Below, piece after piece: positions 1 to 64,000 of a stretch of 64,000 nt of DNA. The notes below the pieces were generated by a model. That model was given only the letters and a program-made list of their open reading frames with translations. It was not told the origin of the DNA and made no database searches. Origin of the DNA: Candidatus Dormiibacterota bacterium (GTDB lineage: Bacteria; Chloroflexota; Dormibacteria; Aeolococcales; Aeolococcaceae); the NCBI GenBank assembly GCA_963718525.1, contig OY970355.1:2176001-2240000 (forward strand), written 5' to 3'. Each line of letters starts with the position of its first letter. Position 1 is the stretch's first letter. The position numbers were made by a program, and so were the translations under genes.

Positions 1-1079
1 CGTCTGCTGCTTCATGGTGGACGTGCGCGACGGCGTGACGGCGCTCGACGAGGAGATTGCCCAAACCCTTCGCCGGGGAGGGCGGCCGGTCATCCTCGTG
101 GGCAACAAGGCCGACAGCCAGGTCGATCGATATCGAGCCGACGAGTTGTACCGGCTCGGGCTCGGCGATCCGCTCCTGATCTCCGCGCTGCAGGGAACCG
201 ACACCGGCGATCTGCTCGATCGCTTCGTCGCCGAGCTGCCCGAGAACGGTGCTGCCGGGACCGAGCCTGCCGCAGGTGAGGTGAGCGTGGCCATCATCGG
301 CCGCCCGAACACCGGCAAGTCCTCACTGCTCAACGGGCTGGTGGGCTCGGAGCGCGCTCTGGTCTCGCCGGTGGCCGGGACGACGCGCGATGTTGTGGAC
401 ACGGTGGTTTCGCTCGACGGGCGCAAGATCCGGCTCGTCGATACCGCTGGCATTCGCCGGCGCGGCATCGTCACCGAGAACGTCGAGCGCTACAGCCTAC
501 TGCGCTCGTTGCGAGCGTTGCAGCGCAGCGACATCGGCCTCCTCGTCATCGATGCATCCGAAGGCGCGAGTGCTCAGGACCGGCACATCGCCGGATACGC
601 CGTGGAGGCGGGTGCAGGGCTCGTGGTCGCCGCAAACAAGTGGGATCTCGTGAAGCACGAGGATCGGGTTGACGCGGGGTTCCTGAAGAAGTTGCAGGAA
701 CTCATTCTCCTTCGTCCCGGGCGTGCCGGTGCTCACGCTGTCGGCGACCGAGCATCGCAACCTGAAGCGGGTGATGCCCGCAGTGCTCGCGGTCGCAGAC
801 GCGCGTGCAATACACATTCCGACTCCAGCGTTGAACAACCTGATCCGCAACGCGCTCGACGAACATCCGCCGCGGACGCACAAGGGCCGGCGGCTCAAGA
901 TTCTCTATGCCACCCAGGCGCGAAGCCCCGTTCCGACCATCGTGCTCTTCGTCAACGATCCCGAGTTGATGCACTTCGCGTATCAGCGGTATCTCGAGAA
1001 CCGGATCCGTGCCGTCTTCGGCTTTGCCGGGGTCCGGTTGCGGATCGTGACCCGGCACCGCGACGAGAGCGACGACTGA
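1..1079 (+). CDS. der: Ribosome biogenesis GTPase Der (EngA), 5'-partial, apparent frameshift near 700
   Basis: End of G-domain 1 (NKAD), G-domain 2 (GRPNTGKS, GTTRD, DTAG, NKWD) in ORF 14..; KH-like C-terminus (LKILYATQ..YQRYLENRIRAVFGFAG) in another frame, 723..1079. Confidence 0.93.
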
Positions 1080-1128
1080 GCCCTGGTCGGTCTCGGGCCC
1101 CGGGGCGTTAGAGTCGCTAGGCGCGCCT

Positions 1129-1202
1129 CGGGGAGTAGCTCAGATGGTTAGAGTACTGGTCTGGGGGACCAGGGGTCGCAGGTTCGAGTCCTGTCTCCCC
1201 GA
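1129..1202 (+). tRNA. tRNA-Pro(GGG), CCA not encoded; anchor/attL of the array
   Basis: Acceptor stem CGGGGAG/CTCCCCG, D arm, anticodon stem CTGGT/ACCAG with loop CT-GGG-GG, T arm GCAGG-TTCGAGT-CCTGT. Confidence 0.97.
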
Positions 1203-1269
1203 CGGGCGCGCGTCAGAGGGCATTTGCGAGATCAAAAGACGGCCCGTCTTCGTACGTTCCGTCGCTGGA

Positions 1270-1735
1270 TTTTGGATTGGCTCACTGTGGGCAATCATCG
1301 CCGACAACAAACTGGCACGTGTCGATGCCGCGTCCGGAAGAGTAACTGCTGCCACCATCACAACACCATATCCAGCCCAGGAAGTCATCAGCGGCTTGGG
1401 GCCAGATGTTTTCATCGTCGAGAGCATCGGCGGGGGGAGTGCTGCTGTCGCGCGCGTCAACCCTGCATCCAATTGCGTGGACGGGCTGAGCGCGCCCTTC
1501 AGCGCCGACGCTGAGAGCGCCACCTTGATAACCAATGGTCCCAGCGGTGTCCACGTCGCATACAGCGTCGGCAAACTTGCCCCGATTGATCCGGCCACCA
1601 TGCAGACCCGCGCCACCACCACCCTGGACCAACCAGGATTACTTAGCCTACCCGTCCTTTGGCTTCGGGTCAGTCTGGTTCCCTACGTTCGGAAACAATA
1701 CCCTCCTACGCGTCAAGCCTCTGGTCCTTGATATA
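1270..1735 (+). pseudogene. Fragment of a beta-propeller (YncE/Vgb-like) protein
   Basis: Repeated GSLW..LARVD and FGFGSVW..TLLRV motifs in two frames, no credible start. Confidence 0.45.
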
Positions 1736-1815
1736 GCGCCAAACGTGAAGCGAGCGGCACACATCGAGGCAGCCCGAACTGGGCACCGATCCTGTCATCC
1801 ATATCGTTGGTCACA

Positions 1816-2739
1816 TCAGGCGAGGCGGCGGCGAACCCACAAGAAGCAGAACGTGGCTATGAGGAGGGCGAGTCCGACGTATATGGCCGTCTCGTACCAC
1901 TGGAATGGCCAGTAGCGGTCAGCGGGTTGATAGGTGAATCCAATCCGGCGCAGCGCACCAGAACAAGCTCGGGCGCTCGCGCCTGATCCGATAGTGCAGC
2001 TGGCATCCGTCCAATGAGAAAGAACCCAATCATCGGGATGCGGCGGGGTGACCGAACCGGCGACGACCGGCAAGGGGCCGCGGGTCCCCAGCGTAAGAAA
2101 CGTTAGTGGACTCTGAAAATACGGTCGCACCAGCTGGCTGACTACCAGTCGTGCTGCAATGAATCCAGCGAGCGTGGCGGCCATCGCCGGCAGAGTGCGA
2201 CGGATGATTGCACCTAGTGCGACCCCTAGGGTGAAAGCGAAGGCGGCGTAGCCGATCGGGACGATTGCTCGCTCATCGAAGACCCCCGGCACGAAGCGGT
2301 TCATGTTGACCGAATCGATCGGGCTGAACCACCACGTGACCATGAGGCTGAAGAGTGCCGTAACGCCGATGCTCGCCAAGCCGACGACGCCGAGTTTCAC
2401 CGTGAGCCATCGCTCCCGGGTGACGCTCTGCGTCCAGATCAACAAGAAGGTGTTGGTTTCAAGCTCTCGGGCGACGAGCGGGGCACCCCAAAACATTCCG
2501 ATCAGAGCTGGTACGACGATCATGACATCGCCGAGCGCTGATTGGAGGAGGGCGTCGTTGTTGACGAAATTGGCTGTGGCGGTTGCGCAGTTTCCATAGA
2601 CAGCACATGGCCTGACGGTCGTGTCATAGAGGTGCACCAGCTGCGGTTCAGTGGTCGCCAAGACAATCCCTAAGGCCACAAGGAGCCCGAAGACCACTGC
2701 GGCTTGCGTTCGAAACTGGAGCAACGCAAACCGAATCAT
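1816..2739 (-). CDS. ABC transporter permease
   Basis: Multi-TM protein with GAPLVARELE..W.QSVTR.RWL motif; overlaps the ATPase gene. Confidence 0.85.
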   Translation of the reverse strand: MIRFALLQFRTQAAVVFGLLVALGIVLATTEPQLVHLYDTTVRPCAVYGNCATATANFVNNDALLQSALGDVMIVVPALIGMFWGAPLVARELETNTFLLIWTQSVTRERWLTVKLGVVGLASIGVTALFSLMVTWWFSPIDSVNMNRFVPGVFDERAIVPIGYAAFAFTLGVALGAIIRRTLPAMAATLAGFIAARLVVSQLVRPYFQSPLTFLTLGTRGPLPVVAGSVTPPHPDDWVLSHWTDASCTIGSGASARACSGALRRIGFTYQPADRYWPFQWYETAIYVGLALLIATFCFLWVRRRLA

Positions 2740-3632
2740 CGAAGGATGCCGATGCCGGATCGACGAGCTTTTTCGGCGCTGCGCGCCCGGCTCATGTATG
2801 CGAGCACGAGATCTTCAACTGTCACAGGCCTGACGGTCCAGGTCGGATCCAGGATCGGTTCCGTGGTTCGCACCAGAAGAACGCTCTGCCTGTCGGTATG
2901 GCTCTCCTCGATGACTTCATTGGTCATCGGGAGAGCCGTGAGGTCTCGGCGACGACCGGAGAGCCGGCAGTGCGACGCCAACAGCTCACCGACATCACCT
3001 GCGATCTGAACGTACGAGGAAGCGAGCACGACCATGTAGTCGCACACCCGTGCAAGGTCAGAGACGAGATGTGAGGAAAGCACAACGCTGATTCCGCGCT
3101 CAGCGACGACTGCCATAAGGGTTTGGAGGAAGTCGCGGCGAGCGAGAGGGTCCAAACTGGCCACCGGTTCATCAAGGATGAGGACTTCAGGGCGTTTTGC
3201 GATCGCAAGGGTGAGAGCAAGCTGAGCCCGCTGACCGCCCGAGAGGGTACCTGCATGCTGGCCTGGGTCAAGGCCGAGTTGTTCTATTTGTCGCTCGGCC
3301 AGGGCGCCGTCCCAATTCGGGTTGAGCATGGCTCCCATCCGAAGGTGATCTGCAACGGAAATACCTGCATACGTTGGGGTTACCTGGGCAACGAAACCAA
3401 CCCGTCCGAGTTGGTTTGGACCATCAGCGGGACGACCGCCGAGTACCGCCACCGTGCCAGAAGTCGGAGAAGCGATACCAACCGCTAGGTGCAACAACGT
3501 TGTTTTGCCAGCGCCATTTGGGCCGACAAGGCCGACGACCTTCCCGGCCGGGATCGACAGCGTGCAGTCGCGGAGTGCCCAATGCCGCCGGTAGCGTTTT
3601 CCCAAGCCACTGGTTTCAAGGACAGCCGTCAT
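2736..3632 (-). CDS. ABC transporter ATP-binding protein (YtrB-like)
   Basis: Walker A GPNGAGKT, LSGGQ signature, Walker B LILDEP, SSH. Confidence 0.95.
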   Translation of the reverse strand: MTAVLETSGLGKRYRRHWALRDCTLSIPAGKVVGLVGPNGAGKTTLLHLAVGIASPTSGTVAVLGGRPADGPNQLGRVGFVAQVTPTYAGISVADHLRMGAMLNPNWDGALAERQIEQLGLDPGQHAGTLSGGQRAQLALTLAIAKRPEVLILDEPVASLDPLARRDFLQTLMAVVAERGISVVLSSHLVSDLARVCDYMVVLASSYVQIAGDVGELLASHCRLSGRRRDLTALPMTNEVIEESHTDRQSVLLVRTTEPILDPTWTVRPVTVEDLVLAYMSRARSAEKARRSGIGILR

Positions 3633-4021
3633 GCCACGCCCTCGGCGAAGCTGTCGCGGAAAGCGGTCCGGTATATCGCCTCAATATCGTCTGCATCCAA
3701 GCCCGCTGAGCGTGCCGAGCGCAGCCACTGCGTCATCGAAGCGAGGAGGCGAGCTTGAGTTGCGGGATTGGTGCGGGACAGGGATGCGATCACGAACGTT
3801 CCCTGACCTGGACGAGGCCGTACGAGGCGCTCGCGTTCGAGATCCCGATATGCCTTCAGAACAGTGTTCGGATTGATTGCCAACTGGCTGACGACTTGCT
3901 GAGCCGTCGGCAACTGGTCCCCGGGCTCTAGGAGCCCGAGACGCATGGCCTGATGAACCTGCTGCACCAGCTGCAGATAGGTGGCTACGCCAGAGGTTGT
4001 GTCGAGCTGAAATTGGATCAT
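3629..4021 (-). CDS. GntR/YtrA-family regulator
   Basis: Short GntR wHTH (YLQL..PGDQLP..INPNTVLKAYRDLE..GQGTFV) heading an ABC operon. Confidence 0.92.
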   Translation of the reverse strand: MIQFQLDTTSGVATYLQLVQQVHQAMRLGLLEPGDQLPTAQQVVSQLAINPNTVLKAYRDLERERLVRPRPGQGTFVIASLSRTNPATQARLLASMTQWLRSARSAGLDADDIEAIYRTAFRDSFAEGVA

Positions 4022-4113
4022 AAAACCTTCTTCAACTAATCTCTTAGTGCAAGCGTATCACGGTCGTGGTTTGACGCATGGCACCCCTGCGCCGTCAGCC
4101 CGTGAATGGCGCG

Positions 4114-4345
4114 TTGCAGACCATGGCGTGAGGGACTTCAGGGGGGCATATCGCGAACTACCTGCACGGGGCCGGATCGATTGCCCTGACTCATCACGGG
4201 CCGCTCATCGCTTGACTCCCCGGTGCTGGCAGATGAATCAGCGACGGCACGAGCAGTGGCCTAGCTTGGGGAAGCGGTGAATCGGATTCGCTCTGGCGCC
4301 GGAATGAGCAAGGACGAACTCAGCGACTGGTTCAATCTCAGGCAG
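4114..4345 (+). pseudogene. Decayed Phd/YefM-like antitoxin
   Basis: With frameshifts reads approximately MQTIGVRDFRGHIANYL..IALTHHG...GMSKDELSDWFNL; lies upstream of a PIN relic. Confidence 0.5.
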
Positions 4346-4362
4346 CCATCGCCGGACTAAAG

Positions 4363-4770
4363 TTGGCAGTCGATGCCCGCACCCGCGTCGCCGCGCTAAT
4401 CAGCGGGGTCGCGCGCTCTTTGCGCGCGCTGAACTGCGCTGATGGTAAGCGAGCATGTGGGGCGACCACTCGCGGGCTCGTGCGCCGAGCGACGGTACTC
4501 CAACAGTGTCGGATCAACCGCGGTGGGCGAGCTGCTGGCTGCCGCGAATGATGTCGGCCAGAAGCGTTTCGTGGCTGTGCCTGCTGCCGCCTCCTCTCGC
4601 GCGAAGCGATCGCACCGCCCACCCGTCCGCGACGAAGTGATCAGTCGACGGCCGCATTGGCGCCCGCGACCGATGCGGCAATCCTGCCCAAGCGACCCCG
4701 GCTTCCTGGGCGGCGGAGCCGTGACGTCGGCCTACAAAACGCTGCTGCGGAGCTCCAGCGCGCACAGAGC
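4363..4770 (+). pseudogene. Decayed PIN-domain toxin
   Basis: LAVDAR..VAAL start and ALA.ATDAAIL..DPGFLGGG C-terminal motif across frameshifts; homologous DNA at 22455-22665. Confidence 0.55.
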
Positions 4771-4932
4771 CGGGACCCTAATGATGCTCGGTCCTTACCT
4801 CCGCGCACGTATCGTCGTCGCAACATGCAGGCTAGTTCAGCCGTTTCCAACTTATGGGGATCGGTCGTCATTCCAACCATCTCCCGACGAAATGACTCTA
4901 AATCGAAGTCAGCACTCATCGAGAATTGAATG

Positions 4933-4980
4933 CTGGTCTGGGGGGGCCAGGGGTCGCAGGTTCGAGTCCTGTCTCCCCGA
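4933..4980 (+). repeat. tRNA-Pro 3'-half copy, att site R1 (48 nt, altered G-run)
   Basis: Matches 1156-1202 except CTG7CCAG in place of CTG5ACCAG; conserved arm about 4840-4932; followed by CGGACGCGCAA. Confidence 0.95.
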
Positions 4981-5109
4981 CGGACGCGCAATGCCTCATT
5001 TCGCGACAAGCGGTTGTGCTGTTCGGCATGAGCGACACCGAGCGGCGAAAGACGACAGAGCCTCAGGAGTTGGCAGTTCGGCGTTTCGCTACGCTCCCCG
5101 TATGGGTCG

Positions 5110-5796
5110 ATGCGCGTAAATCCTGATCCCATGGTTGGGTTGACGTGGACGGACGACATCGTCGCGCGTTCGGCGGCCCCCGGCGAGAACGCCCTGCTCT
5201 ACCTCAGCCTGCTGAGCTCTGCTGGCCTCGTGCCCGTCCTGATCACGCCGAAATCATCGACGACGGTCCTTGCCCGCCTTGACGGTCTCGTCGTACCCGG
5301 CGGCCCCGACATTGCACCAGCTCGGTATGGACAGGAGCCGGGACCGCACACGGAGACCTCCATCGAGGACCTGGACGCGCTCGAACTCGAGATCGTGACG
5401 GCAGCTCGTGCTCGCAACCTTCCGATGCTCGGGATATGCCGAGGGCAGCAGGTGCTGAACGTCGCGCTGGGCGGAACGCTACACCAGCACGTCGACCATC
5501 CCCGGTGGGGCGCGGACCCTGCAGCGCCGATTCACGAAGTGCAGATTCTTGAGGACACTTACCTGCGACACATCCTTCGTGTAGACGTAGCAGCGGTGAA
5601 TAGTGGCCACCACCAGGCTGTGGACCGCCTGGCACCATCCCTACACCCGGCCGCCGTCAGCAGTGACGGGTGCGTCGAAGCCCTCGAGGCTCCGGATTTG
5701 CTGCTCCTGGCTGTGCAATGGCACCCCGAAGAGATGCCCGAAGCGCAGAGCTCTCGCCGGCTCGTCGAAGGATTCGCACGATGGATCAAGGGCTGA
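5110..5796 (+). CDS. Gamma-glutamyl-GABA hydrolase family (peptidase C26, PuuD-like)
   Basis: PGGPDI, LGICRGQQ nucleophile elbow, HHQAV, VQWHPE. Confidence 0.9.
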   Translation: MRVNPDPMVGLTWTDDIVARSAAPGENALLYLSLLSSAGLVPVLITPKSSTTVLARLDGLVVPGGPDIAPARYGQEPGPHTETSIEDLDALELEIVTAARARNLPMLGICRGQQVLNVALGGTLHQHVDHPRWGADPAAPIHEVQILEDTYLRHILRVDVAAVNSGHHQAVDRLAPSLHPAAVSSDGCVEALEAPDLLLLAVQWHPEEMPEAQSSRRLVEGFARWIKG

Positions 5797-5964
5797 CGCA
5801 AGGTCCTGGTTGATGTTCTGTCCTGCAAAACCACTTGTGATTCCAACGCGGAGTTGTCTCTGCAGGTAGGTAGCGTCAAGGCGCCGTCGTGTCGGCCGGC
5901 AGAGGCTCTCCGCGCTTCTCGATCATTGCGAGCTGATACGCGCGGCTAAGCAGATCGAGGTGCA

Positions 5965-5991
5965 TGAACCGCCGCGGGTTTCATAGAGGCG
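5965..5991 (+). mobile_element. Orphan IS3-family-like left inverted repeat
   Basis: TGAACCGCCGCGGGTTTCATAGAGGC resembles the IS6110-type end TGAACCGCCCCGG..GGAGACTC; no transposase nearby. Confidence 0.45.
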
Positions 5992-6072
5992 CTGGGGAGT
6001 CCCGACTTCGGTGGAGTCGCGTGCTTGATCCTTTGCCCTCCCAACGGTAAGACTTCGTGTTATCGTCTGCTT

Positions 6073-6333
6073 GTGCGAACGACCGGGACCGTGACGATCT
6101 CTTTGTCGCCAGAGCTCGCGGTCGAAGTCGATCGCCTGGCGCACCAGGAGGGTCGGACACGCAGCGAACTTTTGCGCGAAGCGTTTCGCCAGTATGCGGA
6201 GCGACGCAGACGATGGGACCAGCTTTTTGCGTATGGAGAAGGACGAGCGGCGGCCGGCGCCCTGACTGAAGACACAGTCGCTGCCGCGGTGAAGTCGCGT
6301 CGTCGCCTATCTCGCCGCAAGCTAACACGCTGA
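6073..6333 (+). CDS. CopG/RHH antitoxin (probably leaderless, GTG 6073)
   Basis: TVTISLSPEL..VDRLA..EGRTRSELLREAFRQY; TGtTATCGT extended -10 ends 7 nt upstream. Confidence 0.88.
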   Translation: MRTTGTVTISLSPELAVEVDRLAHQEGRTRSELLREAFRQYAERRRRWDQLFAYGEGRAAAGALTEDTVAAAVKSRRRLSRRKLTR

Positions 6334-6732
6334 GTGCGGATTGTCCTCGACACCAATGTGCTGGCTTCGGCGCTCCACTTTGATGGGCGACCGCGACGCC
6401 TCCTCGAGGACATCCTCCGTGGTGATCACCTGCTGATCATCGGTCCCGCGATCCTCGGCGAGCTTGAGGCTGTACTCGTGAAGACCTGTGGCTGGACAAG
6501 CGATCGGGCTGCCGCGGTGCGAGCCGAGCTCGAGGCGATCGCCGAGGTGGTGACGCCGGTCGAGATCCCCCGCCTCTGCCGGGATCCTGATGACGATCAG
6601 GTCCTTGCCATCGCGGTCGTCGGAGCGGTGGATGCACTTGTTACGGGGGACGGCGATCTGCTCGCGCTCGGCGCGCCCCGCGGTGTGAACATCATGTCAG
6701 TCGCCGACTTCGACGTTCTCGCGAGGGACTGA
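6334..6732 (+). CDS. PIN-domain (VapC-like) toxin
   Basis: RIVLDTNVL, E, CRDPDDD, VTGDGDLL acidic motifs; abuts the antitoxin. Confidence 0.93.
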   Translation: MRIVLDTNVLASALHFDGRPRRLLEDILRGDHLLIIGPAILGELEAVLVKTCGWTSDRAAAVRAELEAIAEVVTPVEIPRLCRDPDDDQVLAIAVVGAVDALVTGDGDLLALGAPRGVNIMSVADFDVLARD

Positions 6733-6878
6733 GAAAGGTAGTCCACCGCGTATCCAACACCACGCCTCAAGTCCACAGTGTTCCAACGGATTCCATCACC
6801 CGTGCACTCGTCCTGACTCCAACCATTTCGCGACGAATGCCCTCAAACTCGAACTCAATCTGAATCGGGAGACGAGGA

Positions 6879-6925
6879 CTAATCTGGGGGACCAGGGGTC
6901 GCAGGTTCGAGTCCTGTCTCCCCGA
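6879..6925 (+). repeat. tRNA-Pro 3'-half copy, att site R2
   Basis: CTAAT+CTGGGGGACCAG...CTCCCCGA; arm about 6770-6878; followed by CGGACGCGCAA. Confidence 0.96.
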
Positions 6926-7128
6926 CGGACGCGCAATTTGAGTTCGCAGCAAGCGGTTGTGCGATGTGTGGGGCGCCCATTGGCCGACGGGGTGTGGTGG
7001 TCTAACCAGGAATTATCACTTTTCCTGCAAAAGGCATCAATCCCTACAGTTGGTGCCGGATACCGCGCTCATAGCAAGAGATTCTGGCAGGCAAGCGCAT
7101 ACACAGCGCTTACAGTTTCATCGGGGTG

Positions 7129-8527
7129 GGGTCAAGTCCCCGGTAGTGGTGTGAATTCGGTGGAGTTCTCACAACGTCGGTGAACTACGCGACCAGTCCC
7201 TCCGTGAGTGGGTTGGTGAGCAAGGGCGGACCGTCGGGGTGCAAAACGCGAGCCATCGACTGCTGACTGAAGTGACGGCGGCCGTCCTGCCACTCGTCGT
7301 GCTGGTCCTGGAGCACCGCGGTGAACAGCCGCAGCAGTGAGGCGCTGTTGGGGAAGATGCCCACCACCTTGGCGCGACGATCGAGCTCGGCGTTGACGCG
7401 CTCGATGGCATTGGTCGAAGAGATCGAGCGCCAGTGGTCGACCGGGAAGTCCAGATAGGCGAGCACATCGGCCTCAGCGGCGCGGAGCTTGGCAGCCACA
7501 GTTGGGAAGCGTGGCTCCAAGACGCTGAGCGCGTGGTTCACGGCGTCACGGGAAGTCTCGCGAGTGGGCTGCAGGAAGATCGACTTCACCACCGCGAGCA
7601 CCGCCGGCGCGTGCAGCTTGGGGACCGCGCTGGCCACGTTGCGGAGGAAGTGCACCTTGCAGCGCTGCCAGGTCGCGCCGGCGAACACCTGGGACAAGGC
7701 ACTGCGCAGCCCTTCGTGGGCGTCGGAGATGACCAGCTGTACGCCGCTCAGCCCGCGCCGGGCCAGGCTGCGGCAGAACTCCAGCCAGAAGGCCTCGGTC
7801 TCGCTGGCACCAATGGCGAGGCCGAGCACGCTCTTCTCGCCGGTGTCGCGCACGCCCACCGCCACCACCGCCGCCTGGCTGACGATGCGGGCGCCCTGAC
7901 GCACCTTCTCGTACGTGGCGTCGAACCACACGTACGGGTACGGCTCATCGAGGGGGCGCTCCCGGAACTCGGCGAGCTCCTCGTCGAGCAGGGCGCAGAT
8001 CCTGCTCACCTCGCTGCGACTGATGCTGCAGCCGCCCAGCGCAGCCATGAGATCGTCGACCTTGCGAGTGCTGATGCCGAGCACGTAGGCCTCCTGGACC
8101 GCCGCCAGCAGGGCCCGATCAATACGCCGTCGCGGCTCGAGCAAGGTCGGGAAGAAGCTCCCCGTGCGCAGCCTGGGGATCTGCAGCTCGAGGCGTCCCG
8201 AGCCGGTGTCGAGGATCCGCTCCCGATAGCCGTTGCGGTACGTGGTGCGCGTTGAAGCTCGCTCGTGCGGGCCGGCGCCGATCTGGGTGGACGCCTCGGC
8301 TTCGATCAAGCGCTGCATAGCGTGTTCGAGGACGCGCCGCAACACGTCCGTGTCTGCGCCCTGGAGTTGCTCGAGCAGTGCCGGGGGCATCATCCTGTTC
8401 TGGGCCATCGTGGGTCTCCTGGTTTGGGTAAGAGCTTCCAAGAGAACTCCGCGGTGGCCTTCTTTGTCTACCTCGTCGGCAGCGCTGGGGTCACCCCGGA
8501 TTTACACCACACTACGGGACATCACTC
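7129..8527 (-). mobile_element. IS256-family element
   Basis: Imperfect about 32-bp terminal IRs (GGGTCAAGTCCC..GTGGTGTGAATTCGG / GAGTGATGTCCC..GTGGTGTAAATCCGG); no target duplication seen. Confidence 0.85.
7185..8408 (-). CDS. IS256 transposase
   Basis: YRNGYR, IPRLR.GSFFP, GISTRKV, DATYEKVR, VISDAHEGL, WQRCKVHF, STNAIER; likely ATG at 8408. Confidence 0.96.
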   Translation of the reverse strand: MAQNRMMPPALLEQLQGADTDVLRRVLEHAMQRLIEAEASTQIGAGPHERASTRTTYRNGYRERILDTGSGRLELQIPRLRTGSFFPTLLEPRRRIDRALLAAVQEAYVLGISTRKVDDLMAALGGCSISRSEVSRICALLDEELAEFRERPLDEPYPYVWFDATYEKVRQGARIVSQAAVVAVGVRDTGEKSVLGLAIGASETEAFWLEFCRSLARRGLSGVQLVISDAHEGLRSALSQVFAGATWQRCKVHFLRNVASAVPKLHAPAVLAVVKSIFLQPTRETSRDAVNHALSVLEPRFPTVAAKLRAAEADVLAYLDFPVDHWRSISSTNAIERVNAELDRRAKVVGIFPNSASLLRLFTAVLQDQHDEWQDGRRHFSQQSMARVLHPDGPPLLTNPLTEGLVA

Positions 8528-8543
8528 AACGCGCTCGCCTCGT

Positions 8544-8668
8544 TGTAGAGGTCCGGTAGATACTTGCCACCGCAGGTCAACGAGGTGCTTGACGGCGCGC
8601 AGCGCGTCCGCCTAGTGCTTGACACAGCCGGCCTCCCTCCAGTCCGCTGGGACTGAGCGCCATCGGGT
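8544..8668 (+). mobile_element. IS481-type left-end relic
   Basis: Starts TGT, three GTCC-N4-GATRCTTGAC-like subterminal repeats; homologous to 12459-12590. Confidence 0.6.
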
Positions 8669-8856
8669 TCTTTGAAGTACAGCCGTAGGAGCATCTCGAC
8701 CTCGTTGATCCGAGCTCCTCTCGCGTGGTGAAACTCCCGAACTCGAAAGTCGTGCTGGCACCCTCCGCGTTCGCATGCTGGCAGCCTCCCGGTCCCCAGG
8801 ATCGCGGACTACATTGGCTGCGGAAGATCGAAGACTACTCTCACATAGAGGTGACC

Positions 8857-9321
8857 ATGAACGAGTTTGACATCGTGACTGTCATTGACCGGCCCGCGGA
8901 TCAAGTCTTTGCGTTTCTCGTGGACGTCGACAAGGCTGCTGACTGGAATCCCCAAGTGATCGAGGCGCGGCAGACGAGCGATGGACCGCTCGGCGTGGGC
9001 AGCAGACTTCTATATGTTGGAAGGTTCCTGGGACGCCGTTTCGAATCGGTCTCGGAATGTACTGACTACACCCCCAACGAAAGGTTCAGTACCAAGACGA
9101 CCTCCGGACCTTTCCACCTCGAAATCGACAACACTCTGAGTTCTGTCGATGGCGGAACCAGGCTGGCAACCGTCTATCGGGGCGAGAGTCGGGGCTTTTT
9201 CAAGCTGGCGGAGCCGGTCGTCGTGCGCTTGACCAAGAAACAGTTCGAAACCGCGACAGAGAACTTGAAGGCGCTGATTGAGACCGAGGCCACGGAAACG
9301 ATCCACGAGCTTTCGCGATAG
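8857..9321 (+). CDS. SRPBCC/polyketide cyclase family protein
   Basis: VTVIDRPADQVFAFL.D..W.P...GPLGVGS, C-terminal LKALIE; GAGG RBS before ATG 8857. Confidence 0.85.
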   Translation: MNEFDIVTVIDRPADQVFAFLVDVDKAADWNPQVIEARQTSDGPLGVGSRLLYVGRFLGRRFESVSECTDYTPNERFSTKTTSGPFHLEIDNTLSSVDGGTRLATVYRGESRGFFKLAEPVVVRLTKKQFETATENLKALIETEATETIHELSR

Positions 9322-9882
9322 CCACTGGGTCTGCCCCTAAGCTGACACCCGCTCATTGGGGCGCCCGTCGCGGCGCACGAGTGGATAGCCTTACAGAGCC
9401 GTTGTGCCTACGGAGCATGTGCCGCGCGAGTCGGCACCACGCAAATGCACGAGGTTCTCGGTGGTCGTCACTGGTCCTGAACCGGCTTTCGAGGAAGGCC
9501 GAGGGCATTGGCGGGGTCTCGAGGTCGGCGGGACCCCATAAGGATGGCAACACCCCGGACGTCGTGGTGGCAGCCCCATTCCCCTCGCCGGGTGCCTGAC
9601 TAAAGTGGAGGAGTGCGCCGGGAACCAGTGCCTTGGATTCGTCGCTATCGTCGCGACCGGCGGCAACGACTGCGAGATCATTTGATGCACCCGCCGGTCA
9701 ACAGCGCCCTGAGATCGGCGTGACCGAGTTCTGGCTTCCGACCCGACTTGCGCCACGAAAGCATCCGAGCCAGTTCAGTCGTCCGTGGCGGCAGCTGGAG
9801 ATCAACGTGGTAGCCCTCCGCCTGCATCACGAGCCCGAATTCTCACCGCCGTCAACCGAGCGTGCCCGAAGTCGATGACCAC

Positions 9883-12012
9883 ATGAGCTCGCGCACTGCG
9901 ACACGACTGTCCTGGGGGATCGGCGGCGTCTGTCTGGTCCTTCTCACCCTCAGCCTCGTGCTGTTGGCGCTCGACTGGAAAGCGATCGACTCGCCGGGGA
10001 CCGCACAGCTCCCATACTTCATCGCCGCGCCCATCATCGGAGTCCTCGGTGTGCTGATCGCGGCCCGCCGCCCGAACCATCCGATCGGTTGGTTGCTTCT
10101 CGCGATCGCCGCCAGCAACGCGATCTCGCTGACTGCCAACTTCGTCGCCATCCGCGGGATATTGAGCGACGCCTCACTCTACGGCTGGGTGGGGTGGGCA
10201 GCCTGGGTGTACAACATCACAGGAGCGATTGGGGCGCTCTTGATCGCTTTTCTTATCCTCGTCTTCCCCGACGGTTGGCTGCTTCCAGGCCGGCGGTGGC
10301 GCTGGGCTGTTTGGGTGGTATCGACCGCGGCGGCCGTAGCACTTCTTGCGTCGTCAATCGCCGTGACGTCCCAGCAGTTGTCTCCACGCCTCCCCAGCGT
10401 TCCTAACCCGGTGGCAGTGGACGCGCTCAACAACGTCACAAGCGGCAACGGACCGATCAACGTCGGCGTCCTCCTATTGCTCGTTACCGTTCTGGCCGCG
10501 GTGGTGGTGCGCCTCCGCCGCTCTCGGGGCGTGGAACGTATTCAAATGCGCTGGTTCGCATACGTCGCGGCGGCGTCCGTCCTTGTCATCGTCGCCGGAT
10601 TCTTCCTGAACAATGCCAACGCGACGCTCGGCAACAACATCAGTAATGCCGGATTCGGTTTCGGGTTCTATCTGCTCGTGCCCGCGACGATCGGGCTCGC
10701 CATCATCAGGTACGGGCTCTACGACCTAGACGTCTTCATCAGCCGGACGCTGGTCTACGGGTCGCTGGCGGTGTTCATCACGGCGGTCTATGTGGGCATC
10801 GCGGTGGGGGTCGGGGCGCTAGTGGGGAGCGGCGGCAAGCCCAACCTAGCGTTGTCGATCCTGGCCACGGCGATCGTGGCGATCGGTTTCCAGCCGGTGC
10901 GTGAGCGGGTCCAGAAGGTCGCCAACCGTTTGGTGTATGGCAAGCGGGCGACGCCCTACGAGGTGTTGAGCGAGTTCTCGGGACGGGTGGCGGAGACGTA
11001 TGCGGCGGATGAGGTGCTGCCCCGGATGGCGCAGGTACTTCAGGAAGGAACGGGAGCGGAATCGGCGACGGTATGGCTGCGCGGGACGGAGGAACTGCGG
11101 CCCGCGGCAACGTTTCCGAACGGAGTGGGAACCCACGTTGCAGTGCCGATGCGCAACGGAACGCTGCCCGCCCTAGAGGAGGCCACCCTAGCGGTTGAGG
11201 TTCGCCATCAAGGCGAACTGCTTGGCGCTCTGAGCGTGACCAAGCGCCGTGGCGAGGCGCTGACGCCGATCGAGCAGAAGCTCGTCGACGACCTCGCGCA
11301 TCAGGCGGGGCTGGTGCTCAAGAACGTGGGTCTGAGCGCCGACCTGCAGACGCGGCTCGATGAATTGCGCGCCTCGCGACAGCGCTTGGTGAGCGCTCAG
11401 GACGTGGAGCGGCGCCGTCTGGAGCGCAACCTCCACGACGGCGCCCAGCAGCATCTGGTCGCCTTGAAAGTGAAACTGGGACTGGCGGAGTTGCTCCTGG
11501 CACGGGATCCCGAGAAGGCTGCCGTGACCCTAGAGCAGCTCAAGAGCGACGCCGACGAAGCCCTGGAGGCGCTGCGCGACCTGGCCCGAGGGATCTACCC
11601 CCCGCTGCTCGCCGACAAGGGTCTGGTGGTTGCCCTCGAATCCCAGGCGCGCAAGGCGACGGTGCCAGTGCGCGTGGAATCGGCGGGGGTCGCGCGCTAC
11701 GCGCAGGACGTCGAGGCGACGGTGTATTTCTGCGTGCTCGAAGCGCTGCAGAACGTGCAGAAATATGCGGGGGCATCTCAGGTTGTGGTGCGCCTGCGTG
11801 CTGGCACCGATCCCGCCACTTTGACCTTCGAGGTGGAGGATGACGGCACGGGATTCGAGACCGCGACCGCCCGCAAGGGTGCTGGGCTCACCAACATGAA
11901 CGATCGGGTGGACGCGCTCGGCGGTCAGGTGCAGGTGATCTCTCGCCCAGGTGCTGGGACTACCGTGTCCGGCGATTTGCCGCTGCAAGAACCCGTCGCG
12001 GCAGTGACCTAA
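9883..12012 (+). CDS. Membrane sensor histidine kinase (multi-TM, GAF-like, HisKA_3, HATPase); orphan
   Basis: ERRRLERNLHDGAQQ H-box, EALQNVQKYA N-box, DDGTGF and GAGL G-boxes. Confidence 0.93.
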   Translation: MSSRTATRLSWGIGGVCLVLLTLSLVLLALDWKAIDSPGTAQLPYFIAAPIIGVLGVLIAARRPNHPIGWLLLAIAASNAISLTANFVAIRGILSDASLYGWVGWAAWVYNITGAIGALLIAFLILVFPDGWLLPGRRWRWAVWVVSTAAAVALLASSIAVTSQQLSPRLPSVPNPVAVDALNNVTSGNGPINVGVLLLLVTVLAAVVVRLRRSRGVERIQMRWFAYVAAASVLVIVAGFFLNNANATLGNNISNAGFGFGFYLLVPATIGLAIIRYGLYDLDVFISRTLVYGSLAVFITAVYVGIAVGVGALVGSGGKPNLALSILATAIVAIGFQPVRERVQKVANRLVYGKRATPYEVLSEFSGRVAETYAADEVLPRMAQVLQEGTGAESATVWLRGTEELRPAATFPNGVGTHVAVPMRNGTLPALEEATLAVEVRHQGELLGALSVTKRRGEALTPIEQKLVDDLAHQAGLVLKNVGLSADLQTRLDELRASRQRLVSAQDVERRRLERNLHDGAQQHLVALKVKLGLAELLLARDPEKAAVTLEQLKSDADEALEALRDLARGIYPPLLADKGLVVALESQARKATVPVRVESAGVARYAQDVEATVYFCVLEALQNVQKYAGASQVVVRLRAGTDPATLTFEVEDDGTGFETATARKGAGLTNMNDRVDALGGQVQVISRPGAGTTVSGDLPLQEPVAAVT

Positions 12013-12201
12013 CGATTACGTCGTCCCTCGACGTTCTGGCGCCCAACGCAAGGAGGGCGTAAGGTGAGCGTCGCTCCTAGGAAGCCGGTGGATGTCGACG
12101 CGATTCCAATGGAATCCAATCATCACGCTCTAGTCATCATTCCAACCAATTCGCCACGAAACCACTCAAAGTCGAACTCACCCCGCATCGGGAAATAAGT
12201 G

Positions 12202-12248
12202 CTGGTCTGGGGGACCAGGGGTCGCAGGTTCGAGTCCTGTCTCCCCGA
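12202..12248 (+). repeat. tRNA-Pro 3'-half copy, att site R3
   Basis: Identical to 1156-1202; arm about 12091-12201; followed by CGGACGCGCAA. Confidence 0.97.
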
Positions 12249-12330
12249 CGGACGCGCAAGTTGAATTCACAGCGAGCGGTTGCGCGGTGCGTTAGGCCCC
12301 AGCGGCGAACGGGGTGTAGTGCTCTAACCA

Positions 12331-12365
12331 GGAATGATGACTTTTCCTGCAGAAGGCATCATTCC
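12331..12365. promoter_or_regulatory. Conserved palindromic right-arm box (also 7009, 29371, 36991, 43592, orphan 5809)
   Basis: GGAATGATG-ACTTTTCCTGCAGAAGG-CATCATTCC, 80-98 bp after the tRNA fragment; at R5 it ends about 8 nt before the recombinase ATG. Confidence 0.7.
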
Positions 12366-12458
12366 CCGCGGTTGAGGCCGGATGCCGCTGCTCATATGAA
12401 GAGATTGTGGCAGTCCAGCGCATACATATCGCTTACAGTTTGGAAGGCCTCGACCCGC

Positions 12459-12655
12459 TGTGAAAGTCCGGCAGATACTTGACATCGCAGGTCCAAGAGA
12501 TGCTTGACGGTGTGCGGCGCGTCCGCCTGATGCTTGACACAACCGACCTCCCTCCGGTCCGCTCGTCCGCAAGGACTGAGCGCCATCGGAGGGACCAGGT
12601 TCGTGCTTGTGGAGTTGAACGTGGTGGAACAGCGCTACCGGGTCGTCCTGGAGAC
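12459..12655 (+). mobile_element. IS481-type left end plus transposase N-terminal remnant
   Basis: TGT terminus, 3x GTCC-N4-GATRCTTGAC, then VLVELNVVEQRYRVVLE from 12603, resembling actinobacterial IS481 transposase N-termini; truncated. Confidence 0.65.
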
Positions 12656-12768
12656 CTATCTCGGTGTCGCCGCGCGACTCCCGAGACTCAATGGCCAAGC
12701 TCTTGTTCTATGGGATCGGGAGACATCAAGCTGATTGAGTCCGGTGGCTCGAAGAGCCGCTACCTAGA

Positions 12769-13797
12769 TGTAGTGCCCATAGAGGTTGTTGACAAAGAGA
12801 GAGCCCCGCGGCTGAGTTTGGGTTGTTGAAATCCACCCAGACGGAGGCTCTCCGGTGTCCCATCCTAAGGCGGTACTCACCCCAGTAGGCAGGCTGATTC
12901 TGGTTCAGCGAATTGCCCAAGGACGTCCCGCGGCGCACGTCGCCGGCGAGATGGGCGTGTCCCGGGCGACGGCGTACAAGTGGTGGCATCGGTACGTCCG
13001 AGAGGGCGAGGCGGGTCTGCTCGATCGGAGCTCCCGGCCGCTGCGCAGCCCACGGCGGACATCGGCGCGGGTGGAGCGCCGGATCGAGGCTTTGCGACGC
13101 CGCACCAAGCTCGGTCCAGTCCGGATCGCCGTCCGCCTGCAGATGCCGGCCTCGACCGTCCATCGCGTGTTGGTGCGCCGGCAGTTGAATCGGCTGAGTT
13201 GGATGGATCGACCCACGGGACGCGTGATTCGTCGCTACGAGCACGAACACCCGGGCGACCTGGTCCACGTCGATGTCAAGAAGCTGGGGCGGATCCCGCC
13301 CGGCGGTGGCTGGCGTGTGCACGGGCGCCTCGGACATCCCTCCACCGGTGTCGGCTACGACTACATCCACTCCGCGGTGGACGATCACTCACGGCTTGCC
13401 TACTCGGAGATCTGCAGCGACGAAAAAGGTCCGACTGCCGCTGCATTCTGGGTTCGTGCCACGGGGTTCTTCGCGGCCCACGGCATCGCGGTGCAACGTG
13501 TGCTCACCGACAACGCCTTCGCCTACCGGAACTCCGTCATCTTCCGAGCCGCGGTGCTCCAAAGTGGCGCGGTGCAGCGCTTCACGCAGCCGCGCCGGCC
13601 TCAGACCAACGGCAAGGTCGAGCGCTTCAACCGGACCTTGCTTGAAGAATGGGCATACGTTCGACCCTATGCCTCAAATCAGCGACGCGCCCAGGCCTTG
13701 ACGACCTGGCTGCACATCTACAACCATCACCGTGCCCACACCAGTCTCGGTCAGCTCCCACCCATCTCACGCCTCAACAACGTGTCTGGGCATTACA
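12769..13797 (+). mobile_element. Complete IS481-family element with 6-bp target duplication
   Basis: IRs TGTAGTGCCCATAGAGGTTGTTGA / TCAACAACGTGTCTGGGCATTACA; CCTAGA at 12763-68 and 13798-803; target supplies the TAG stop. Confidence 0.95.
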
Positions 13798-13802
13798 CCT
13801 AG
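12855..13802 (+). CDS. IS481 transposase
   Basis: HVDVKKLGRIP, VDDHSRLAY, LTDN, PQTNGKVERFNRT. Confidence 0.96.
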   Translation: MSHPKAVLTPVGRLILVQRIAQGRPAAHVAGEMGVSRATAYKWWHRYVREGEAGLLDRSSRPLRSPRRTSARVERRIEALRRRTKLGPVRIAVRLQMPASTVHRVLVRRQLNRLSWMDRPTGRVIRRYEHEHPGDLVHVDVKKLGRIPPGGGWRVHGRLGHPSTGVGYDYIHSAVDDHSRLAYSEICSDEKGPTAAAFWVRATGFFAAHGIAVQRVLTDNAFAYRNSVIFRAAVLQSGAVQRFTQPRRPQTNGKVERFNRTLLEEWAYVRPYASNQRRAQALTTWLHIYNHHRAHTSLGQLPPISRLNNVSGHYT

Positions 13803-13962
13803 ATATGTCGGGAGTGACAAATGGCGACTTCCCGAGTGGCTCGCCCAGCGGTCATGATGGAGGTCGTCGCCTGACATCTGCAGTCGCCATCATCGGGCCC
13901 TGTTGACGCGCGAGGCTCCTACATAGAGACTTGGCAATCGCCGACCACCATGGAGGAACCGT

Positions 13963-14349
13963 TTGATGCCAGGCGAACTGAGTAGTGTCGCAACCGACTT
14001 CTTCGCGGCGCTTGATGCCTTGGATGCTGATCGGATGAGGCAGATGTTGACGGAGGACGTCCAGAGTGTCGACGAGGGCTCGCGACGCTGGCTGCGCGGC
14101 AGAGGCGACGTAGACAATTACCTCCGCGAGCTGATGCCCGCGGTGCGTGATGTGGAAACGCAACTTCGAGATGCGGAGGAGCGCATTTGGGGGGACACAG
14201 GGGTACTGACCTGTTGGATCGACCAGGACTACACGATGCACGGCACCCCGCAGCGCATCTCCGCTCCAACCACGCTGATCCTCCGTCGCGACGGCGGCGG
14301 CTGGAAGGTGGTGCTGTGGCATTCCATCCCTCTTCCCGAGCAGGCCTAG
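13963..14349 (+). CDS. NTF2-like (SnoaL/DUF4440) protein
   Basis: FFAALDALDAD..T.ILRRDGGGWKVVLWHS pattern. Confidence 0.75.
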   Translation: MMPGELSSVATDFFAALDALDADRMRQMLTEDVQSVDEGSRRWLRGRGDVDNYLRELMPAVRDVETQLRDAEERIWGDTGVLTCWIDQDYTMHGTPQRISAPTTLILRRDGGGWKVVLWHSIPLPEQA

Positions 14350-14497
14350 CCATACCGTTAGTCCGGAAGGACGGCTAGCTCGAACTCGACCCAAAGTGAG
14401 CCGGCGAGTGTCAACGAACGTTGAGAGACGGGAGGCTTGAGGGATAGGGCATGTCGGGCGAACGAGGTGTAGTGCTCTAGCCGGGAATAATCGAGGG

Positions 14498-14863
14498 TCA
14501 GCCGCGTGGGCGAAGTCCGTCGGTGATGTCCGCTTCGACGAGGATTTTCAGTGTTCCGTCGTGCTGGCGCTGAAAGACAACGACGTACTTTCCCTGCTCG
14601 GTCGGAGTTGCGTAGTGACCGACATCGACGAGGTCGCCGTCCTCGAAAACGTCGACGCTGTCGAACTTGGTCGTGATGGGACCATCCTTCAGCGCTTTGT
14701 CGTAGACCGCGGCGACGGCTTGATGACCCTGGAGCATCGGGGTGTCGGAGAAGCAAAGCCTGGCGTCATGCGTATACAGACCGATCATCCGGTCGACGTC
14801 CCGGTCCGCCAGGGCCTGAGCGTATTCGTTGTTGATCGCGTCGACGTCGTCTCGGGTCGTCAT
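14498..14863 (-). CDS. NTF2-like (DUF4440/YybH) protein
   Basis: DVD..LYT.DA, GKYVVVFQRQ.DG.LKI; GGAG RBS. Confidence 0.8.
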   Translation of the reverse strand: MTTRDDVDAINNEYAQALADRDVDRMIGLYTHDARLCFSDTPMLQGHQAVAAVYDKALKDGPITTKFDSVDVFEDGDLVDVGHYATPTEQGKYVVVFQRQHDGTLKILVEADITDGLRPRG

Positions 14864-14985
14864 TCACTCCTCCAGCGCCATGCGGATTGTGTTGCAGGCG
14901 TGAGGGTAAGGCACCCGGCACATCGGACGTGATCGCGTCGGGCGTCGATGGTGATCCTCGCCGTCTCTCCGGATGACTGTTCGTG

Positions 14986-15777
14986 TTACTTAGAAAATTG
15001 CGTCGTCGGTCGAGGGCGGAGGGTGCCGTCGACACGGATGTCGACCCTCTCGTTGTAGAAAGCGATGAGCCCGGCGATGGGGAGGAGTTGGTGCGTCGGG
15101 AAGTCGTAGGTCCACGCCACCTCGTGCCGCGTCGCTTCGCCTGTGCCGAGTGACCAGTAACCACTGGTTCGTCCCTTGTACGGGCAGGCGGTGACGGTGT
15201 CTGTTGCTATCAGGTGCTCGAAGTGCACCTCGGTCCGATTCAGGTAGTACCGCGTAGGCAGACCAGTCTCGAAAACCATGACCGGTGATGACAACTCAGC
15301 GAGGACCGTCCCGCCGGCTTCCACGCGGACGTGGCGTGTCGACCGCAGCGCATCGACCCGGGTATATGGGTTGCGGGGGTGGACGAAGACCTCCTCATCC
15401 TCCTCGAACCATGCGTCAAGGGCGTCCCAGTCGAAACGGGCGGTGCCCGCCAAGCTGCTCGGTGCCTCCGGCGTGAGAATCCGCACCGAGCGCGGACGAT
15501 TCGTTCCGCCGACCTGCAGTCCGTGGAGTTGTGCCGTCCCATTTCGCCCCTGAGCCGTTGCCTTCTCGTCGACGAGCAGGAGCGGGTTCACGTCCGCAAC
15601 CGGTATGTAGTACTGGGGATAGTTGGGCGACTCCCACACGTACTGCGCTCGAATGGTATCGAGCACCACCTCGCCGGCGAGGACGGCGCGGATCCGTCGA
15701 GGTACCGGCTCGATGTGGTCGATGGGAACGATCACCTGCGGGTAGTCACGCATCAGATCCCGCTCGGTGTTCAGCAT
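14986..15777 (-). CDS. DUF427 tandem-domain protein
   Basis: YPQYYIP, WFEEDE..HPRNPY.RVD, FETGLPTRYY, CPYKG. Confidence 0.88.
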   Translation of the reverse strand: MLNTERDLMRDYPQVIVPIDHIEPVPRRIRAVLAGEVVLDTIRAQYVWESPNYPQYYIPVADVNPLLLVDEKATAQGRNGTAQLHGLQVGGTNRPRSVRILTPEAPSSLAGTARFDWDALDAWFEEDEEVFVHPRNPYTRVDALRSTRHVRVEAGGTVLAELSSPVMVFETGLPTRYYLNRTEVHFEHLIATDTVTACPYKGRTSGYWSLGTGEATRHEVAWTYDFPTHQLLPIAGLIAFYNERVDIRVDGTLRPRPTTQFSK

Positions 15778-15799
15778 GCTGCGGTGTGGAACCTCCGGC

Positions 15800-16021
15800 T
15801 CAGGTCGCGGGAGGCGCGATCGCCGCCAGCAACCCCTCGAAGTCCTCCGCGCATGGGCCGCAAGCACGCAGGTGCGCGGCGATCCCCGGGTATCGTGATG
15901 CCGTGGCCGGGTCGGCGGCCACCAACTCGACGTAGACGTGCATCCATCTCATCGCCTCCTCGCATCCCACATCCTGGGGATCGGTCTGCAGGAAGCGATC
16001 CAGCGCCGACTGCCCGTTCAC
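15800..16021 (-). CDS. Zinc-binding anti-sigma factor (zf-HC2/ZAS)
   Basis: GCEE...HLRACGPC motif; translationally coupled to the sigma gene. Confidence 0.8.
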   Translation of the reverse strand: MNGQSALDRFLQTDPQDVGCEEAMRWMHVYVELVAADPATASRYPGIAAHLRACGPCAEDFEGLLAAIAPPAT

Positions 16022-16692
16022 GGTCGCCTCGAAGTGTTGTTGTTCAGATACCCATTAGCGACGAGCGCTGCCCGTAACTTACGTCGGGCGTCGAACAGAG
16101 CCTTGTAAATGGCGTTTCGGTTCGAGCCGAGCTCAGCGGCGAGCGCGTCAACGGGGACTTCATTGAGCACGATCGAGACGAAGATCCGACGTTGCCGGTT
16201 GGTCAGGACCGTGTCTATCAGCCGGTGCAAGGCGGCCACCAGTTCCCGCCACTCTGTCTCTTGGGCGGGGTCGAGGGCGAGCCGATTCGGGAGCCGCTCC
16301 CAGTGCTCTGCGTCAATCGGCGCGGTCGGGTTGCGCCAGAAATGACGTCCGATCTTCGTCGAGACCTCGAACATCACGAACTTGAACGCCCAGGTGGTGA
16401 ATCGGCTATCGCCTCGAAACTGCCCGGTCTTCGCGATGATGGCCATCAGCGCGTCGTTTGCGGCCTGGTGAGCGATGTCATCGAGCTCGGGTCCACTGAT
16501 CTTCAGCTGGCCGCTGCGCCGTTGTACTTCGCTGCGAGCGATGCGCAACAGCAGGGCATGGAGTCGGATCTGGGCAGCATCGCTGTCGCGGGCGCTGCCG
16601 CCGAGCGAGCGGAGCCACTCGGCAGAATCCGGATCCAGCTCTGCATCTAACGTCGCGCATCCGCCGCGTGCGGTCGGCTCCGCTGGCTCCAT
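16018..16692 (-). CDS. ECF sigma-70 factor
   Basis: FRGDSRFTTWA region 2; LTNRQR..NRNAIYKALFDARRKLR region 4. Confidence 0.9.
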   Translation of the reverse strand: MEPAEPTARGGCATLDAELDPDSAEWLRSLGGSARDSDAAQIRLHALLLRIARSEVQRRSGQLKISGPELDDIAHQAANDALMAIIAKTGQFRGDSRFTTWAFKFVMFEVSTKIGRHFWRNPTAPIDAEHWERLPNRLALDPAQETEWRELVAALHRLIDTVLTNRQRRIFVSIVLNEVPVDALAAELGSNRNAIYKALFDARRKLRAALVANGYLNNNTSRRP

Positions 16693-16819
16693 AAACCGAT
16701 TCTAGTGAGCCCGGCAACTCGTACGCTTCGGCGCTCGGTTGATGGAGTCGCTCCCCAATGCCCCGGCCGTCTGAGGCGCACGAGGTAGAACTCGAGGCCG
16801 ACGCCGCCACCAACCAAAC

Positions 16820-17584
16820 ATGAGTATCTCGTTGGAGGGTAAGACCGCGCTGGTCACCGGAGCGGGACGAGGCATCGGGCGTGCCGTTGCACTGCAGCTC
16901 ACTGGTGCCGGTGTTGCGGTTGCCCTGGTCGCGCGGTCAAAAGACGAGCTCGACGAGACAGCTCATCGGGTGCGCGCGCTCGGTCGAGCTGCACTTGTTG
17001 TCCCGGCGGATCTCGGCAAGTTGGACGAACTTCAGCGAGCCGTGCGACGCACAAACGACGAACTTGGTGCGGTGGACATACTTGTCAACAACGCTGCGGT
17101 CGTCTGGCCGCTCGGTGCGAGCGTCACCGTCGAGCCAGCCGAGTGGGCGGCGGCGATCGCGATAAACCTCGTGGCCGTCGCAGCGCTGAGTTTCGCGCTG
17201 CTCCCGTCCATGCTCGATCGAGGATGGGGACGCATCGTCAATGTATCGAGCGCCATCGCCGAGCATCCCGGCGCCATGATCGGAGCCAACGCTTACGCGA
17301 CCGGCAAGGCCGCCCTCGAAGCCCACACGGTCAACCTGGCCGCCGAACTAGCCGGAAGTGGCGTCACCGTCAATGCCTTCCGACCCGGATCGGTCGACAC
17401 CGCCATGCCCGCGTGGATCCGCGGCCAAGATCCAGCACGAATCGGGGCGCCACTGCACCAGCGGTTCGCGCGCTCGTATGCCGAAGGCCTACTGATCTCC
17501 CCCGAACAGCCTGCCCGGTCTCTGCTCATGCACCTGCAGCGTGACGCCACAGGAGAGATCTGGGACGTGTCTGACACCACATAG
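16820..17584 (+). CDS. SDR oxidoreductase
   Basis: TGAGRGIG, NNAA, YATGK. Confidence 0.92.
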   Translation: MSISLEGKTALVTGAGRGIGRAVALQLTGAGVAVALVARSKDELDETAHRVRALGRAALVVPADLGKLDELQRAVRRTNDELGAVDILVNNAAVVWPLGASVTVEPAEWAAAIAINLVAVAALSFALLPSMLDRGWGRIVNVSSAIAEHPGAMIGANAYATGKAALEAHTVNLAAELAGSGVTVNAFRPGSVDTAMPAWIRGQDPARIGAPLHQRFARSYAEGLLISPEQPARSLLMHLQRDATGEIWDVSDTT

Positions 17585-17613
17585 CTTCAACCGCACAGTA
17601 AGGAGACCCACAC

Positions 17614-18099
17614 ATGACTCTGCTGCATCCGGGCGACGTTTTCCCTTCGCTCACCGTGATGCCGGTCGGCGGGGCAGCGCTCCAGCTTCCGGATGCGGTC
17701 ACTGGCCATTTCGCCGCAGTCTTGTTCTACCGAGGATCGTGGTGTCCATACTGCAACGGCCAGCTGCGGGCCTTCGCGCGAGCTCACGACAGTCTTGCTG
17801 TCGTGGACGCGAAGGTGGTCGCACTCTCGGTCGATGACGAGAGCACGACCCAAGCATTGATCGCAAAGCTCGGCCTCAACTTCCCCGTCGGATACAGCGC
17901 CGACGCCAAGGCCGTCGCAGAGGCGACCGGGGCGTTCGTCAACCCCGACCCGATGTATCTGCAATCCACGGGGTTCGTGCTCGACCCCGGCGGACGCGTC
18001 GTCGTCAGCGTCTACTCGAGCGGCGCCATCGGGCGGCTCGTCCCCGAGGACGTAGTGGGTTTGATCCGCTACCTGCGCGACCATGCCGCTGCCGCATGA
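17614..18099 (+). CDS. AhpC/TSA peroxiredoxin-like protein
   Basis: FYRGSWCPYC, ALSVD. Confidence 0.9.
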   Translation: MTLLHPGDVFPSLTVMPVGGAALQLPDAVTGHFAAVLFYRGSWCPYCNGQLRAFARAHDSLAVVDAKVVALSVDDESTTQALIAKLGLNFPVGYSADAKAVAEATGAFVNPDPMYLQSTGFVLDPGGRVVVSVYSSGAIGRLVPEDVVGLIRYLRDHAAAA

Positions 18100-18225
18100 A
18101 CACTGCTTCGAACGAAGGAGCAAGCCGTGGGATCTTCATGATCGCCTGCGTCGCCGCGGCCTGCTGACGCCAAGTGACTAAGATGCCGCCTTGGACCGTC
18201 ACACGAGAGAAGTCAAGGAGCCGAA

Positions 18226-18489
18226 ATGACCGCTGCCACCATCGCTGAGCAGGTCAGCGCCATTAACGCCGGCGCGCAGCTTCACTCGGTCTCGACCTCA
18301 CCACCGTCAATGCCGACGGCGCCATCGCATCCCTATGCCCGCACCTTCATCATCGACGCCGACCGTGTCATTCGCTGGATAGACGTTCACCCCGACTACT
18401 CCACCCGCCCCGAACCAGCTGACATCCTGGCCGCCCACGATGGCTGCCGGGTTCTGACCGTTGACCCGACCCCAAGGAGAAGGACATGA
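18226..18489 (+). pseudogene. Internally deleted peroxiredoxin-like gene
   Basis: N-terminus TIAEQV joined directly to C-terminal IID.D.VIRWIDVHPDYSTRPEP; CxxC core missing. Confidence 0.55.
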
Positions 18490-18782
18490 CGATACGACTG
18501 GGCGTGCTCGCCCTCCTCGAAGCTAAGCCCGGTAAAGGCGATGAGCTTGGCGCCTTCCTCGAGGCCGGTCGGGGCCTCGCGGCGGCGGAACCCGGAACCG
18601 TGACCTGGTATGCGTTCAAGATCACCGACGCCAGCTACGGGATCTTCGACACCTTCGAAACCGGCGACGCCCGACAAGCCCACCTGGACGGCGAGATCCC
18701 CCGAGCCCTCGCCCAGATCGGACCGGACCTGCTGGCCCGGGACCCTGACATTCGCCTCGTCGACGTCATCGCCGTCAAATAG
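18486..18782 (+). CDS. Antibiotic biosynthesis monooxygenase (ABM) family
   Basis: LEAKPGKG..EPGTVTWYA..YGIFDTF..RQAHL. Confidence 0.88.
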   Translation: MTIRLGVLALLEAKPGKGDELGAFLEAGRGLAAAEPGTVTWYAFKITDASYGIFDTFETGDARQAHLDGEIPRALAQIGPDLLARDPDIRLVDVIAVK

Positions 18783-18993
18783 ATCAGCGCCTTCGTTACA
18801 GGCTGATAAAGGGGCCGGCGACGACTGGGAGGGGTTCCGGTATGGCTCTGCTCTACGACCACCCTTTCTCCCGCTCGGGGCTTTCGAGGGGGTCGTATTA
18901 GGGATTGACCAGGTTCCCCACGTCGGTCGCTCCCCCGTGGCTCTAGTGCACCAGGTGGTGTCGTCGATCGGTGAATCTGCGTTGAAGTGACGG

Positions 18994-19572
18994 CTAGGGT
19001 AAGGGGGGCCTCAGTCCGTTGAAGAAGACGGTGACAAGGGTCCGAGATCGCTCGACCCCGTTTGGCGCATCGGTGTCCAGGCAGAGAGCGCTCACGGCAC
19101 GTAACAGGTCCGCCTGGTTGACGCCCGGTCGTATCGTCCCGGCCGCGACCCCGGCATCGAGCAGGCGACCCGCGGCGCCGTGCACTCGGGCCTCGGCCGT
19201 GCCGACCGGGTACGCATCGAGGTTGAACACGGTAAGAACGGCTGCCGCAAGGCCGCGTTTGGCGGTGATGAAATTTACCAGTCGCTGCATCCACTTCCCA
19301 AGCGCCTCATCCGGGGGCAGCGCCGCCAGCAGCTGGTCTGCGGCGACGTCGAGGGCGTCAACCTCTTGGCTGTAGAGGGCCCATACCAGCGCGTCACGAG
19401 TCGGAAAGTGCCGGTACAGGGTGCCCATACCGACACCGGCCCGGCGAGCGATCTCATCCACGCCGGCCGTCGGGTTTGTCTTCAGAGTCGCCGCCGCGGC
19501 CTCAAGGAGTTGGGCACGGTTGCGGGCTGCGTCGGCTCGCAGTGGCTTCTCGATGGGGTTATTTGCGGTCAC
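18994..19572 (-). CDS. TetR-family regulator
   Basis: RADAARNR..IARRAGVGMGTLYRHFPTR. Confidence 0.93.
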   Translation of the reverse strand: MTANNPIEKPLRADAARNRAQLLEAAAATLKTNPTAGVDEIARRAGVGMGTLYRHFPTRDALVWALYSQEVDALDVAADQLLAALPPDEALGKWMQRLVNFITAKRGLAAAVLTVFNLDAYPVGTAEARVHGAAGRLLDAGVAAGTIRPGVNQADLLRAVSALCLDTDAPNGVERSRTLVTVFFNGLRPPLP

Positions 19573-19591
19573 GGGCTCCCCATTTGACGAA

Positions 19592-19630
19592 ACGGAGTGA
19601 TCTCCGTATCATATACCGGAGCGCGCTCCG
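19592..19630. promoter_or_regulatory. Paired TetR operators
   Basis: CGGAG-N4-CTCCG twice between divergent tetR and SDR. Confidence 0.7.
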
Positions 19631-19676
19631 CTTACCGGATCAGAGGCCCCCTACCGAGGGCGAAGGAGAACACGAA

Positions 19677-20357
19677 ATGGCGGTCACGCTAATCACAGGA
19701 GCGAACAAGGGACTCGGACACGAGACTGCCCGCCGGCTGATCGATGACGGGCACATTGTGTACATGGGGGCTCGTAGCGTCGAGCGTGGACAGGCGGCCG
19801 CGTCCGAACTCGGCGGACGATTTGTGCATCTCGATGTCACCGATGACGGTTCCGTTGAGTTGGCCATGCGCTCAATCGCCGACCAGGAAGGGCACTTGGA
19901 CGTCCTGGTCAACAACGCCGGGATCGGTCTGCTGGCGCTCAACGGCCCGGAGGCGCTCGAGGTGTTCGACACCAACGTAATCGGCGTCATCCGAGTCACC
20001 CAGGCGGCCCTGCCACTGCTGGAGCGGGCTGACAACCCGGTGGTGGTCAACGTCTCCAGCGCCCTCGGTTCGTTCTGGGCCGTCACCAATCCCGAGCGGC
20101 CCGCATCCCGTTATCCCGCGATCGTTTACGGCGCGAGCAAGGCCGCTGTGTCCATGCTCACGCTCCAGTACGCAAAGGCTCATCCAGACATCAAGTTCAA
20201 TGCCGTCGAGCCAGGCTACACCGCGACCGACCTCGGGGGCGGCGGCCACGGGCGGCCGGTGGAGGAGAGCGCCGAGGTCATTGTCCGCATGGCTAGCATC
20301 GGCAAGGATGGGCCAACCGGCACCTTCCAGGAGGACGCTGGCGAACTGGCCTGGTAA
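19677..20357 (+). CDS. SDR oxidoreductase
   Basis: TGANKGLG, NNAG, YGASK; AAGGAG RBS before ATG 19677. Confidence 0.93.
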   Translation: MAVTLITGANKGLGHETARRLIDDGHIVYMGARSVERGQAAASELGGRFVHLDVTDDGSVELAMRSIADQEGHLDVLVNNAGIGLLALNGPEALEVFDTNVIGVIRVTQAALPLLERADNPVVVNVSSALGSFWAVTNPERPASRYPAIVYGASKAAVSMLTLQYAKAHPDIKFNAVEPGYTATDLGGGGHGRPVEESAEVIVRMASIGKDGPTGTFQEDAGELAW

Positions 20358-20519
20358 ACCCACTGCCGCTGCGAAGGCGTGAGGGGCAGACCCCACCCTC
20401 GGAGGAACACTCATGCGAAACCTCAGACAGCTCAGCGCTTAGTCACACGAGCGTCGTGTCACCAGACTCACGGCCGCCTGCACCACGTGTCGTGATGCAG
20501 GCGGCCGGGTTCTGAGGAG

Positions 20520-20981
20520 TCACGTCGCCGATGGGCGCGGTTCAGTCAGTGAGGCGATGCATGCAGTGAGCAGGCGCCGCATCTGATCTTGGTCGCTGAC
20601 ATCCAGGTTGGCCAGCATGTCTTGCTCGACGCGACGAACCGCGGCGCTGGCCACGTGAAGCTGGCGGCGCCCGCGGGCGGTCAGCTCGGTCGGCAGGACT
20701 CTGCCGACGGGTGCCTGCGCCGGGCGGACAACCAGTCCCTCGCGCTCAAGGGCCTGAAGGAGCAGATGCATCGACTGCCGGGTGACGAAGGCGCCGCGGG
20801 CAAGCTCGGAGTTGGACAGACCCGGTCGTTGGGCAAGCAGCTCCAAGCAGGCGTAGTGGGTGATCGTCATCCCCAGCGGCCTCAGCACGGACTCCAGGGC
20901 AGAGTGCAGGGCGCTCGCGGCCGCCTTCAGCATGTACCCGAGCGATGTGTCCAGCGCGATTCCGGGCTCGCCTTGACTCAT
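20520..20981 (-). CDS. MarR-family regulator
   Basis: SNSELAR..VTRQSM..LEREGLV, LTARGR. Confidence 0.9.
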   Translation of the reverse strand: MSQGEPGIALDTSLGYMLKAAASALHSALESVLRPLGMTITHYACLELLAQRPGLSNSELARGAFVTRQSMHLLLQALEREGLVVRPAQAPVGRVLPTELTARGRRQLHVASAAVRRVEQDMLANLDVSDQDQMRRLLTACIASLTEPRPSAT

Positions 20982-21026
20982 GTCAGCATTCTGACATATA
21001 GTGGTCGAGTGTCAGAAAACTGACAT
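20980..21026. promoter_or_regulatory. Paired MarR operators
   Basis: TGTCAG-N4-CTGACA twice in the divergent intergenic region. Confidence 0.75.
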
Positions 21027-21045
21027 ACTATGAGGAGCCAAACAC

Positions 21046-21414
21046 ATGGCTGTCACCGGACCCGACTTCATCTCACTGCAGGTGCGCGACCTGGAGCGTT
21101 CCGCCGCTTTCTACGAGCAATACCTGGGGCTCAAGCGCTCCAACGCAGGACCGCCGCACGCCGTCGTGTTCGACACCAGGCCGATCGCCTTCGCCGTCCG
21201 CGACGTCGTCGCCGGCGTCGACCTGGACGCGATCGCGCAGCCGGGGCAGGGAATGGCGCTGTGGCTGCACGCTCCCGACGCGCAGGACATCCACGACGCC
21301 CTCGCCGCCGCCGGCATGACGATCATCTCAGCGCCCGTCGACGGGCCGTTCGGCCGCACTTTCACGTTCGCGGACCCCGACGGCTACCAGGTGACCCTCC
21401 ATGACCGTGCCTGA
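21046..21414 (+). CDS. VOC/glyoxalase family protein
   Basis: LQVRDLERSAAFY..FGRTFTFADPDG. Confidence 0.92.
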   Translation: MAVTGPDFISLQVRDLERSAAFYEQYLGLKRSNAGPPHAVVFDTRPIAFAVRDVVAGVDLDAIAQPGQGMALWLHAPDAQDIHDALAAAGMTIISAPVDGPFGRTFTFADPDGYQVTLHDRA

Positions 21415-22264
21415 GGCGAGCGCCCTAGTTTTCGGGGCCACGGGTTCCCTCGGCCGCCACGTTCTGGACGGGCTTGTCGCCCGAGAAACCGCACCCGAGA
21501 TGATCACCGCGGTCGGTCGTAACGAGTCGCGCCTAGCGGAACTTGCCGCGGCCGGGTTCGGCACGGCAGCCATCGATCTGTCAGATTCGAACGGTATCGC
21601 GAAACTCGTCTCCAGACACTCCGACATGGTCCTGATTTCGGGCAGCGACTCGGATCGTCTCTCCCAGCACATGTCCGTAATCCAGGCGGCGAAGAACGCC
21701 GATGCCCGCCACGTCTATTACACCAGCGGCGTTCGGGCCGACGACAGCCGGTTCGAGATCAATGCCGACCACAAAGCAACTGAAGATGCCCTTATCGCTT
21801 CCGGGGTGACCTATACGATTCTCCGGAACACGTGGTACATCGAGAACTACATTCCGTCCTTGGCTTGGCCTCGTTTCACCGGCGTTCTCGCCGCGGCCGT
21901 CGGTGACGCCGTCGTTGCGGCAGCCAGCCGGCGTGACCTTGCGGAGGCGTTGGCCATCGTCGTCACCACGGATGGGCACGACAACGTCACATATAGTCTC
22001 TCGGGCGACACGAACTTCAGCTACGCGGAAATTGCGGAAGCGATGTCGGTGGTCCTTGAACGGGACGTCACGTACCTCCCGGTCACCCCTGATGAGTTGC
22101 GAGTGACGCTCACCGGTTTCGGCATGAACGAGGAACTGACCAGCCGCCTGGTAGGCCTTGATGAAACTATCGCTGCTGGAGCATTCTCCCGAGTCGGTGA
22201 CGACCTCGCCCGTCTTCTCGGCCGGCCGACAACGGGCCTCGTCGAAGGGCTGACAGAGGAGTGA
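21401..22264 (+). CDS. NmrA/QorB-like NAD(P)H oxidoreductase
   Basis: FGATGSLG, H..TED, LRNTWYIEN, ASRRDLAEA. Confidence 0.88.
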   Translation: MTVPEASALVFGATGSLGRHVLDGLVARETAPEMITAVGRNESRLAELAAAGFGTAAIDLSDSNGIAKLVSRHSDMVLISGSDSDRLSQHMSVIQAAKNADARHVYYTSGVRADDSRFEINADHKATEDALIASGVTYTILRNTWYIENYIPSLAWPRFTGVLAAAVGDAVVAAASRRDLAEALAIVVTTDGHDNVTYSLSGDTNFSYAEIAEAMSVVLERDVTYLPVTPDELRVTLTGFGMNEELTSRLVGLDETIAAGAFSRVGDDLARLLGRPTTGLVEGLTEE

Positions 22265-22454
22265 ACGCCACAGACGGACAGACAACACCGGCGGACTCGG
22301 CTCGTGCCCCATCAGCCCTGGGACGACAATTCTGGATCAATGCCGTCAGTTTGGATGAGCTGTTATTAACGTCGCTGGCTACCGGCGTGCTATCGGCGCT
22401 TCTGGATATCTCGGACGCCGAGCGCAATGCCCGTTACTCGCTGCGGCGAGACGT

Positions 22455-22665
22455 GTAGTCCAGGAGCGTTTCGTGGTTGTTCCGGCTGCCGTCTACTCAG
22501 GGCACGAAGCGGTCGCACGCTCACGGGCGCGCGAAAGTGATTGGTCGACCGTCGCTTTGGCGCTCGCGACGGACGCGGCGATTCTGACCAGCGACCCCGA
22601 CTTCCTGGGCAGCGGAGTGGTCATGTAGCCTACGAGACGCTTGCTACGGAGCTTGAGCGCGCCAC
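22455..22665 (+). pseudogene. Decayed PIN-domain toxin, 3' part
   Basis: DWSTVALALATDAAILTSDPDFLGSG then stop; homologous to 4555-4770. Confidence 0.6.
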
Positions 22666-22842
22666 AGGGCTGGGACCCGAATGATGCGCGCCGCGTCGTC
22701 GATGCTTACCTCCGTACACGTATCGCCGTGGCAAGGTCCAGTGTAGTTCGGCCGTTTCCAAACACGGGGATCAGTCGTTATTCAAACCAATTCGCCACAA
22801 AATCACTCTAAATCGAACTCAGCACGTGGCGAGAAATAAGGA

Positions 22843-22889
22843 CTAGTCTGGGGGACCAGGGGTCGCAGGTTCGAGTCCTGTCTCCCCGA
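22843..22889 (+). repeat. tRNA-Pro 3'-half copy, att site R4
   Basis: CTAGT+CTGGGGGACCAG...CTCCCCGA; followed by TTCGCAGCCCATTGCA (second right-arm type). Confidence 0.96.
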
Positions 22890-23038
22890 TTCGCAGCCCA
22901 TTGCACTGCGGTGCAGCCCATTCCACCGGATTGCAGTGGATTCCAAGTTGCCGGGATCCATTCTGCGGGGACTAGTACTTCTTAGCGGACTCAGTGCCTT
23001 CCTGCGATGCCATGCGGTTCGCTGCGGTCGACACCCCA

Positions 23039-23066
23039 GAGTCTCCAGTTTTGCCGGGGCGGTTCC
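23039..23066 (+). mobile_element. Orphan IS3-family-like right inverted repeat
   Basis: GAGTCTCCAGTTTTGCCGGGGCGGTTCC resembles the IS6110-type end GAGTCTCC..CCGGGGCGGTTCA. Confidence 0.55.
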
Positions 23067-23225
23067 GTGTTGAATATGAGCAGGCGTCAGCCCTGCCCTC
23101 CGTCTCCGGCGGGACTTGCTCGGACCAGTTGCGCCCGCGTGGATAATGCGCTCGTGAGCACAAGGCTCGAGCCCGCGCGCCTGATGGTGTCCGAGCCGTC
23201 TCGACGCCGTGGCCGGTGAGGCACG

Positions 23226-23987
23226 ATGGCCTTGACCGCCAACCAATTGGAGCAGTTCGTCGAGGAGGGCTTTGTCAAGCTCGAACGGGCGTTTCCCGAG
23301 AACGTTGGACAGCAGTGTCGACGGGAGCTCTGGGACGCCATCGGGTGTGACCCATCCGACCGATCGACTTGGACTCAGCCGTTCATTCGCCTTGACAGCT
23401 TCGGCACAGCTGCCTTCCGAGCCGCAGCAAACACGCCTCCGCTACTGGAGGCCTTCGATCAACTCGTCGGCGTGGGGCGCTGGATCGTATTGACCGGTCT
23501 CGGAACCTTTCCTCTTCGCTTTCCCAGCACAGAAGCGCCACTGGAGGCCGGGTGGCATGTGGAAGCCAGCTTTGCGGGGGCTCAACGCGAAATGCGCGTC
23601 AATCTGCGCTCCCGTGGTCGCGCGCTGCTCATGTTGTTCCTCTTCTCCGAGGTAAGCTCCGATGACGCGCCGACACAGGTGCGCGTCGGTTCACATCTCG
23701 ATGTTCCGCAGTTCTTGAAGTCAGCGGGGGACGATGGTGTGGCATGGATGACACTGTGCCAACAGGTAGTTCCGGCGTCGGCCGGCCGTCCCATCGAGCT
23801 GGCCACGGGCTCGCTCGGAGACGTGTATCTCTGCCATCCGTTTCTCGTGCACACGGGGACTGCTCATCGTGGCCATACGCCACGGTTCATGGCCCAACCA
23901 CCGCTCAGATCCATCGAGCCGCTTGACCTGGACTCGCCGAATCCGACTCCAGTCGAGCGAGCGGTCATCATCGGTCGGGACCGCTGA
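23226..23987 (+). CDS. PhyH-family Fe/2OG dioxygenase-like protein
   Basis: LEQFVEEGFV, GWHVEAS, VGSH, GDVYLCHPFLVH. Confidence 0.85.
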   Translation: MALTANQLEQFVEEGFVKLERAFPENVGQQCRRELWDAIGCDPSDRSTWTQPFIRLDSFGTAAFRAAANTPPLLEAFDQLVGVGRWIVLTGLGTFPLRFPSTEAPLEAGWHVEASFAGAQREMRVNLRSRGRALLMLFLFSEVSSDDAPTQVRVGSHLDVPQFLKSAGDDGVAWMTLCQQVVPASAGRPIELATGSLGDVYLCHPFLVHTGTAHRGHTPRFMAQPPLRSIEPLDLDSPNPTPVERAVIIGRDR

Positions 23988-24289
23988 CCCGGCCGGCGGT
24001 TCGGGTCGCCTCCAAATTCCGCGGGCCTACGCCACGCGGTGCAGCCATTCTGCCCAATGCACCGCCTTCCAGCCACTAGCGTGGTCGCTCGGCACCTTGT
24101 CCGACCTCATGGCCAACGCCGCTGAGCTGCCCAACAACCGTGTAACTCGGGCACCGCAGGTGGCTGAGCGGTCGGTCGTTCGCTCCGCTCACCGTCGCCA
24201 GAGCCCGAATCGCCCCATGTGGCAAGCGAGCCACGGCACATCCGCCTCGCTCACCCCAGCGTGCCATTAACACACCAGAGCGGATCGAC

Positions 24290-26429
24290 CTAGCTGACCG
24301 CGCTGCCGGCGAGCACCTGGTGCGACACAGGAACTGTGGCGCGGAGTGTCGTCCCCCGCCCCACGGTCGATTCGACCTGAAGGTTCCCCCCGAGGGCATC
24401 GAGGCGGTCTTCCATATTGGTCAGCCCATTGCCGCGAGCGGTAGTGCTGACGACAAAGCCGCGCCCGTCATCGTTGACCTCGACAGTGAGCAGATCACCG
24501 TCCTGCCTTAGGCGCACGACGGCTCTCGATGCCTTCGCGTACTTCTGAATGTTCTGAAGGGCTTCGAGAATGCAGAAGTACAGTGCGGCCTCGGTGTCTT
24601 GTGGATAGCGTCCGATGCCATCGATTTCGATGGTGATCGGCAGCGTGGCCTTGCGCGCCTGGGCTTGGAGGGCGGTGGGCAGGCCCTTCTCAGCCAGCAG
24701 CGGGGGATAGATGCCGCGGGCCAGATCGCGGAGCGTCTCCAATGCTTCATCCGCATCGCCTTTGAGTTGCTCAAGAGTTGTGATCGCCTTCTTCGGATCT
24801 TTCGTCAGCAACATCTCGACGAGGCCGAGCTTGACCTTGATCGCCACCAAGTATTGCTGGGCTCCATCGTGGAGGTCGCGCTCCAGCTTGCGGCGTTCAT
24901 GATCTTGTGCAGCCACGAGCCTCTGCCGGGAGCCTCGGAGGTCCACAAGTCGGGCTTGCAAATCAGCGGTGAGGCCGACATTCTTGAGGACGAGACCCGC
25001 CTGATGGGCGAGGTCGTCCATGAGCTTGATCTCGATCGGCGAGAGCGATTCGCCGCGACGCTTGGTCACTGTCAACGCACCCAGCACGTCGCCCTGATGG
25101 CGAACCAGCAGTGATCGATCCGCATTGGGGATCGAGAGTTCTCCAGCGCCGTTCAAGTGCAACACCGAGGGTATTGCGGCATCGAGCGGGAAGGCTGCAG
25201 CACGACGCAACTCATCGCCGCTGCGCAGCCAGATCTCGGAGAGTTCAGCAGCGGTGCCTTCCGCGAGGACCCGGGCCATACGCGGGAGCACCTCGTCGCT
25301 GGCGTACAACTCGGCAACCCGCTCGGAGAACTGTGAGAGGACTTCGTACGGAGTAGCTCGCTTCCCGTAGACGAGCAGATTCGCAACTCGCTGTACCCGC
25401 TCCCGAACCGGCTGGAAGCCAATGGCCACTATGGCGGTGGCGAGAATGGACAGGGCCAGGTTGGGTTTGCCGCCACTGCCGACGAGAGTGCCGATGCCGA
25501 CTGCGATGCCGACGTATACCGCAGTGATGAAGACAGCCAGTGAGCCGTACACGATGCTCCGGCCGATGAAGACGTCGAGGTCGTAGAGGCCGTACCTCAT
25601 CACAGCGAGCCCGATTGTGAGCGGGAGGGCGACTACAAGCCCAAAGTCTAAGGTGTAGTTGTCTATGGCAGTCCCCGCATTGGAGAGGAGCGGCGTGAAC
25701 GTCAAGATGAAGATTCCCAAGGCAGTGGCAGCCACATAGGCAAACCAGCGCATTTGGCGCCGTTCAACGCCCCGCGACCGGCGGAAGCGCACCACCACCG
25801 CCGTTACTAGAATTACGAAAATCAGCAGGAACAGCAGGCTTTGAAAGCCGCCGTTAATGTTGGTCAGGCTATCGAGTGCGGGTATCGCGAGAGGGTTGGT
25901 CAGACTGGGCAGCCGCGGCGATAACTGCGCCGATTGCGTTGAAACCATCGTCGATGCAGTCAGGACAACGGCGGTGGTAAGCCCCACCCAGGCGGCCCAT
26001 CGCCAGCGCGGTCCGGGCAGTATCCGTCCGTTAGGGAAGACGAAGACTACGAAGAGCAGCAACAAGGCACCAATACCAAAGCCGTTGTTGTACACCCAGG
26101 CTGCCCATGTCACCCAAGCGCGAGGTGATGCGCCGGATAGCAACCCGCGCATCGCGATGAAGTCGGCGAAAAGGCAGATTGAGTCAGCCACAGCAATGGC
26201 CAGCAGCAACCAACCAATCGAGTTCCGGGGGCGGCGGATCGCGATCAGCACGCCGAGGATGGCGGTGATGGGCGCACCGAGGAAATAGCCCAACCGCGCG
26301 GTTCTCACCGAGTTCGATCGCCTTCCAGTCGAGCGGCAACAGGACCAGGCTGGCAACCACCAGTCCGAGGCAGAACACCCCCACACACCAGGCGAGCGGA
26401 ACGGCCCTGCGCTCCCAGCGTGCTGTCAT
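24290..26429 (-). CDS. Sensor histidine kinase, paralogue of 9883-12012, 1-nt frameshift near 26314
   Basis: Shares e.g. GSLAVFITAVYVGIAVG..GKPNLALSILATAIVAIGFQPVRERVQ; N-terminus (..LPLDWKAI) from ATG 26429 is in another frame. Confidence 0.88.
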
Positions 26430-26844
26430 GAGGCCACAGTACCCGCGGGCCTGATGGGCTGTCGATGGTGCAACCGCCCCCCGCGAAAGGGTGGCTGCAC
26501 TCCTCGCTCTCGAGAGGCGGCGCGATTTCAGCGACGGTGAGTTTAGAAACCAAGACCCCGCGCCCGCCTCCGAGCAGCGCCAACGCAGCCTTGATGCGGT
26601 TCGCGTCAGGCCCACCCTCAGGGCCGTCACTGTGCCGCCGTGTGAGGAATCCCTCGCTCACCCTGGCGTACAACTTTCACACCAGAACTCGGGACGGCAG
26701 TGGAGCTAGCGGCGCATCCTACAAGTGCGTAGGCCACAGGCTGGTCGTAGCCGATGAACCGCGAGGTGGGCGTGAGGCTCCAGCCGTTGTCGGCAAGCCC
26801 GGCCCTGGCCCCTTCGCCGAGGCCAGGGTCGGACTCATTCGGAT

Positions 26845-27783
26845 CTAAGGTGTGACGAGCGTGAAGATGCCCCCATCTACGGAGATGCCGTTGCCGTTGC
26901 CAGTCGCCGCAAAACCGGTCGCCGTCGGGGCGAGGCCCTCGAAAGCGAACAGGTACAAGGGATTGCCGTCATAGCGCACCTGCGTGCCGTTCGGCGTGTG
27001 CAGGGTGCCGAGATTCGCCGGCGAAAGCCCACCCGACACCCCGGGCGTGCCGCTGGTAAGCATGCCGGGCCAGGCGCGTGCACATGCGCCCGTGCACGCG
27101 CTGTGTCCAGGGGTGTCCTTTGTGTAGCTATACACCGGGAAGTCGATCCACCCGATGCCGGTAAACATAGGCGTGGCGAGGACCTTCGTGCCGCCGATCT
27201 TCGTGGTCGTCAGCGTGCCGGCCCACGGCAGAGCCCGCCCCGAAGGCGCCATCAGGTTCCAGACGCCGTGCCAGGGCGGGAGGCTGGGCTCGTCCCATCC
27301 CTCACCCGTGACCTCGCCGGGACCCTGGTCGAACAGGTACAGCGGGTGTCCGGCATAGGTGACCTGGTCACCAACGCCAGCTCGCCACACCGTGCCGAGC
27401 AGCTGCTGCGACGCTCCGGAACCGGCGATTGGAGTGCCGGTCGTCGTAATGGCGGGCCACTCGGCGTTCGTGTCGTTTGACGGTCCGGTGCACAGGAGCG
27501 TTCCGACCGGAGTGACCACTGGCTTGCTCGTGCAGCCGAACGTCCTGCCGTGGTCGCTCGTGATGAAGTAGAGGCTGAAGCCAGCGTACGGGCCCGAGCC
27601 GACGACCAGCGCCCTGCCGAAGGCGGTGGGCGCCGTGGTGATGACGGTTCCCGTTGCCGCCGAGGCGGTTCCCGCGAAAACCGGGACACTAGCGAGACTG
27701 ACGACAAGGGCGGCGCCGGCGACGATCCCACGCAGCCCCGGCCGTACGCCGGGAGACTGGTCGGATCCAAAGTGGGTGTTCAT
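26845..27783 (-). CDS. Secreted repeat protein (Lipoprotein_15/COG4315-like)
   Basis: Signal peptide, two QV.Y.G.PLY.F repeats, SACTGACARAWP. Confidence 0.8.
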   Translation of the reverse strand: MNTHFGSDQSPGVRPGLRGIVAGAALVVSLASVPVFAGTASAATGTVITTAPTAFGRALVVGSGPYAGFSLYFITSDHGRTFGCTSKPVVTPVGTLLCTGPSNDTNAEWPAITTTGTPIAGSGASQQLLGTVWRAGVGDQVTYAGHPLYLFDQGPGEVTGEGWDEPSLPPWHGVWNLMAPSGRALPWAGTLTTTKIGGTKVLATPMFTGIGWIDFPVYSYTKDTPGHSACTGACARAWPGMLTSGTPGVSGGLSPANLGTLHTPNGTQVRYDGNPLYLFAFEGLAPTATGFAATGNGNGISVDGGIFTLVTP

Positions 27784-28369
27784 ATGCTCCCCTGATGCAG
27801 TTCGTGTGCGATGGGGCACATAGCCCCCAATAAAGTTGCTCCCTGCTACCTCGCAGGAATTCGTAGTCATGTTTTGTCTGGAAGAGCCCCCTCAGCCCAT
27901 CAATCCCCTCCTCTGTGCCTGTCGACCGCTGACGGCCTATCCTGAGCCGCGAGCAGCCGACGGTTGCAGCGATGATTGTGCATCACCGAGTAGAGCCAGC
28001 TGGCGACGAGGAGGCCACCGCCGCTGAGCCCAAGCCCGCCAGGCACCATGAACTGTGTCCACACCTCTGAGCGTGATGTCATCACGGGCACCGTATCCGC
28101 GCCGTAGACGGGTTGTCGATGGTGCGACCGCCCCTGGCGAGTGGGTGGCAGCACTACCCCGGCGGTCGGGTTACGGCTTCCCAATTGCGCTCCGGAGGTA
28201 ATGGCGGACACACCGAGGAGGCGTGCACGAAAAAGCATCGGCCCTCGGACAGCCCCGGCGGCTGTCAGGAGCGCGTCGGACAGTTCGAGAACGAGCACCG
28301 TCGCGCACGCCAGCATCCGTGAATGTCGCCAGAGCAGCCGAGCAGAGAACGGGTACCATGGGGGTGGAA

Positions 28370-29003
28370 ATGCCCTTGAGCGATGGTTCGGGCTTACCGC
28401 TGGCGGACCACCAACGGAGGCGATCGTTTCGCCGTCGGCTCACCCTGGTTGCGGGATTTGGCATCTGTGTAGTCAGTCTCTTGGTTGCCTGCTCCCCTGA
28501 GGCCTCCCACGTAGTTGCTACGCACACACCCACAGCAGTCGAGGCGCCTGTGAGCAGCCCTAGCAGCGCCCAGCCGCTATCGCCTCAGACGGCGGTTATG
28601 CGCCTTCAATGTGCCGGTGTCCTCGTAGATGGCAGGTGGGATATAGCAAGTTCGGATCCGTACGTGGCGGGCCGCAGACTTCTCAAACTCATCAACAGAC
28701 GGCCCGGCCCAGAATTGGATATACAGCGCCAGGGTGTATGCACATGACCCCGGAATGTTGTTGGAGCCGGCGGTAGGGAGTTCTCCGTACCCTCCTTCGC
28801 TTTGGAGCGGAACGCAGGAGAACGTCGCAGTCGCAGCCGGGCACCATGTTCGCGTTCCGATCACGTGGCCGTATGTCGACTCTCAGGGACAGCACCTTCC
28901 GAGCGCCACGTACTACGTGGTGGTCTCCGGAACTGTCACGCCGCCGGGCTACCCTGCAATGGTGAGCACTTGCACCATCGGTTTACGACAAGCGAGAGGC
29001 TAG
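28370..29003 (+). pseudogene. Possible lipoprotein, split over two frames
   Basis: Hydrophobic stretch plus LVAC lipobox-like motif; frame changes near 28740. Confidence 0.35.
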
Positions 29004-29240
29004 ACCGTCACACGAGCGTCCTGTCACCAGATCCAGGGGCTTCAGATGCTCGACCCGCCCAACAGCCGCACAGAATGCCCCAAAGTCAAGAGCGGAGGGG
29101 AGCGAAGCAACAGGCAGTACGCGCGGGTGTGTGTTGGCGGAATTCCAATGGATTCCAACGCACCTGGTCTAGTCGTCATGCCAACCAATTCGCCACAAAA
29201 CCACGCTAAATCGAATTCAGCGCTCATCGGGAAATGAGGA

Positions 29241-29287
29241 CTAGTCTGGGGGACCAGGGGTCGCAGGTTCGAGTCCTGTCTCCCCGA
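29241..29287 (+). repeat. tRNA-Pro 3'-half copy, att site R5 (recombinase-adjacent)
   Basis: CTAGT+CTGGGGGACCAG...CTCCCCGA; recombinase ATG 123 nt downstream. Confidence 0.97.
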
Positions 29288-29409
29288 CGGACGCCAAATT
29301 TGATCTCAGTGCAGGGATTTCCAGTGCCATCCACTGGGCTCAATCCTGCGGGGACTAGCCCAAATTTCTCGAATAATGACTTTTCCAGCAAAACCACATT
29401 CTCTCCAGC

Positions 29410-30408
29410 ATGGCCAGCACGATCGACACCCATCTGAAGCCGTTGCGGCGGCGCGCTCCCGCCAGCCCGCCGCCGACCAGCAGGAGGGTCTCCATCGACC
29501 GCTGCGTCGATCTGATGGCGACGCGCTATCAGTGGGCCGACACCACCCGGGTCAACGCTCGGGACTACCTCGCCGGCGGCCGGTTCCTCGCCTTCTGTCA
29601 GGCGCGGGGCATCGAAACCGTCGACCAGCTCAGTAACGAAGCGATCCTCGACTTCGTCGGTGACGTCCGTGACCGCGTGGGGGTCAGCCGCAACACACTG
29701 CGTGGCTACCGCAATTACTTCAGACGGCTTGCAGATTTCTGCGCCACCACTCCAGGGTTTGCGAATCACTCCTTCACGTCCGGCGCCGTTCCGAGTGCTC
29801 CCAAGGAACCACGGCGAAGGCGCTCAGACGCGCTGACCCTGAGCGAAGAGCAGGCGCTCGTTGCCGCCCTCGTCGGACATCGTCGTGACAGTCTCATCGT
29901 CCGTGTCCTGTTGGCGTGCGGTCTGCGCGTCAATGAGCTCTGCGCGCTGTGCGTCGATGACGTGAAGCTCGCGGCGCGGCCGCCGCGGGTGCTCGTCACA
30001 AAGGCCCAGGGTGACATCACCAAGAGTGGCGTCGATCGCCAGGTGAGCTTCCGGCACCCGTATGCGAAGGAGCTCCTCCGAGACCTCGCGGCGTGGATCG
30101 AACGATACCGGCCGGAGTCTCGCCACCCCGATCTCTTCATTTCCGAACGACGCTCATCAGGTGAGCCGCTCACCACGACGGCAGTGCAGCAGATGGTGCA
30201 GCGAGCTGCGCGGAGCGCGGGACTTCGGCCCATCCATCCACATCTCCTTCGGCGTACATGGGCGACGCGCCTTGCCGACGCTGGCGCCACGGTGACGGAC
30301 CTCATGCAACAGGCTGGGTGGAGCAGCATCGAGATGGTGACCGTGTACTACGCCGGTTCTGAAGAGCGCGCGATCGAGCGAGTCGCCGGTCTGCGCGTCG
30401 AGGGCTGA
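29410..30408 (+). CDS. Tyrosine recombinase/integrase (332 aa)
   Basis: Catalytic R (CGLRVNEL), K (TKSG..R), HxxR (HPHLLRRT), W (AGW), Y (VYY); helical N-terminal core-binding region. Confidence 0.95.
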   Translation: MASTIDTHLKPLRRRAPASPPPTSRRVSIDRCVDLMATRYQWADTTRVNARDYLAGGRFLAFCQARGIETVDQLSNEAILDFVGDVRDRVGVSRNTLRGYRNYFRRLADFCATTPGFANHSFTSGAVPSAPKEPRRRRSDALTLSEEQALVAALVGHRRDSLIVRVLLACGLRVNELCALCVDDVKLAARPPRVLVTKAQGDITKSGVDRQVSFRHPYAKELLRDLAAWIERYRPESRHPDLFISERRSSGEPLTTTAVQQMVQRAARSAGLRPIHPHLLRRTWATRLADAGATVTDLMQQAGWSSIEMVTVYYAGSEERAIERVAGLRVEG

Positions 30409-30829
30409 TCAGCCGTTCGGGTTCAGCGACCTTATCCGTGGGACCTTTGACCGGTAGCTTGGGTGGCGGAAGGTGGCGGTTGAGTTTCGCCAGGCACGCG
30501 GCTCACAGGTACGAGAGGTTAGCGACGACGTGGCCAAAATGTCGATTCGGCGAAGATCAACCAAGCGCCCCTCGATGAAGCGGCGCGGCTTCGTAACGAG
30601 AACTGTGCTACGACTCGAACCGCTCACGTAGATCGAGCGTAAGCCGCCTTGCTGTCCCCGACACGGCAGTAGCGACGCGATCGGCTCCCCGCCAATGCCC
30701 CGATCGATCTGCCGAACCGGGGGCACGACTGAGGCATCTCGACCTTCGATGGTTGGCGTCTAATGCGGGACGTCTGAACCACGTGGGTGAACCGGCCGGC
30801 CCGCAGGCCGGCCGGTCCACATGAAGGGG

Positions 30830-31226
30830 TTAGCGAGACGCGACGGCCGCAGGCTCCTTCCAGGCCATCTCGAGCGCCGAAAGTTCCTCGCAACCAAGCA
30901 CCAGACGCGTGTCGGTCGCAAGGTAGGCGGTGGTGAGATTGATACCGGCATCGGCGAGGCGTCGCGTGACCTTTCCGAGCATGCCGGGCTGGTTGTCAAT
31001 GCGCTCAACAATCATGCGACTCGCGAGTGACCTTGTAGCCGACCTTGGCGATCGCGCGGCTGGTCGCGGCCTTGTCGGTGGTCAGCACGTGGAAGATGAC
31101 GCTCCCGTTCTGCTCGACGGCGCACAGGCCCTCGATGTTGATCTTCTCGCGGCCCAACTCCTCCGCGAGTGCCGCAAGACTGCCCTTGCTGTGCGGTACG
31201 ACGATGTTGAAGTCATATGCGTGTAT
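30830..31226 (-). pseudogene. ACT-domain pair protein, frameshift near 31015, ATA at start position
   Basis: H.KGSLA.LAE.LG..INI and NQPGMLGKVTRRLADAGINL in different frames; GGAGG RBS followed by ATA. Confidence 0.75.
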
Positions 31227-31681
31227 GACTGGCCTCCTGTGTCGGGCGCCGAGTGTCTCAGCTGGCCCGACCTCCACCGTGCGCGTGCTGTCATACGAAA
31301 CGCAACCGATGCGAACCGCGCACGGTGGTCGGGCGGCGCATACCGTTCTAAACCCTTGGCGCATGCTGCGATTCCGTTCAGACGGGGTGAGCGGATACGG
31401 CGGGAACTATCCGCTTACACTCGGATGCATCCCGATGCCGTACGAGCGCGCGCTCGTCGCGACGTTTGGCTGTTTTTGGTGCCATTGCGTGGCCGGGGCC
31501 GACTGATACCGCTCACATACACTCCCGCTCAGCGTAGCGACACTCACAGAGAGGGCTGACCTCATGCTCGCGGTCGCGCGATTCTTAACTGCCTCGTCTG
31601 CGGGAGACGCCTCTACTCTGGCGATGTCGTCCGCTCGGAGCCCGATCTCCAACGACGGAATGATCTGGCTGCTGACCGCGC

Positions 31682-31897
31682 TCAGGTGGAGGCTAGCGGC
31701 GTATGAGCGAGGTCGCGAGCATACAGATACTGTCCGCACGCCAGACACTTCTTGACGGGATGCTCCGGCCGCTTGGACACCTCCGGCTGATCGTCATCAT
31801 TTGGATGCGCGTCATCCAGATTAGCTGTATCAAAGCTCAGCGACAGAAGACGGTCAGAGCCACAGCGGGCACACAATTGAGACAAGGCTTCTCCCAT
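31682..31897 (-). CDS. Small putative zinc-ribbon protein
   Basis: CARC...CLAC pairs. Confidence 0.4.
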   Translation of the reverse strand: MGEALSQLCARCGSDRLLSLSFDTANLDDAHPNDDDQPEVSKRPEHPVKKCLACGQYLYARDLAHTPLAST

Positions 31898-32046
31898 CGT
31901 GCCGCGCGCTCATCCCTTCGTCTGTCCGCTAGCGCGCCTTCCGGCGCTAGACGCATAGCTCGGTGTCCCGATGAGGGGCAGCAGATTTCTTCGCGTCTCT
32001 ACGGTGCGGCGGCCCGCGCAAGATCGACGGCCCTGAGAAACTCCCC

Positions 32047-32769
32047 TCACCTCATGGTGTTGTTGCGTTGTGCCCTCCGGATAACTCCGTCCAACTGGGC
32101 GGTGATAGCTCGGTAGCACTCACACGTGGCTGCCTCGAGCCCGACGCGATCAACGATGGTGACTCGACCGCGGGAGTACCCGATGAGGCCCGCGGCTCGA
32201 AGGCGCTCTGCGGACAGGGTGACCGTGGCTCGACGCGAGCCGAGTATCTGGCCGAGGAGCTCGTGGGTGATGGCGAACTCGTCAGTGCCGACGCGGTCGT
32301 GGCTCATCAGCAGCCAGCGGCTCAGGCGCTCTTCGTTCGAGTGGAGTCGATTGCACGCCGCCGCCTGGGCGATCTCGCCGAAGAAAGCCAGAACATAATC
32401 GTTGACGAGTTCCTGCAGACGGGGGTCGGCTTCGACCTCGTTGAGGAAGGTCGATGCGTCCATGCGGTCAATCCATCCTCCCACCGAGGAGATGGCCCGA
32501 AATGCGAGTGAGCCCCCCGGGCGGATGGGCAGGCCGACGATGCCTTCGTTGCCAATCGAGGCCACCTCCACGCTCGTGCCTTCTTGGAACGGCGTGACCA
32601 AGGAAACCACGCAATTGCGGGGGAAGTCGACGAAGGCAATTGGCTCACCCGGCTCGAACAGTATCGTGCCGGAATCCAGGCACACCGGACTCAGCGATCG
32701 TCGGAGCCGCCGACTGCCGTCCATTGGAAGCGCATCAAGAAGCCGGTTTGCCCCGGCGTTGACGCTCAT
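32047..32769 (-). CDS. Crp/Fnr-family regulator
   Basis: cNMP domain (EVASIGNEGIVG), ACNRLH..ERLSRWLL, THE.LG..LGSRRATVT HTH. Confidence 0.92.
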   Translation of the reverse strand: MSVNAGANRLLDALPMDGSRRLRRSLSPVCLDSGTILFEPGEPIAFVDFPRNCVVSLVTPFQEGTSVEVASIGNEGIVGLPIRPGGSLAFRAISSVGGWIDRMDASTFLNEVEADPRLQELVNDYVLAFFGEIAQAAACNRLHSNEERLSRWLLMSHDRVGTDEFAITHELLGQILGSRRATVTLSAERLRAAGLIGYSRGRVTIVDRVGLEAATCECYRAITAQLDGVIRRAQRNNTMR

Positions 32770-33105
32770 GCCGCGGTCCACTTGGGTTGCCTCTTGCGTG
32801 TTGCACACGCGCTGGTAGGGCGGCGGCTCTCTCAATTGGATCGTCACCCGTCGGCCGCGGCGGCCTAGCCTTCAAACTGATCCTACGCGGCGCATTGCCC
32901 TCTCGGGTTCATCATGGGGCACGTGGTCAGCCTGAGCGGACCATGAAAGCGCACGGTCGGTCACCTAGCGTGCAATTCACACACCAAATCCGATCGCAGG
33001 TGCTCGCGACCCTCGCAGCAAGGGACTGTCGCCGACTTCCCGCTGTCTCTCAGCGGCAACGCAGAACAGGCATGGAGGCCTCGGAGAGTGAACGCGCGAG
33101 CGGCA

Positions 33106-34188
<1,083 letters not shown>

Positions 34189-34239
34189 CTGACAACGCGC
34201 TGCGCAGTGTTGCGGGGAAGCAGTAGGATCCTCGCTTCG

Positions 34240-34539
34240 CTACGGGGAAATCAGCGTCTTTGGTTTCAGCAGCGCATCGTCTGTCCCCAGCGCCGCGCGT
34301 TCATCCGTGATGCGCTGTCGCGTGTCCTCCTCGTCGATGGGGCGTGCCGCAGCCTTGCGGGGGCGACCGGGAGGACGGCGTCCGCGCACGAAACTTTCGA
34401 GGTCCTCTGGGTAAACGCCCCAGACCGGTCCCACCTTGATGCCAAAGAGTCGCTGGCTGGCAAGCAACCTGCGCACGTACGCTGGCGATGCGTGGAGTTG
34501 GGCTGCGGCCTGGACAACAGAAAGGGGATGGGATCCTAT
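34240..34539 (-). CDS. Excisionase-like HTH protein (HTH_17/MerR-type) with AT-hook-like tail; start codon uncertain
   Basis: Frame stays open upstream of the called ORF: LSVVQAAAQLHASPAYVRRLLASQRLFGIKVGPVWGVYPEDLESF, then RRPPGRPRK; only ATA/ATC at the expected start. Confidence 0.7.
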   Translation of the reverse strand: MGSHPLSVVQAAAQLHASPAYVRRLLASQRLFGIKVGPVWGVYPEDLESFVRGRRPPGRPRKAAARPIDEEDTRQRITDERAALGTDDALLKPKTLISP

Positions 34540-34729
34540 GATGGCCTCATGATACTAGCACGGCGGCGCAACAATTTATCGTGCGACCTGCTATGTTGGG
34601 ATGGTCCCAGGACCGAGGCGAGAGCCGTCAAGGCGCCGGTCGGGGCGACCTTTCTCAGGGGTTGTCAGCCAGTTCCTCCACGTTTCTTCTTGGCCCTCCA
34701 AACGCGCACTCCGTTGGAGGAGCACCCAC

Positions 34730-36226
34730 ATGGCTGTTGCGACCCGCCCCACCGAGAAAACTCGGTTTTTCAATGCCTCGCCCCGCGACCTGCTCATCAA
34801 TGGCAAATTCGAGCAGGCCGAGAGCGGTAGGACCTTCGACACGCTCAACCCGGCCACCGACACAGTGCTCGCGAGCATCGCCGAGGGCGACGCACACGAC
34901 ATCGATCGCGCGGTGCGAGCGGCTCGCCGGGCATTCGAGAACGGCCCCTGGAGCCGCATGACCCCATCCGAACGCGGTCAGATCATGCACCGGATCGGCG
35001 ACCTGATCATGGAACACGCAGACGAACTCGCAGAGCTTGATTGCCTGGACAACGGCAAAGCCCTCAGCGTGGCCCGCGCGGCTGATGTTCCGCTCGCCGC
35101 CGACCTGTTCTGGTACATGGCAGGCTGGGCCACAAAGCTCAACGGTGGCACCATCAACCCGTCGGTGCCCTACCTCCCCGGCGCCGAATTTCACGCGTAC
35201 ACGCTGCGCGAGCCGGTCGGTGTGGTCGGCCAGATCATCCCCTGGAACTTTCCGCTGCTGATGGCCGCCTGGAAGCTGGGTCCGGCATTGGCCACGGGTT
35301 GCACGGTGGTCCTCAAGCCTGCCGAACAGACGCCGCTCTCGGCTCTGCGGTTGGGTGAACTGATGCTCGAGGCCGGTCTCCCCGACGGAGTGGTCAACGT
35401 CGTCACCGGATTTGGTGAGACAGCTGGCGCCGCACTCGCCGCGCATCCGGGCGTCGATAAGATCGCCTTCACCGGCTCCACCGACGTCGGCAAACTCATC
35501 GCAACGGCTGCAACCGGCAATCTGAAGAAGGTCTCGCTGGAACTCGGCGGCAAGTCGCCGAACATCGTCTTTTCCGACGCCGACATCGACGCGGCCATCG
35601 CCGGCGCGGCACAGGGGATCTTCTTCAACCAGGGCGAGGTGTGCTGCGCCGGGAGCCGTCTGTTCGTGCAGCAGGACCGCTTCGATGAAGTGGTCGAGGG
35701 TGTCGCCAAGGCGGCCAGGAAGATCAACGTCGGACCCGGCATGGATCCAGACACGCAGATGGGCCCGCTCGTCTCTCGCGAGCAGTTCGACCGGGTGACC
35801 GGATACCTCGCCAAGGGTGAGCAGGCGGGCAACCGCGCGCTGGCCGGCGGCCACGCACTCGACCGGCCGGGCTACTTCGTGGAGCCGACCGTGTTGGTGG
35901 ACGTCGAACCCAACGACGTCGTGCTGCGCGAAGAGATCTTTGGACCGGTGATCGTCGCGTTGCCGTTCAGTGACGTCAACGACCTTGCCAGTCAAGCAAA
36001 CGACACCGTCTACGGACTGGCCGCAGGCGTGTGGACTCAGGACATCTCAAAGGCTCATAAGCTGGCCAAGCGCATCAAGGCGGGCACGGTATGGGTCAAT
36101 ACCTACAACGTGTTCAGCGCGGAGCTGCCCTTTGGCGGCTTCAAGCAAAGCGGCTGGGGCCGCGAGATGGGCGAGGAAGTCCTCTCCAGCTACCTCGAGA
36201 CCAAGTCGGTGATCGTCCAACTCTAG
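34730..36226 (+). CDS. Aldehyde dehydrogenase
   Basis: IPWNFP, FTGST, LELGGKSP, NQGEVCCAG, EEIFGP; GGAGG RBS before ATG 34730. Confidence 0.96.
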   Translation: MAVATRPTEKTRFFNASPRDLLINGKFEQAESGRTFDTLNPATDTVLASIAEGDAHDIDRAVRAARRAFENGPWSRMTPSERGQIMHRIGDLIMEHADELAELDCLDNGKALSVARAADVPLAADLFWYMAGWATKLNGGTINPSVPYLPGAEFHAYTLREPVGVVGQIIPWNFPLLMAAWKLGPALATGCTVVLKPAEQTPLSALRLGELMLEAGLPDGVVNVVTGFGETAGAALAAHPGVDKIAFTGSTDVGKLIATAATGNLKKVSLELGGKSPNIVFSDADIDAAIAGAAQGIFFNQGEVCCAGSRLFVQQDRFDEVVEGVAKAARKINVGPGMDPDTQMGPLVSREQFDRVTGYLAKGEQAGNRALAGGHALDRPGYFVEPTVLVDVEPNDVVLREEIFGPVIVALPFSDVNDLASQANDTVYGLAAGVWTQDISKAHKLAKRIKAGTVWVNTYNVFSAELPFGGFKQSGWGREMGEEVLSSYLETKSVIVQL

Positions 36227-36846
36227 TCTGGTTTCTCTGCGGGAGTCGCCGCCGTCGACCCGGCGGCGGCGACTTACTCGCAAATCAGCCTTTCGACGCC
36301 AGGAAGTGCACCGGCTCAGCAAGGAATAGCCGGCAAGTCGACCAAGGACAAGAAGGATCAAGAAGATGCGCAAACAGACGCAGTTCGCGCGGCAACGATT
36401 CCTGCAGCAGCAGGCAGCTCAGTTTCTCAACGAGTCGGAGTTGCCCTTCACGGTACCGCTGTGCCTCCCGATCGTTGACTCGGACCCGTTTGTCGCGCGG
36501 ACGGCCGCCTGTGATCCCGTAACAACCCCTCCCAAAGTTTGATCGTCCTACAGCAGCAAACGGGTGGGTCCGCGCTGTGCGTGGTATCGGGGTTCGAGGA
36601 GGAGCACCGCGGCGCACGCGAGCGTCCTATCGCATGACAGCGCGCGTCAGCAGCAGACGCCGCCCATGGTCGCCAGGATCCCCATATCCGAGACAGCAGC
36701 GGGGAGAGCAGCACAGCGTTACGACGCTTCGGCCTGCATGTCCACGCGATTTCAAAGGAATCCATCACGCCTGCTCTAGTCGTCATTCCAACCGTTTCCC
36801 GACGAAAGCACTCTAAATCGAACTCAGCACGCGGCGGAAATAAGTG

Positions 36847-36893
36847 CTGGTCTGGGGGACCAGGGGTCGCAGGTTCGAGTCCTGTCTCCCCGA
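36847..36893 (+). repeat. tRNA-Pro 3'-half copy, att site R6
   Basis: Identical to 1156-1202; followed by TTCGCAGCACATTGCA. Confidence 0.97.
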
Positions 36894-37502
36894 TTCGCAG
36901 CACATTGCAGAGCAGGGCAGCCGTTTCCAACGGATTCCAATGGATTCCAGCTTGCAGGATTCATTCAGCGGGGACTAGTGCTCACTCTCTGATTGATGTT
37001 CTTTCCTGCAAAACCACTGTGTTCGGCCCCTTAGATACGGTCCAAAGGAAATGTCGTAACCGCTGACAATGTCAAAAGCGATGGAGGTGATTGATGCCGG
37101 GCAGCACCATTACACCGCCGGCGCCGCCGCCGTCGCCGTTCAGCTCCCGGGCTATCCACTAACCGAAGACATCGGCACCGCCACCGGGCCGACCACTGGT
37201 CACGCCGTCGGGGGAGTCGGCAACCCCCACCTCGTCTGGCTGCTCGCCGGCCCACTCTGTCTCCTGGCCGGCCTGGGCAGCGCTCGGGCAAGCAGGCCTC
37301 CCAAATCTAGCCGCGGGTGCCGAGGACTTCCGTGACACCAAGCTGCTGGACGAACAGCAGGCTGTCGGCGTTGGCCCAGTACTCGGCCAGCATCCCGTCG
37401 ACCACGCGGAGCGTGTCGGTGCCGGTGAAGCCCAATTATCGGGATGCGGACCTCTTCACCAGAAACCACTAGTCCAGCTGCGCAAGTCCGTCATGGCGCG
37501 GT

Positions 37503-38390
37503 TCAGGCGGCGTCAACCGTGTTGAAAAAGTCGAGAAGAGCCTTGGCCAACTGCTCGGGCGCCTCCAGTGCTGCGTAGTGGCCGACGCCTTCGAGGCTGA
37601 TTGATCGAACCGGGTCGGCGGCGACCTGCATCATAGTCGCGAAGGTGAACTCGCCACCTCCGGCCCCGATCGCCAGTACGGGCATGCTCAGCTTGCCGGC
37701 GGCGACAACGGACACGATGTCTTCACCTTCTTGGAGCATGGACTGATAGAGGCCGATCGCGCCGCGCCAGCCCCCGGGACGGGAGTAGGTGCGGACAAAC
37801 TCGTCGATGTCGGCTTTGGTGATCGCATCGGGAGTGGCGCTCATGGCCGGGAACGCGAACTGCCCGAGGAACTCGCGCTCGCGTCCGATAAGCAGCATCT
37901 CGGGGATGTTCGGAGCCGCGAGGACGCCGATGTGCCAGCTTCCCCCGTGGGTAATGTCAGCCAGCATCTCGAGGCCGAAGCCCGGCAGCCCCATCTCGAT
38001 CGCGCTGAAACTGAGCACGTCGTCGGGGTGAGTGGCGGCGAGGCGAAGGACGGTCGCCCCACTGATGTCCTGGCCTGTGAGGTGAAGGGGACCAAGGTTG
38101 AGCGATTCGATGAGCAGATGCAGGTCTTCGGTGGAGGCCTTGCTGTCGTAGGTACCTGCCCTATGGTCGGAATCACCGAAGCCGCGGAGATCCACCGCGA
38201 ATACCCGGTGGCTGCTAGCGAGCAGGGGGATGAGCTTGCGGAAGGTCCACCACGTTTCGGGGAAACCATGCACCAGCAGGACCGGAGACCCCTCGCTTCC
38301 CGCTGCCGCGTAGTGCAGCATGGTTCCGTTGACTTTGGCGTAGTGGTGCGTGACCCCAGGCAGGGAAGCGTGCTGTGCTTGAGCGGTCAT
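37503..38390 (-). CDS. Alpha/beta hydrolase (epoxide hydrolase-like)
   Basis: HGFPE, DLRGFGDS, GQDISG, GH..EAPE. Confidence 0.9.
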   Translation of the reverse strand: MTAQAQHASLPGVTHHYAKVNGTMLHYAAAGSEGSPVLLVHGFPETWWTFRKLIPLLASSHRVFAVDLRGFGDSDHRAGTYDSKASTEDLHLLIESLNLGPLHLTGQDISGATVLRLAATHPDDVLSFSAIEMGLPGFGLEMLADITHGGSWHIGVLAAPNIPEMLLIGREREFLGQFAFPAMSATPDAITKADIDEFVRTYSRPGGWRGAIGLYQSMLQEGEDIVSVVAAGKLSMPVLAIGAGGGEFTFATMMQVAADPVRSISLEGVGHYAALEAPEQLAKALLDFFNTVDAA

Positions 38391-38420
38391 CTCAGACTCC
38401 TTGTGACAGCCGACCTAATG

Positions 38421-38457
38421 GTCAACCTGGTTGTCCATACTAGACAACCAGGTTGAC
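38421..38457. promoter_or_regulatory. Paired MarR operators
   Basis: GTCAACCTGGTTGTC and its exact inverse GACAACCAGGTTGAC. Confidence 0.72.
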
Positions 38458-38489
38458 GTTGTCAAGGCGCGTGCGGTAGTCTCCGCTGC

Positions 38490-38990
38490 ATGTCACGCTC
38501 GGGCGCCGATCTCGCACTGCTCCTGCTTGGAGGCTTCCGCGTCCTGGTGGGCGACGCGATGGTGGAGCTTGCCCACCGCGGCTATGAAGACGTCCGGCCC
38601 ACCCACGATTTCGCGATGCGGGCAATCGCCGCGGGTGCCGACAACGCATCGGAACTGGCCCGCCGTCTATCGGTCTCCAAGCAAGCAGCGGCAAAAACCG
38701 TCGCGGTGCTCCGAGAGCGCGGGTACGTGGCACGAGAGGCCGATCCGCTCGACGCACGCCGAAAACGTCTGCACGTCACGGCCCTCGGTTTCGAGGTTCT
38801 GCGAGAAGGCGAAGCCATCTTCGACGAGCTCCGCGACAAATGGAAGCTGCAGATCGGCTCCGACGAGCTCGAGCGTCTTGAATTCCGACTCGCTGCGCTG
38901 GTGGGTGCTTCGCGGATACGTGTCGAGACGCCAGGCTGGATTCCCGATGACCTCGACCAGCCGACATCCGCGTCGCCGCCAAGGATCTGA
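38490..38990 (+). CDS. MarR-family regulator
   Basis: ASELARRLSVSKQAA, DPLDARRK..TALG. Confidence 0.9.
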   Translation: MSRSGADLALLLLGGFRVLVGDAMVELAHRGYEDVRPTHDFAMRAIAAGADNASELARRLSVSKQAAAKTVAVLRERGYVAREADPLDARRKRLHVTALGFEVLREGEAIFDELRDKWKLQIGSDELERLEFRLAALVGASRIRVETPGWIPDDLDQPTSASPPRI

Positions 38991-39161
38991 AGATGCCGAG
39001 TTTCAGGCGGAGTACGCGGACGCTCCGCATCCCTTCGGAGGTTGAACGGCCGGGGCTGATCGCGCAAGCCACGGCTGGCTCGCCGGGATGGAGCGGGGCG
39101 AGGATGGCATCTCGGCGGCGATGCTGCGGCTGGTCCCTCGAGTGGTATCCATGGACGCTGC

Positions 39162-40043
39162 TCAGACGAAGTAGTGGCCCCGTTCGATGTCCTCGATGAG
39201 GCCGGGGTGGGTGGGCTTCCAGCCCATGAGTTCCTGCGTGATGGTGCTCGAGGCGGGCATGTCGGCGCTGAGCAGGCGCACCAGCAAACCCCCGTACTCC
39301 GCTGCCGGCAGAGACCGGGCCGGCAGGTTCAAGTGCCGGCCGATTACCTCGGCAATCTCGCGGACGGGCACGCCTTCGTCACCGACGGCGTTGAGCACTG
39401 AGCCGGCAGGCGCCCTCTCGACAGCCAGCCGATACAGGTTGGCAGCGTCCTTCACGTGGACGGCGGGCCAACGGTTGCTCCCATCGCCGATGTAGCCGGA
39501 GACGCCCTTCGTCCGGGCCATGGCGATGAGCTGGGGGATGAATCCGTGACGCTCCCCCTCACCGTGCACCGAGCGGGGCAGCATGACGAGGCAGGAGCGA
39601 ACGCCTTTGCCTGCGGCAGCGAGGGCGGCCTGCATGTTGGTGACGCGGGCGGCGATTGGCCCGGCGGCGATGAGTTCGTCGCGTTCCGTTGCGGCTCGGC
39701 CGGGTGTCGCCAGCGTTGCGCCAGAGATCACCAGCGGCTTGCCGGAGCCGGCGAGGCCGCCGATAAACGTCTCGATGGCCGCAGCGTCGGCCCGCGTCGC
39801 AGCCTCGCTCACGCTAGGCACGACGAAGGCGAGGTGGATGACGCCGTCGCTCTCGAGGGTGCCGGCGCGAAGCACCTCGGTGTCGCTCAGGTCGCCGCGT
39901 AGCACCTCTGCACCCAACTCGGCGACGGCGGTGCCGGAGGCGTCCGAGCGCGCGAGTCCGAGGACTTGGTGGCCGGCACTGATGAGTTCGGGGACGACGG
40001 CTGAGCCGATCCAGCCGGAGGCCCCGGTGACGAAGATTCGCAT
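39162..40043 (-). CDS. NAD-dependent epimerase/dehydratase (extended SDR)
   Basis: MRIFVTGASGWIG, VIHLA, VHVKDAA. Confidence 0.92.
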   Translation of the reverse strand: MRIFVTGASGWIGSAVVPELISAGHQVLGLARSDASGTAVAELGAEVLRGDLSDTEVLRAGTLESDGVIHLAFVVPSVSEAATRADAAAIETFIGGLAGSGKPLVISGATLATPGRAATERDELIAAGPIAARVTNMQAALAAAGKGVRSCLVMLPRSVHGEGERHGFIPQLIAMARTKGVSGYIGDGSNRWPAVHVKDAANLYRLAVERAPAGSVLNAVGDEGVPVREIAEVIGRHLNLPARSLPAAEYGGLLVRLLSADMPASSTITQELMGWKPTHPGLIEDIERGHYFV

Positions 40044-40106
40044 GAATACTCTCCTCGGTCGTACTTGGGCGGTGAGGATGCTCAGCGCAGACGCCGCGGC
40101 CACGAC

Positions 40107-40159
40107 TGATGCGATCCGGTCGCATCAGGCTACCACACTGATGCGACAACGTCGCGTCA
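40107..40159. promoter_or_regulatory. Paired TetR operators
   Basis: TGATGCGA-N5-TCGCRTCA twice between divergent genes. Confidence 0.72.
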
Positions 40160-40173
40160 CCTATGCTGTGCTG

Positions 40174-40788
40174 GTGAGTAGATGGGCGCCGGACGCGCGT
40201 GAGCATCTGGAGGCCGCCGCCCTGGACCTGTTCGTGGAGAACGGGTACGAGGAAACGACCGTCGCGCAGATCGCGGATCGCGCCGGCTTGAACCGCGCCA
40301 CGTTTTTCCGGCACTTCGCCGACAAGCGGGAGGTCCTGTTCGGCGGTGAAGACGTCCTGGCCGAGCTGTTCGCCGAGGGCATCAGGGCTGCCGCGACGGA
40401 TGCCACGCTCATCGAGTGCCTCCAGGCGGCGTTAGCGGCCGCCAGCGTCGCGATGACCCCGCAACAGCGCGCTCGGGCCGCCCAGCGCGTGCTGGTCGTT
40501 GCGGCGAACAGCGAGGTGCAGGAGCGGGGACTGCTCAAGCACGCCCGAATCGCCAAATCGATCAGCACCGCGCTGCGCGACCGGGGCGCAGACGAGCTGA
40601 CAGCCAGCCTGGCGGCGGAAGTGGGGATGCTCGCGTTCTCAATCGCGGTTGAGCGCTGGATGAAGGCGGACCATGACGTACCGTTCGCGGTTCACACGGC
40701 AGCGGCGTTGAGCGACCTACGGGTGCGTGCGGCTGAGATTGGCTCCCCGTCTCGCCGCGCGGCCCTACGCGGGCGTAGCCAAACATAG
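40174..40788 (+). CDS. TetR-family regulator
   Basis: SRWAPDAR..GYEETTVAQIADRAGL..TFFRHF; GTG 40174. Confidence 0.9.
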   Translation: MSRWAPDAREHLEAAALDLFVENGYEETTVAQIADRAGLNRATFFRHFADKREVLFGGEDVLAELFAEGIRAAATDATLIECLQAALAAASVAMTPQQRARAAQRVLVVAANSEVQERGLLKHARIAKSISTALRDRGADELTASLAAEVGMLAFSIAVERWMKADHDVPFAVHTAAALSDLRVRAAEIGSPSRRAALRGRSQT

Positions 40789-41094
40789 GAGACCAACTCA
40801 CTCTTGCTTCCGGTCAAGAGGGACCAGTTCGCTAACCGGAACAGGGGCAGCGGAACCCCGGGCGCCCAATTACTTCAGGCGTCTCCCGACGGGCTGTCTT
40901 AACGCCAGCCGTCCTTCACGGGCAATGTGCCCCTCACTGGAGACCGGCCTCGTTTTTGAAAACCGGCCACCGGAGCGAGACCTGAACGAGACTGGGGTGT
41001 CCTGACTTTGGTGGAGTGGGGCGCGTAACCCGTTCTGCCGCTCTGTCGGGTAAGACTTCGTGTTATCGTCCTGTTCATGCGCACGACCGGGACA

Positions 41095-41789
41095 GTGACA
41101 GCGTGGCACGACTGGCTGAGCGCGCAGCGCGACTTCGGGGTAGGGCGGAGGATGCGGTGACGACGTTACGCCGCGCTTCTCTGCTGCATGACCTTGGGCG
41201 GGCTGCCGTGCCCACCGGGATATGGGAGCGTCCCGGCCGCCTGAGCAGCGCCGAGTGGGAACGCGTACGGCTGCACGCCTACCAGACCGAGCGGATCCTT
41301 GCGCGGTCATCGGCGCTGACGGAAGCCGGGCGCATCGCCGGCATGCATCACGAGCGGATCGACGGCAGCGGGTACCATCGTGGCTCGCGCGCCGCGGAGC
41401 AGGACATCGACTGCCGGCTGCTGGCCGCGGCCGATGCTTACAGCGCGCTCACGGAGTCGCGTCCATACCGGCCCGCATTCAGCCCTGACGCCGCTGCTCA
41501 CACACTGCGCGAGATGGCGCTCGACCCCGAAAACGTCGAGTGCGTGCTGGAGGCGGCAGGCCAGACGCGACGGCGGATACGGTCACGACCCGCCGGGCTG
41601 ACCGAGCGTGAGGTCGCCGTGCTCCGACTCATCGTGCGTGGAATGTCGATGGGCGAGGTTGCCACGGCGCTGCACATCTCGACATCGACCGTGCACACAC
41701 ACCTGGCGCATGTGTACGAGAAGGCGGGAATCTCCACGCGAGCAGCGGCGGCGTTGTTCGCGATGGAAAACGACCTGCTCGATCCCTAG
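41095..41789 (+). pseudogene. 5'-truncated HD-GYP + LuxR HTH regulator
   Basis: LLHDLG, HHERIDGSGY, AAD, RPYR, then GLTEREVAVL..HVYEK; the 5' end is replaced by a copy of the antitoxin leader. Confidence 0.8.
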
Positions 41790-41853
41790 CAGTTTTCAGA
41801 AATCGACAGAACTGTCGATGGACGAAGGGGCCGGCCGCCGATACGGTCCGGCC

Positions 41854-43248
41854 ATGACAAGCAACAGCGCCCCATCGACCCTCGCGGAAATCCATCGTGA
41901 TAGCGATGACGACAGCCTCACACGACTGCCCGCTGCCGAGATGGCGCGGCTCGTACGGACCCGGACGCTCGACCCCGTCGAGCTCCTCGAGGCGAGCCTG
42001 CGGCGCATCGAAGCGCTGGAGCCGCGCCTCCATGCCTTCGTCGCAGTCCTCGAGCGTTCGGCCCTTGACGAGGCAGAACGCCTGCGCGACCGGTCCGACC
42101 TCGATCGCCTACCGCTGGCCGGCGTCCCGGTTGCCGTCAAAGACAACATCGAGATCGCCGGTGAACCCACGACTCAGGGCTCCCGAGCCACGTCCCAAGC
42201 GCCGGCCGCGGAGGACTCAACCATCGTGCGGCGGCTGCGCGAGGCCGGCGCGGTAATTGTGGGCAGGACGGTCATGCCTGAGCTCGCGATCTGGCCGTTC
42301 ACCGAGCCCGAAGCGTTCCCGGCCCCACGGAACCCGTGGAACCTGGACTGCACGCCCGGCGGGTCGAGCGGAGGTTCGGCGGTTGCCGTGGCTGCCCGCA
42401 TGGCTGCCCTTGCCGTGGGTTCGGACGGCGGTGGATCGCTTCGCGTCCCTGCGGCCTGCTGCGGCATCGTGGGCGTCAAACCGGCACCGGGTCTCGTGCC
42501 CCTGCCCGGGGAGCAAACCGAGCACTGGCATGGCCTCACAGCGTTCGGACCGCTAGCGCGCAACGTGACTGACGCAGCGCTGTTGCTCGACGTCCTCGCG
42601 GAGAGCCATGCCCATCAGGATCCCGCGGCGGCAACGAGCGGACTGCGCATCGCCATCTCGACTCGCCACCCCGTGTTCGGCGTTCGACCATCCCGCGAGA
42701 TTCGCGAGTTGCTCTCGAGCACGGCGGCTGCGCTGGCGGCAGCCGGCCACACCGTTGCATCCGCGGATCCTCGATACCCGATGTTGCCGACGCAGTTCAC
42801 TAGCCGGTGGCTTGCAGGCATCGCTCAGGACGCCACCCATGTCGACATGGCGCGGGTCGAATCACGGACGGCCGCGATGGTCCGGCGCGGGCAGCGAGCG
42901 CAACGCACGGTACGACCTGCGAGCGAGAGCAAGTTCGCCAAGTACATCCAACGTTGGTTGGAGGGATGCGACGTCCTCATCACGCCGGTGCTCGCGTCGC
43001 CTCCTGTGCCGATTGGCAAATGGGGAGGCCGGGGATGGACCTCAACGATGCTCGGCGTCGGTCGGTGGACCTACACGAGCATGTGGAATGTCGCCGGCGT
43101 CGCGGCGGTTGCCATACCGGCCGGCATGACCGGTGAAGGCCTGCCCCTGGGTGTGCAACTCATTGGGCCGGCAGGTTCCGAGTCACTGCTGCTCTCGGTC
43201 GCGACACAGTTGGAGCGGGCGAATCCTTGGCCGACGGCTCCGGTCTAG
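41854..43248 (+). CDS. Amidase (amidase signature family)
   Basis: VAVKDN, GGSSGGSA, GSDGGGSLRVPA. Confidence 0.94.
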   Translation: MTSNSAPSTLAEIHRDSDDDSLTRLPAAEMARLVRTRTLDPVELLEASLRRIEALEPRLHAFVAVLERSALDEAERLRDRSDLDRLPLAGVPVAVKDNIEIAGEPTTQGSRATSQAPAAEDSTIVRRLREAGAVIVGRTVMPELAIWPFTEPEAFPAPRNPWNLDCTPGGSSGGSAVAVAARMAALAVGSDGGGSLRVPAACCGIVGVKPAPGLVPLPGEQTEHWHGLTAFGPLARNVTDAALLLDVLAESHAHQDPAAATSGLRIAISTRHPVFGVRPSREIRELLSSTAAALAAAGHTVASADPRYPMLPTQFTSRWLAGIAQDATHVDMARVESRTAAMVRRGQRAQRTVRPASESKFAKYIQRWLEGCDVLITPVLASPPVPIGKWGGRGWTSTMLGVGRWTYTSMWNVAGVAAVAIPAGMTGEGLPLGVQLIGPAGSESLLLSVATQLERANPWPTAPV

Positions 43249-43465
43249 AGCCGATGCTCCGAGACCACCCCGGTCAACGCGTCACGATGCAACGACCCGC
43301 CAGAGCATCCGCGCCGGCGACTGGCACACATCAGGTGACCAAACGCACGTCTCGTGATGTCGAAGCGATTCCAGTGGATTCCATCAAACAAGCTCTAGTC
43401 GTCATTCCAACCATTTCCCACAAAACCACTCTAAATCGAACTCAGCACTCATCGGGAAATGAGGG

Positions 43466-43512
43466 CTAGTCTGGGGGACCAGGGGTCGCAGGTTCGAGTC
43501 CTGTCTCCCCGA
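43466..43512 (+). repeat. tRNA-Pro 3'-half copy, att site R7
   Basis: CTAGT+CTGGGGGACCAG...CTCCCCGA; followed by CGGACGCGCGA. Confidence 0.97.
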
Positions 43513-43709
43513 CGGACGCGCGATTTGATTCGCGGCGAGCGATTAAGGCACGTTGGGCACCGGCGGTGGAACGGATGTAGCGCTGTAACCAGGAATGATG
43601 GCTGTTCCTGCAAAAGGCATCATTCCCCTGTTAGAGCCGGTGTCGTCCAGAGACCGGCCCGGACGCCGCCACGACTGCAGAGGCAGTCGAACTTGAACCG
43701 CATTCAGCC

Positions 43710-44195
43710 TCAGACCCGCGCCTGGACGGCCGGCTGTCGTATCACGTGCGCCCCAAGTGGGACGACGACGACGGGCAGTTCAGTCTGCAGCGTCAGCCCA
43801 TGGCTGGTGCTCCCGTGGAGCAATTCGGCGAATGCATGCTGGCCTCGGGTGCCCACGACAATCAGCTGGGCTCCCACCTCCGTGGCCACATCTGCGAGCA
43901 CGATGGGTGCTGACCCCTCCTGCACGCGCGACTCCCACGCGACACCGGCCGCCCTGAGAGGCTCGCAGAACTCGGTGATCACCCGCTCCTGCAGGTCCGC
44001 GCTGGTCTGATCGACAACGTCCTGCGGGACATACATCACGTACCCGCCGGCTCCGACGATTGGCGGCGCCAGCGGAGGTGCTACGTGAACGAGGACTACT
44101 CGCGCGCCGAGTTGGCGTGCGAGCTCGGCGGTCCAGGCGACTGCGTTCTGCCCTTGGCTGGATCCATCCGTACCTACGACGATTGTCTTGATCAT
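43710..44195 (-). CDS. Universal stress protein
   Basis: IVVGTDGS, LIVVGTRG..LHGSTS, PVVVVP. Confidence 0.92.
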   Translation of the reverse strand: MIKTIVVGTDGSSQGQNAVAWTAELARQLGARVVLVHVAPPLAPPIVGAGGYVMYVPQDVVDQTSADLQERVITEFCEPLRAAGVAWESRVQEGSAPIVLADVATEVGAQLIVVGTRGQHAFAELLHGSTSHGLTLQTELPVVVVPLGAHVIRQPAVQARV

Positions 44196-44357
44196 CAGAC
44201 GACCTCCATGACTCGGTATGCCCCTGTGATACAGCCGTTGGGCCGCACTCGCTAGAGCCGAACGACATCAGGTGTATACGGACCTTTGGCTCCATTAAGG
44301 TCCCAGGAGAGCGTCATGCAAGACTCCGTCGGTCAGGAGCCGTTCGTCACGTCGATC

Positions 44358-46316
44358 CTATCGGCGAATGAGGTCTGCAACCGCGTACTCGGATGGTGAG
44401 GAAAACTGGCTCGAGTACAGGTCGTAATAGAACCCGCGGCGCTCGAGCAGCTCGGTGTGGCTGCCGACCTCGACGATCCGGCCTGCATCCATCACCACGA
44501 TGAAGTCGGCGTTGCGGATCGTGGACAGACGATGGGCGATCACGAAGCTCGTCCGACCGGACCGGAGGCGCGCCATCGCCTCCTGGATGAGCACCTCGGT
44601 CCGCGTGTCGACGTTGCTCGTCGCTTCGTCGAGGATGAGAATGGCCGGCTTGGCGAGGAAAGCCCTGGCGATCGTGATCAACTGCTGCTGCCCTGACGAG
44701 ATGTTGGACGCATCCTCGTCAAGGACCGTGTCGTAGCCGTCTGGGAGCGTGCGCACGAACTGGTCGACATAGGCAGCTTTGCCCGCTTCGACAACATCCT
44801 CGGTGGTGGCTCCGTCTCTGGCGTACGCGATGTTCTCTCGGATGCTTCCAGCGAAGAGCCAGGTGTCCTGAAGCACCATGCCGAACATGCTGCGCAGGCG
44901 TTCGCGGGGGAGCAGGTTGATGTCCACGCCGTCGACGAGGATGTGTCCGGAATTGATCTGATAGAAACGCATCAACAGGTTGACGATGGTTGTCTTGCCG
45001 GCGCCGGTGGGGCCCACGATCGCGACTGTCTGGCCGGGGAGCACGTCCAAGCTGAAGTCGTGAATGAGCGGTTTGTCTGCGACGTAGCGGAACGCGACGT
45101 GCTCCAGCGTCACGTGCCCTTGAGTCCGCCCAGCGGGCGAGGATCCCACGGCATCGGGCTCCTCCTCGGCGGCGAGAAACTCGAAGACGCGTTCGGCCGA
45201 TGCCAGCCCCGACTGCAGGAGATTCATCTGGCTGGCGATCTGGGTGATCGGCATCGTGAACTGCCGCGAGTACTGAATGAACGCCTGGACATCGCCGAGG
45301 GTCATCGTGCCGGACACGACCCGGTAACCGCCGATGACGGCGATTGCGACGTAGTTCAGGTTGGCTAGGAGCTGCATCGCCGGTTGCATCGTGCCGGAGA
45401 GGAATTGCGCGCGAAAGCTCGCCTCATAGAGCTTCTGGTTCTTGCCATCGAAGTCGTCGATGGTGCTCGCCGTCCGGCCGTAGACCTGGACCAACGCGTG
45501 CCCCGTGTGGGTCTGCTCCACATGGGCATTGACGGTGCCGGTCCGCTCCCACTGCGCTGCGAACTGCTTCTGGGCGCGGCGAGCGATCACAAGGGTCACG
45601 CCGATCGACATGGGAACGGTGACGAGCGAGATGACCGCCAGCAACGGGCTGATCCACAGCATCATCCCGAGCACGCCGACGATCGTCAGCGCCGATGTGA
45701 GCAGCTGGCTGAGTCCCTGCTGCAAGGTCGTCGTGACGTTGTCGATGTCGTTGGTGACCCGGCTCAACAGGTCACCGTGCGGATGGCTGTCAAAGTACTG
45801 CAGGGGGAGACGCCGGAGCTTCGCCTCAACATCACGGCGCATACCGAACACGGTTCGTTGCGCCACGCCCGCCATGAGGTAACCCTGCATCCAGCTGAAC
45901 GCCGCGCCGAGGAGGTAGAGCAACGCCACCACACCGAGGATCACACCCAGCCCTGTGAAATCGATCCCCCGCCCGGGGGTCACATTCATGCCAGAGAGCA
46001 TCTGGGCCAGCTGCCCCTGACCGTGGAGCCGGAGCCCGGCGATCACCTGCGCCTTGGTCATCCCCGCCGGCAGCCCCTTGCCGACCACACCATTGAAGAT
46101 GAGGTTGGTGGCATTGCCGATGATCCGCGGTGCGATCACCGTAAAGGCGATCCCGGTGGACGCGAGCACTGCCGCCAGCGTGATTCGCGGGGCCTCCGGA
46201 CGGAGGCGGCCGACTAACTGGCGGAGCGTGCGGCCTGGATGTCGCGTGGTTTGTGGAGGCCCGGTCGGCCCTCGAAACGCTCCGGGGCGTCCGCCCATCG
46301 GGCCGCGCGCCATCAT
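44358..46316 (-). CDS. Heterodimeric ABC exporter subunit (TM288-like)
   Basis: TM domain plus GPTGAGKT, ILDEATS, IAHRLSTI. Confidence 0.94.
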   Translation of the reverse strand: MMARGPMGGRPGAFRGPTGPPQTTRHPGRTLRQLVGRLRPEAPRITLAAVLASTGIAFTVIAPRIIGNATNLIFNGVVGKGLPAGMTKAQVIAGLRLHGQGQLAQMLSGMNVTPGRGIDFTGLGVILGVVALLYLLGAAFSWMQGYLMAGVAQRTVFGMRRDVEAKLRRLPLQYFDSHPHGDLLSRVTNDIDNVTTTLQQGLSQLLTSALTIVGVLGMMLWISPLLAVISLVTVPMSIGVTLVIARRAQKQFAAQWERTGTVNAHVEQTHTGHALVQVYGRTASTIDDFDGKNQKLYEASFRAQFLSGTMQPAMQLLANLNYVAIAVIGGYRVVSGTMTLGDVQAFIQYSRQFTMPITQIASQMNLLQSGLASAERVFEFLAAEEEPDAVGSSPAGRTQGHVTLEHVAFRYVADKPLIHDFSLDVLPGQTVAIVGPTGAGKTTIVNLLMRFYQINSGHILVDGVDINLLPRERLRSMFGMVLQDTWLFAGSIRENIAYARDGATTEDVVEAGKAAYVDQFVRTLPDGYDTVLDEDASNISSGQQQLITIARAFLAKPAILILDEATSNVDTRTEVLIQEAMARLRSGRTSFVIAHRLSTIRNADFIVVMDAGRIVEVGSHTELLERRGFYYDLYSSQFSSPSEYAVADLIRR

Positions 46317-48046
46317 GCCGCCGCCTCCCCGAGCTGCGACGCGACGATCTCCTGGTACTGGGAGCAGGAAGCCAGAAGCTCTTCGTGCGTGCCGAGGCCG
46401 ACGATGCGCCCACCGTCGAGCACGATGATCCGGTCGGCCTGGAGGATCGTGCTCACCCGCTGGGCCACAATCACCACGGTGTTCCCGCGAGTCCTGTCGA
46501 CGAGTGCCGCCCGCAGCCGAGCGTCGGTGGTGGCATCCAGGGCTGAGAAGCAATCGTCGAACAGATAGATGAGCGGACGCTTCAGGAGCGCTCGCGCGAT
46601 CGCCAGACGCTGACGCTGACCGCCGGACACGTTGGTCCCGCCTTGGTCGATGGGAGCATCGAGGCCACCGGGCATCGACCCGACGAACTCGCGCGCCTGC
46701 GCTACCTCGAGCGCGTCCCAGAGGTCGTCATCGGTTGCATCCTGGTTGGCAAAACGGAGGTTGGTGGCCACCGTTCCGCTGAACAGATAAGCCTGCTGGG
46801 GCACCAGCCCGATGTCGGCCCAGAGGCTCTCCAGTGTGCGGTCGCGGACGTCGACGCCATCCATGAACAGCGCGCCCGCACTCGCGTCGAAGAATCGTGG
46901 GATGAGATGCAACAGCGTCGTCTTTCCCGCGCCGGTGCCGCCGATGATGGCGGCGGTCTCACCTGGCTGTAACGTGAAGGACAGCCCGCGGAGCACCGGT
47001 TGCTCACTGCTGGGGTAGCCGAAGGTAACATCACGAAACTCGACGACCCCCGTCGGATGCACCGGCACGACTGGATGAGCCGGATCCGCGATCGCCGGCT
47101 GGAGGCGGATGACTTCTTCGATGCGCTCGGCGCTGGCTTCGGCGCGGGGGACCAGGATCACCATCATGACGGCCATCAACACCGACATCAGGATCTGGAG
47201 GATGTACGCGAGGAATGCTGTGAGATTCCCGATCGGCATGCTCCCGCTGTCGACGAGGTGGCCGCCGAACCAGAGCACCGCAACGCTCGACAGGTTCATC
47301 ACTCCCATGAGCGCCGGCATGGCGAGCACGAAGATCCTGTTGACGCGCAGCGTCGTCGCCGTGAGATCGGCGTTGGCGGTTGCAAACCGGTGTTCCTCGT
47401 AGTCCGAGCGTACGAACGCCCGAATGACCCGAACGCCGGTGATCTGCTCGCGCAGCACCTGGTTGATGCGGTCGATCTTGACCTGCATCTTCTGGAACAG
47501 CGGGACCGCGACGTACAGCATTGCAAGGATCAACGCGGCCATGAGCGGGACGACCACGACCAGGAGCAACGACAGGCTCACATCCTCGCGAAGCGACATG
47601 ATGACGCCGCCGATCATCATGATCGGCGCCCCGACGATGACGGTCAGGGCCATCTGCAGGAAGAGTTGGATCTGCTGGACGTCGTTGGTGTTGCGCGTAA
47701 TCAACGACGGCGTTCCGAAGGTGTTCATCTCGCGCGATGACAGCTGTAGCACGCGAGCGAAGACCGAAGCACGAAGATCGCGGCCCACCCCCATCGACGT
47801 CCGCGACGCCCAGTACACAGCGATGATCGCGATGATGCCCTGGATCACGGTCACGCCGAGCATCAGGCCGCCGGTGCGCCAGATGTAGGGGATATCCCCC
47901 TTTGAGACACCGTTGTTGATGATGTCGGCCGTGAGATTGGGCAGGTAGAGCCCCAGGACGGTCTGGAATGTGATCAGCACGACCACGCCCGAAACCTGCC
48001 GCCAGTACCGCTGCAGGTGGGAGCGCAAAAGGCGCATGAGAGTCAT
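46313..48046 (-). CDS. Heterodimeric ABC exporter subunit (TM287-like)
   Basis: GGTGAGKT, SGGQRQRL, non-canonical FDDCFSALD and AQR motifs. Confidence 0.94.
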   Translation of the reverse strand: MTLMRLLRSHLQRYWRQVSGVVVLITFQTVLGLYLPNLTADIINNGVSKGDIPYIWRTGGLMLGVTVIQGIIAIIAVYWASRTSMGVGRDLRASVFARVLQLSSREMNTFGTPSLITRNTNDVQQIQLFLQMALTVIVGAPIMMIGGVIMSLREDVSLSLLLVVVVPLMAALILAMLYVAVPLFQKMQVKIDRINQVLREQITGVRVIRAFVRSDYEEHRFATANADLTATTLRVNRIFVLAMPALMGVMNLSSVAVLWFGGHLVDSGSMPIGNLTAFLAYILQILMSVLMAVMMVILVPRAEASAERIEEVIRLQPAIADPAHPVVPVHPTGVVEFRDVTFGYPSSEQPVLRGLSFTLQPGETAAIIGGTGAGKTTLLHLIPRFFDASAGALFMDGVDVRDRTLESLWADIGLVPQQAYLFSGTVATNLRFANQDATDDDLWDALEVAQAREFVGSMPGGLDAPIDQGGTNVSGGQRQRLAIARALLKRPLIYLFDDCFSALDATTDARLRAALVDRTRGNTVVIVAQRVSTILQADRIIVLDGGRIVGLGTHEELLASCSQYQEIVASQLGEAAA

Positions 48047-48269
48047 CGTCGCGGCAAGTGGCGCTCGGACGCATTCGAGGTTAGTCTTCGCCGATCTTGA
48101 TCGATGTGCACTGCCTTCATCCCGTTGACAGACCCAGTGAGGGCATTCGGCTACAGTGTCGAGCCTGAGGCGCAAGGAGCCCAGGGGCAATCGGCCCCAA
48201 TCCCGCTGGGCCAAACGTCCTGGTGCAAACGTCCGCGACACCAACGACTGGTCTTGAGAGGAGACCGAA

Positions 48270-48686
48270 ATGGAGAGACAACCCCAGACGAGAGTTCATG
48301 AGCTCAGCAGAGAAGAGTCGATGGAGCTCCTGCAACTCCATTCCTTCGTCGGGAGGATAGGCTTTGTCGTGGAGGGGCTGCCCTTGATCCTCCCGGTCAA
48401 CTACCTCGCCGACGACGAGTTCATCGTGTTCTGCACCGAGCCAGGCACGAAGCTGAGCACCATCGGCGGCGGCGCGCGCGTGGTGTTCGAGGTAGACGAC
48501 AGCCGACCTCTCTACCACGCCGGCTGGAGTGTCGTGGTCAAAGGGACAGCTCGTGAGATCACCGACGTGAGCGAGTTGGACGAGCTGCGTCGTGGGCCGC
48601 TGCATTCGTGGGCAACACGCTCCACCGAACATTGGGTCCGAATCTCGATGGATGAGGTGACAGGCCGTCGGATCCCAGAGGTCTAA
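48270..48686 (+). CDS. Pyridoxamine 5'-phosphate oxidase-like flavin-binding protein
   Basis: ELSREES..GRIG..PVNY, FEVD..GWSVVVKG, VTGRR. Confidence 0.88.
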   Translation: MERQPQTRVHELSREESMELLQLHSFVGRIGFVVEGLPLILPVNYLADDEFIVFCTEPGTKLSTIGGGARVVFEVDDSRPLYHAGWSVVVKGTAREITDVSELDELRRGPLHSWATRSTEHWVRISMDEVTGRRIPEV

Positions 48687-48843
48687 CAGTCGGGGTCGCG
48701 CTCTCTGCCTCGTTCCGGTCGAACCAGCGCAAGCAGCATGACGTACGCCGCACAAGGCTCACGAGCCGGTCGCTTCGGCCCGGCTGATTCAGGTCAATTG
48801 GCCCTGTTGGGCTCGACATGAATCGTCCACCCTGGGTGCAGCC

Positions 48844-49281
48844 ATGGCCAACGTGCTCCGGCGGTTCCGAAGGTTGTCTCCTCCGGGCGCAGCCATGGGA
48901 GGAGTTGCGCCTCCGACTGACCCGGAAGTAGCGCGCATCTCTGAGCTCGCGCCCGTATTCGTCGCCTTGGATGCCGTGCAGAATGAGGTCGACGCAATCG
49001 TAGAAGCTGCACGCGTCGAGGCAGATCGGATCCGGTCGCAGGTTGCTGCCGACGCTGAAGCGGTCATTGCGCGCGCGACAGAGCGGGCCATCGCTGTTAA
49101 GACGCAGGAGTCGCAGCGCCGGCTCGAACGATCTGCGACCGAGCGTGAGACACGGATCGCCGCAGGGGAGGCGCAAGCAGCTACGGTGCGGACGAACGCC
49201 GACGCAAGAGCAGCTGCCGTTGCAGATGCGGTCGTCCTGCACCTTGCCTCCTTGGCTGTGGCGGGTGGGGTCGATCGATGA
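48844..49281 (+). CDS. Probable V/A-ATPase peripheral stalk subunit G/H
   Basis: Ala/Arg/Glu coiled coil heading the operon. Confidence 0.55.
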   Translation: MANVLRRFRRLSPPGAAMGGVAPPTDPEVARISELAPVFVALDAVQNEVDAIVEAARVEADRIRSQVAADAEAVIARATERAIAVKTQESQRRLERSATERETRIAAGEAQAATVRTNADARAAAVADAVVLHLASLAVAGGVDR

Positions 49282-50129
49282 GCGCCGGGTGGATCGCCGG
49301 GGATGTGCGAGCGCGTGGTCTGGCGAGTGAGCCCTCGGATGTCGCGGCGAGTGTCGCGTCCGCGACGAATCTCAGCGGCGGCGTCGCGGTGCTCGGTCAT
49401 GCGAGGTGGATACGCGACATCGAAACAGCCACGACGGTCGCGGCCAGTCAGCGTGCGGTGTTCGAGACGCTCCTCTGGCGGCTTCGAGTCACCGCCGGGT
49501 GGCTGCCGTCAGAAGGTGTTGAGATGGTCCGGAGCTGCGTCGTCTGGTTTGAAATCAGGAATATCGAGGACCGGCTCGCCTACTTCGCGGGCGCGCTGGC
49601 TGAAGTGCCATACGAACTCGGCCGTCTCGGAATCATCTCGAGGGCACTCGGCCTGACCAGCAGCGGAGAGGACATCCGGCGGCTGATGGCCGCCTCAGCG
49701 TGGGGCGATCCGGGTGGTGCGGATGCGTACCGGATCAGGATCTGGCTCCGCCGCATGTGGCACAAGCGGGCCCGCGACGCGTCTCCCCAGCTCCGGGTCT
49801 GGTCGGATGCGGCCGCATGGCTGTTGGCCGTGCGCGAGAGAACGGCAGCGCGGTCGGGTGCCGATCTCCTGGCTCGCACGCCTCCGTCGCTCCCGTCGTC
49901 CTGGAAGTGGGCGTCAGTCGACTGGGCCGGGCCAGATCTTTGGCGCGCTGAGGAACGCTGGTGGATCCAGGTACGGAAGGACGGCCTGCGGCTGCTGCAC
50001 GCGCCGATCGGAACACCGGGTCCTGCGCTGGGGGCCATCACCACCCTCGCTTCGTCAGCGCGTCGAATAGCGACGGCGCTGGAGATCGCCGCGGGCGTGG
50101 GGGGCGGAGGCATCGATGCCGCCGACTAA
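49278..50129 (+). CDS. Probable V/A-ATPase subunit C (divergent)
   Basis: Operon position; G.VRAR start and FEIRNI motif. Confidence 0.6.
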   Translation: MSAGWIAGDVRARGLASEPSDVAASVASATNLSGGVAVLGHARWIRDIETATTVAASQRAVFETLLWRLRVTAGWLPSEGVEMVRSCVVWFEIRNIEDRLAYFAGALAEVPYELGRLGIISRALGLTSSGEDIRRLMAASAWGDPGGADAYRIRIWLRRMWHKRARDASPQLRVWSDAAAWLLAVRERTAARSGADLLARTPPSLPSSWKWASVDWAGPDLWRAEERWWIQVRKDGLRLLHAPIGTPGPALGAITTLASSARRIATALEIAAGVGGGGIDAAD

Positions 50130-51495
50130 CGCCGCCGGGGCGGTTCGCATGTCTCGGGCCGCCGTTCTCATTGCCGAGAACCAAGTGCGAGCCGGGCTCG
50201 TCGAAGTGGCCGCTGCCGGATGCGTGGATTTCGACGAGGTAGGCACAACGCCGGAGGACGAGATCAGCGAGGCGCTCAGGAGATTGGCGCCCGGCGCGAC
50301 AACAGCGCCCTCGGTGGTGACGAGGATCGCCGTCGACCCTTCGAAACTGGAGCGTGAGGGCCGGCGTGATCTGCTCACCGGCGAGCAACAACTCCATCGC
50401 CTGGCTGCCGGTGGCCTCCATCGTGATGGGGTAGCCGCCTGGCTGGGGTGGCTGCCCGAGAACGAACGCGCTGGCCTGTCCCGTCGTCTTGAGCCGATTG
50501 GTGGCGCAGTGGTTGCACTCCCTCGGCCGCCCTGGCGTGAGCCACCGACGCAACTGGCGGACAACCTGGGGAGAGCTCGATTTCATGTACTCGTCGACAG
50601 CTTTGGCGTGGTGCCGTACGCGGACATCGATCCGACCCTGTTTGCTGCGGCAACGTACATCGTCATGTTCGGGATGATGTTCGCCGACGCCGGTCACGGC
50701 GCGATCGTCGCCATCCTTGGAATCATCGCGGGGCTGCAGCGGCGCTGGCCCGCCTTGCGATCGGCGTGGCCGCTCATCACCGCGTGTGGTGTGTCCGCGT
50801 GCGTGTTCGGTGTCCTCTTCGGGGAGTTCTTCGGCCCGACCGGGGTCGTGGCGCCACTGTGGATCCGTCCTCTCGACGATCCAGAGTTGTTGCTCCTCGC
50901 AGCGGTGCTGTTTGGCGCGGTGCTGATGAGTGGGAGTTACGCCATGGGGACCATCAACCGATACCGCGAAGGAGGCTGGGGTCGCGCGCTCGTCGCCGCG
51001 TCGGGCATCGCGGGGTTCTCTGTGTTCGCCGCCTTCGGTGTTCTCGCTGCGGGCATCGTCTCGCACCAGATCGTTCTCATCGTTGCGGCCGTCGTGGTCG
51101 GGGCGTTCGGCCTCGGCCTGCTGACGCTCGGCCTTCGGCGCGACGCTGCTTCGGGAGGAGGCGCTGCAGCGGAGATGGCGGTCGGCATCTTCGACACGGT
51201 GATTCGGGTCGGTACCAACCTCGTCTCATTCGCACGGCTCGCCGCGTTCGGGCTGGTGCACGCCGCGATCGAGGGACTTGTGTGGTCGGCGACGTCGTCG
51301 CTCGTCGGACGGGGATGGCTGACCCTCATCGGGATCATCGCGTTCGTCGTCGGCAACGCGATCGCCTTCGGACTCGAAGGCTTGGTTGTCGGCATCCAGG
51401 CACTTCGACTCGAGTATTACGAGCTGTTCTCTCGCTTGTTCGTTGGTGAGGGACGCAGGTTCCACCCCTGGCACCTCAATATCGTGGAGGCTTGA
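50116..51495 (+). CDS. ntpI: V/A-ATPase subunit I (compact)
   Basis: PY.DIDPT, MFGMMFADAGHG, SFARL.AFGL.H, IQALRLEYYELFS. Confidence 0.92.
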   Translation: MPPTNAAGAVRMSRAAVLIAENQVRAGLVEVAAAGCVDFDEVGTTPEDEISEALRRLAPGATTAPSVVTRIAVDPSKLEREGRRDLLTGEQQLHRLAAGGLHRDGVAAWLGWLPENERAGLSRRLEPIGGAVVALPRPPWREPPTQLADNLGRARFHVLVDSFGVVPYADIDPTLFAAATYIVMFGMMFADAGHGAIVAILGIIAGLQRRWPALRSAWPLITACGVSACVFGVLFGEFFGPTGVVAPLWIRPLDDPELLLLAAVLFGAVLMSGSYAMGTINRYREGGWGRALVAASGIAGFSVFAAFGVLAAGIVSHQIVLIVAAVVVGAFGLGLLTLGLRRDAASGGGAAAEMAVGIFDTVIRVGTNLVSFARLAAFGLVHAAIEGLVWSATSSLVGRGWLTLIGIIAFVVGNAIAFGLEGLVVGIQALRLEYYELFSRLFVGEGRRFHPWHLNIVEA

Positions 51496-52138
<643 letters not shown>

Positions 52139-52142
<4 letters not shown>

Positions 52143-52672
52143 ATCAGCTCGAACCGCTGCGTCAGAGCCTGCTCAACGCGGCTTCGGCCCGCGCCGCCGC
52201 GACGATCGCGCAGGCGCGCGCAGACGCGACGGTGACACAGGCGGCTGCGAAGGCGAGAGCGGCAAAGATCATCGCCGCGGCGCGTGCGGAAGGCAGGCGC
52301 GCGACCGAGGCGAGAGCGCAGACGCAACGCGTCGAGGCCGAGCGCGCGGCGCGGGCGCTTATCCTCACTGCCGAACGAGGAGTCGAAGACAAAGCGCGGA
52401 CTCGGGCACTGGCTGCGGCGATGACCTTTCGCCACCAGCCCGAATACATCAAGCTCCTCGACACCCTGGAGGCGAGCGCACGCCGCCGCCTCGGACCCGC
52501 CGCGGAGATCGAGCGCGATCCGCCCGACGCCGGGGGAGTGCGCGCCCGGCTGGGGCGCCGAAGCATCGACCTCACCCTGGTGTCGCTGGTCGATCAAACG
52601 CTCAGGAGTGTTCGCGATGACGCCGCGGACCCGGCCGTGATCGGCTCCGGCACCTCGGAGCTCGCGAAATGA
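52139..52672 (+). CDS. ntpE: V/A-ATPase subunit E
   Basis: N-terminal coiled coil, GGV..ID.TL C-terminus; GTG 52139. Confidence 0.7.
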
Positions 52673-54408
52673 GCAGTGCACCTGCGGATCTTCGGATGGG
52701 GAAGGTCCGACGCGTCAACGGCCCAGTGGTCGATGTCGTTGGGCTCCCCGGCGTGGCCATGTTCGACGTCGTCGCCATCGGCGATGCGGGACTCGCCGGA
52801 GAGATCGTCAGCATCGATGGAGACGTTGCGACCGCCCAGGTGTACGAGTATGACGGCGGCGTCTCACCGGGAGACCCCGTCAGGAGCCGCGGCGAAGCAC
52901 TCTCCGTCACCCTCGGACCCGGGTTGCTCGGGCGCGTCTTCGACGGAATCCTCCGGCCGCTCGACGAGAAGGACGTCTGGCTCACGTCCGGGCGGGCCGA
53001 CGACACGTCCGCCGGCATGGCCTGGCACTTCACCCCCGACGCCACCGTGGGCGAGGAGGTAGCACCGGGCGCGCTGCTCGGACGGGTCACGGAAGGTGAG
53101 TTTTTCGAGCACCGCATCCTCGTCCCGCCGGAGGTCGAGGGTGTCCTGTCCTGGCTATCGCCCGAAGGCGACACCAGCGCTGACCAACCCATCGCGCGCG
53201 TCGGTGCAGTCGATGTGTCGCTCTCGCACCGGTGGCCCGTCCGGCGCCCACGCCCCGCAGTCGCGCGCGACGGCGAGCCACGGTTACTCCGGACCGGTCA
53301 GCGCGTCCTCGACCTTCTCTACCCCATCCTCCGCGGCAGCAGCGCATCAGTGCCGGGCGGCTTCGGCACCGGCAAGACACTCTTGCAACAGCAGATCGCC
53401 AAGTGGTGCGATGCCGAAGTGATCGTCTATGTCGGCTGCGGCGAGCGCGGCAACGAGATGATCGACGTCCTCGAGGATCTTGCCCGCCTCAGGGATCCGC
53501 GCACCGGTGGAGCCCTGCGCGAGCGGACGGTCTGTATCGCCAATACGTCGAACATGCCGGTCATGGCGCGCGAAGCCAGTATCTACACGGGCGTCGCGGT
53601 TGCGGAGTACTTCCGCGACATGGGGTACGACGTCGTCGTTATCGCCAACTCGACGTCTCGCTGGGCGGAGGCGCTCCGCGAGTTCGCGTCGCGGACGAAT
53701 CAGCTTCCGGCGGAGGAGGGGTACCCCGCGACGCTCGGATCGGCACTTGCGGCGTTCTACGAGCGCGCGGGGAACTTCACGACTCTCGGCGGCACCCGCG
53801 GTTCGGTGACCATCATCGGGGCAGTCTCACCTCCGGGCGGGGATCTCACTGAGCCGGTGACCGCCCAGACGCGGCGATTTGTCCGGTGCGTCTGGTCGCT
53901 CGACCGTGACCTCGCATACGCGCGTCACTATCCTGCGGTCAGCTGGAACGAGAGCTTTTCACGCGATGCGGAACGCGTCGGTGTGATGCGATCCGAGAGT
54001 GGCGACACGGCGTGGGCGGAGCGCCGTGCTTTGGCCCTAGCGCTGCTCGCCGAATCGGAGCGACTCGAGTCACTTGTGGAACTTGTGGGAGCATCGGCGC
54101 TGCCGAATCGTCAGCGGATCACGCTTCGTTCCGCGAAGCTACTGCGCGAGGCCGTGCTTCAACAGGACGCGACGAGTACCGACGATGCGTACTGCGGCGA
54201 GGCAAAGCAGGAAGCGCTGCTCGAGATGGTTCTCGCCATTAACAGCGCGTTGATCGAACGTCTCGAGGCCGGCGTCGATGCCCAGCGCCTCGAACAAGTC
54301 GACCTTGCCCGGGTCTCGTCCGCACGGGAGAGCGGTGGGCCCGATGACGTGGCCGCGGTCACCGCGGTGCGGGCCTCTGTTCTTGCACTGCTGAAGACGG
54401 TCACATGA
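52669..54408 (+). CDS. ntpA: V/A-ATPase catalytic subunit A (Walker B Asp reads Asn)
   Basis: GGFGTGKT, GCGERGNE, NTSNMPV.ARE, EEGYPA, SPPGGD; IANSTSRWAEA instead of MADSTSRWAEA. Confidence 0.95.
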   Translation: MSSAPADLRMGKVRRVNGPVVDVVGLPGVAMFDVVAIGDAGLAGEIVSIDGDVATAQVYEYDGGVSPGDPVRSRGEALSVTLGPGLLGRVFDGILRPLDEKDVWLTSGRADDTSAGMAWHFTPDATVGEEVAPGALLGRVTEGEFFEHRILVPPEVEGVLSWLSPEGDTSADQPIARVGAVDVSLSHRWPVRRPRPAVARDGEPRLLRTGQRVLDLLYPILRGSSASVPGGFGTGKTLLQQQIAKWCDAEVIVYVGCGERGNEMIDVLEDLARLRDPRTGGALRERTVCIANTSNMPVMAREASIYTGVAVAEYFRDMGYDVVVIANSTSRWAEALREFASRTNQLPAEEGYPATLGSALAAFYERAGNFTTLGGTRGSVTIIGAVSPPGGDLTEPVTAQTRRFVRCVWSLDRDLAYARHYPAVSWNESFSRDAERVGVMRSESGDTAWAERRALALALLAESERLESLVELVGASALPNRQRITLRSAKLLREAVLQQDATSTDDAYCGEAKQEALLEMVLAINSALIERLEAGVDAQRLEQVDLARVSSARESGGPDDVAAVTAVRASVLALLKTVT

Positions 54409-55811
54409 TCGACGCGATTCCGATCGAATACACGGGAGCCCGCAGCGCTGACGGCCCACTGCTGGTGATCGAGCACGTCACCGGAGTGGGCTGGGACGAG
54501 GATGCGGTCATCACCCTTGCGTCGGGCGAACGGCGACATGGAGTCGTGCTGGACGTCAACGACGATCTGGCGGTTGTGCAGGTGTTCGAGGGAACGTCGG
54601 GGATCAGCCTTTCGGGGACTCGAGTGGCCTTCAGCGGCAGCCCGATACGAGTGCCCGTAGGCGCCCAGTGGCTTGGGCGGGTCTGCAACGGTCGAGGGGA
54701 CCCCATCGACGGAGGTCCGCCCGTGCGCGGAGACCGCCTCGTCGCCGTCAACGGCGTGCCGATCAACCCGGCGGCTCGGGAGTTGCCGCGGGATCCCATC
54801 GTCACCGGTATCTCGGCCATCGATGGACTGACCACCCTCGTGCGCGGCCAGAAGTTGCCCATCTTCTCGGTGGGTGGCCTGCCCCACCTCGAGCTTGCCG
54901 CGCAGATTGCCGCGCAAGCGCGGGTGGCGGACGGAGCGTTCCAGATCGTCTTTGCGGCCATGGGCGTCACGCACGCCGATGCTGATGCGACGCGTGACGC
55001 GCTCGAGGAGCGATCCGAGTCGGGCGACCTGGTCCTGTTCCTCAACACGGCATCGGATCCGGTCATCGAACGCGTGCTGACGCCTCGCATCGCGCTCACG
55101 GTTGCCGAGCACCTCGCCTTCGAACGCGGCGGCCACGTCCTCGTCCTCATGTGCGACATGACGAGCTATGCAGAAGCGGTGCGTGAGGTGGCGGCAGCTC
55201 GTGGTGAAGTCCCGGGGCGCCAGGGCTACCCGGGATACCTCTTCAGCGATCTGGCATCCATCTACGAACGCTGCGGCAGGCTGCGCATCAGCTCGGGCTC
55301 CCTGACCCAGATTCCTGTTCTCACCATGCCGGCGGGCGACATCACCCACCCTGTCCCGGATCTAACGGGCTACATCACCGAAGGTCAGATCGTGCTGTCC
55401 CAGGAGATGCAGAGTCGCAACGTCTACCCGCCATTCGACGCGCTCTCCTCACTGTCGCGTCTGATGCGGCATGGGGTGGGGCCAGGACAGACCCGCAAGG
55501 ATCACATGGCGGTCGCGGGGCAGGTGTACGCCGCGCTGGGTCACGCCCGGCAGGTTCGTGAGCTGACGGACCTCGTGGGCGAGACGGGCCTGTCGGAGGG
55601 TGACCGCGCCTATCTCCGTTTTGCGGACGCGCTCGAGGCGGGGTTCATCAATCAAGGGCGCACTGAGCATCGCGCCATAGACGACACCCTCGAGCATGCC
55701 TGGACCGCGCTGACGATGCTGCCGGCGGGTGACCTGTCGCGGCTCGACCCCGTCGAGCGCGCGCGTCACATGGCGTTGAGCGACCGCGGTCGCTCCCGGG
55801 AGTCCACATGA
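54405..55811 (+). CDS. ntpB: V/A-ATPase subunit B
   Basis: TGISAID, RGQKLPIFS, GYPGYL, DITHPVPDLTGYITEGQ. Confidence 0.95.
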   Translation: MIDAIPIEYTGARSADGPLLVIEHVTGVGWDEDAVITLASGERRHGVVLDVNDDLAVVQVFEGTSGISLSGTRVAFSGSPIRVPVGAQWLGRVCNGRGDPIDGGPPVRGDRLVAVNGVPINPAARELPRDPIVTGISAIDGLTTLVRGQKLPIFSVGGLPHLELAAQIAAQARVADGAFQIVFAAMGVTHADADATRDALEERSESGDLVLFLNTASDPVIERVLTPRIALTVAEHLAFERGGHVLVLMCDMTSYAEAVREVAAARGEVPGRQGYPGYLFSDLASIYERCGRLRISSGSLTQIPVLTMPAGDITHPVPDLTGYITEGQIVLSQEMQSRNVYPPFDALSSLSRLMRHGVGPGQTRKDHMAVAGQVYAALGHARQVRELTDLVGETGLSEGDRAYLRFADALEAGFINQGRTEHRAIDDTLEHAWTALTMLPAGDLSRLDPVERARHMALSDRGRSREST

Positions 55812-56305
55812 TCCGCGTCCCGCCCGGGCGATCAGGGCAGGTGTGGCTGCGGCGTCGCCTCGAAACCGCCAAGCGGGGGATCGACATCCTCGGTCGCAAA
55901 CAGAGCCTTCTCGCCGTCGAGCGCGAGGGCCGCGATCTCCACGCAACGTCGGCACGAACCGCGTGGATCGATGCCTGCGCCGAGGCCCAACGGTGGTGTT
56001 CGCGGGCGTTGCGGCTCGGACATGAACACCAGATCGCCGTGGTGGCCGCTCATCTGGATGCGTCCGCGACTATTACTGTCGAGTGGCACAACGTGATGGC
56101 GGTATCCATCCCCGAGAACGCTCATTGTGCGTTTTCGGATCTCACGCTTGCGAGTGCGAGTGGCGGTTCCAGCGCCACCGACCGAGCCGTGGAGGCGCTT
56201 GCGTGTGCCCTTGAGAAAGCTGCTGCTCATGCCGCCATCCAGCGTGCGCTGGCCAATATCGACGCTGAGCTGCTGCAAACGCGCCGGCGTCTCCGGCTCC
56301 GGTGA
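55808..56305 (+). pseudogene. ntpD: V/A-ATPase subunit D, 3'-truncated
   Basis: L.RRL..AKRG.D.L..K, NVMAV.IP, EL..TRRRL then immediate stop; about 40-aa C-terminal helix missing. Confidence 0.8.
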
Positions 56306-58491
56306 CTCTGAGCGTCGGCAACATCGTTCCCGCGGACATACGCCTCCTCGAGGTCGACTCCCTGGAGTGCGACGAAGCCGTGCTCACCGGCGAGTCGCTA
56401 CCCGTGCCCAAGACCGCGGAGCCGCAGCCGGATGCGGCCGGCGTCAACCTCGCTTCCTGCGTGTTCATGGGCACCATCGTCCACGAGGGGGCGGCTCGCG
56501 GCGTGGTGGTCGCAACGGGCCCCGCGACGGCGTTCGGTGGCATCGCATCCGGTCTTGCGGAGCCTGCGACGGCCTCCGCATTCCAGCAGGGTTTGAGCAG
56601 CTTCTCGACACTTCTGGTCCGCGTCGCCGGGGTGCTCACACTGACCATCTTCGTCTTCAACATCGCCTTCCACAAACCGATCCTCGATGCATTGCTTTTC
56701 TCGCTGGCCATCGCGGTGGGCATCACCCCGGAGCTGATGCCCGCAATCGTCACCGTGGGGCTGTCGAGTGGATCACGCGCACTGGCTCGGCGCAAGGTGC
56801 TGGTCAAACGACTGGTCGCGATCGAAGATCTCGGCAATATCCAGATCCTCTTCACCGACAAGACCGGGACGCTTACCGAAGGGGCGATCACGTTCGATCG
56901 TAGCCTCGGGGCAGATGGCCAGCCTTCAGACTCGCCGCTGCGCTTCGGCCTCGTGTGCAACGAGTCCACCCCAGGAACCGGTGGACCGGTTGGGGGCAAT
57001 CCGCTCGATCAGGCACTGTGGCAGAGCCCACGGTGTGCGGCCCTCACCCAGCTTCCCGACGGCCCCTCGGCGTTCGCTCGAATGGGACGCGTCCCATTCG
57101 ACCACGAGCGGCAGATGGCGTCGGTGCTGGTCGACGGACCCACGGGGCGCTTGCTGGTCGCCAAAGGCGCGCCTGAATCGGTGCTCGCACGGTGCGTCGG
57201 GCTACCCGAGGCGGCAGGACCGACCCTGGATCGACTCTTCGCTGAGGGCGCTCGCGTGGTCGCGGTGGCAACCCGAACTGGAACGACCACAAGACCCTGC
57301 GCGGACGACGAGCGGGATCTGACCCTGGTCGGGTATCTCACCTTCGTTGACCGACCTAAGGTGGATGCGGGCGACGCGATCGCCCGGCTGCATGGGCTCG
57401 GCATCGAGGTCAAGATCATCACTGGCGACAACGGCACCGTCGCGGCGACGGTGTGCCGGCACATCGGTGTCGATCCCGGGACGGTCGTGACGGGCACGGA
57501 GATCGATGCCCTGGACGACGATGCGCTTGCCCTGGTAATCACCCGGACACGGGTCTTCGCGCGGGTCAGTCCAGATCAGAAGTCTCGGATCATCAAGGTC
57601 ACGAGGCGAACAGGCGTCGACGTCGCGTTCCTTGGCGATGGTGTTAACGACGCCGTTGCTCTGCACCACGCGGACGTCGGCATCTCAGTGGACTCTGCAA
57701 CTGACGTCGCGAAAGATGCGGCGGACATCGTGCTCCTCGACAAGGATCTTGGCGTGCTGGCCGATGGCGTTGTCGAGGGTCGGCGCGTCTTCGCCAACAC
57801 CATCAAGTACGTCCTGATGGCGACATCTTCGAACTTCGGTAACATGTTCAGTGCCGCGGTCGCCTCGGTATTTCTCTCGTTCCTGCCGATGCTGCCGTCG
57901 CAGATTCTGCTCAACAACCTGCTTTACAATGCGGGCCAGCTCGCAATCCCCACGGACGCGGTGGACTCCGAAACCCTGGCTCGACCCGCCGCGTGGGACA
58001 TCGCCTTTGTTCGGCGGTTCATGATCGTCTTCGGCCCAGTGAGCTCCGTGTTCGACTTTCTCACCTTCTTCGTCATGCTCGACCTGCTCAGCGCGGGCCA
58101 CAGTGAGTTCCGGACGGGTTGGTTCGTGGAGTCGCTCGCAACGCAGACACTGGTGATCTATGTCATTCGCACTCGGCGGGTCCCTTTCCTACGTAGCCGG
58201 CCGAGCCCGGCGATGCTGGTGCTTCCGCCTTTATGCGCATTGGTCGGTGCGATCGTTCCCTTCACACCGGTCGCGCGCATCCTGGGATTCTCACCATTAC
58301 CACCGCTCTTCTTCCTGATCCTGGTCGCGATGATCGCGACATATCTCGGCCTGGTGGAATGCGCCAAAATCGTCTTCTACGCTGCGCACCCCCGGGCGTT
58401 CGCGAAACCTCCGTCCACGCATCCCGATCGACTTACCCGAAGAATCGTCCGCCGGCTCAGCCATTTCACGCGCCATCAGTCAGCGGGATGA
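56302..58491 (+). pseudogene. mgtA: Mg2+-transporting P-type ATPase, 5'-truncated
   Basis: TGES, PEL.P, DKTGTLT, KGAPE, TGDN, GDGVND, SSNFGN, FRTGWFVES; begins mid-actuator domain and lacks TM1-2. Confidence 0.85.
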
Positions 58492-58611
58492 CGTGGCGCG
58501 ATGCCGGGTCCGGCGCAAGAGAAGATCAGTGCGTTTTCAAGGCCGGAGGCGTGGTCACAAGTCGGGACCAACGCCTCTTGACAGGCCTCCGATCTGGCTA
58601 TTAGATGAGCC

Positions 58612-59205
58612 TTGACTGACCAATCACAGATGCCTAAGGCGGAAGTTGTGAGCACGCAGAAGATCGTTGTGGGAGTGAATGGGTCGGCGGCATCGGACGC
58701 CGCACTCGAATGGGCAATCCAGGAGGCAGCATCCCGCGGCGCCGAGATCATCGCGGTGCATGTGCTGAAGCCTATCGCCGCCTCTGGCGGTACGACAGTG
58801 AGAGACGTTCGCCTGCGGGAGTTCGACTACCTGGGCGACGAGGTGCGATCGCATGTCAAGAAGGAGTTGTTTGGGCCCCTGACCAAGCATCGGATCATCG
58901 TTGCCGAAGGGCATCCAGCAACAGGGATATTGCACGTCGCCGACACCGAGGACGCAGATCTCATCGTAGTGGGCAATGGGCAACACAGCACGATGGAGGA
59001 TCTCTTCCTCGGGAGTGTTGCCCACGAGTTGACCCACAAAACACGGCGTCCTTTTGCGTTGATTCCTTCGGCGAGGCGCGTCGGAGCGATCGACGCCATG
59101 GGACGCGATCAACGAACCGCGCCTACACCGAGGCAGACTTGGTCGCATCGGACCGGCGATCAGATCGATGAGGTCGCAGCGGGCGCACTCGAACTGGTTC
59201 GGTAG
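58612..59205 (+). CDS. Universal stress protein
   Basis: IVVGVNGS..ALEWA, LIVVG..LGSVA. Confidence 0.85.
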   Translation: MTDQSQMPKAEVVSTQKIVVGVNGSAASDAALEWAIQEAASRGAEIIAVHVLKPIAASGGTTVRDVRLREFDYLGDEVRSHVKKELFGPLTKHRIIVAEGHPATGILHVADTEDADLIVVGNGQHSTMEDLFLGSVAHELTHKTRRPFALIPSARRVGAIDAMGRDQRTAPTPRQTWSHRTGDQIDEVAAGALELVR

Positions 59206-59676
59206 CTCCTTCGACGGGCTCCTCGGTGCGAACGCTGCTAGCAAGACCACCGTGACCCGCTTATAGTTGAGTTCGTGCGCCCGTCGCAGGTGGTAGTGCT
59301 GGCGAGCACCCACGACTGCATCGGGCTGCGGCGGCCCTTGTGCTTGAAGCGCGCCGCATCCGAGCCGCCTTGAGACCCGGTCAGGCAGTCCCCTCCCAAA
59401 ATCCAGGGACACGCAACAGCGGCAAGGCGGTGCCCACGGTTCGGGCACATCCGCAAACGATCTGTGTGACCAAGGACCCTGGCATCGCTCCGAGTCCAGC
59501 GTCAAGCTGCGCTTTGGGTCTAGCGCGCGTGCGAGGAGACAACCCACATGGTAGTAACTGCAGGAGCCGGTACAACTGTCGCGCCGGCTGGGGATCTTCA
59601 TGCTCTCCTCTGGCGACGGAAGTGCTCACGTCCCTCCGGCTAGCCGTGGATGACTAAAGAGTTGGATGGCTAAAGA

Positions 59677-60585
59677 ATGAGAGCAGCACGGATGCCCGCT
59701 GTCGTTGCCCTGGCCGCATTGGCCCTGATCTGTCTCTATTCGGCCTTTACCGTCGGCAGAGTCCTCTTTTCGAATGCGCCACAAGAGGTCGCGTTTACCC
59801 TGGGCACTGTCGATCGGGATGTGACCTACTGCGGATCACAAACACTGGATCTCTATCTCCCTCGTGAGGCTGCGACGCATCCCCTTCCCATCGCGATGTA
59901 CGTCCACGGCGGAGGTTTGACCTCGGGTGATAAGTCGGACATCAACCCGGTCTTCCTCGACGCCCTTGCCTCGGCCGGCTACGCGGCGGCAAGCATCAAC
60001 TATCGACTTGCGCCGATGTCCAAGTTTCCGGCGCAGATCGAGGATGTCAAGTGCGCAATCCGATTTCTGCGCAGCAATGCACCGAAATATGATCTGAACG
60101 CGAAGGAGATGTTCGCATTCGGCACCAGTGCTGGAGGACAGCTTGTCGCGCTTGCCGCACTCGCTGGCCCACACTCGGCCTTCGATGTCGGCGCTTACCT
60201 AGCGGAGCCGAGCAGTGTTACGGCAGTTGCCGATATGTTCGGGCCCGCGAACCTGGCACAAGGAGGAGGCTATTCAACCGCAGGCGTTCAACAAGCCTTC
60301 AGCCAACAGGGCGACACAGTGCTGGCCAGCCCGACCCACTTCGTTGCAGCACACGCGCCGCCAATCCTGATCGTTCAGGGTGTGGACGACGCGAAGGTCA
60401 TTGAGTTGCAGTCGACTGAACTGTACGACGACCTGAGAGCCGTGGGCGACCAGACGCAGATTGTCCTGGTCCAGAACATGGGGCACATGTTCGTGCAGGT
60501 TGGCTCAAGACCGATTGATCCAAGCCTCGCGCAGATTGCGCAGGACATGGTGAACTTCTTCGGTCGCGACGCCGGGGGTGGGTGA
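59677..60585 (+). CDS. Secreted alpha/beta hydrolase (esterase/lipase, HSL-like)
   Basis: HGGG, NYRLAP, GTSAGG, D..V, GH. Confidence 0.9.
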   Translation: MRAARMPAVVALAALALICLYSAFTVGRVLFSNAPQEVAFTLGTVDRDVTYCGSQTLDLYLPREAATHPLPIAMYVHGGGLTSGDKSDINPVFLDALASAGYAAASINYRLAPMSKFPAQIEDVKCAIRFLRSNAPKYDLNAKEMFAFGTSAGGQLVALAALAGPHSAFDVGAYLAEPSSVTAVADMFGPANLAQGGGYSTAGVQQAFSQQGDTVLASPTHFVAAHAPPILIVQGVDDAKVIELQSTELYDDLRAVGDQTQIVLVQNMGHMFVQVGSRPIDPSLAQIAQDMVNFFGRDAGGG

Positions 60586-61359
60586 ATGAACACACTGTCG
60601 TCAACGGGGTCCGACGCCAACGCCCAGGCCAGGGCCGGGCGTCTGATAGTCGCTGGGTATGCGGCTGCGGCCTTGGGTCTGGTTGCGTTTCTCACGATCA
60701 ACGGAATGTCAGGAGTCTCCGCATTTGTTGAGATCGGCACGACGGCTTTGGTTGTGGTCGGACTCCTGCTTCCGGCTGTAGGAATGCTGCAATTGAGAAG
60801 GACCATAGATGGAAGTCGAAAGGCGGCAAGAGATGGCCTGGCCTTGCAGGCGCTCGGGCTGGTTGGTCTGCTGCTTGGGTTGGTTCCCCTCCAGATCTCG
60901 TCGTCTCTCTCTGCCTTGTACGGAATCAGTGCCGTCGTGATCGTCGCGGCGGCCGCATCGGCGGTGGGTGGCGCATCCCTGACACGCAGCCATCTTCGGG
61001 GCATCAATGCTGCGCTTGGCCGAGGTGCTGACTACCTGATACTCGGCATGGTGCTCATCTTCGCCGGCGTGGCATTGATTCTCGGGTCGAACGTGGCCTC
61101 CTACTTTGTCCTCTCAGGCGTTGGGAACACGGTCTATTGCGATGTGGGTGCGACGATCTCAGCCTGCGGCTCTGTAACCGCAGCGTACGCATGCTTCGTG
61201 ATGCACGCTCGCACGCGGCTCGGCTTGGCATCCCTTGAGTATGTGGACGAACCGCATGACAGCGCTGAAGGCGATACTCGGCGTCAAGGGAAGTGGCGCA
61301 AGGGAACGCGAACTATCGGTGGCGACGTCTTGCCTAGTCCAATGGGCCACCAGAGCTAG
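60586..61359 (+). CDS. Hypothetical membrane protein
   Basis: About six hydrophobic segments; abuts the hydrolase gene. Confidence 0.6.
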   Translation: MNTLSSTGSDANAQARAGRLIVAGYAAAALGLVAFLTINGMSGVSAFVEIGTTALVVVGLLLPAVGMLQLRRTIDGSRKAARDGLALQALGLVGLLLGLVPLQISSSLSALYGISAVVIVAAAASAVGGASLTRSHLRGINAALGRGADYLILGMVLIFAGVALILGSNVASYFVLSGVGNTVYCDVGATISACGSVTAAYACFVMHARTRLGLASLEYVDEPHDSAEGDTRRQGKWRKGTRTIGGDVLPSPMGHQS

Positions 61360-61448
61360 GACTTTCGCCTCTTGCAGCTGGTTCGATGCGGTCCGACACT
61401 GATGTCAGATTCCGATTTCAACCCAAAGGAGGTGCGCTGATAGCACTC

Positions 61449-62072
61449 ATGGGAATGCGTTCAGGGACCGCGGTCAGATCGACTCCCGCCCCCGCCTACG
61501 AATGGACCGCCGTCGCGCTCGCGGGCATCTGGCTGAGTGTGGTCTTGGCAAGCATCTTTGCGCCGCCGATGGTCACCGGTACCCAGCACGACCAAGCTCC
61601 CGTCGCCGCGTTTGCGGACTGGATCTGGGGAGCAATCGCTACGGGGGCGGTGCTTCGAACGTCGATGAAAGGGATCCGCGTGGGAGCGACGTCACGAGCA
61701 GCCTGGGTAACGCTGGGAGTCTCGGTTGCGGTCGTGTGGGTTGGGGTTCTCCTAGTCAGCGTCTTCACCCCGGACTTCGTGACCGGCACCGATCCCACTC
61801 GCCTGCCGTTCGGAGCGATGCTGAGTCCCATCGCCGGGTCGGTGCTCACCGGGATCGTTTGCAGCTTCATCAGGGCGGGCTTTCGACGGCCCAAGGCGGC
61901 TGTGGAAGAGGCGAGAGCGACGGCCCCACCGACCGCCCCAACCGTCTCGCAGAAGGCACTTGCTGCGGACGCGACCGCCATGCTTCGTCAGCTCCTGGAG
62001 CTACGCGACGCTGGCGCGATCACTCAAGAGGAATTCGACACGAAGAAACGCGAGCTTCTGAGCCGGATCTGA
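61449..62072 (+). CDS. Membrane protein with C-terminal SHOCT domain
   Basis: Internal repeat (P.MVTGT / P.FVTGT), L..L.ELRDAGAITQEEFDTKKRELL. Confidence 0.8.
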   Translation: MGMRSGTAVRSTPAPAYEWTAVALAGIWLSVVLASIFAPPMVTGTQHDQAPVAAFADWIWGAIATGAVLRTSMKGIRVGATSRAAWVTLGVSVAVVWVGVLLVSVFTPDFVTGTDPTRLPFGAMLSPIAGSVLTGIVCSFIRAGFRRPKAAVEEARATAPPTAPTVSQKALAADATAMLRQLLELRDAGAITQEEFDTKKRELLSRI

Positions 62073-62073
62073 C

Positions 62074-63279
62074 GTGAAACGCACAACCATCATCGGCACT
62101 GCGATCGCCGCTCTCGGCCTCGCAGCGTGTGGCTCGACAGCCGCTCCTAGGGCTACCCCGACCCCAGCGCCGACAGTCGCTTCAACCCCTGCGCCGACGG
62201 CAACGCCCGTGCCGACTCCATCCCCCACTCCCGTGCCGCCTCCGGCGCTGGTGGTGACCGCAGGGCGGATGTCCGCGACTTCTGTGCAACTCAGCCTAGT
62301 CGGTGAGAACGGCAGTGTCGTCGCCACGGTCGACGACCCCGGAGGCGTCGACGGCCACGCGTACTACGTCGGGTCCGACGATGTCTACTTCCTCGACGGC
62401 ACCACCGTGAAGGCGTTCGGCAGAACCGGCACGGTCTCGGTCGTGGGCGAGGTGCCGCAGGTGAAGACATCCGTCACCGCGACGGATCTCCAGGGGTACA
62501 CCACGTTTGCTGTGTCCCCGGACCAGACAACGCTGGTGTTCGGTATCCCCTTGGCAATGACCTTCGACAACAGCGCGACCACCGATCATTCACAGCTCTG
62601 GACCGAGCCCACGGGGGGCACTGCCGCGGACGCGACCATGGTCTACGACGACGCCAACAACAGCGACAACGGCGGCGAGGTCCTGATGCCCTTCGCTTGG
62701 AGCAACGCCGGAATCTCGGTGTCGGAGATGTGCAAAGGACTCGGCGGAGTGGGACCGTTCCTCCAGTTCACTGGCTGCGCCCAAGCCACGTTTAACCCAA
62801 CCACGCGGACGCTCACGCAGGTCCAAGTCAACAACACTTGGGGAGGGTATCTCTGTCCCGCGACAATCGCACCCGGATCGGTGTGCGTCGAGGACGGGAA
62901 TTCGAGCCTGACGGTGGTGCGCAGCTCGGGCAACGAGACGATTGCCCTGCACCCTGTGAACGCAGCGGCGTACGGTCCCGTGAGCGTGTCGGGCGACGGA
63001 CGCTACCTGGCGTATGGCGCGTATGTGGGGGTCTTCGATTCCGGTTATTACGTAACCACGGTCGTGGATCTGAACACCAAACAGACCGTTTCCACCATAC
63101 GGAATTTCGCGCCGGAGGTATGGCTCCCCGACGATCGTCTGGTCGGGTGGGATAACGACTTCCCGGAACGAGGAGCGACCTGGTTGCTCTCACCTGCCTT
63201 CACAAGCCGCACGAATATCTCACCCGCCCCGGCGGTAGGCGCTCTCGGGGTGCTCCCTGCCCACATCCCGCTGGCGTAG
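62074..63279 (+). CDS. Putative lipoprotein with Pro/Thr linker and propeller-like domain
   Basis: LAAC lipobox, (PT)n tract, SPD and SGDGRYLAY motifs. Confidence 0.75.
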   Translation: MKRTTIIGTAIAALGLAACGSTAAPRATPTPAPTVASTPAPTATPVPTPSPTPVPPPALVVTAGRMSATSVQLSLVGENGSVVATVDDPGGVDGHAYYVGSDDVYFLDGTTVKAFGRTGTVSVVGEVPQVKTSVTATDLQGYTTFAVSPDQTTLVFGIPLAMTFDNSATTDHSQLWTEPTGGTAADATMVYDDANNSDNGGEVLMPFAWSNAGISVSEMCKGLGGVGPFLQFTGCAQATFNPTTRTLTQVQVNNTWGGYLCPATIAPGSVCVEDGNSSLTVVRSSGNETIALHPVNAAAYGPVSVSGDGRYLAYGAYVGVFDSGYYVTTVVDLNTKQTVSTIRNFAPEVWLPDDRLVGWDNDFPERGATWLLSPAFTSRTNISPAPAVGALGVLPAHIPLA

Positions 63280-63747
63280 GTCTTTAGCTCCGGGTGGGCC
63301 GAATGGGAGCTCCTCGAAACGGCCTCAGAGCGCCTGTGGGGAGGGCGGTGAGGTCAAGCCACCTGAAGCCGGACGTGGTCTGAGATCGCCGTGGGTGCGG
63401 CTAATCGCGATCGGGGCGTGTAAGGCGAGCTGGCGCTTCCACTCCATCTAGGCCTACCAAGGGTCAAATCCTTCTTGCTACACCCCCTCTAGGCGCTGCG
63501 GAGGGTCGATTCGAATTCACCGAGCGGCAACGGTCATCCCATGCGCCCGTGGTGGCATCAGGACCGTGCGGGCGTGTTCGAGGTAAGAGCACAATGGGGA
63601 AGAAGCGATCTGGGGTACGCCCAATAGCCCTGCGTGGATGTCGACGCGATTCCAGCGGATTCCATTACCCGACCTATTGTCGTCATTCCAACCATTTACC
63701 AACGAAAGCCCTTATAAGTCGCACTCACTCCGATCGCGAAATAGGTA

Positions 63748-63793
63748 CTGGTCTGGGGGCCAGTGGTCGCAGGTTCGAGTCCTGTCTCCCCGA
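63748..63793 (+). repeat. tRNA-Pro 3'-half copy, att site R8 (46 nt, variant)
   Basis: CTGGTCTGGGGGCCAGTGGTC...CTCCCCGA; arm about 63637-63747; followed by TTCGCAGCCCATTGCACTGC as at R4. Confidence 0.95.
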
Positions 63794-63834
63794 TTCGCAG
63801 CCCATTGCACTGCAGTGAAGATGTTTTCGCTCAG

Positions 63835-64000
63835 CTAGCTACGCCGGCCGGTCACGCGGTCAAGCGTGAGGAGGGTAAGGTCAGCGACGTTGCAGGCCTC
63901 ACGTACGACCATGAGCGCCATCTCGGTAGTGACGCCGGTCGGCAAGGTGCGGCCATGGCCGGCTCCTTCAAGACCGCGCAACTTGTTGACTTGGTCGGCG
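63835..64000 (-). CDS. 3' end of a possible abortive-infection C-terminal (Abi_C-like) protein
   Basis: Manual translation ..VNKLRGLEGAGHGRTLPTG..ALMVVREA..LLTL*, resembling the LRN..G.GHGR motif; partial. Confidence 0.5.
   Translation of the reverse strand, partial: ADQVNKLRGLEGAGHGRTLPTGVTTEMALMVVREACNVADLTLLTLDRVTGRRS

Follow-up and report, generated by a model that had tools for sequence, protein, structure and literature searches.

A tandem array of integrase-less cassettes behind a tRNA-Pro(GGG) gene in a soil Dormibacterota genome, probably built by many rounds of accretion

The window analyzed here, a stretch of 64,000 nt, comes from the genome of an uncultured soil bacterium of the Dormibacterota. 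It contains a single tRNA-Pro(GGG) gene at 1129 to 1203 on the plus strand (ARAGORN; Rfam tRNA score, 63.1 bits), and a 29-nt stretch of its 3' part occurs nine times without a mismatch, always on the plus strand: once in the gene itself and eight times behind it, at 4952, 6897, 12220, 22861, 29259, 36865, 43484, and 63765. The chance expectation for such a repeat was 0.00 in 100 shuffles. Successive copies are spaced by 3778, 1945, 5323, 10641, 6398, 7606, 6619, and 20281 nt, in agreement with a preliminary description of this DNA, which had reported eight direct copies of the tRNA 3' half bounding segments of about 3.8 to 20.3 kb. The features of the window, with cassettes numbered S and junctions numbered R, are as follows (nhmmer for junctions and Pfam for cassettes; no strand is given for cassettes S2 to S8).

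2 to 1111, plus strand: conserved left flank with a GTPase gene (Der/EngA-like, MMR_HSR1 domain; PF01926, E = 3e-28)
1129 to 1203, plus strand: intact tRNA-Pro(GGG), the attB/attL end of the array (ARAGORN, Rfam)
1204 to 4795, all genes on the minus strand: cassette S1, with an ABC-2 permease, an ABC ATPase, and a GntR regulator
4796 to 4980, plus strand: junction R1, left arm (E = 4.7e-29) and core (E = 9.5e-16)
4981 to 6746: cassette S2, with a peptidase C26 gene (5110 to 5796), a type B right-arm remnant (5803 to 5851), and an RHH antitoxin and PIN toxin (6025 to 6732)
6747 to 7074, plus strand: junction R2, left arm, core, and type A right arm (E = 2.6e-28, 2.1e-18, and 5.3e-45)
7075 to 12063: cassette S3, with an IS256-type transposase (7185 to 8441, minus strand), an SRPBCC protein, and a GAF/HisKA_3 histidine kinase
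12064 to 12397, plus strand: junction R3, left arm, core, and type A right arm
12398 to 22703: cassette S4, with an IS481-type transposase, SnoaL proteins, DUF427, a sigma-like protein, SDRs, AhpC/TSA, MarR, a glyoxalase, and an NmrA-like protein
22704 to 23039, plus strand: junction R4, left arm, core, and type B right arm
23040 to 29109: cassette S5, with a HisKA_3 histidine kinase, a lipoprotein-repeat protein, and unknowns
29110 to 29409, plus strand: junction R5, left arm, core, and integrase-type right arm (an A/B hybrid), up to the integrase start codon
29410 to 30408, plus strand: Xer-like tyrosine integrase, 332 amino acids (PF00589, E = 9.8e-28)
30443 to 36712: cargo behind the integrase (the rest of S6), with an ACT fragment, a Crp-like regulator, a full-length sigma-70 paralogue, and an aldehyde dehydrogenase
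36713 to 37042, plus strand: junction R6, left arm, core, and type B right arm
37043 to 43338: cassette S7, with an alpha/beta hydrolase, MarR, an epimerase, TetR, and an amidase
43339 to 43651, plus strand: junction R7, left arm, core, and type A right arm
43652 to 63610: cassette S8 (20 kb), with two Usp genes, an ABC exporter, V/A-type ATPase genes (I, c, A, and B), a P-type ATPase, an esterase, a SHOCT protein, and unknowns
63611 to 63941, plus strand: junction R8, left arm, core, and type B right arm

Each unit of the array consists of a right arm, cargo, a left arm, and then a 43- to 47-nt copy of the tRNA, so that the left arm of a cassette meets the right arm of its downstream neighbor at each internal junction (about 330 bp as a whole, including 43 to 52 nt of tRNA). 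Judged by this arrangement, the internal junctions look like attP sites. In every copy, identity with the tRNA sets in at the anticodon loop and ends with the discriminator base, and the fragment points the same way as the gene. The core of R1 carries two changes, both in the anticodon-loop part, and that of R8 a 1-nt deletion and one substitution. The left arm, of about 130 nt, is conserved at every copy, with profile matches at all eight in-window copies (E <= 5.4e-27). Its consensus, derived from 55 junctions in seven genomes, contains three direct ATTCCA motifs spaced by 10 and 26 nt and also a copy of the tRNA 5' half that lacks the D arm; at R3, positions 12189 to 12248 score as a tRNA without a D arm (Rfam tRNA, 29.3 bits). 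Most right arms belong to one of three related types, being of type A at R2, R3, and R7, of type B at R4, R6, and R8, and of the hybrid integrase type at R5. The type A arm measures 195 nt and is at least 80% conserved in most columns among 25 copies. At R1 the right arm shows weak similarity only (E = 0.0015); the earlier statement that every copy lies in homologous arms is hence correct for all eight left arms and for seven of the eight right arms. The sequence 3' of the intact tRNA is itself unrelated to the right arms. Right-arm remnants were also found within cassettes, in S2, in S4 (type A, 14456 to 14492), and in S10. S2 is apparently a fusion of two cassettes, its halves being located in separate cassettes in the relative G003. 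Taken together, the anatomy of the junctions is as expected of, and supports, the repeated integrase-mediated insertion at the tRNA anticodon loop that had been proposed for this locus.

The array proved larger than reported and extends past position 63793, with three more copies at window-equivalent positions 65271, 71694, and 154514 and, at 148344, a junction remnant in which a left arm is fused to an integrase fragment. Genome-wide, 12 core and 12 left-arm matches were found, all on one strand and at most 153 kb downstream of the tRNA, and none elsewhere in the 3.34 Mb; the junction repeats are therefore not scattered over the genome. Pfam scans of the 57 distinct open reading frames (ORFs) in the window detected no phage, conjugation, or replication families, as had been stated before, and the only transposases were of the IS256 and IS481 types. 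Further IS256 copies are present elsewhere in the genome. Could the array be an artefact of assembly or binning, caused by repeated tRNA-like sequence? The short-read contigs of four runs all break at the cores, so that cassette adjacency cannot be confirmed from them, and several of the relatives are fragmented metagenome-assembled genomes (MAGs). However, the window was taken from a genome that is a single contig, multi-junction arrays occur within long contigs of independent assemblies (G050:C13, 212 kb; G019:C1, 422 kb; G003:C2, 755 kb; G057:C9, 192 kb), and the unique cargo between the repeats is covered in three other samples. We consider an artefact highly improbable.

The sole cognate recombinase of the array is the Xer-like tyrosine integrase behind R5, 28 kb from the tRNA. 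No other PF00589 gene and no serine recombinase (PF00239) was found in the 153-kb array, and a tblastn search across all of it returned a single fragment of a decayed integrase. Both the position of the recombinase after R5 and the description of the cassettes as lacking an integrase of their own thus stand, and the decayed integrase genes that would have spoken against the latter are not found in most segments. When aligned to XerC-like, XerA, and XerD structures, the protein retains all of the catalytic residues R-K-H-R-W-Y. The top model matches were XerA, XerS, XerC, and XerD, all below cut-off, as for every NCBIfam model. The alignment to the two-domain Xer model begins at residue 27, which leaves no room for a lambda-type arm-binding domain, although the arms are conserved. 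Identity as an integron integrase was rejected (TIGR02249, 36.8 bits against a cut-off of 265; PRK15417, 16.9 against 435).

Among 42 genomes of the genus, each representing a species, an ortholog of the integrase was present in 8 and undetected in 34. It lies directly after the intact tRNA in seven of the eight related loci, starting about 123 nt past it, and an integrase-type right arm is found 3' of the intact tRNA in six of the eight. Nucleotide homology between the window and these loci stops at 30437 to 30442. The left flank is syntenic over 8 to 10 kb, with 78.5 to 84% nucleotide identity in seven relatives' loci and 68 to 72% in L010. The integrase genes of seven species are 94.5 to 99.7% identical at the nucleotide level, whereas the flanks are 79 to 87% identical, except for one pair at 94.8%; from the identity of the genes, the integrase would seem to have spread between species recently. 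In all five arrays of other species that were checked, the DNA from the first detected core to the last is free of PF00589 genes, and one of these arrays has 16 full cores and junctions plus a partial core over 200 kb on a single contig. Given the 34 genomes in which no ortholog was detected and the five arrays devoid of a tyrosine recombinase between their outermost cores, the integrase would need to be supplied transiently, and the idea that service by a single recombinase is a feature of the platform had to be abandoned.

The origin of such a supply is suggested by G008, the one relative that was annotated, in which the integrase is the first gene of a 90.6-kb element. At its far end, this element is closed by a left arm and a core, both of which fit the models of cassette junctions (E = 2.3e-30 and 9.1e-18). 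It has genes for type IV secretion and plasmid partition and encodes coupling-protein domains (PF02534, P-loop_TraG, and TrwB), a T2SSE (VirB11-like) ATPase, ArdC_N, ParA-like and ParB proteins, and an AAA_30 helicase; no relaxase or VirB4 was detected among the 20 ORFs scanned of the 88 called. Coupling-protein fragments also occur inside the array of G019, and 17 proteins of the G008 element gave no tblastn match in the 153-kb array. Judged by their arms, cores, and gene content, the cassettes resemble a CIME: the att sites on their two sides belong to one family with those of this integrase-bearing element, and they lack integration and transfer genes.

The cassettes range from 1.5 to 20 kb, and the number of genes per cassette from 1 to about 19. 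These genes occupy both strands and include regulators, which sets the cassettes apart from promoterless single ORFs; toxin-antitoxin pairs are of the RHH/PIN and MNT/HepT types. In searches of relatives with the R7 junction as the query, cassette content and order varied, as had been anticipated. Whole cassettes, several with toxin-antitoxin pairs, recur core to core in other species at 92 to 97% identity, while the flanking DNA is just 80 to 86% identical and adjacent cassettes differ. For instance, a 2.7-kb cassette is common end to end to G003, G019, and G057 (92 to 97%) with unrelated neighbors and with identity switching at the cores, and a 1.9-kb cassette is 95.6% identical in G050 and G057. 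The S1 cargo is 95% identical to G004:C1, where it stands behind a left arm and core away from the tRNA; S10 and the first cassette of G050:C13 share 93% identity; and the S4 cargo is 94 to 95% identical in G024, G011, and G048. S5 matches G017:C170 at 99% over 5.3 kb, and the cargo behind the integrase recurs in G024:C199 at 94 to 98%, with the same starting breakpoint and no integrase, but these two, like G043:C60, are short MAG contigs with high-identity matches and possibly misbinned. The kinase gene of S5 is 98% identical in G016:C3.

These data bear on the reading put forward in the preliminary description, a dedicated integron-like platform in which a resident recombinase captures purpose-built nonautonomous cassettes and the newest of them lies next to the tRNA. 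Such a platform would be in line with the single intact integrase that accompanies at least 11 junctions, with the five segments separating this gene from the tRNA, with small cassettes (1.5 to 2.7 kb) that move as units with complete arms, and with toxin-antitoxin cassettes as in chromosomal integrons. Yet the integrase is not fixed at the locus, fails the integron-integrase model, and in G008 heads an element with conjugation genes; the cassettes are multigenic with genes in both orientations; and there is no promoter-plus-attI arrangement. It is plausible that the newest cassette lies nearest the tRNA, but the order of shared cassettes shows no consistent age gradient. What survives of the integron-like reading is the anatomy, the integrase-less cassettes, the variable content and order, and the confinement of the repeats to one locus; the single-recombinase platform, the integron-like recombinase, and the integron type of cassette do not, and we regard a dedicated platform as unlikely.

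Instead, we favor, with a probability of roughly 0.62, the view that a family of integrative elements uses this locus, at the anticodon loop of tRNA-Pro(GGG), as its attachment site in the chromosome and that the array reflects many rounds of accretion of CIME-like, integrase-less cassettes. Most likely, the enzyme responsible was the integrase of a conjugative element. Such an element would integrate at the tRNA or at a junction, excise together with adjacent cassettes, carry these to another cell, and later leave or decay, the integrase-less cassettes being cis-mobilizable (CIME-like) or trans-mobilized passengers. Cassettes left behind would retain working att junctions, while distal junctions would afterwards erode and cassettes fuse; signs of such decay are the integrase fragment at 148344, the coupling-protein fragments of G019, and the right-arm remnants within cassettes. 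Here, the integrase would persist as an orphan in the sixth segment, and the five segments between it and the tRNA, representing at least six original cassettes, would have been inserted there. Several points count against accretion. Among them are the many genomes without an integrase ortholog, the lack of room for an arm-binding domain, the relaxase and VirB4 not detected among the ORFs scanned in G008, the possible misbinning of some high-identity matches, and the failure to observe an excised circle. Moreover, the type A and B right arms differ from the integrase-type arm, which simple loss of the integrase from copies of the element does not explain, and the identical cores of 43 to 52 nt are long enough for RecA-dependent recombination, with the same breakpoints.

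The last point leads to a reading in which the junctions are old integration scars and today's gain, loss, and reshuffling of cassettes proceed by homologous recombination with DNA obtained from relatives by any route, without an integrase. In this scenario, each junction offers about 330 bp at 75 to 95% identity around the identical core, direct repeats this long are suited to deletion and duplication, and the switches in identity fall in the block common to all copies, where efficiency would peak; moreover, diverse arrays exist in genomes without the integrase. Homologous recombination, however, leaves the conserved ATTCCA spacing and the 195-nt type A arm unexplained, and the cognate integrase is intact and spreading between species. 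At the one boundary checked base by base there was no chimeric arm, and left-arm variants still differ up to 2 nt short of the anticodon loop. We think it rather unlikely that recombination of this kind explains the present-day arrays. Also tentative, and less likely than not, is the proposal that the junctions are live sites of a trans-mobilized cassette system, with small integrase-less cassettes, each bearing an attP-like site of roughly 330 bp composed of a tRNA-Pro copy without the D arm plus conserved arms, excised singly, exchanged between species, and reinserted at tRNA-Pro(GGG) or at any junction by the Xer-like integrase visiting on the conjugative element. Excised circles, empty sites, and recombinant junctions were not seen, and the contigs of the four runs all break at cores. 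If the proposal is true, the locus would be a tRNA-anchored working analogue of a chromosomal superintegron in the Dormibacterota, with arrays of up to 200 kb and toxin-antitoxin cassettes stabilizing them.

In chromosomal (super)integrons, exchangeable cassettes form long arrays on one strand, with recombination sites between them; their recombinase is a tyrosine recombinase without an arm-binding domain, and their arrays contain toxin-antitoxin cassettes. Their attC sites are short hairpins, and the cassettes are mostly single, promoterless, co-oriented ORFs. The present array resembles them in its length on one strand, its tyrosine recombinase, and its toxin-antitoxin cassettes. In contrast, its junctions are attP-like, with half a tRNA rather than an attC hairpin, its cassettes are self-regulated, and its recombinase is not fixed at the array head. 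Membership among the integrons was rejected, as an IntI-type integrase, an integrase fixed at the head at attI, and attC/single-ORF cassettes are all absent.

Parallels also come from accretion, which is known from Streptococcus (PMC5704250), Dehalococcoides (PMC3146451), and Prochlorococcus (bioRxiv 10.1101/2020.12.28.424599). In the CIME/accretion model of PMC5704250, elements without integration and transfer genes keep attL and attR, stand in tandem with an ICE at the 3' end of the target gene, and can be mobilized together with it; in ICESt1/ICESt3-type accretion in Streptococcus thermophilus the internal sites are chimeric att sites. The present array shares the tandem integrase-less units with chimeric att-like junctions and differs in having at least 11 junctions in one genome (16 full cores and one partial in one relative's contig), many small cassettes (1.5 to 2.7 kb), a tRNA-Pro(GGG) anticodon loop as the target, an Xer-like integrase, and a host from an uncultured phylum; mobilization here is putative. 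The Dehalococcoides ssrA islands (PMC3146451) are multiple and tandem, lie within 100 kb downstream of one small-RNA gene in strain-variable number, and are bounded by a direct repeat of the gene's 3' end (20 bp of tmRNA); 15 islands lack an integration module and were suggested to be CIMEs, 16 carry their own module, and the recombinase is a 540-amino-acid serine recombinase. Compared with that description, the tandem units behind one small-RNA gene and the 3'-end repeats are alike, whereas here the repeat comprises 43 to 52 nt of tRNA between two arms of about 130 nt, the enzyme is a tyrosine recombinase, and nearly all units lack one.

The tycheposons and tRNA-linked islands of Prochlorococcus, as described in bioRxiv 10.1101/2020.12.28.424599, are tyrosine-recombinase elements that insert at tRNA genes and push older ones inward, leaving partial tRNAs, fragmented integrases, and degenerated remnants throughout islands with adaptive cargo; tycheposons encode their own integrase and replication genes. 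In contrast, the units of the present array retain complete conserved arms, and the integrase is part of an element with conjugation genes. Membership among the tycheposons was rejected, with one integrase per at least 11 units and no primase or other replication family among the scanned ORFs. The Islander/TIGER catalogues (PMC4383910, PMC12424338) list islands that lie between a tRNA and the 3' fragment displaced from it, in many cases with an anticodon-centered crossover. They accept a tandem member only with its own integrase, and Islander counts 125 tandems of at least two and 4 of at least three among 3919 islands. By these rules, an array of the present type would go uncalled. Its displaced fragments all run from the anticodon loop to the 3' end on the plus strand in the orientation of the gene, as in a tRNA-targeting island with an anticodon-loop crossover. 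In conclusion, the array is an extreme and unusually extensive form of a known process and not a new kind of integron.

The tandem array of tRNA-Pro 3' copies that the preliminary description reported is confirmed here and extends well beyond the window, and its interpretation as an integron-like cassette array served by a single recombinase is partly supported. The features to which we refer are listed in window coordinates; R1 to R8 are the junctions and S1 to S8 the cassettes within the window, with R9 onward, S9, S10 and a distal segment lying beyond it.

1129-1203, plus strand: intact tRNA-Pro(GGG) gene at the head of the array
12189-12248, plus strand: end of the left arm plus core of junction R3
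23030: inner edge of the S5 right arm
28311-29015: 703-nt stretch of S5, missing from G017:C170 and from one contig of sequencing run X4 (an indel polymorphism within the cassette)
29410-30408: int, the tyrosine integrase gene behind junction R5
30442: inner edge of the int module
33088-34188: complete sigma-70 gene (regions 1.1 to 4), in the cassette behind int
49278-55811: V/A-type ATPase cluster (I, c, A, B, and unknowns), P-type ATPase, and two Usp genes, in the 20-kb cassette S8
148,344 (window equivalent): twelfth junction, a left arm fused to integrase codons 8-52 (70-74% identity)

The gene at the head of the array is the sole tRNA that ARAGORN detects in the window. The 29 nt from its T arm to the discriminator base occur in nine perfect copies in the window, all on the plus strand, against a shuffle expectation of 0 (100 shuffles), and the spacings of this repeat reproduce the segment sizes previously given. 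Across the whole genome (one contig of 3,336,189 bp, ~64% G+C), the exact 29-mer is found 10 times and a 20-mer 11 times, every copy again on the plus strand. A profile of the 52-nt core gives 12 matches at E <= 2.5e-14, namely the gene and 11 copies, all on the plus strand between genome positions 2,177,152 and 2,330,560; the next-best match is another proline tRNA (E = 9.6e-5). These genome-wide positions set the length of the array at ~153 kb, or 4.6% of the genome. The junction repeats are thus not scattered over the genome, core and left arm being confined to the array on one strand. No other tRNA in this genome has more than two displaced copies. One or two displaced 3' copies accompany each of tRNA-Leu(GAG) (genome positions 2,577,136-2,582,186; two short consecutive segments, 2.2 and 2.8 kb long, and fragmentary PF00589 matches at 2,581,209-2,581,659), tRNA-Lys (1,027,086-1,045,429; an 18-kb island with an intact integrase), and tRNA-Gly(GCC) (2,746,441-2,753,504; a 7-kb island with an integrase fragment).

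At the junctions, the match to the tRNA starts at the anticodon loop and stops at the discriminator base. Insertion by a tyrosine integrase at the anticodon loop of a tRNA characteristically leaves this pattern, which is repeated here at least 11 times. A left arm of ~130 nt lies 5' of the core at all 10 full junctions (E <= 5.4e-27) as well as at two degenerate ones, and is absent from the rest of the genome. Its consensus, derived from 55 junctions in seven genomes, contains three direct ATTCCA motifs spaced by 10 and 26 nt and, adjacent to the core, a D-arm-less copy of the tRNA 5' half. The acceptor-like bases of this copy vary and their pairing is not maintained in the junction alignment, which argues against a working RNA and suggests either ancestry or a putative core-type binding site. 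On the Rfam tRNA model, the D-arm-less R3 sequence scores 29.3 bits (threshold, 29) and the other junctions score lower (R7, 21.7 bits).

The right arms fall into three related kinds. Type A spans ~195 nt, is at least 80% conserved in most columns (25 copies), and includes a 9-bp inverted repeat; type B is conserved over ~140 nt; and the integrase-type arm reaches the int start codon. Among 66 sites with full flanks in seven genomes, the left arm is present at 55, the remaining 11 being mostly intact tRNA genes, and the right arm is of type A at 31, of type B at 17, and unclassified at 18. A search of the arms for known RNA families in Rfam returned only tRNA and one junction at the tRNA threshold, RNAalifold gave no convincing consensus fold in the 25 type A arms (weak folds of -14 and -17 kcal/mol per 200 nt), and promoter and terminator counts at two junctions did not exceed the shuffle expectation.

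The earlier statements on gene content also hold: the array contains a single PF00589 match and no PF00239 match, and no phage, conjugation, or replication family was recognized by Pfam among 57 distinct window ORFs. The lone recombinase, the 332-residue int product, is nearest to the XerA, XerS, XerC, and XerD models while remaining under every curated cutoff. A 300-position Xer-type model aligns from residue 27, so that the remaining Arg/Pro-rich extension is too short to accommodate a lambda-type arm-binding domain. The protein lines up with solved Xer structures at the R, K, H-x-x-R, W, and Y positions. Decayed integrases do not populate the other segments: tblastn found no remnant in S1 to S5 or S7 to S10 (E <= 10), the fragment in the twelfth junction being the single one, and none in the retrieved arrays of three relatives (G003, G006, and G019; E <= 1). 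Homology to other genomes stops exactly at the inner edges of the int module and of the S5 right arm, and no site or IS was recognized at either breakpoint. These breaks indicate that arm modules and cargo have partly separate histories.

The close relatives are Candidatus Dormibacterota (Dormibacteraeota) metagenome-assembled genomes from soils, including palsa. Some genomes counted in the tallies for family and genus are flagged as unpublished (G027, G036, G061, G062, G071, G117, G151, and G152), and apart from these tallies no specific statement made here depends on them. A 311-nt junction query matched in all 24 other genus genomes sampled, usually several times in tandem on one strand, and in the sister family its match was limited to the tRNA part. 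Left arm plus core matched in 32 of 41 other genus genomes at E <= 1e-20 (counted from the results table) and also, within three further genera of the family, in a few genomes. Junction number in related species ranges from 2 to at least 16, with displaced copies numbering 2 in the single-contig genome G051, 4 in G019, and 12 in G057, and with G050:C13 carrying 16 full cores and a partial one across 200 kb, all following a single intact tRNA. In G050 a second intact tRNA-Pro(GGG) gene (G050:C14:71628-71703; the first is at G050:C13:211509-211583) is followed by five copies, so that two genes of 75 and 76 nt each head an array; either a true duplication or the mixing of two strains in one bin could account for this. 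Orthologs of int (87-89% amino acid identity) occur in only 7 of the 41 genomes, and the integrase is thus much rarer in the genus than the junctions. In five genomes whose arrays are large or well assembled (G050, G057, G003, G019, and G052), none of the 44 PF00589 matches listed lay between the first and last detected cores. A search of viral contigs with the core 29-mer gave only one match, in IMG/VR, which we rejected as a family member: it carries a different, 89% identical tRNA-Pro(GGG) followed by a 29% identical integrase.

Where the integrase does occur in relatives, it is tied to the same arm and sits directly behind the intact tRNA. In seven of eight related loci, int starts ~123 nt 3' of an intact tRNA-Pro(GGG), in six of these behind an integrase-type arm; in one locus a deletion extends into the tRNA. 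The 5' flanks are syntenic with our source genome, after which homology returns solely for the ~1.2-kb module of arm and int and stops 29-34 nt past the stop codon. Downstream follows a backbone common to the relatives and missing from the source genome. In L003 to L009, a stretch after int is conserved, inserts of 0-6.4 kb occur ~375-435 nt past the stop codon, and the shared backbone then follows; this position may be a second insertion hot spot within the conjugative element.

In G008, 90.6 kb separate the tRNA from the left arm and core that follow next, and this int-headed element carries conjugation genes. Among the 20 of its 88 called ORFs that were scanned, we found coupling-protein domains (PF02534, P-loop_TraG, and TrwB_AAD_bind), a T2SSE (VirB11-like) ATPase, ArdC_N, a ParA-like ATPase, ParB, an AAA_30/UvrD_C_2 helicase with a weak TraI-associated domain, and a topoisomerase zinc-ribbon protein, and neither a relaxase nor VirB4. 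Fragments of its coupling protein recur in the G019 array, and 17 of its proteins gave no match in the source array. Outside the window, at genome positions 339,000-353,000, the source genome encodes homologues of its TraG P-loop protein (56% identity), VirB11-like ATPase (39%), and coupling protein (28%); a further conjugative element may lie here and could provide functions for transfer. The int genes of seven species are 94.5-99.7% identical to one another, more than their flanks (79-87%, except for one pair at 94.8%), and the source int is 85-86% identical to them. This pattern points to horizontal spread of the integrase between species, probably on a recently spreading element, with the source copy representing an older, orphaned lineage.

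The cassettes, too, have moved between species as whole units with breakpoints at the cores, as seen on comparison of all pieces of the retrieved arrays after cutting at the cores. A 2.7-kb cassette encoding a PRiA4_ORF3 protein and a small UPF0175-like protein is common end to end to G003, G019, and G057 at 92-97%, compared with a flank identity of 80% between G003 and G057. Its alignment shows ~40% (random) identity 5' of the preceding left arm, family-level similarity inside the arm, and 90-100% identity from the core through the next core, after which identity falls to ~30%. G050 and G057 share, over its full length and at 95.6% identity, a 1.9-kb cassette that encodes a GNAT protein together with an MNT/HepT toxin-antitoxin pair. 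Content and order are not invariant: S1, adjacent to the tRNA in the source genome, recurs at 95% identity in G004 behind another cassette (flank identity, 78.5-80%). The cassette that comes first on G050:C13 matches S10 at 93% identity, and S5 matches G017:C170 at 99% over 5.3 kb, although this contig is short and could be misbinned; on a long G016 contig, the kinase gene of S5 is found at 98% identity. Further copies of the RHH/PIN module are present in G003, G050 (two copies), and G057.

Decay is evident as changes in four cores (those of R1, R8, and R9 and the last one), as right-arm remnants within S2, S4, and S10, and in S2, the halves of which are separate cassettes in G003. No junction remnants were detectable in the 76.6 kb at window-equivalent 71.7-148.3 kb. 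We considered this stretch as core genome and set that aside: the 82.8-kb distal segment matches parts of five different G050:C13 cassettes, and the stretch more plausibly consists of fused cassettes.

The cargo of the window, from genes called with a codon model trained on long ORFs of the genome, lies on both strands and comprises transport functions (ABC systems, a P-type ATPase, and a V/A-type ATPase operon), stress proteins (Usp, AhpC/TSA, and glyoxalase), redox enzymes (SDRs, aldehyde dehydrogenase, and amidase), regulators (two HisKA_3 kinases, a full sigma-70 paralogue, and Crp, MarR, TetR, and GntR family members), one RHH/PIN toxin-antitoxin pair, and IS256- and IS481-type transposases. 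The sigma-70 gene has ~75% nucleotide identity to the housekeeping copy (genome position 1,708,803) and 89-91% to copies in a few other species. IS elements (IS256-type twice, IS481-type, and IS110-type) lie just inside cassettes, 140-600 nt after the right arm (window 7185-8441 and 12855-13802; L001:1429-3802), and the IS256 and IS481 copies have 100% identical counterparts elsewhere in the array or genome.

Taken together, these features suggest that the integrase created the junctions and may still act on them, either in cis with the conjugative element or in trans; arrays in integrase-free genomes would have been loaded on transient visits of the element. For present-day dynamics, a serious competing explanation is homologous recombination among the repeated junctions, which would cross over in the same identical core as the integrase, so that the two are inseparable by sequence. 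Of 20 sequencing runs listed as containing the sequence, none is recorded as RNA. Four public runs (X2 to X5), all of them Logan contigs, were compared with window 20001-40000 and have no bearing on excision: 30 of 30 bins were covered in X2 to X4, and contigs ended at the cores and gave no usable joints. Loose ends at 36843, 36890, and 29294 arise because contigs from elsewhere (other junctions or the tRNA gene) were aligned there through their core portion, and a joint from 29294 to 36989 was set aside because one side spans only 25 letters.

The uncultured Dormibacterota abound in soil and permafrost, and to our knowledge little is known of gene exchange among them. In the source genome, 153 kb of exchangeable genes for stress, transport, redox, and regulatory functions lie at a single tRNA locus. 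A simple Xer-like integrase, long conserved att arms, and many natural substrate variants make this a convenient system for studying how integrase-less DNA is captured and moved. A full-text search of the literature on Dormibacterota integrases or tycheposons found no such array, which is no proof of its absence in print. Islander lists only four tandems of three or more among 3919 islands (PMC4383910), and both Islander and TIGER demand an integrase in each island (PMC4383910, PMC12424338), so that arrays of this kind would be invisible to them. Such finders would miss nearly all of this array, and the flexible genome of these lineages may be underannotated.

In outline, the array resembles an integron in being a one-strand array of exchangeable units with a simple tyrosine recombinase and toxin-antitoxin cassettes. 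The likeness ends there, as the locus lacks every integron feature tested; for example, the int product scores 36.8 on the integron-integrase model against a cutoff of 265. Compared with Prochlorococcus islands, it resembles their inward-pushed remnants (10.1101/2020.12.28.424599). By contrast with integrons, the locus shows the sequence-level features of accretion of integrative and conjugative elements and cis-mobilizable elements (CIMEs), integrase-less passengers, mobilization being putative here. The steps proposed above correspond to the accretion and cis-mobilization model for CIMEs as outlined in PMC5704250, which is likewise put forward for 15 Dehalococcoides ssrA islands without an integration module (PMC3146451). 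Against this background, the array stands out by its scale (11 junctions spread across 153 kb in the source genome and, in a relative, 16 together with one partial core across 200 kb), by the near absence of integrases, by its many small units with intact arms, by the D-arm-less tRNA copy in each site, and by its host phylum.
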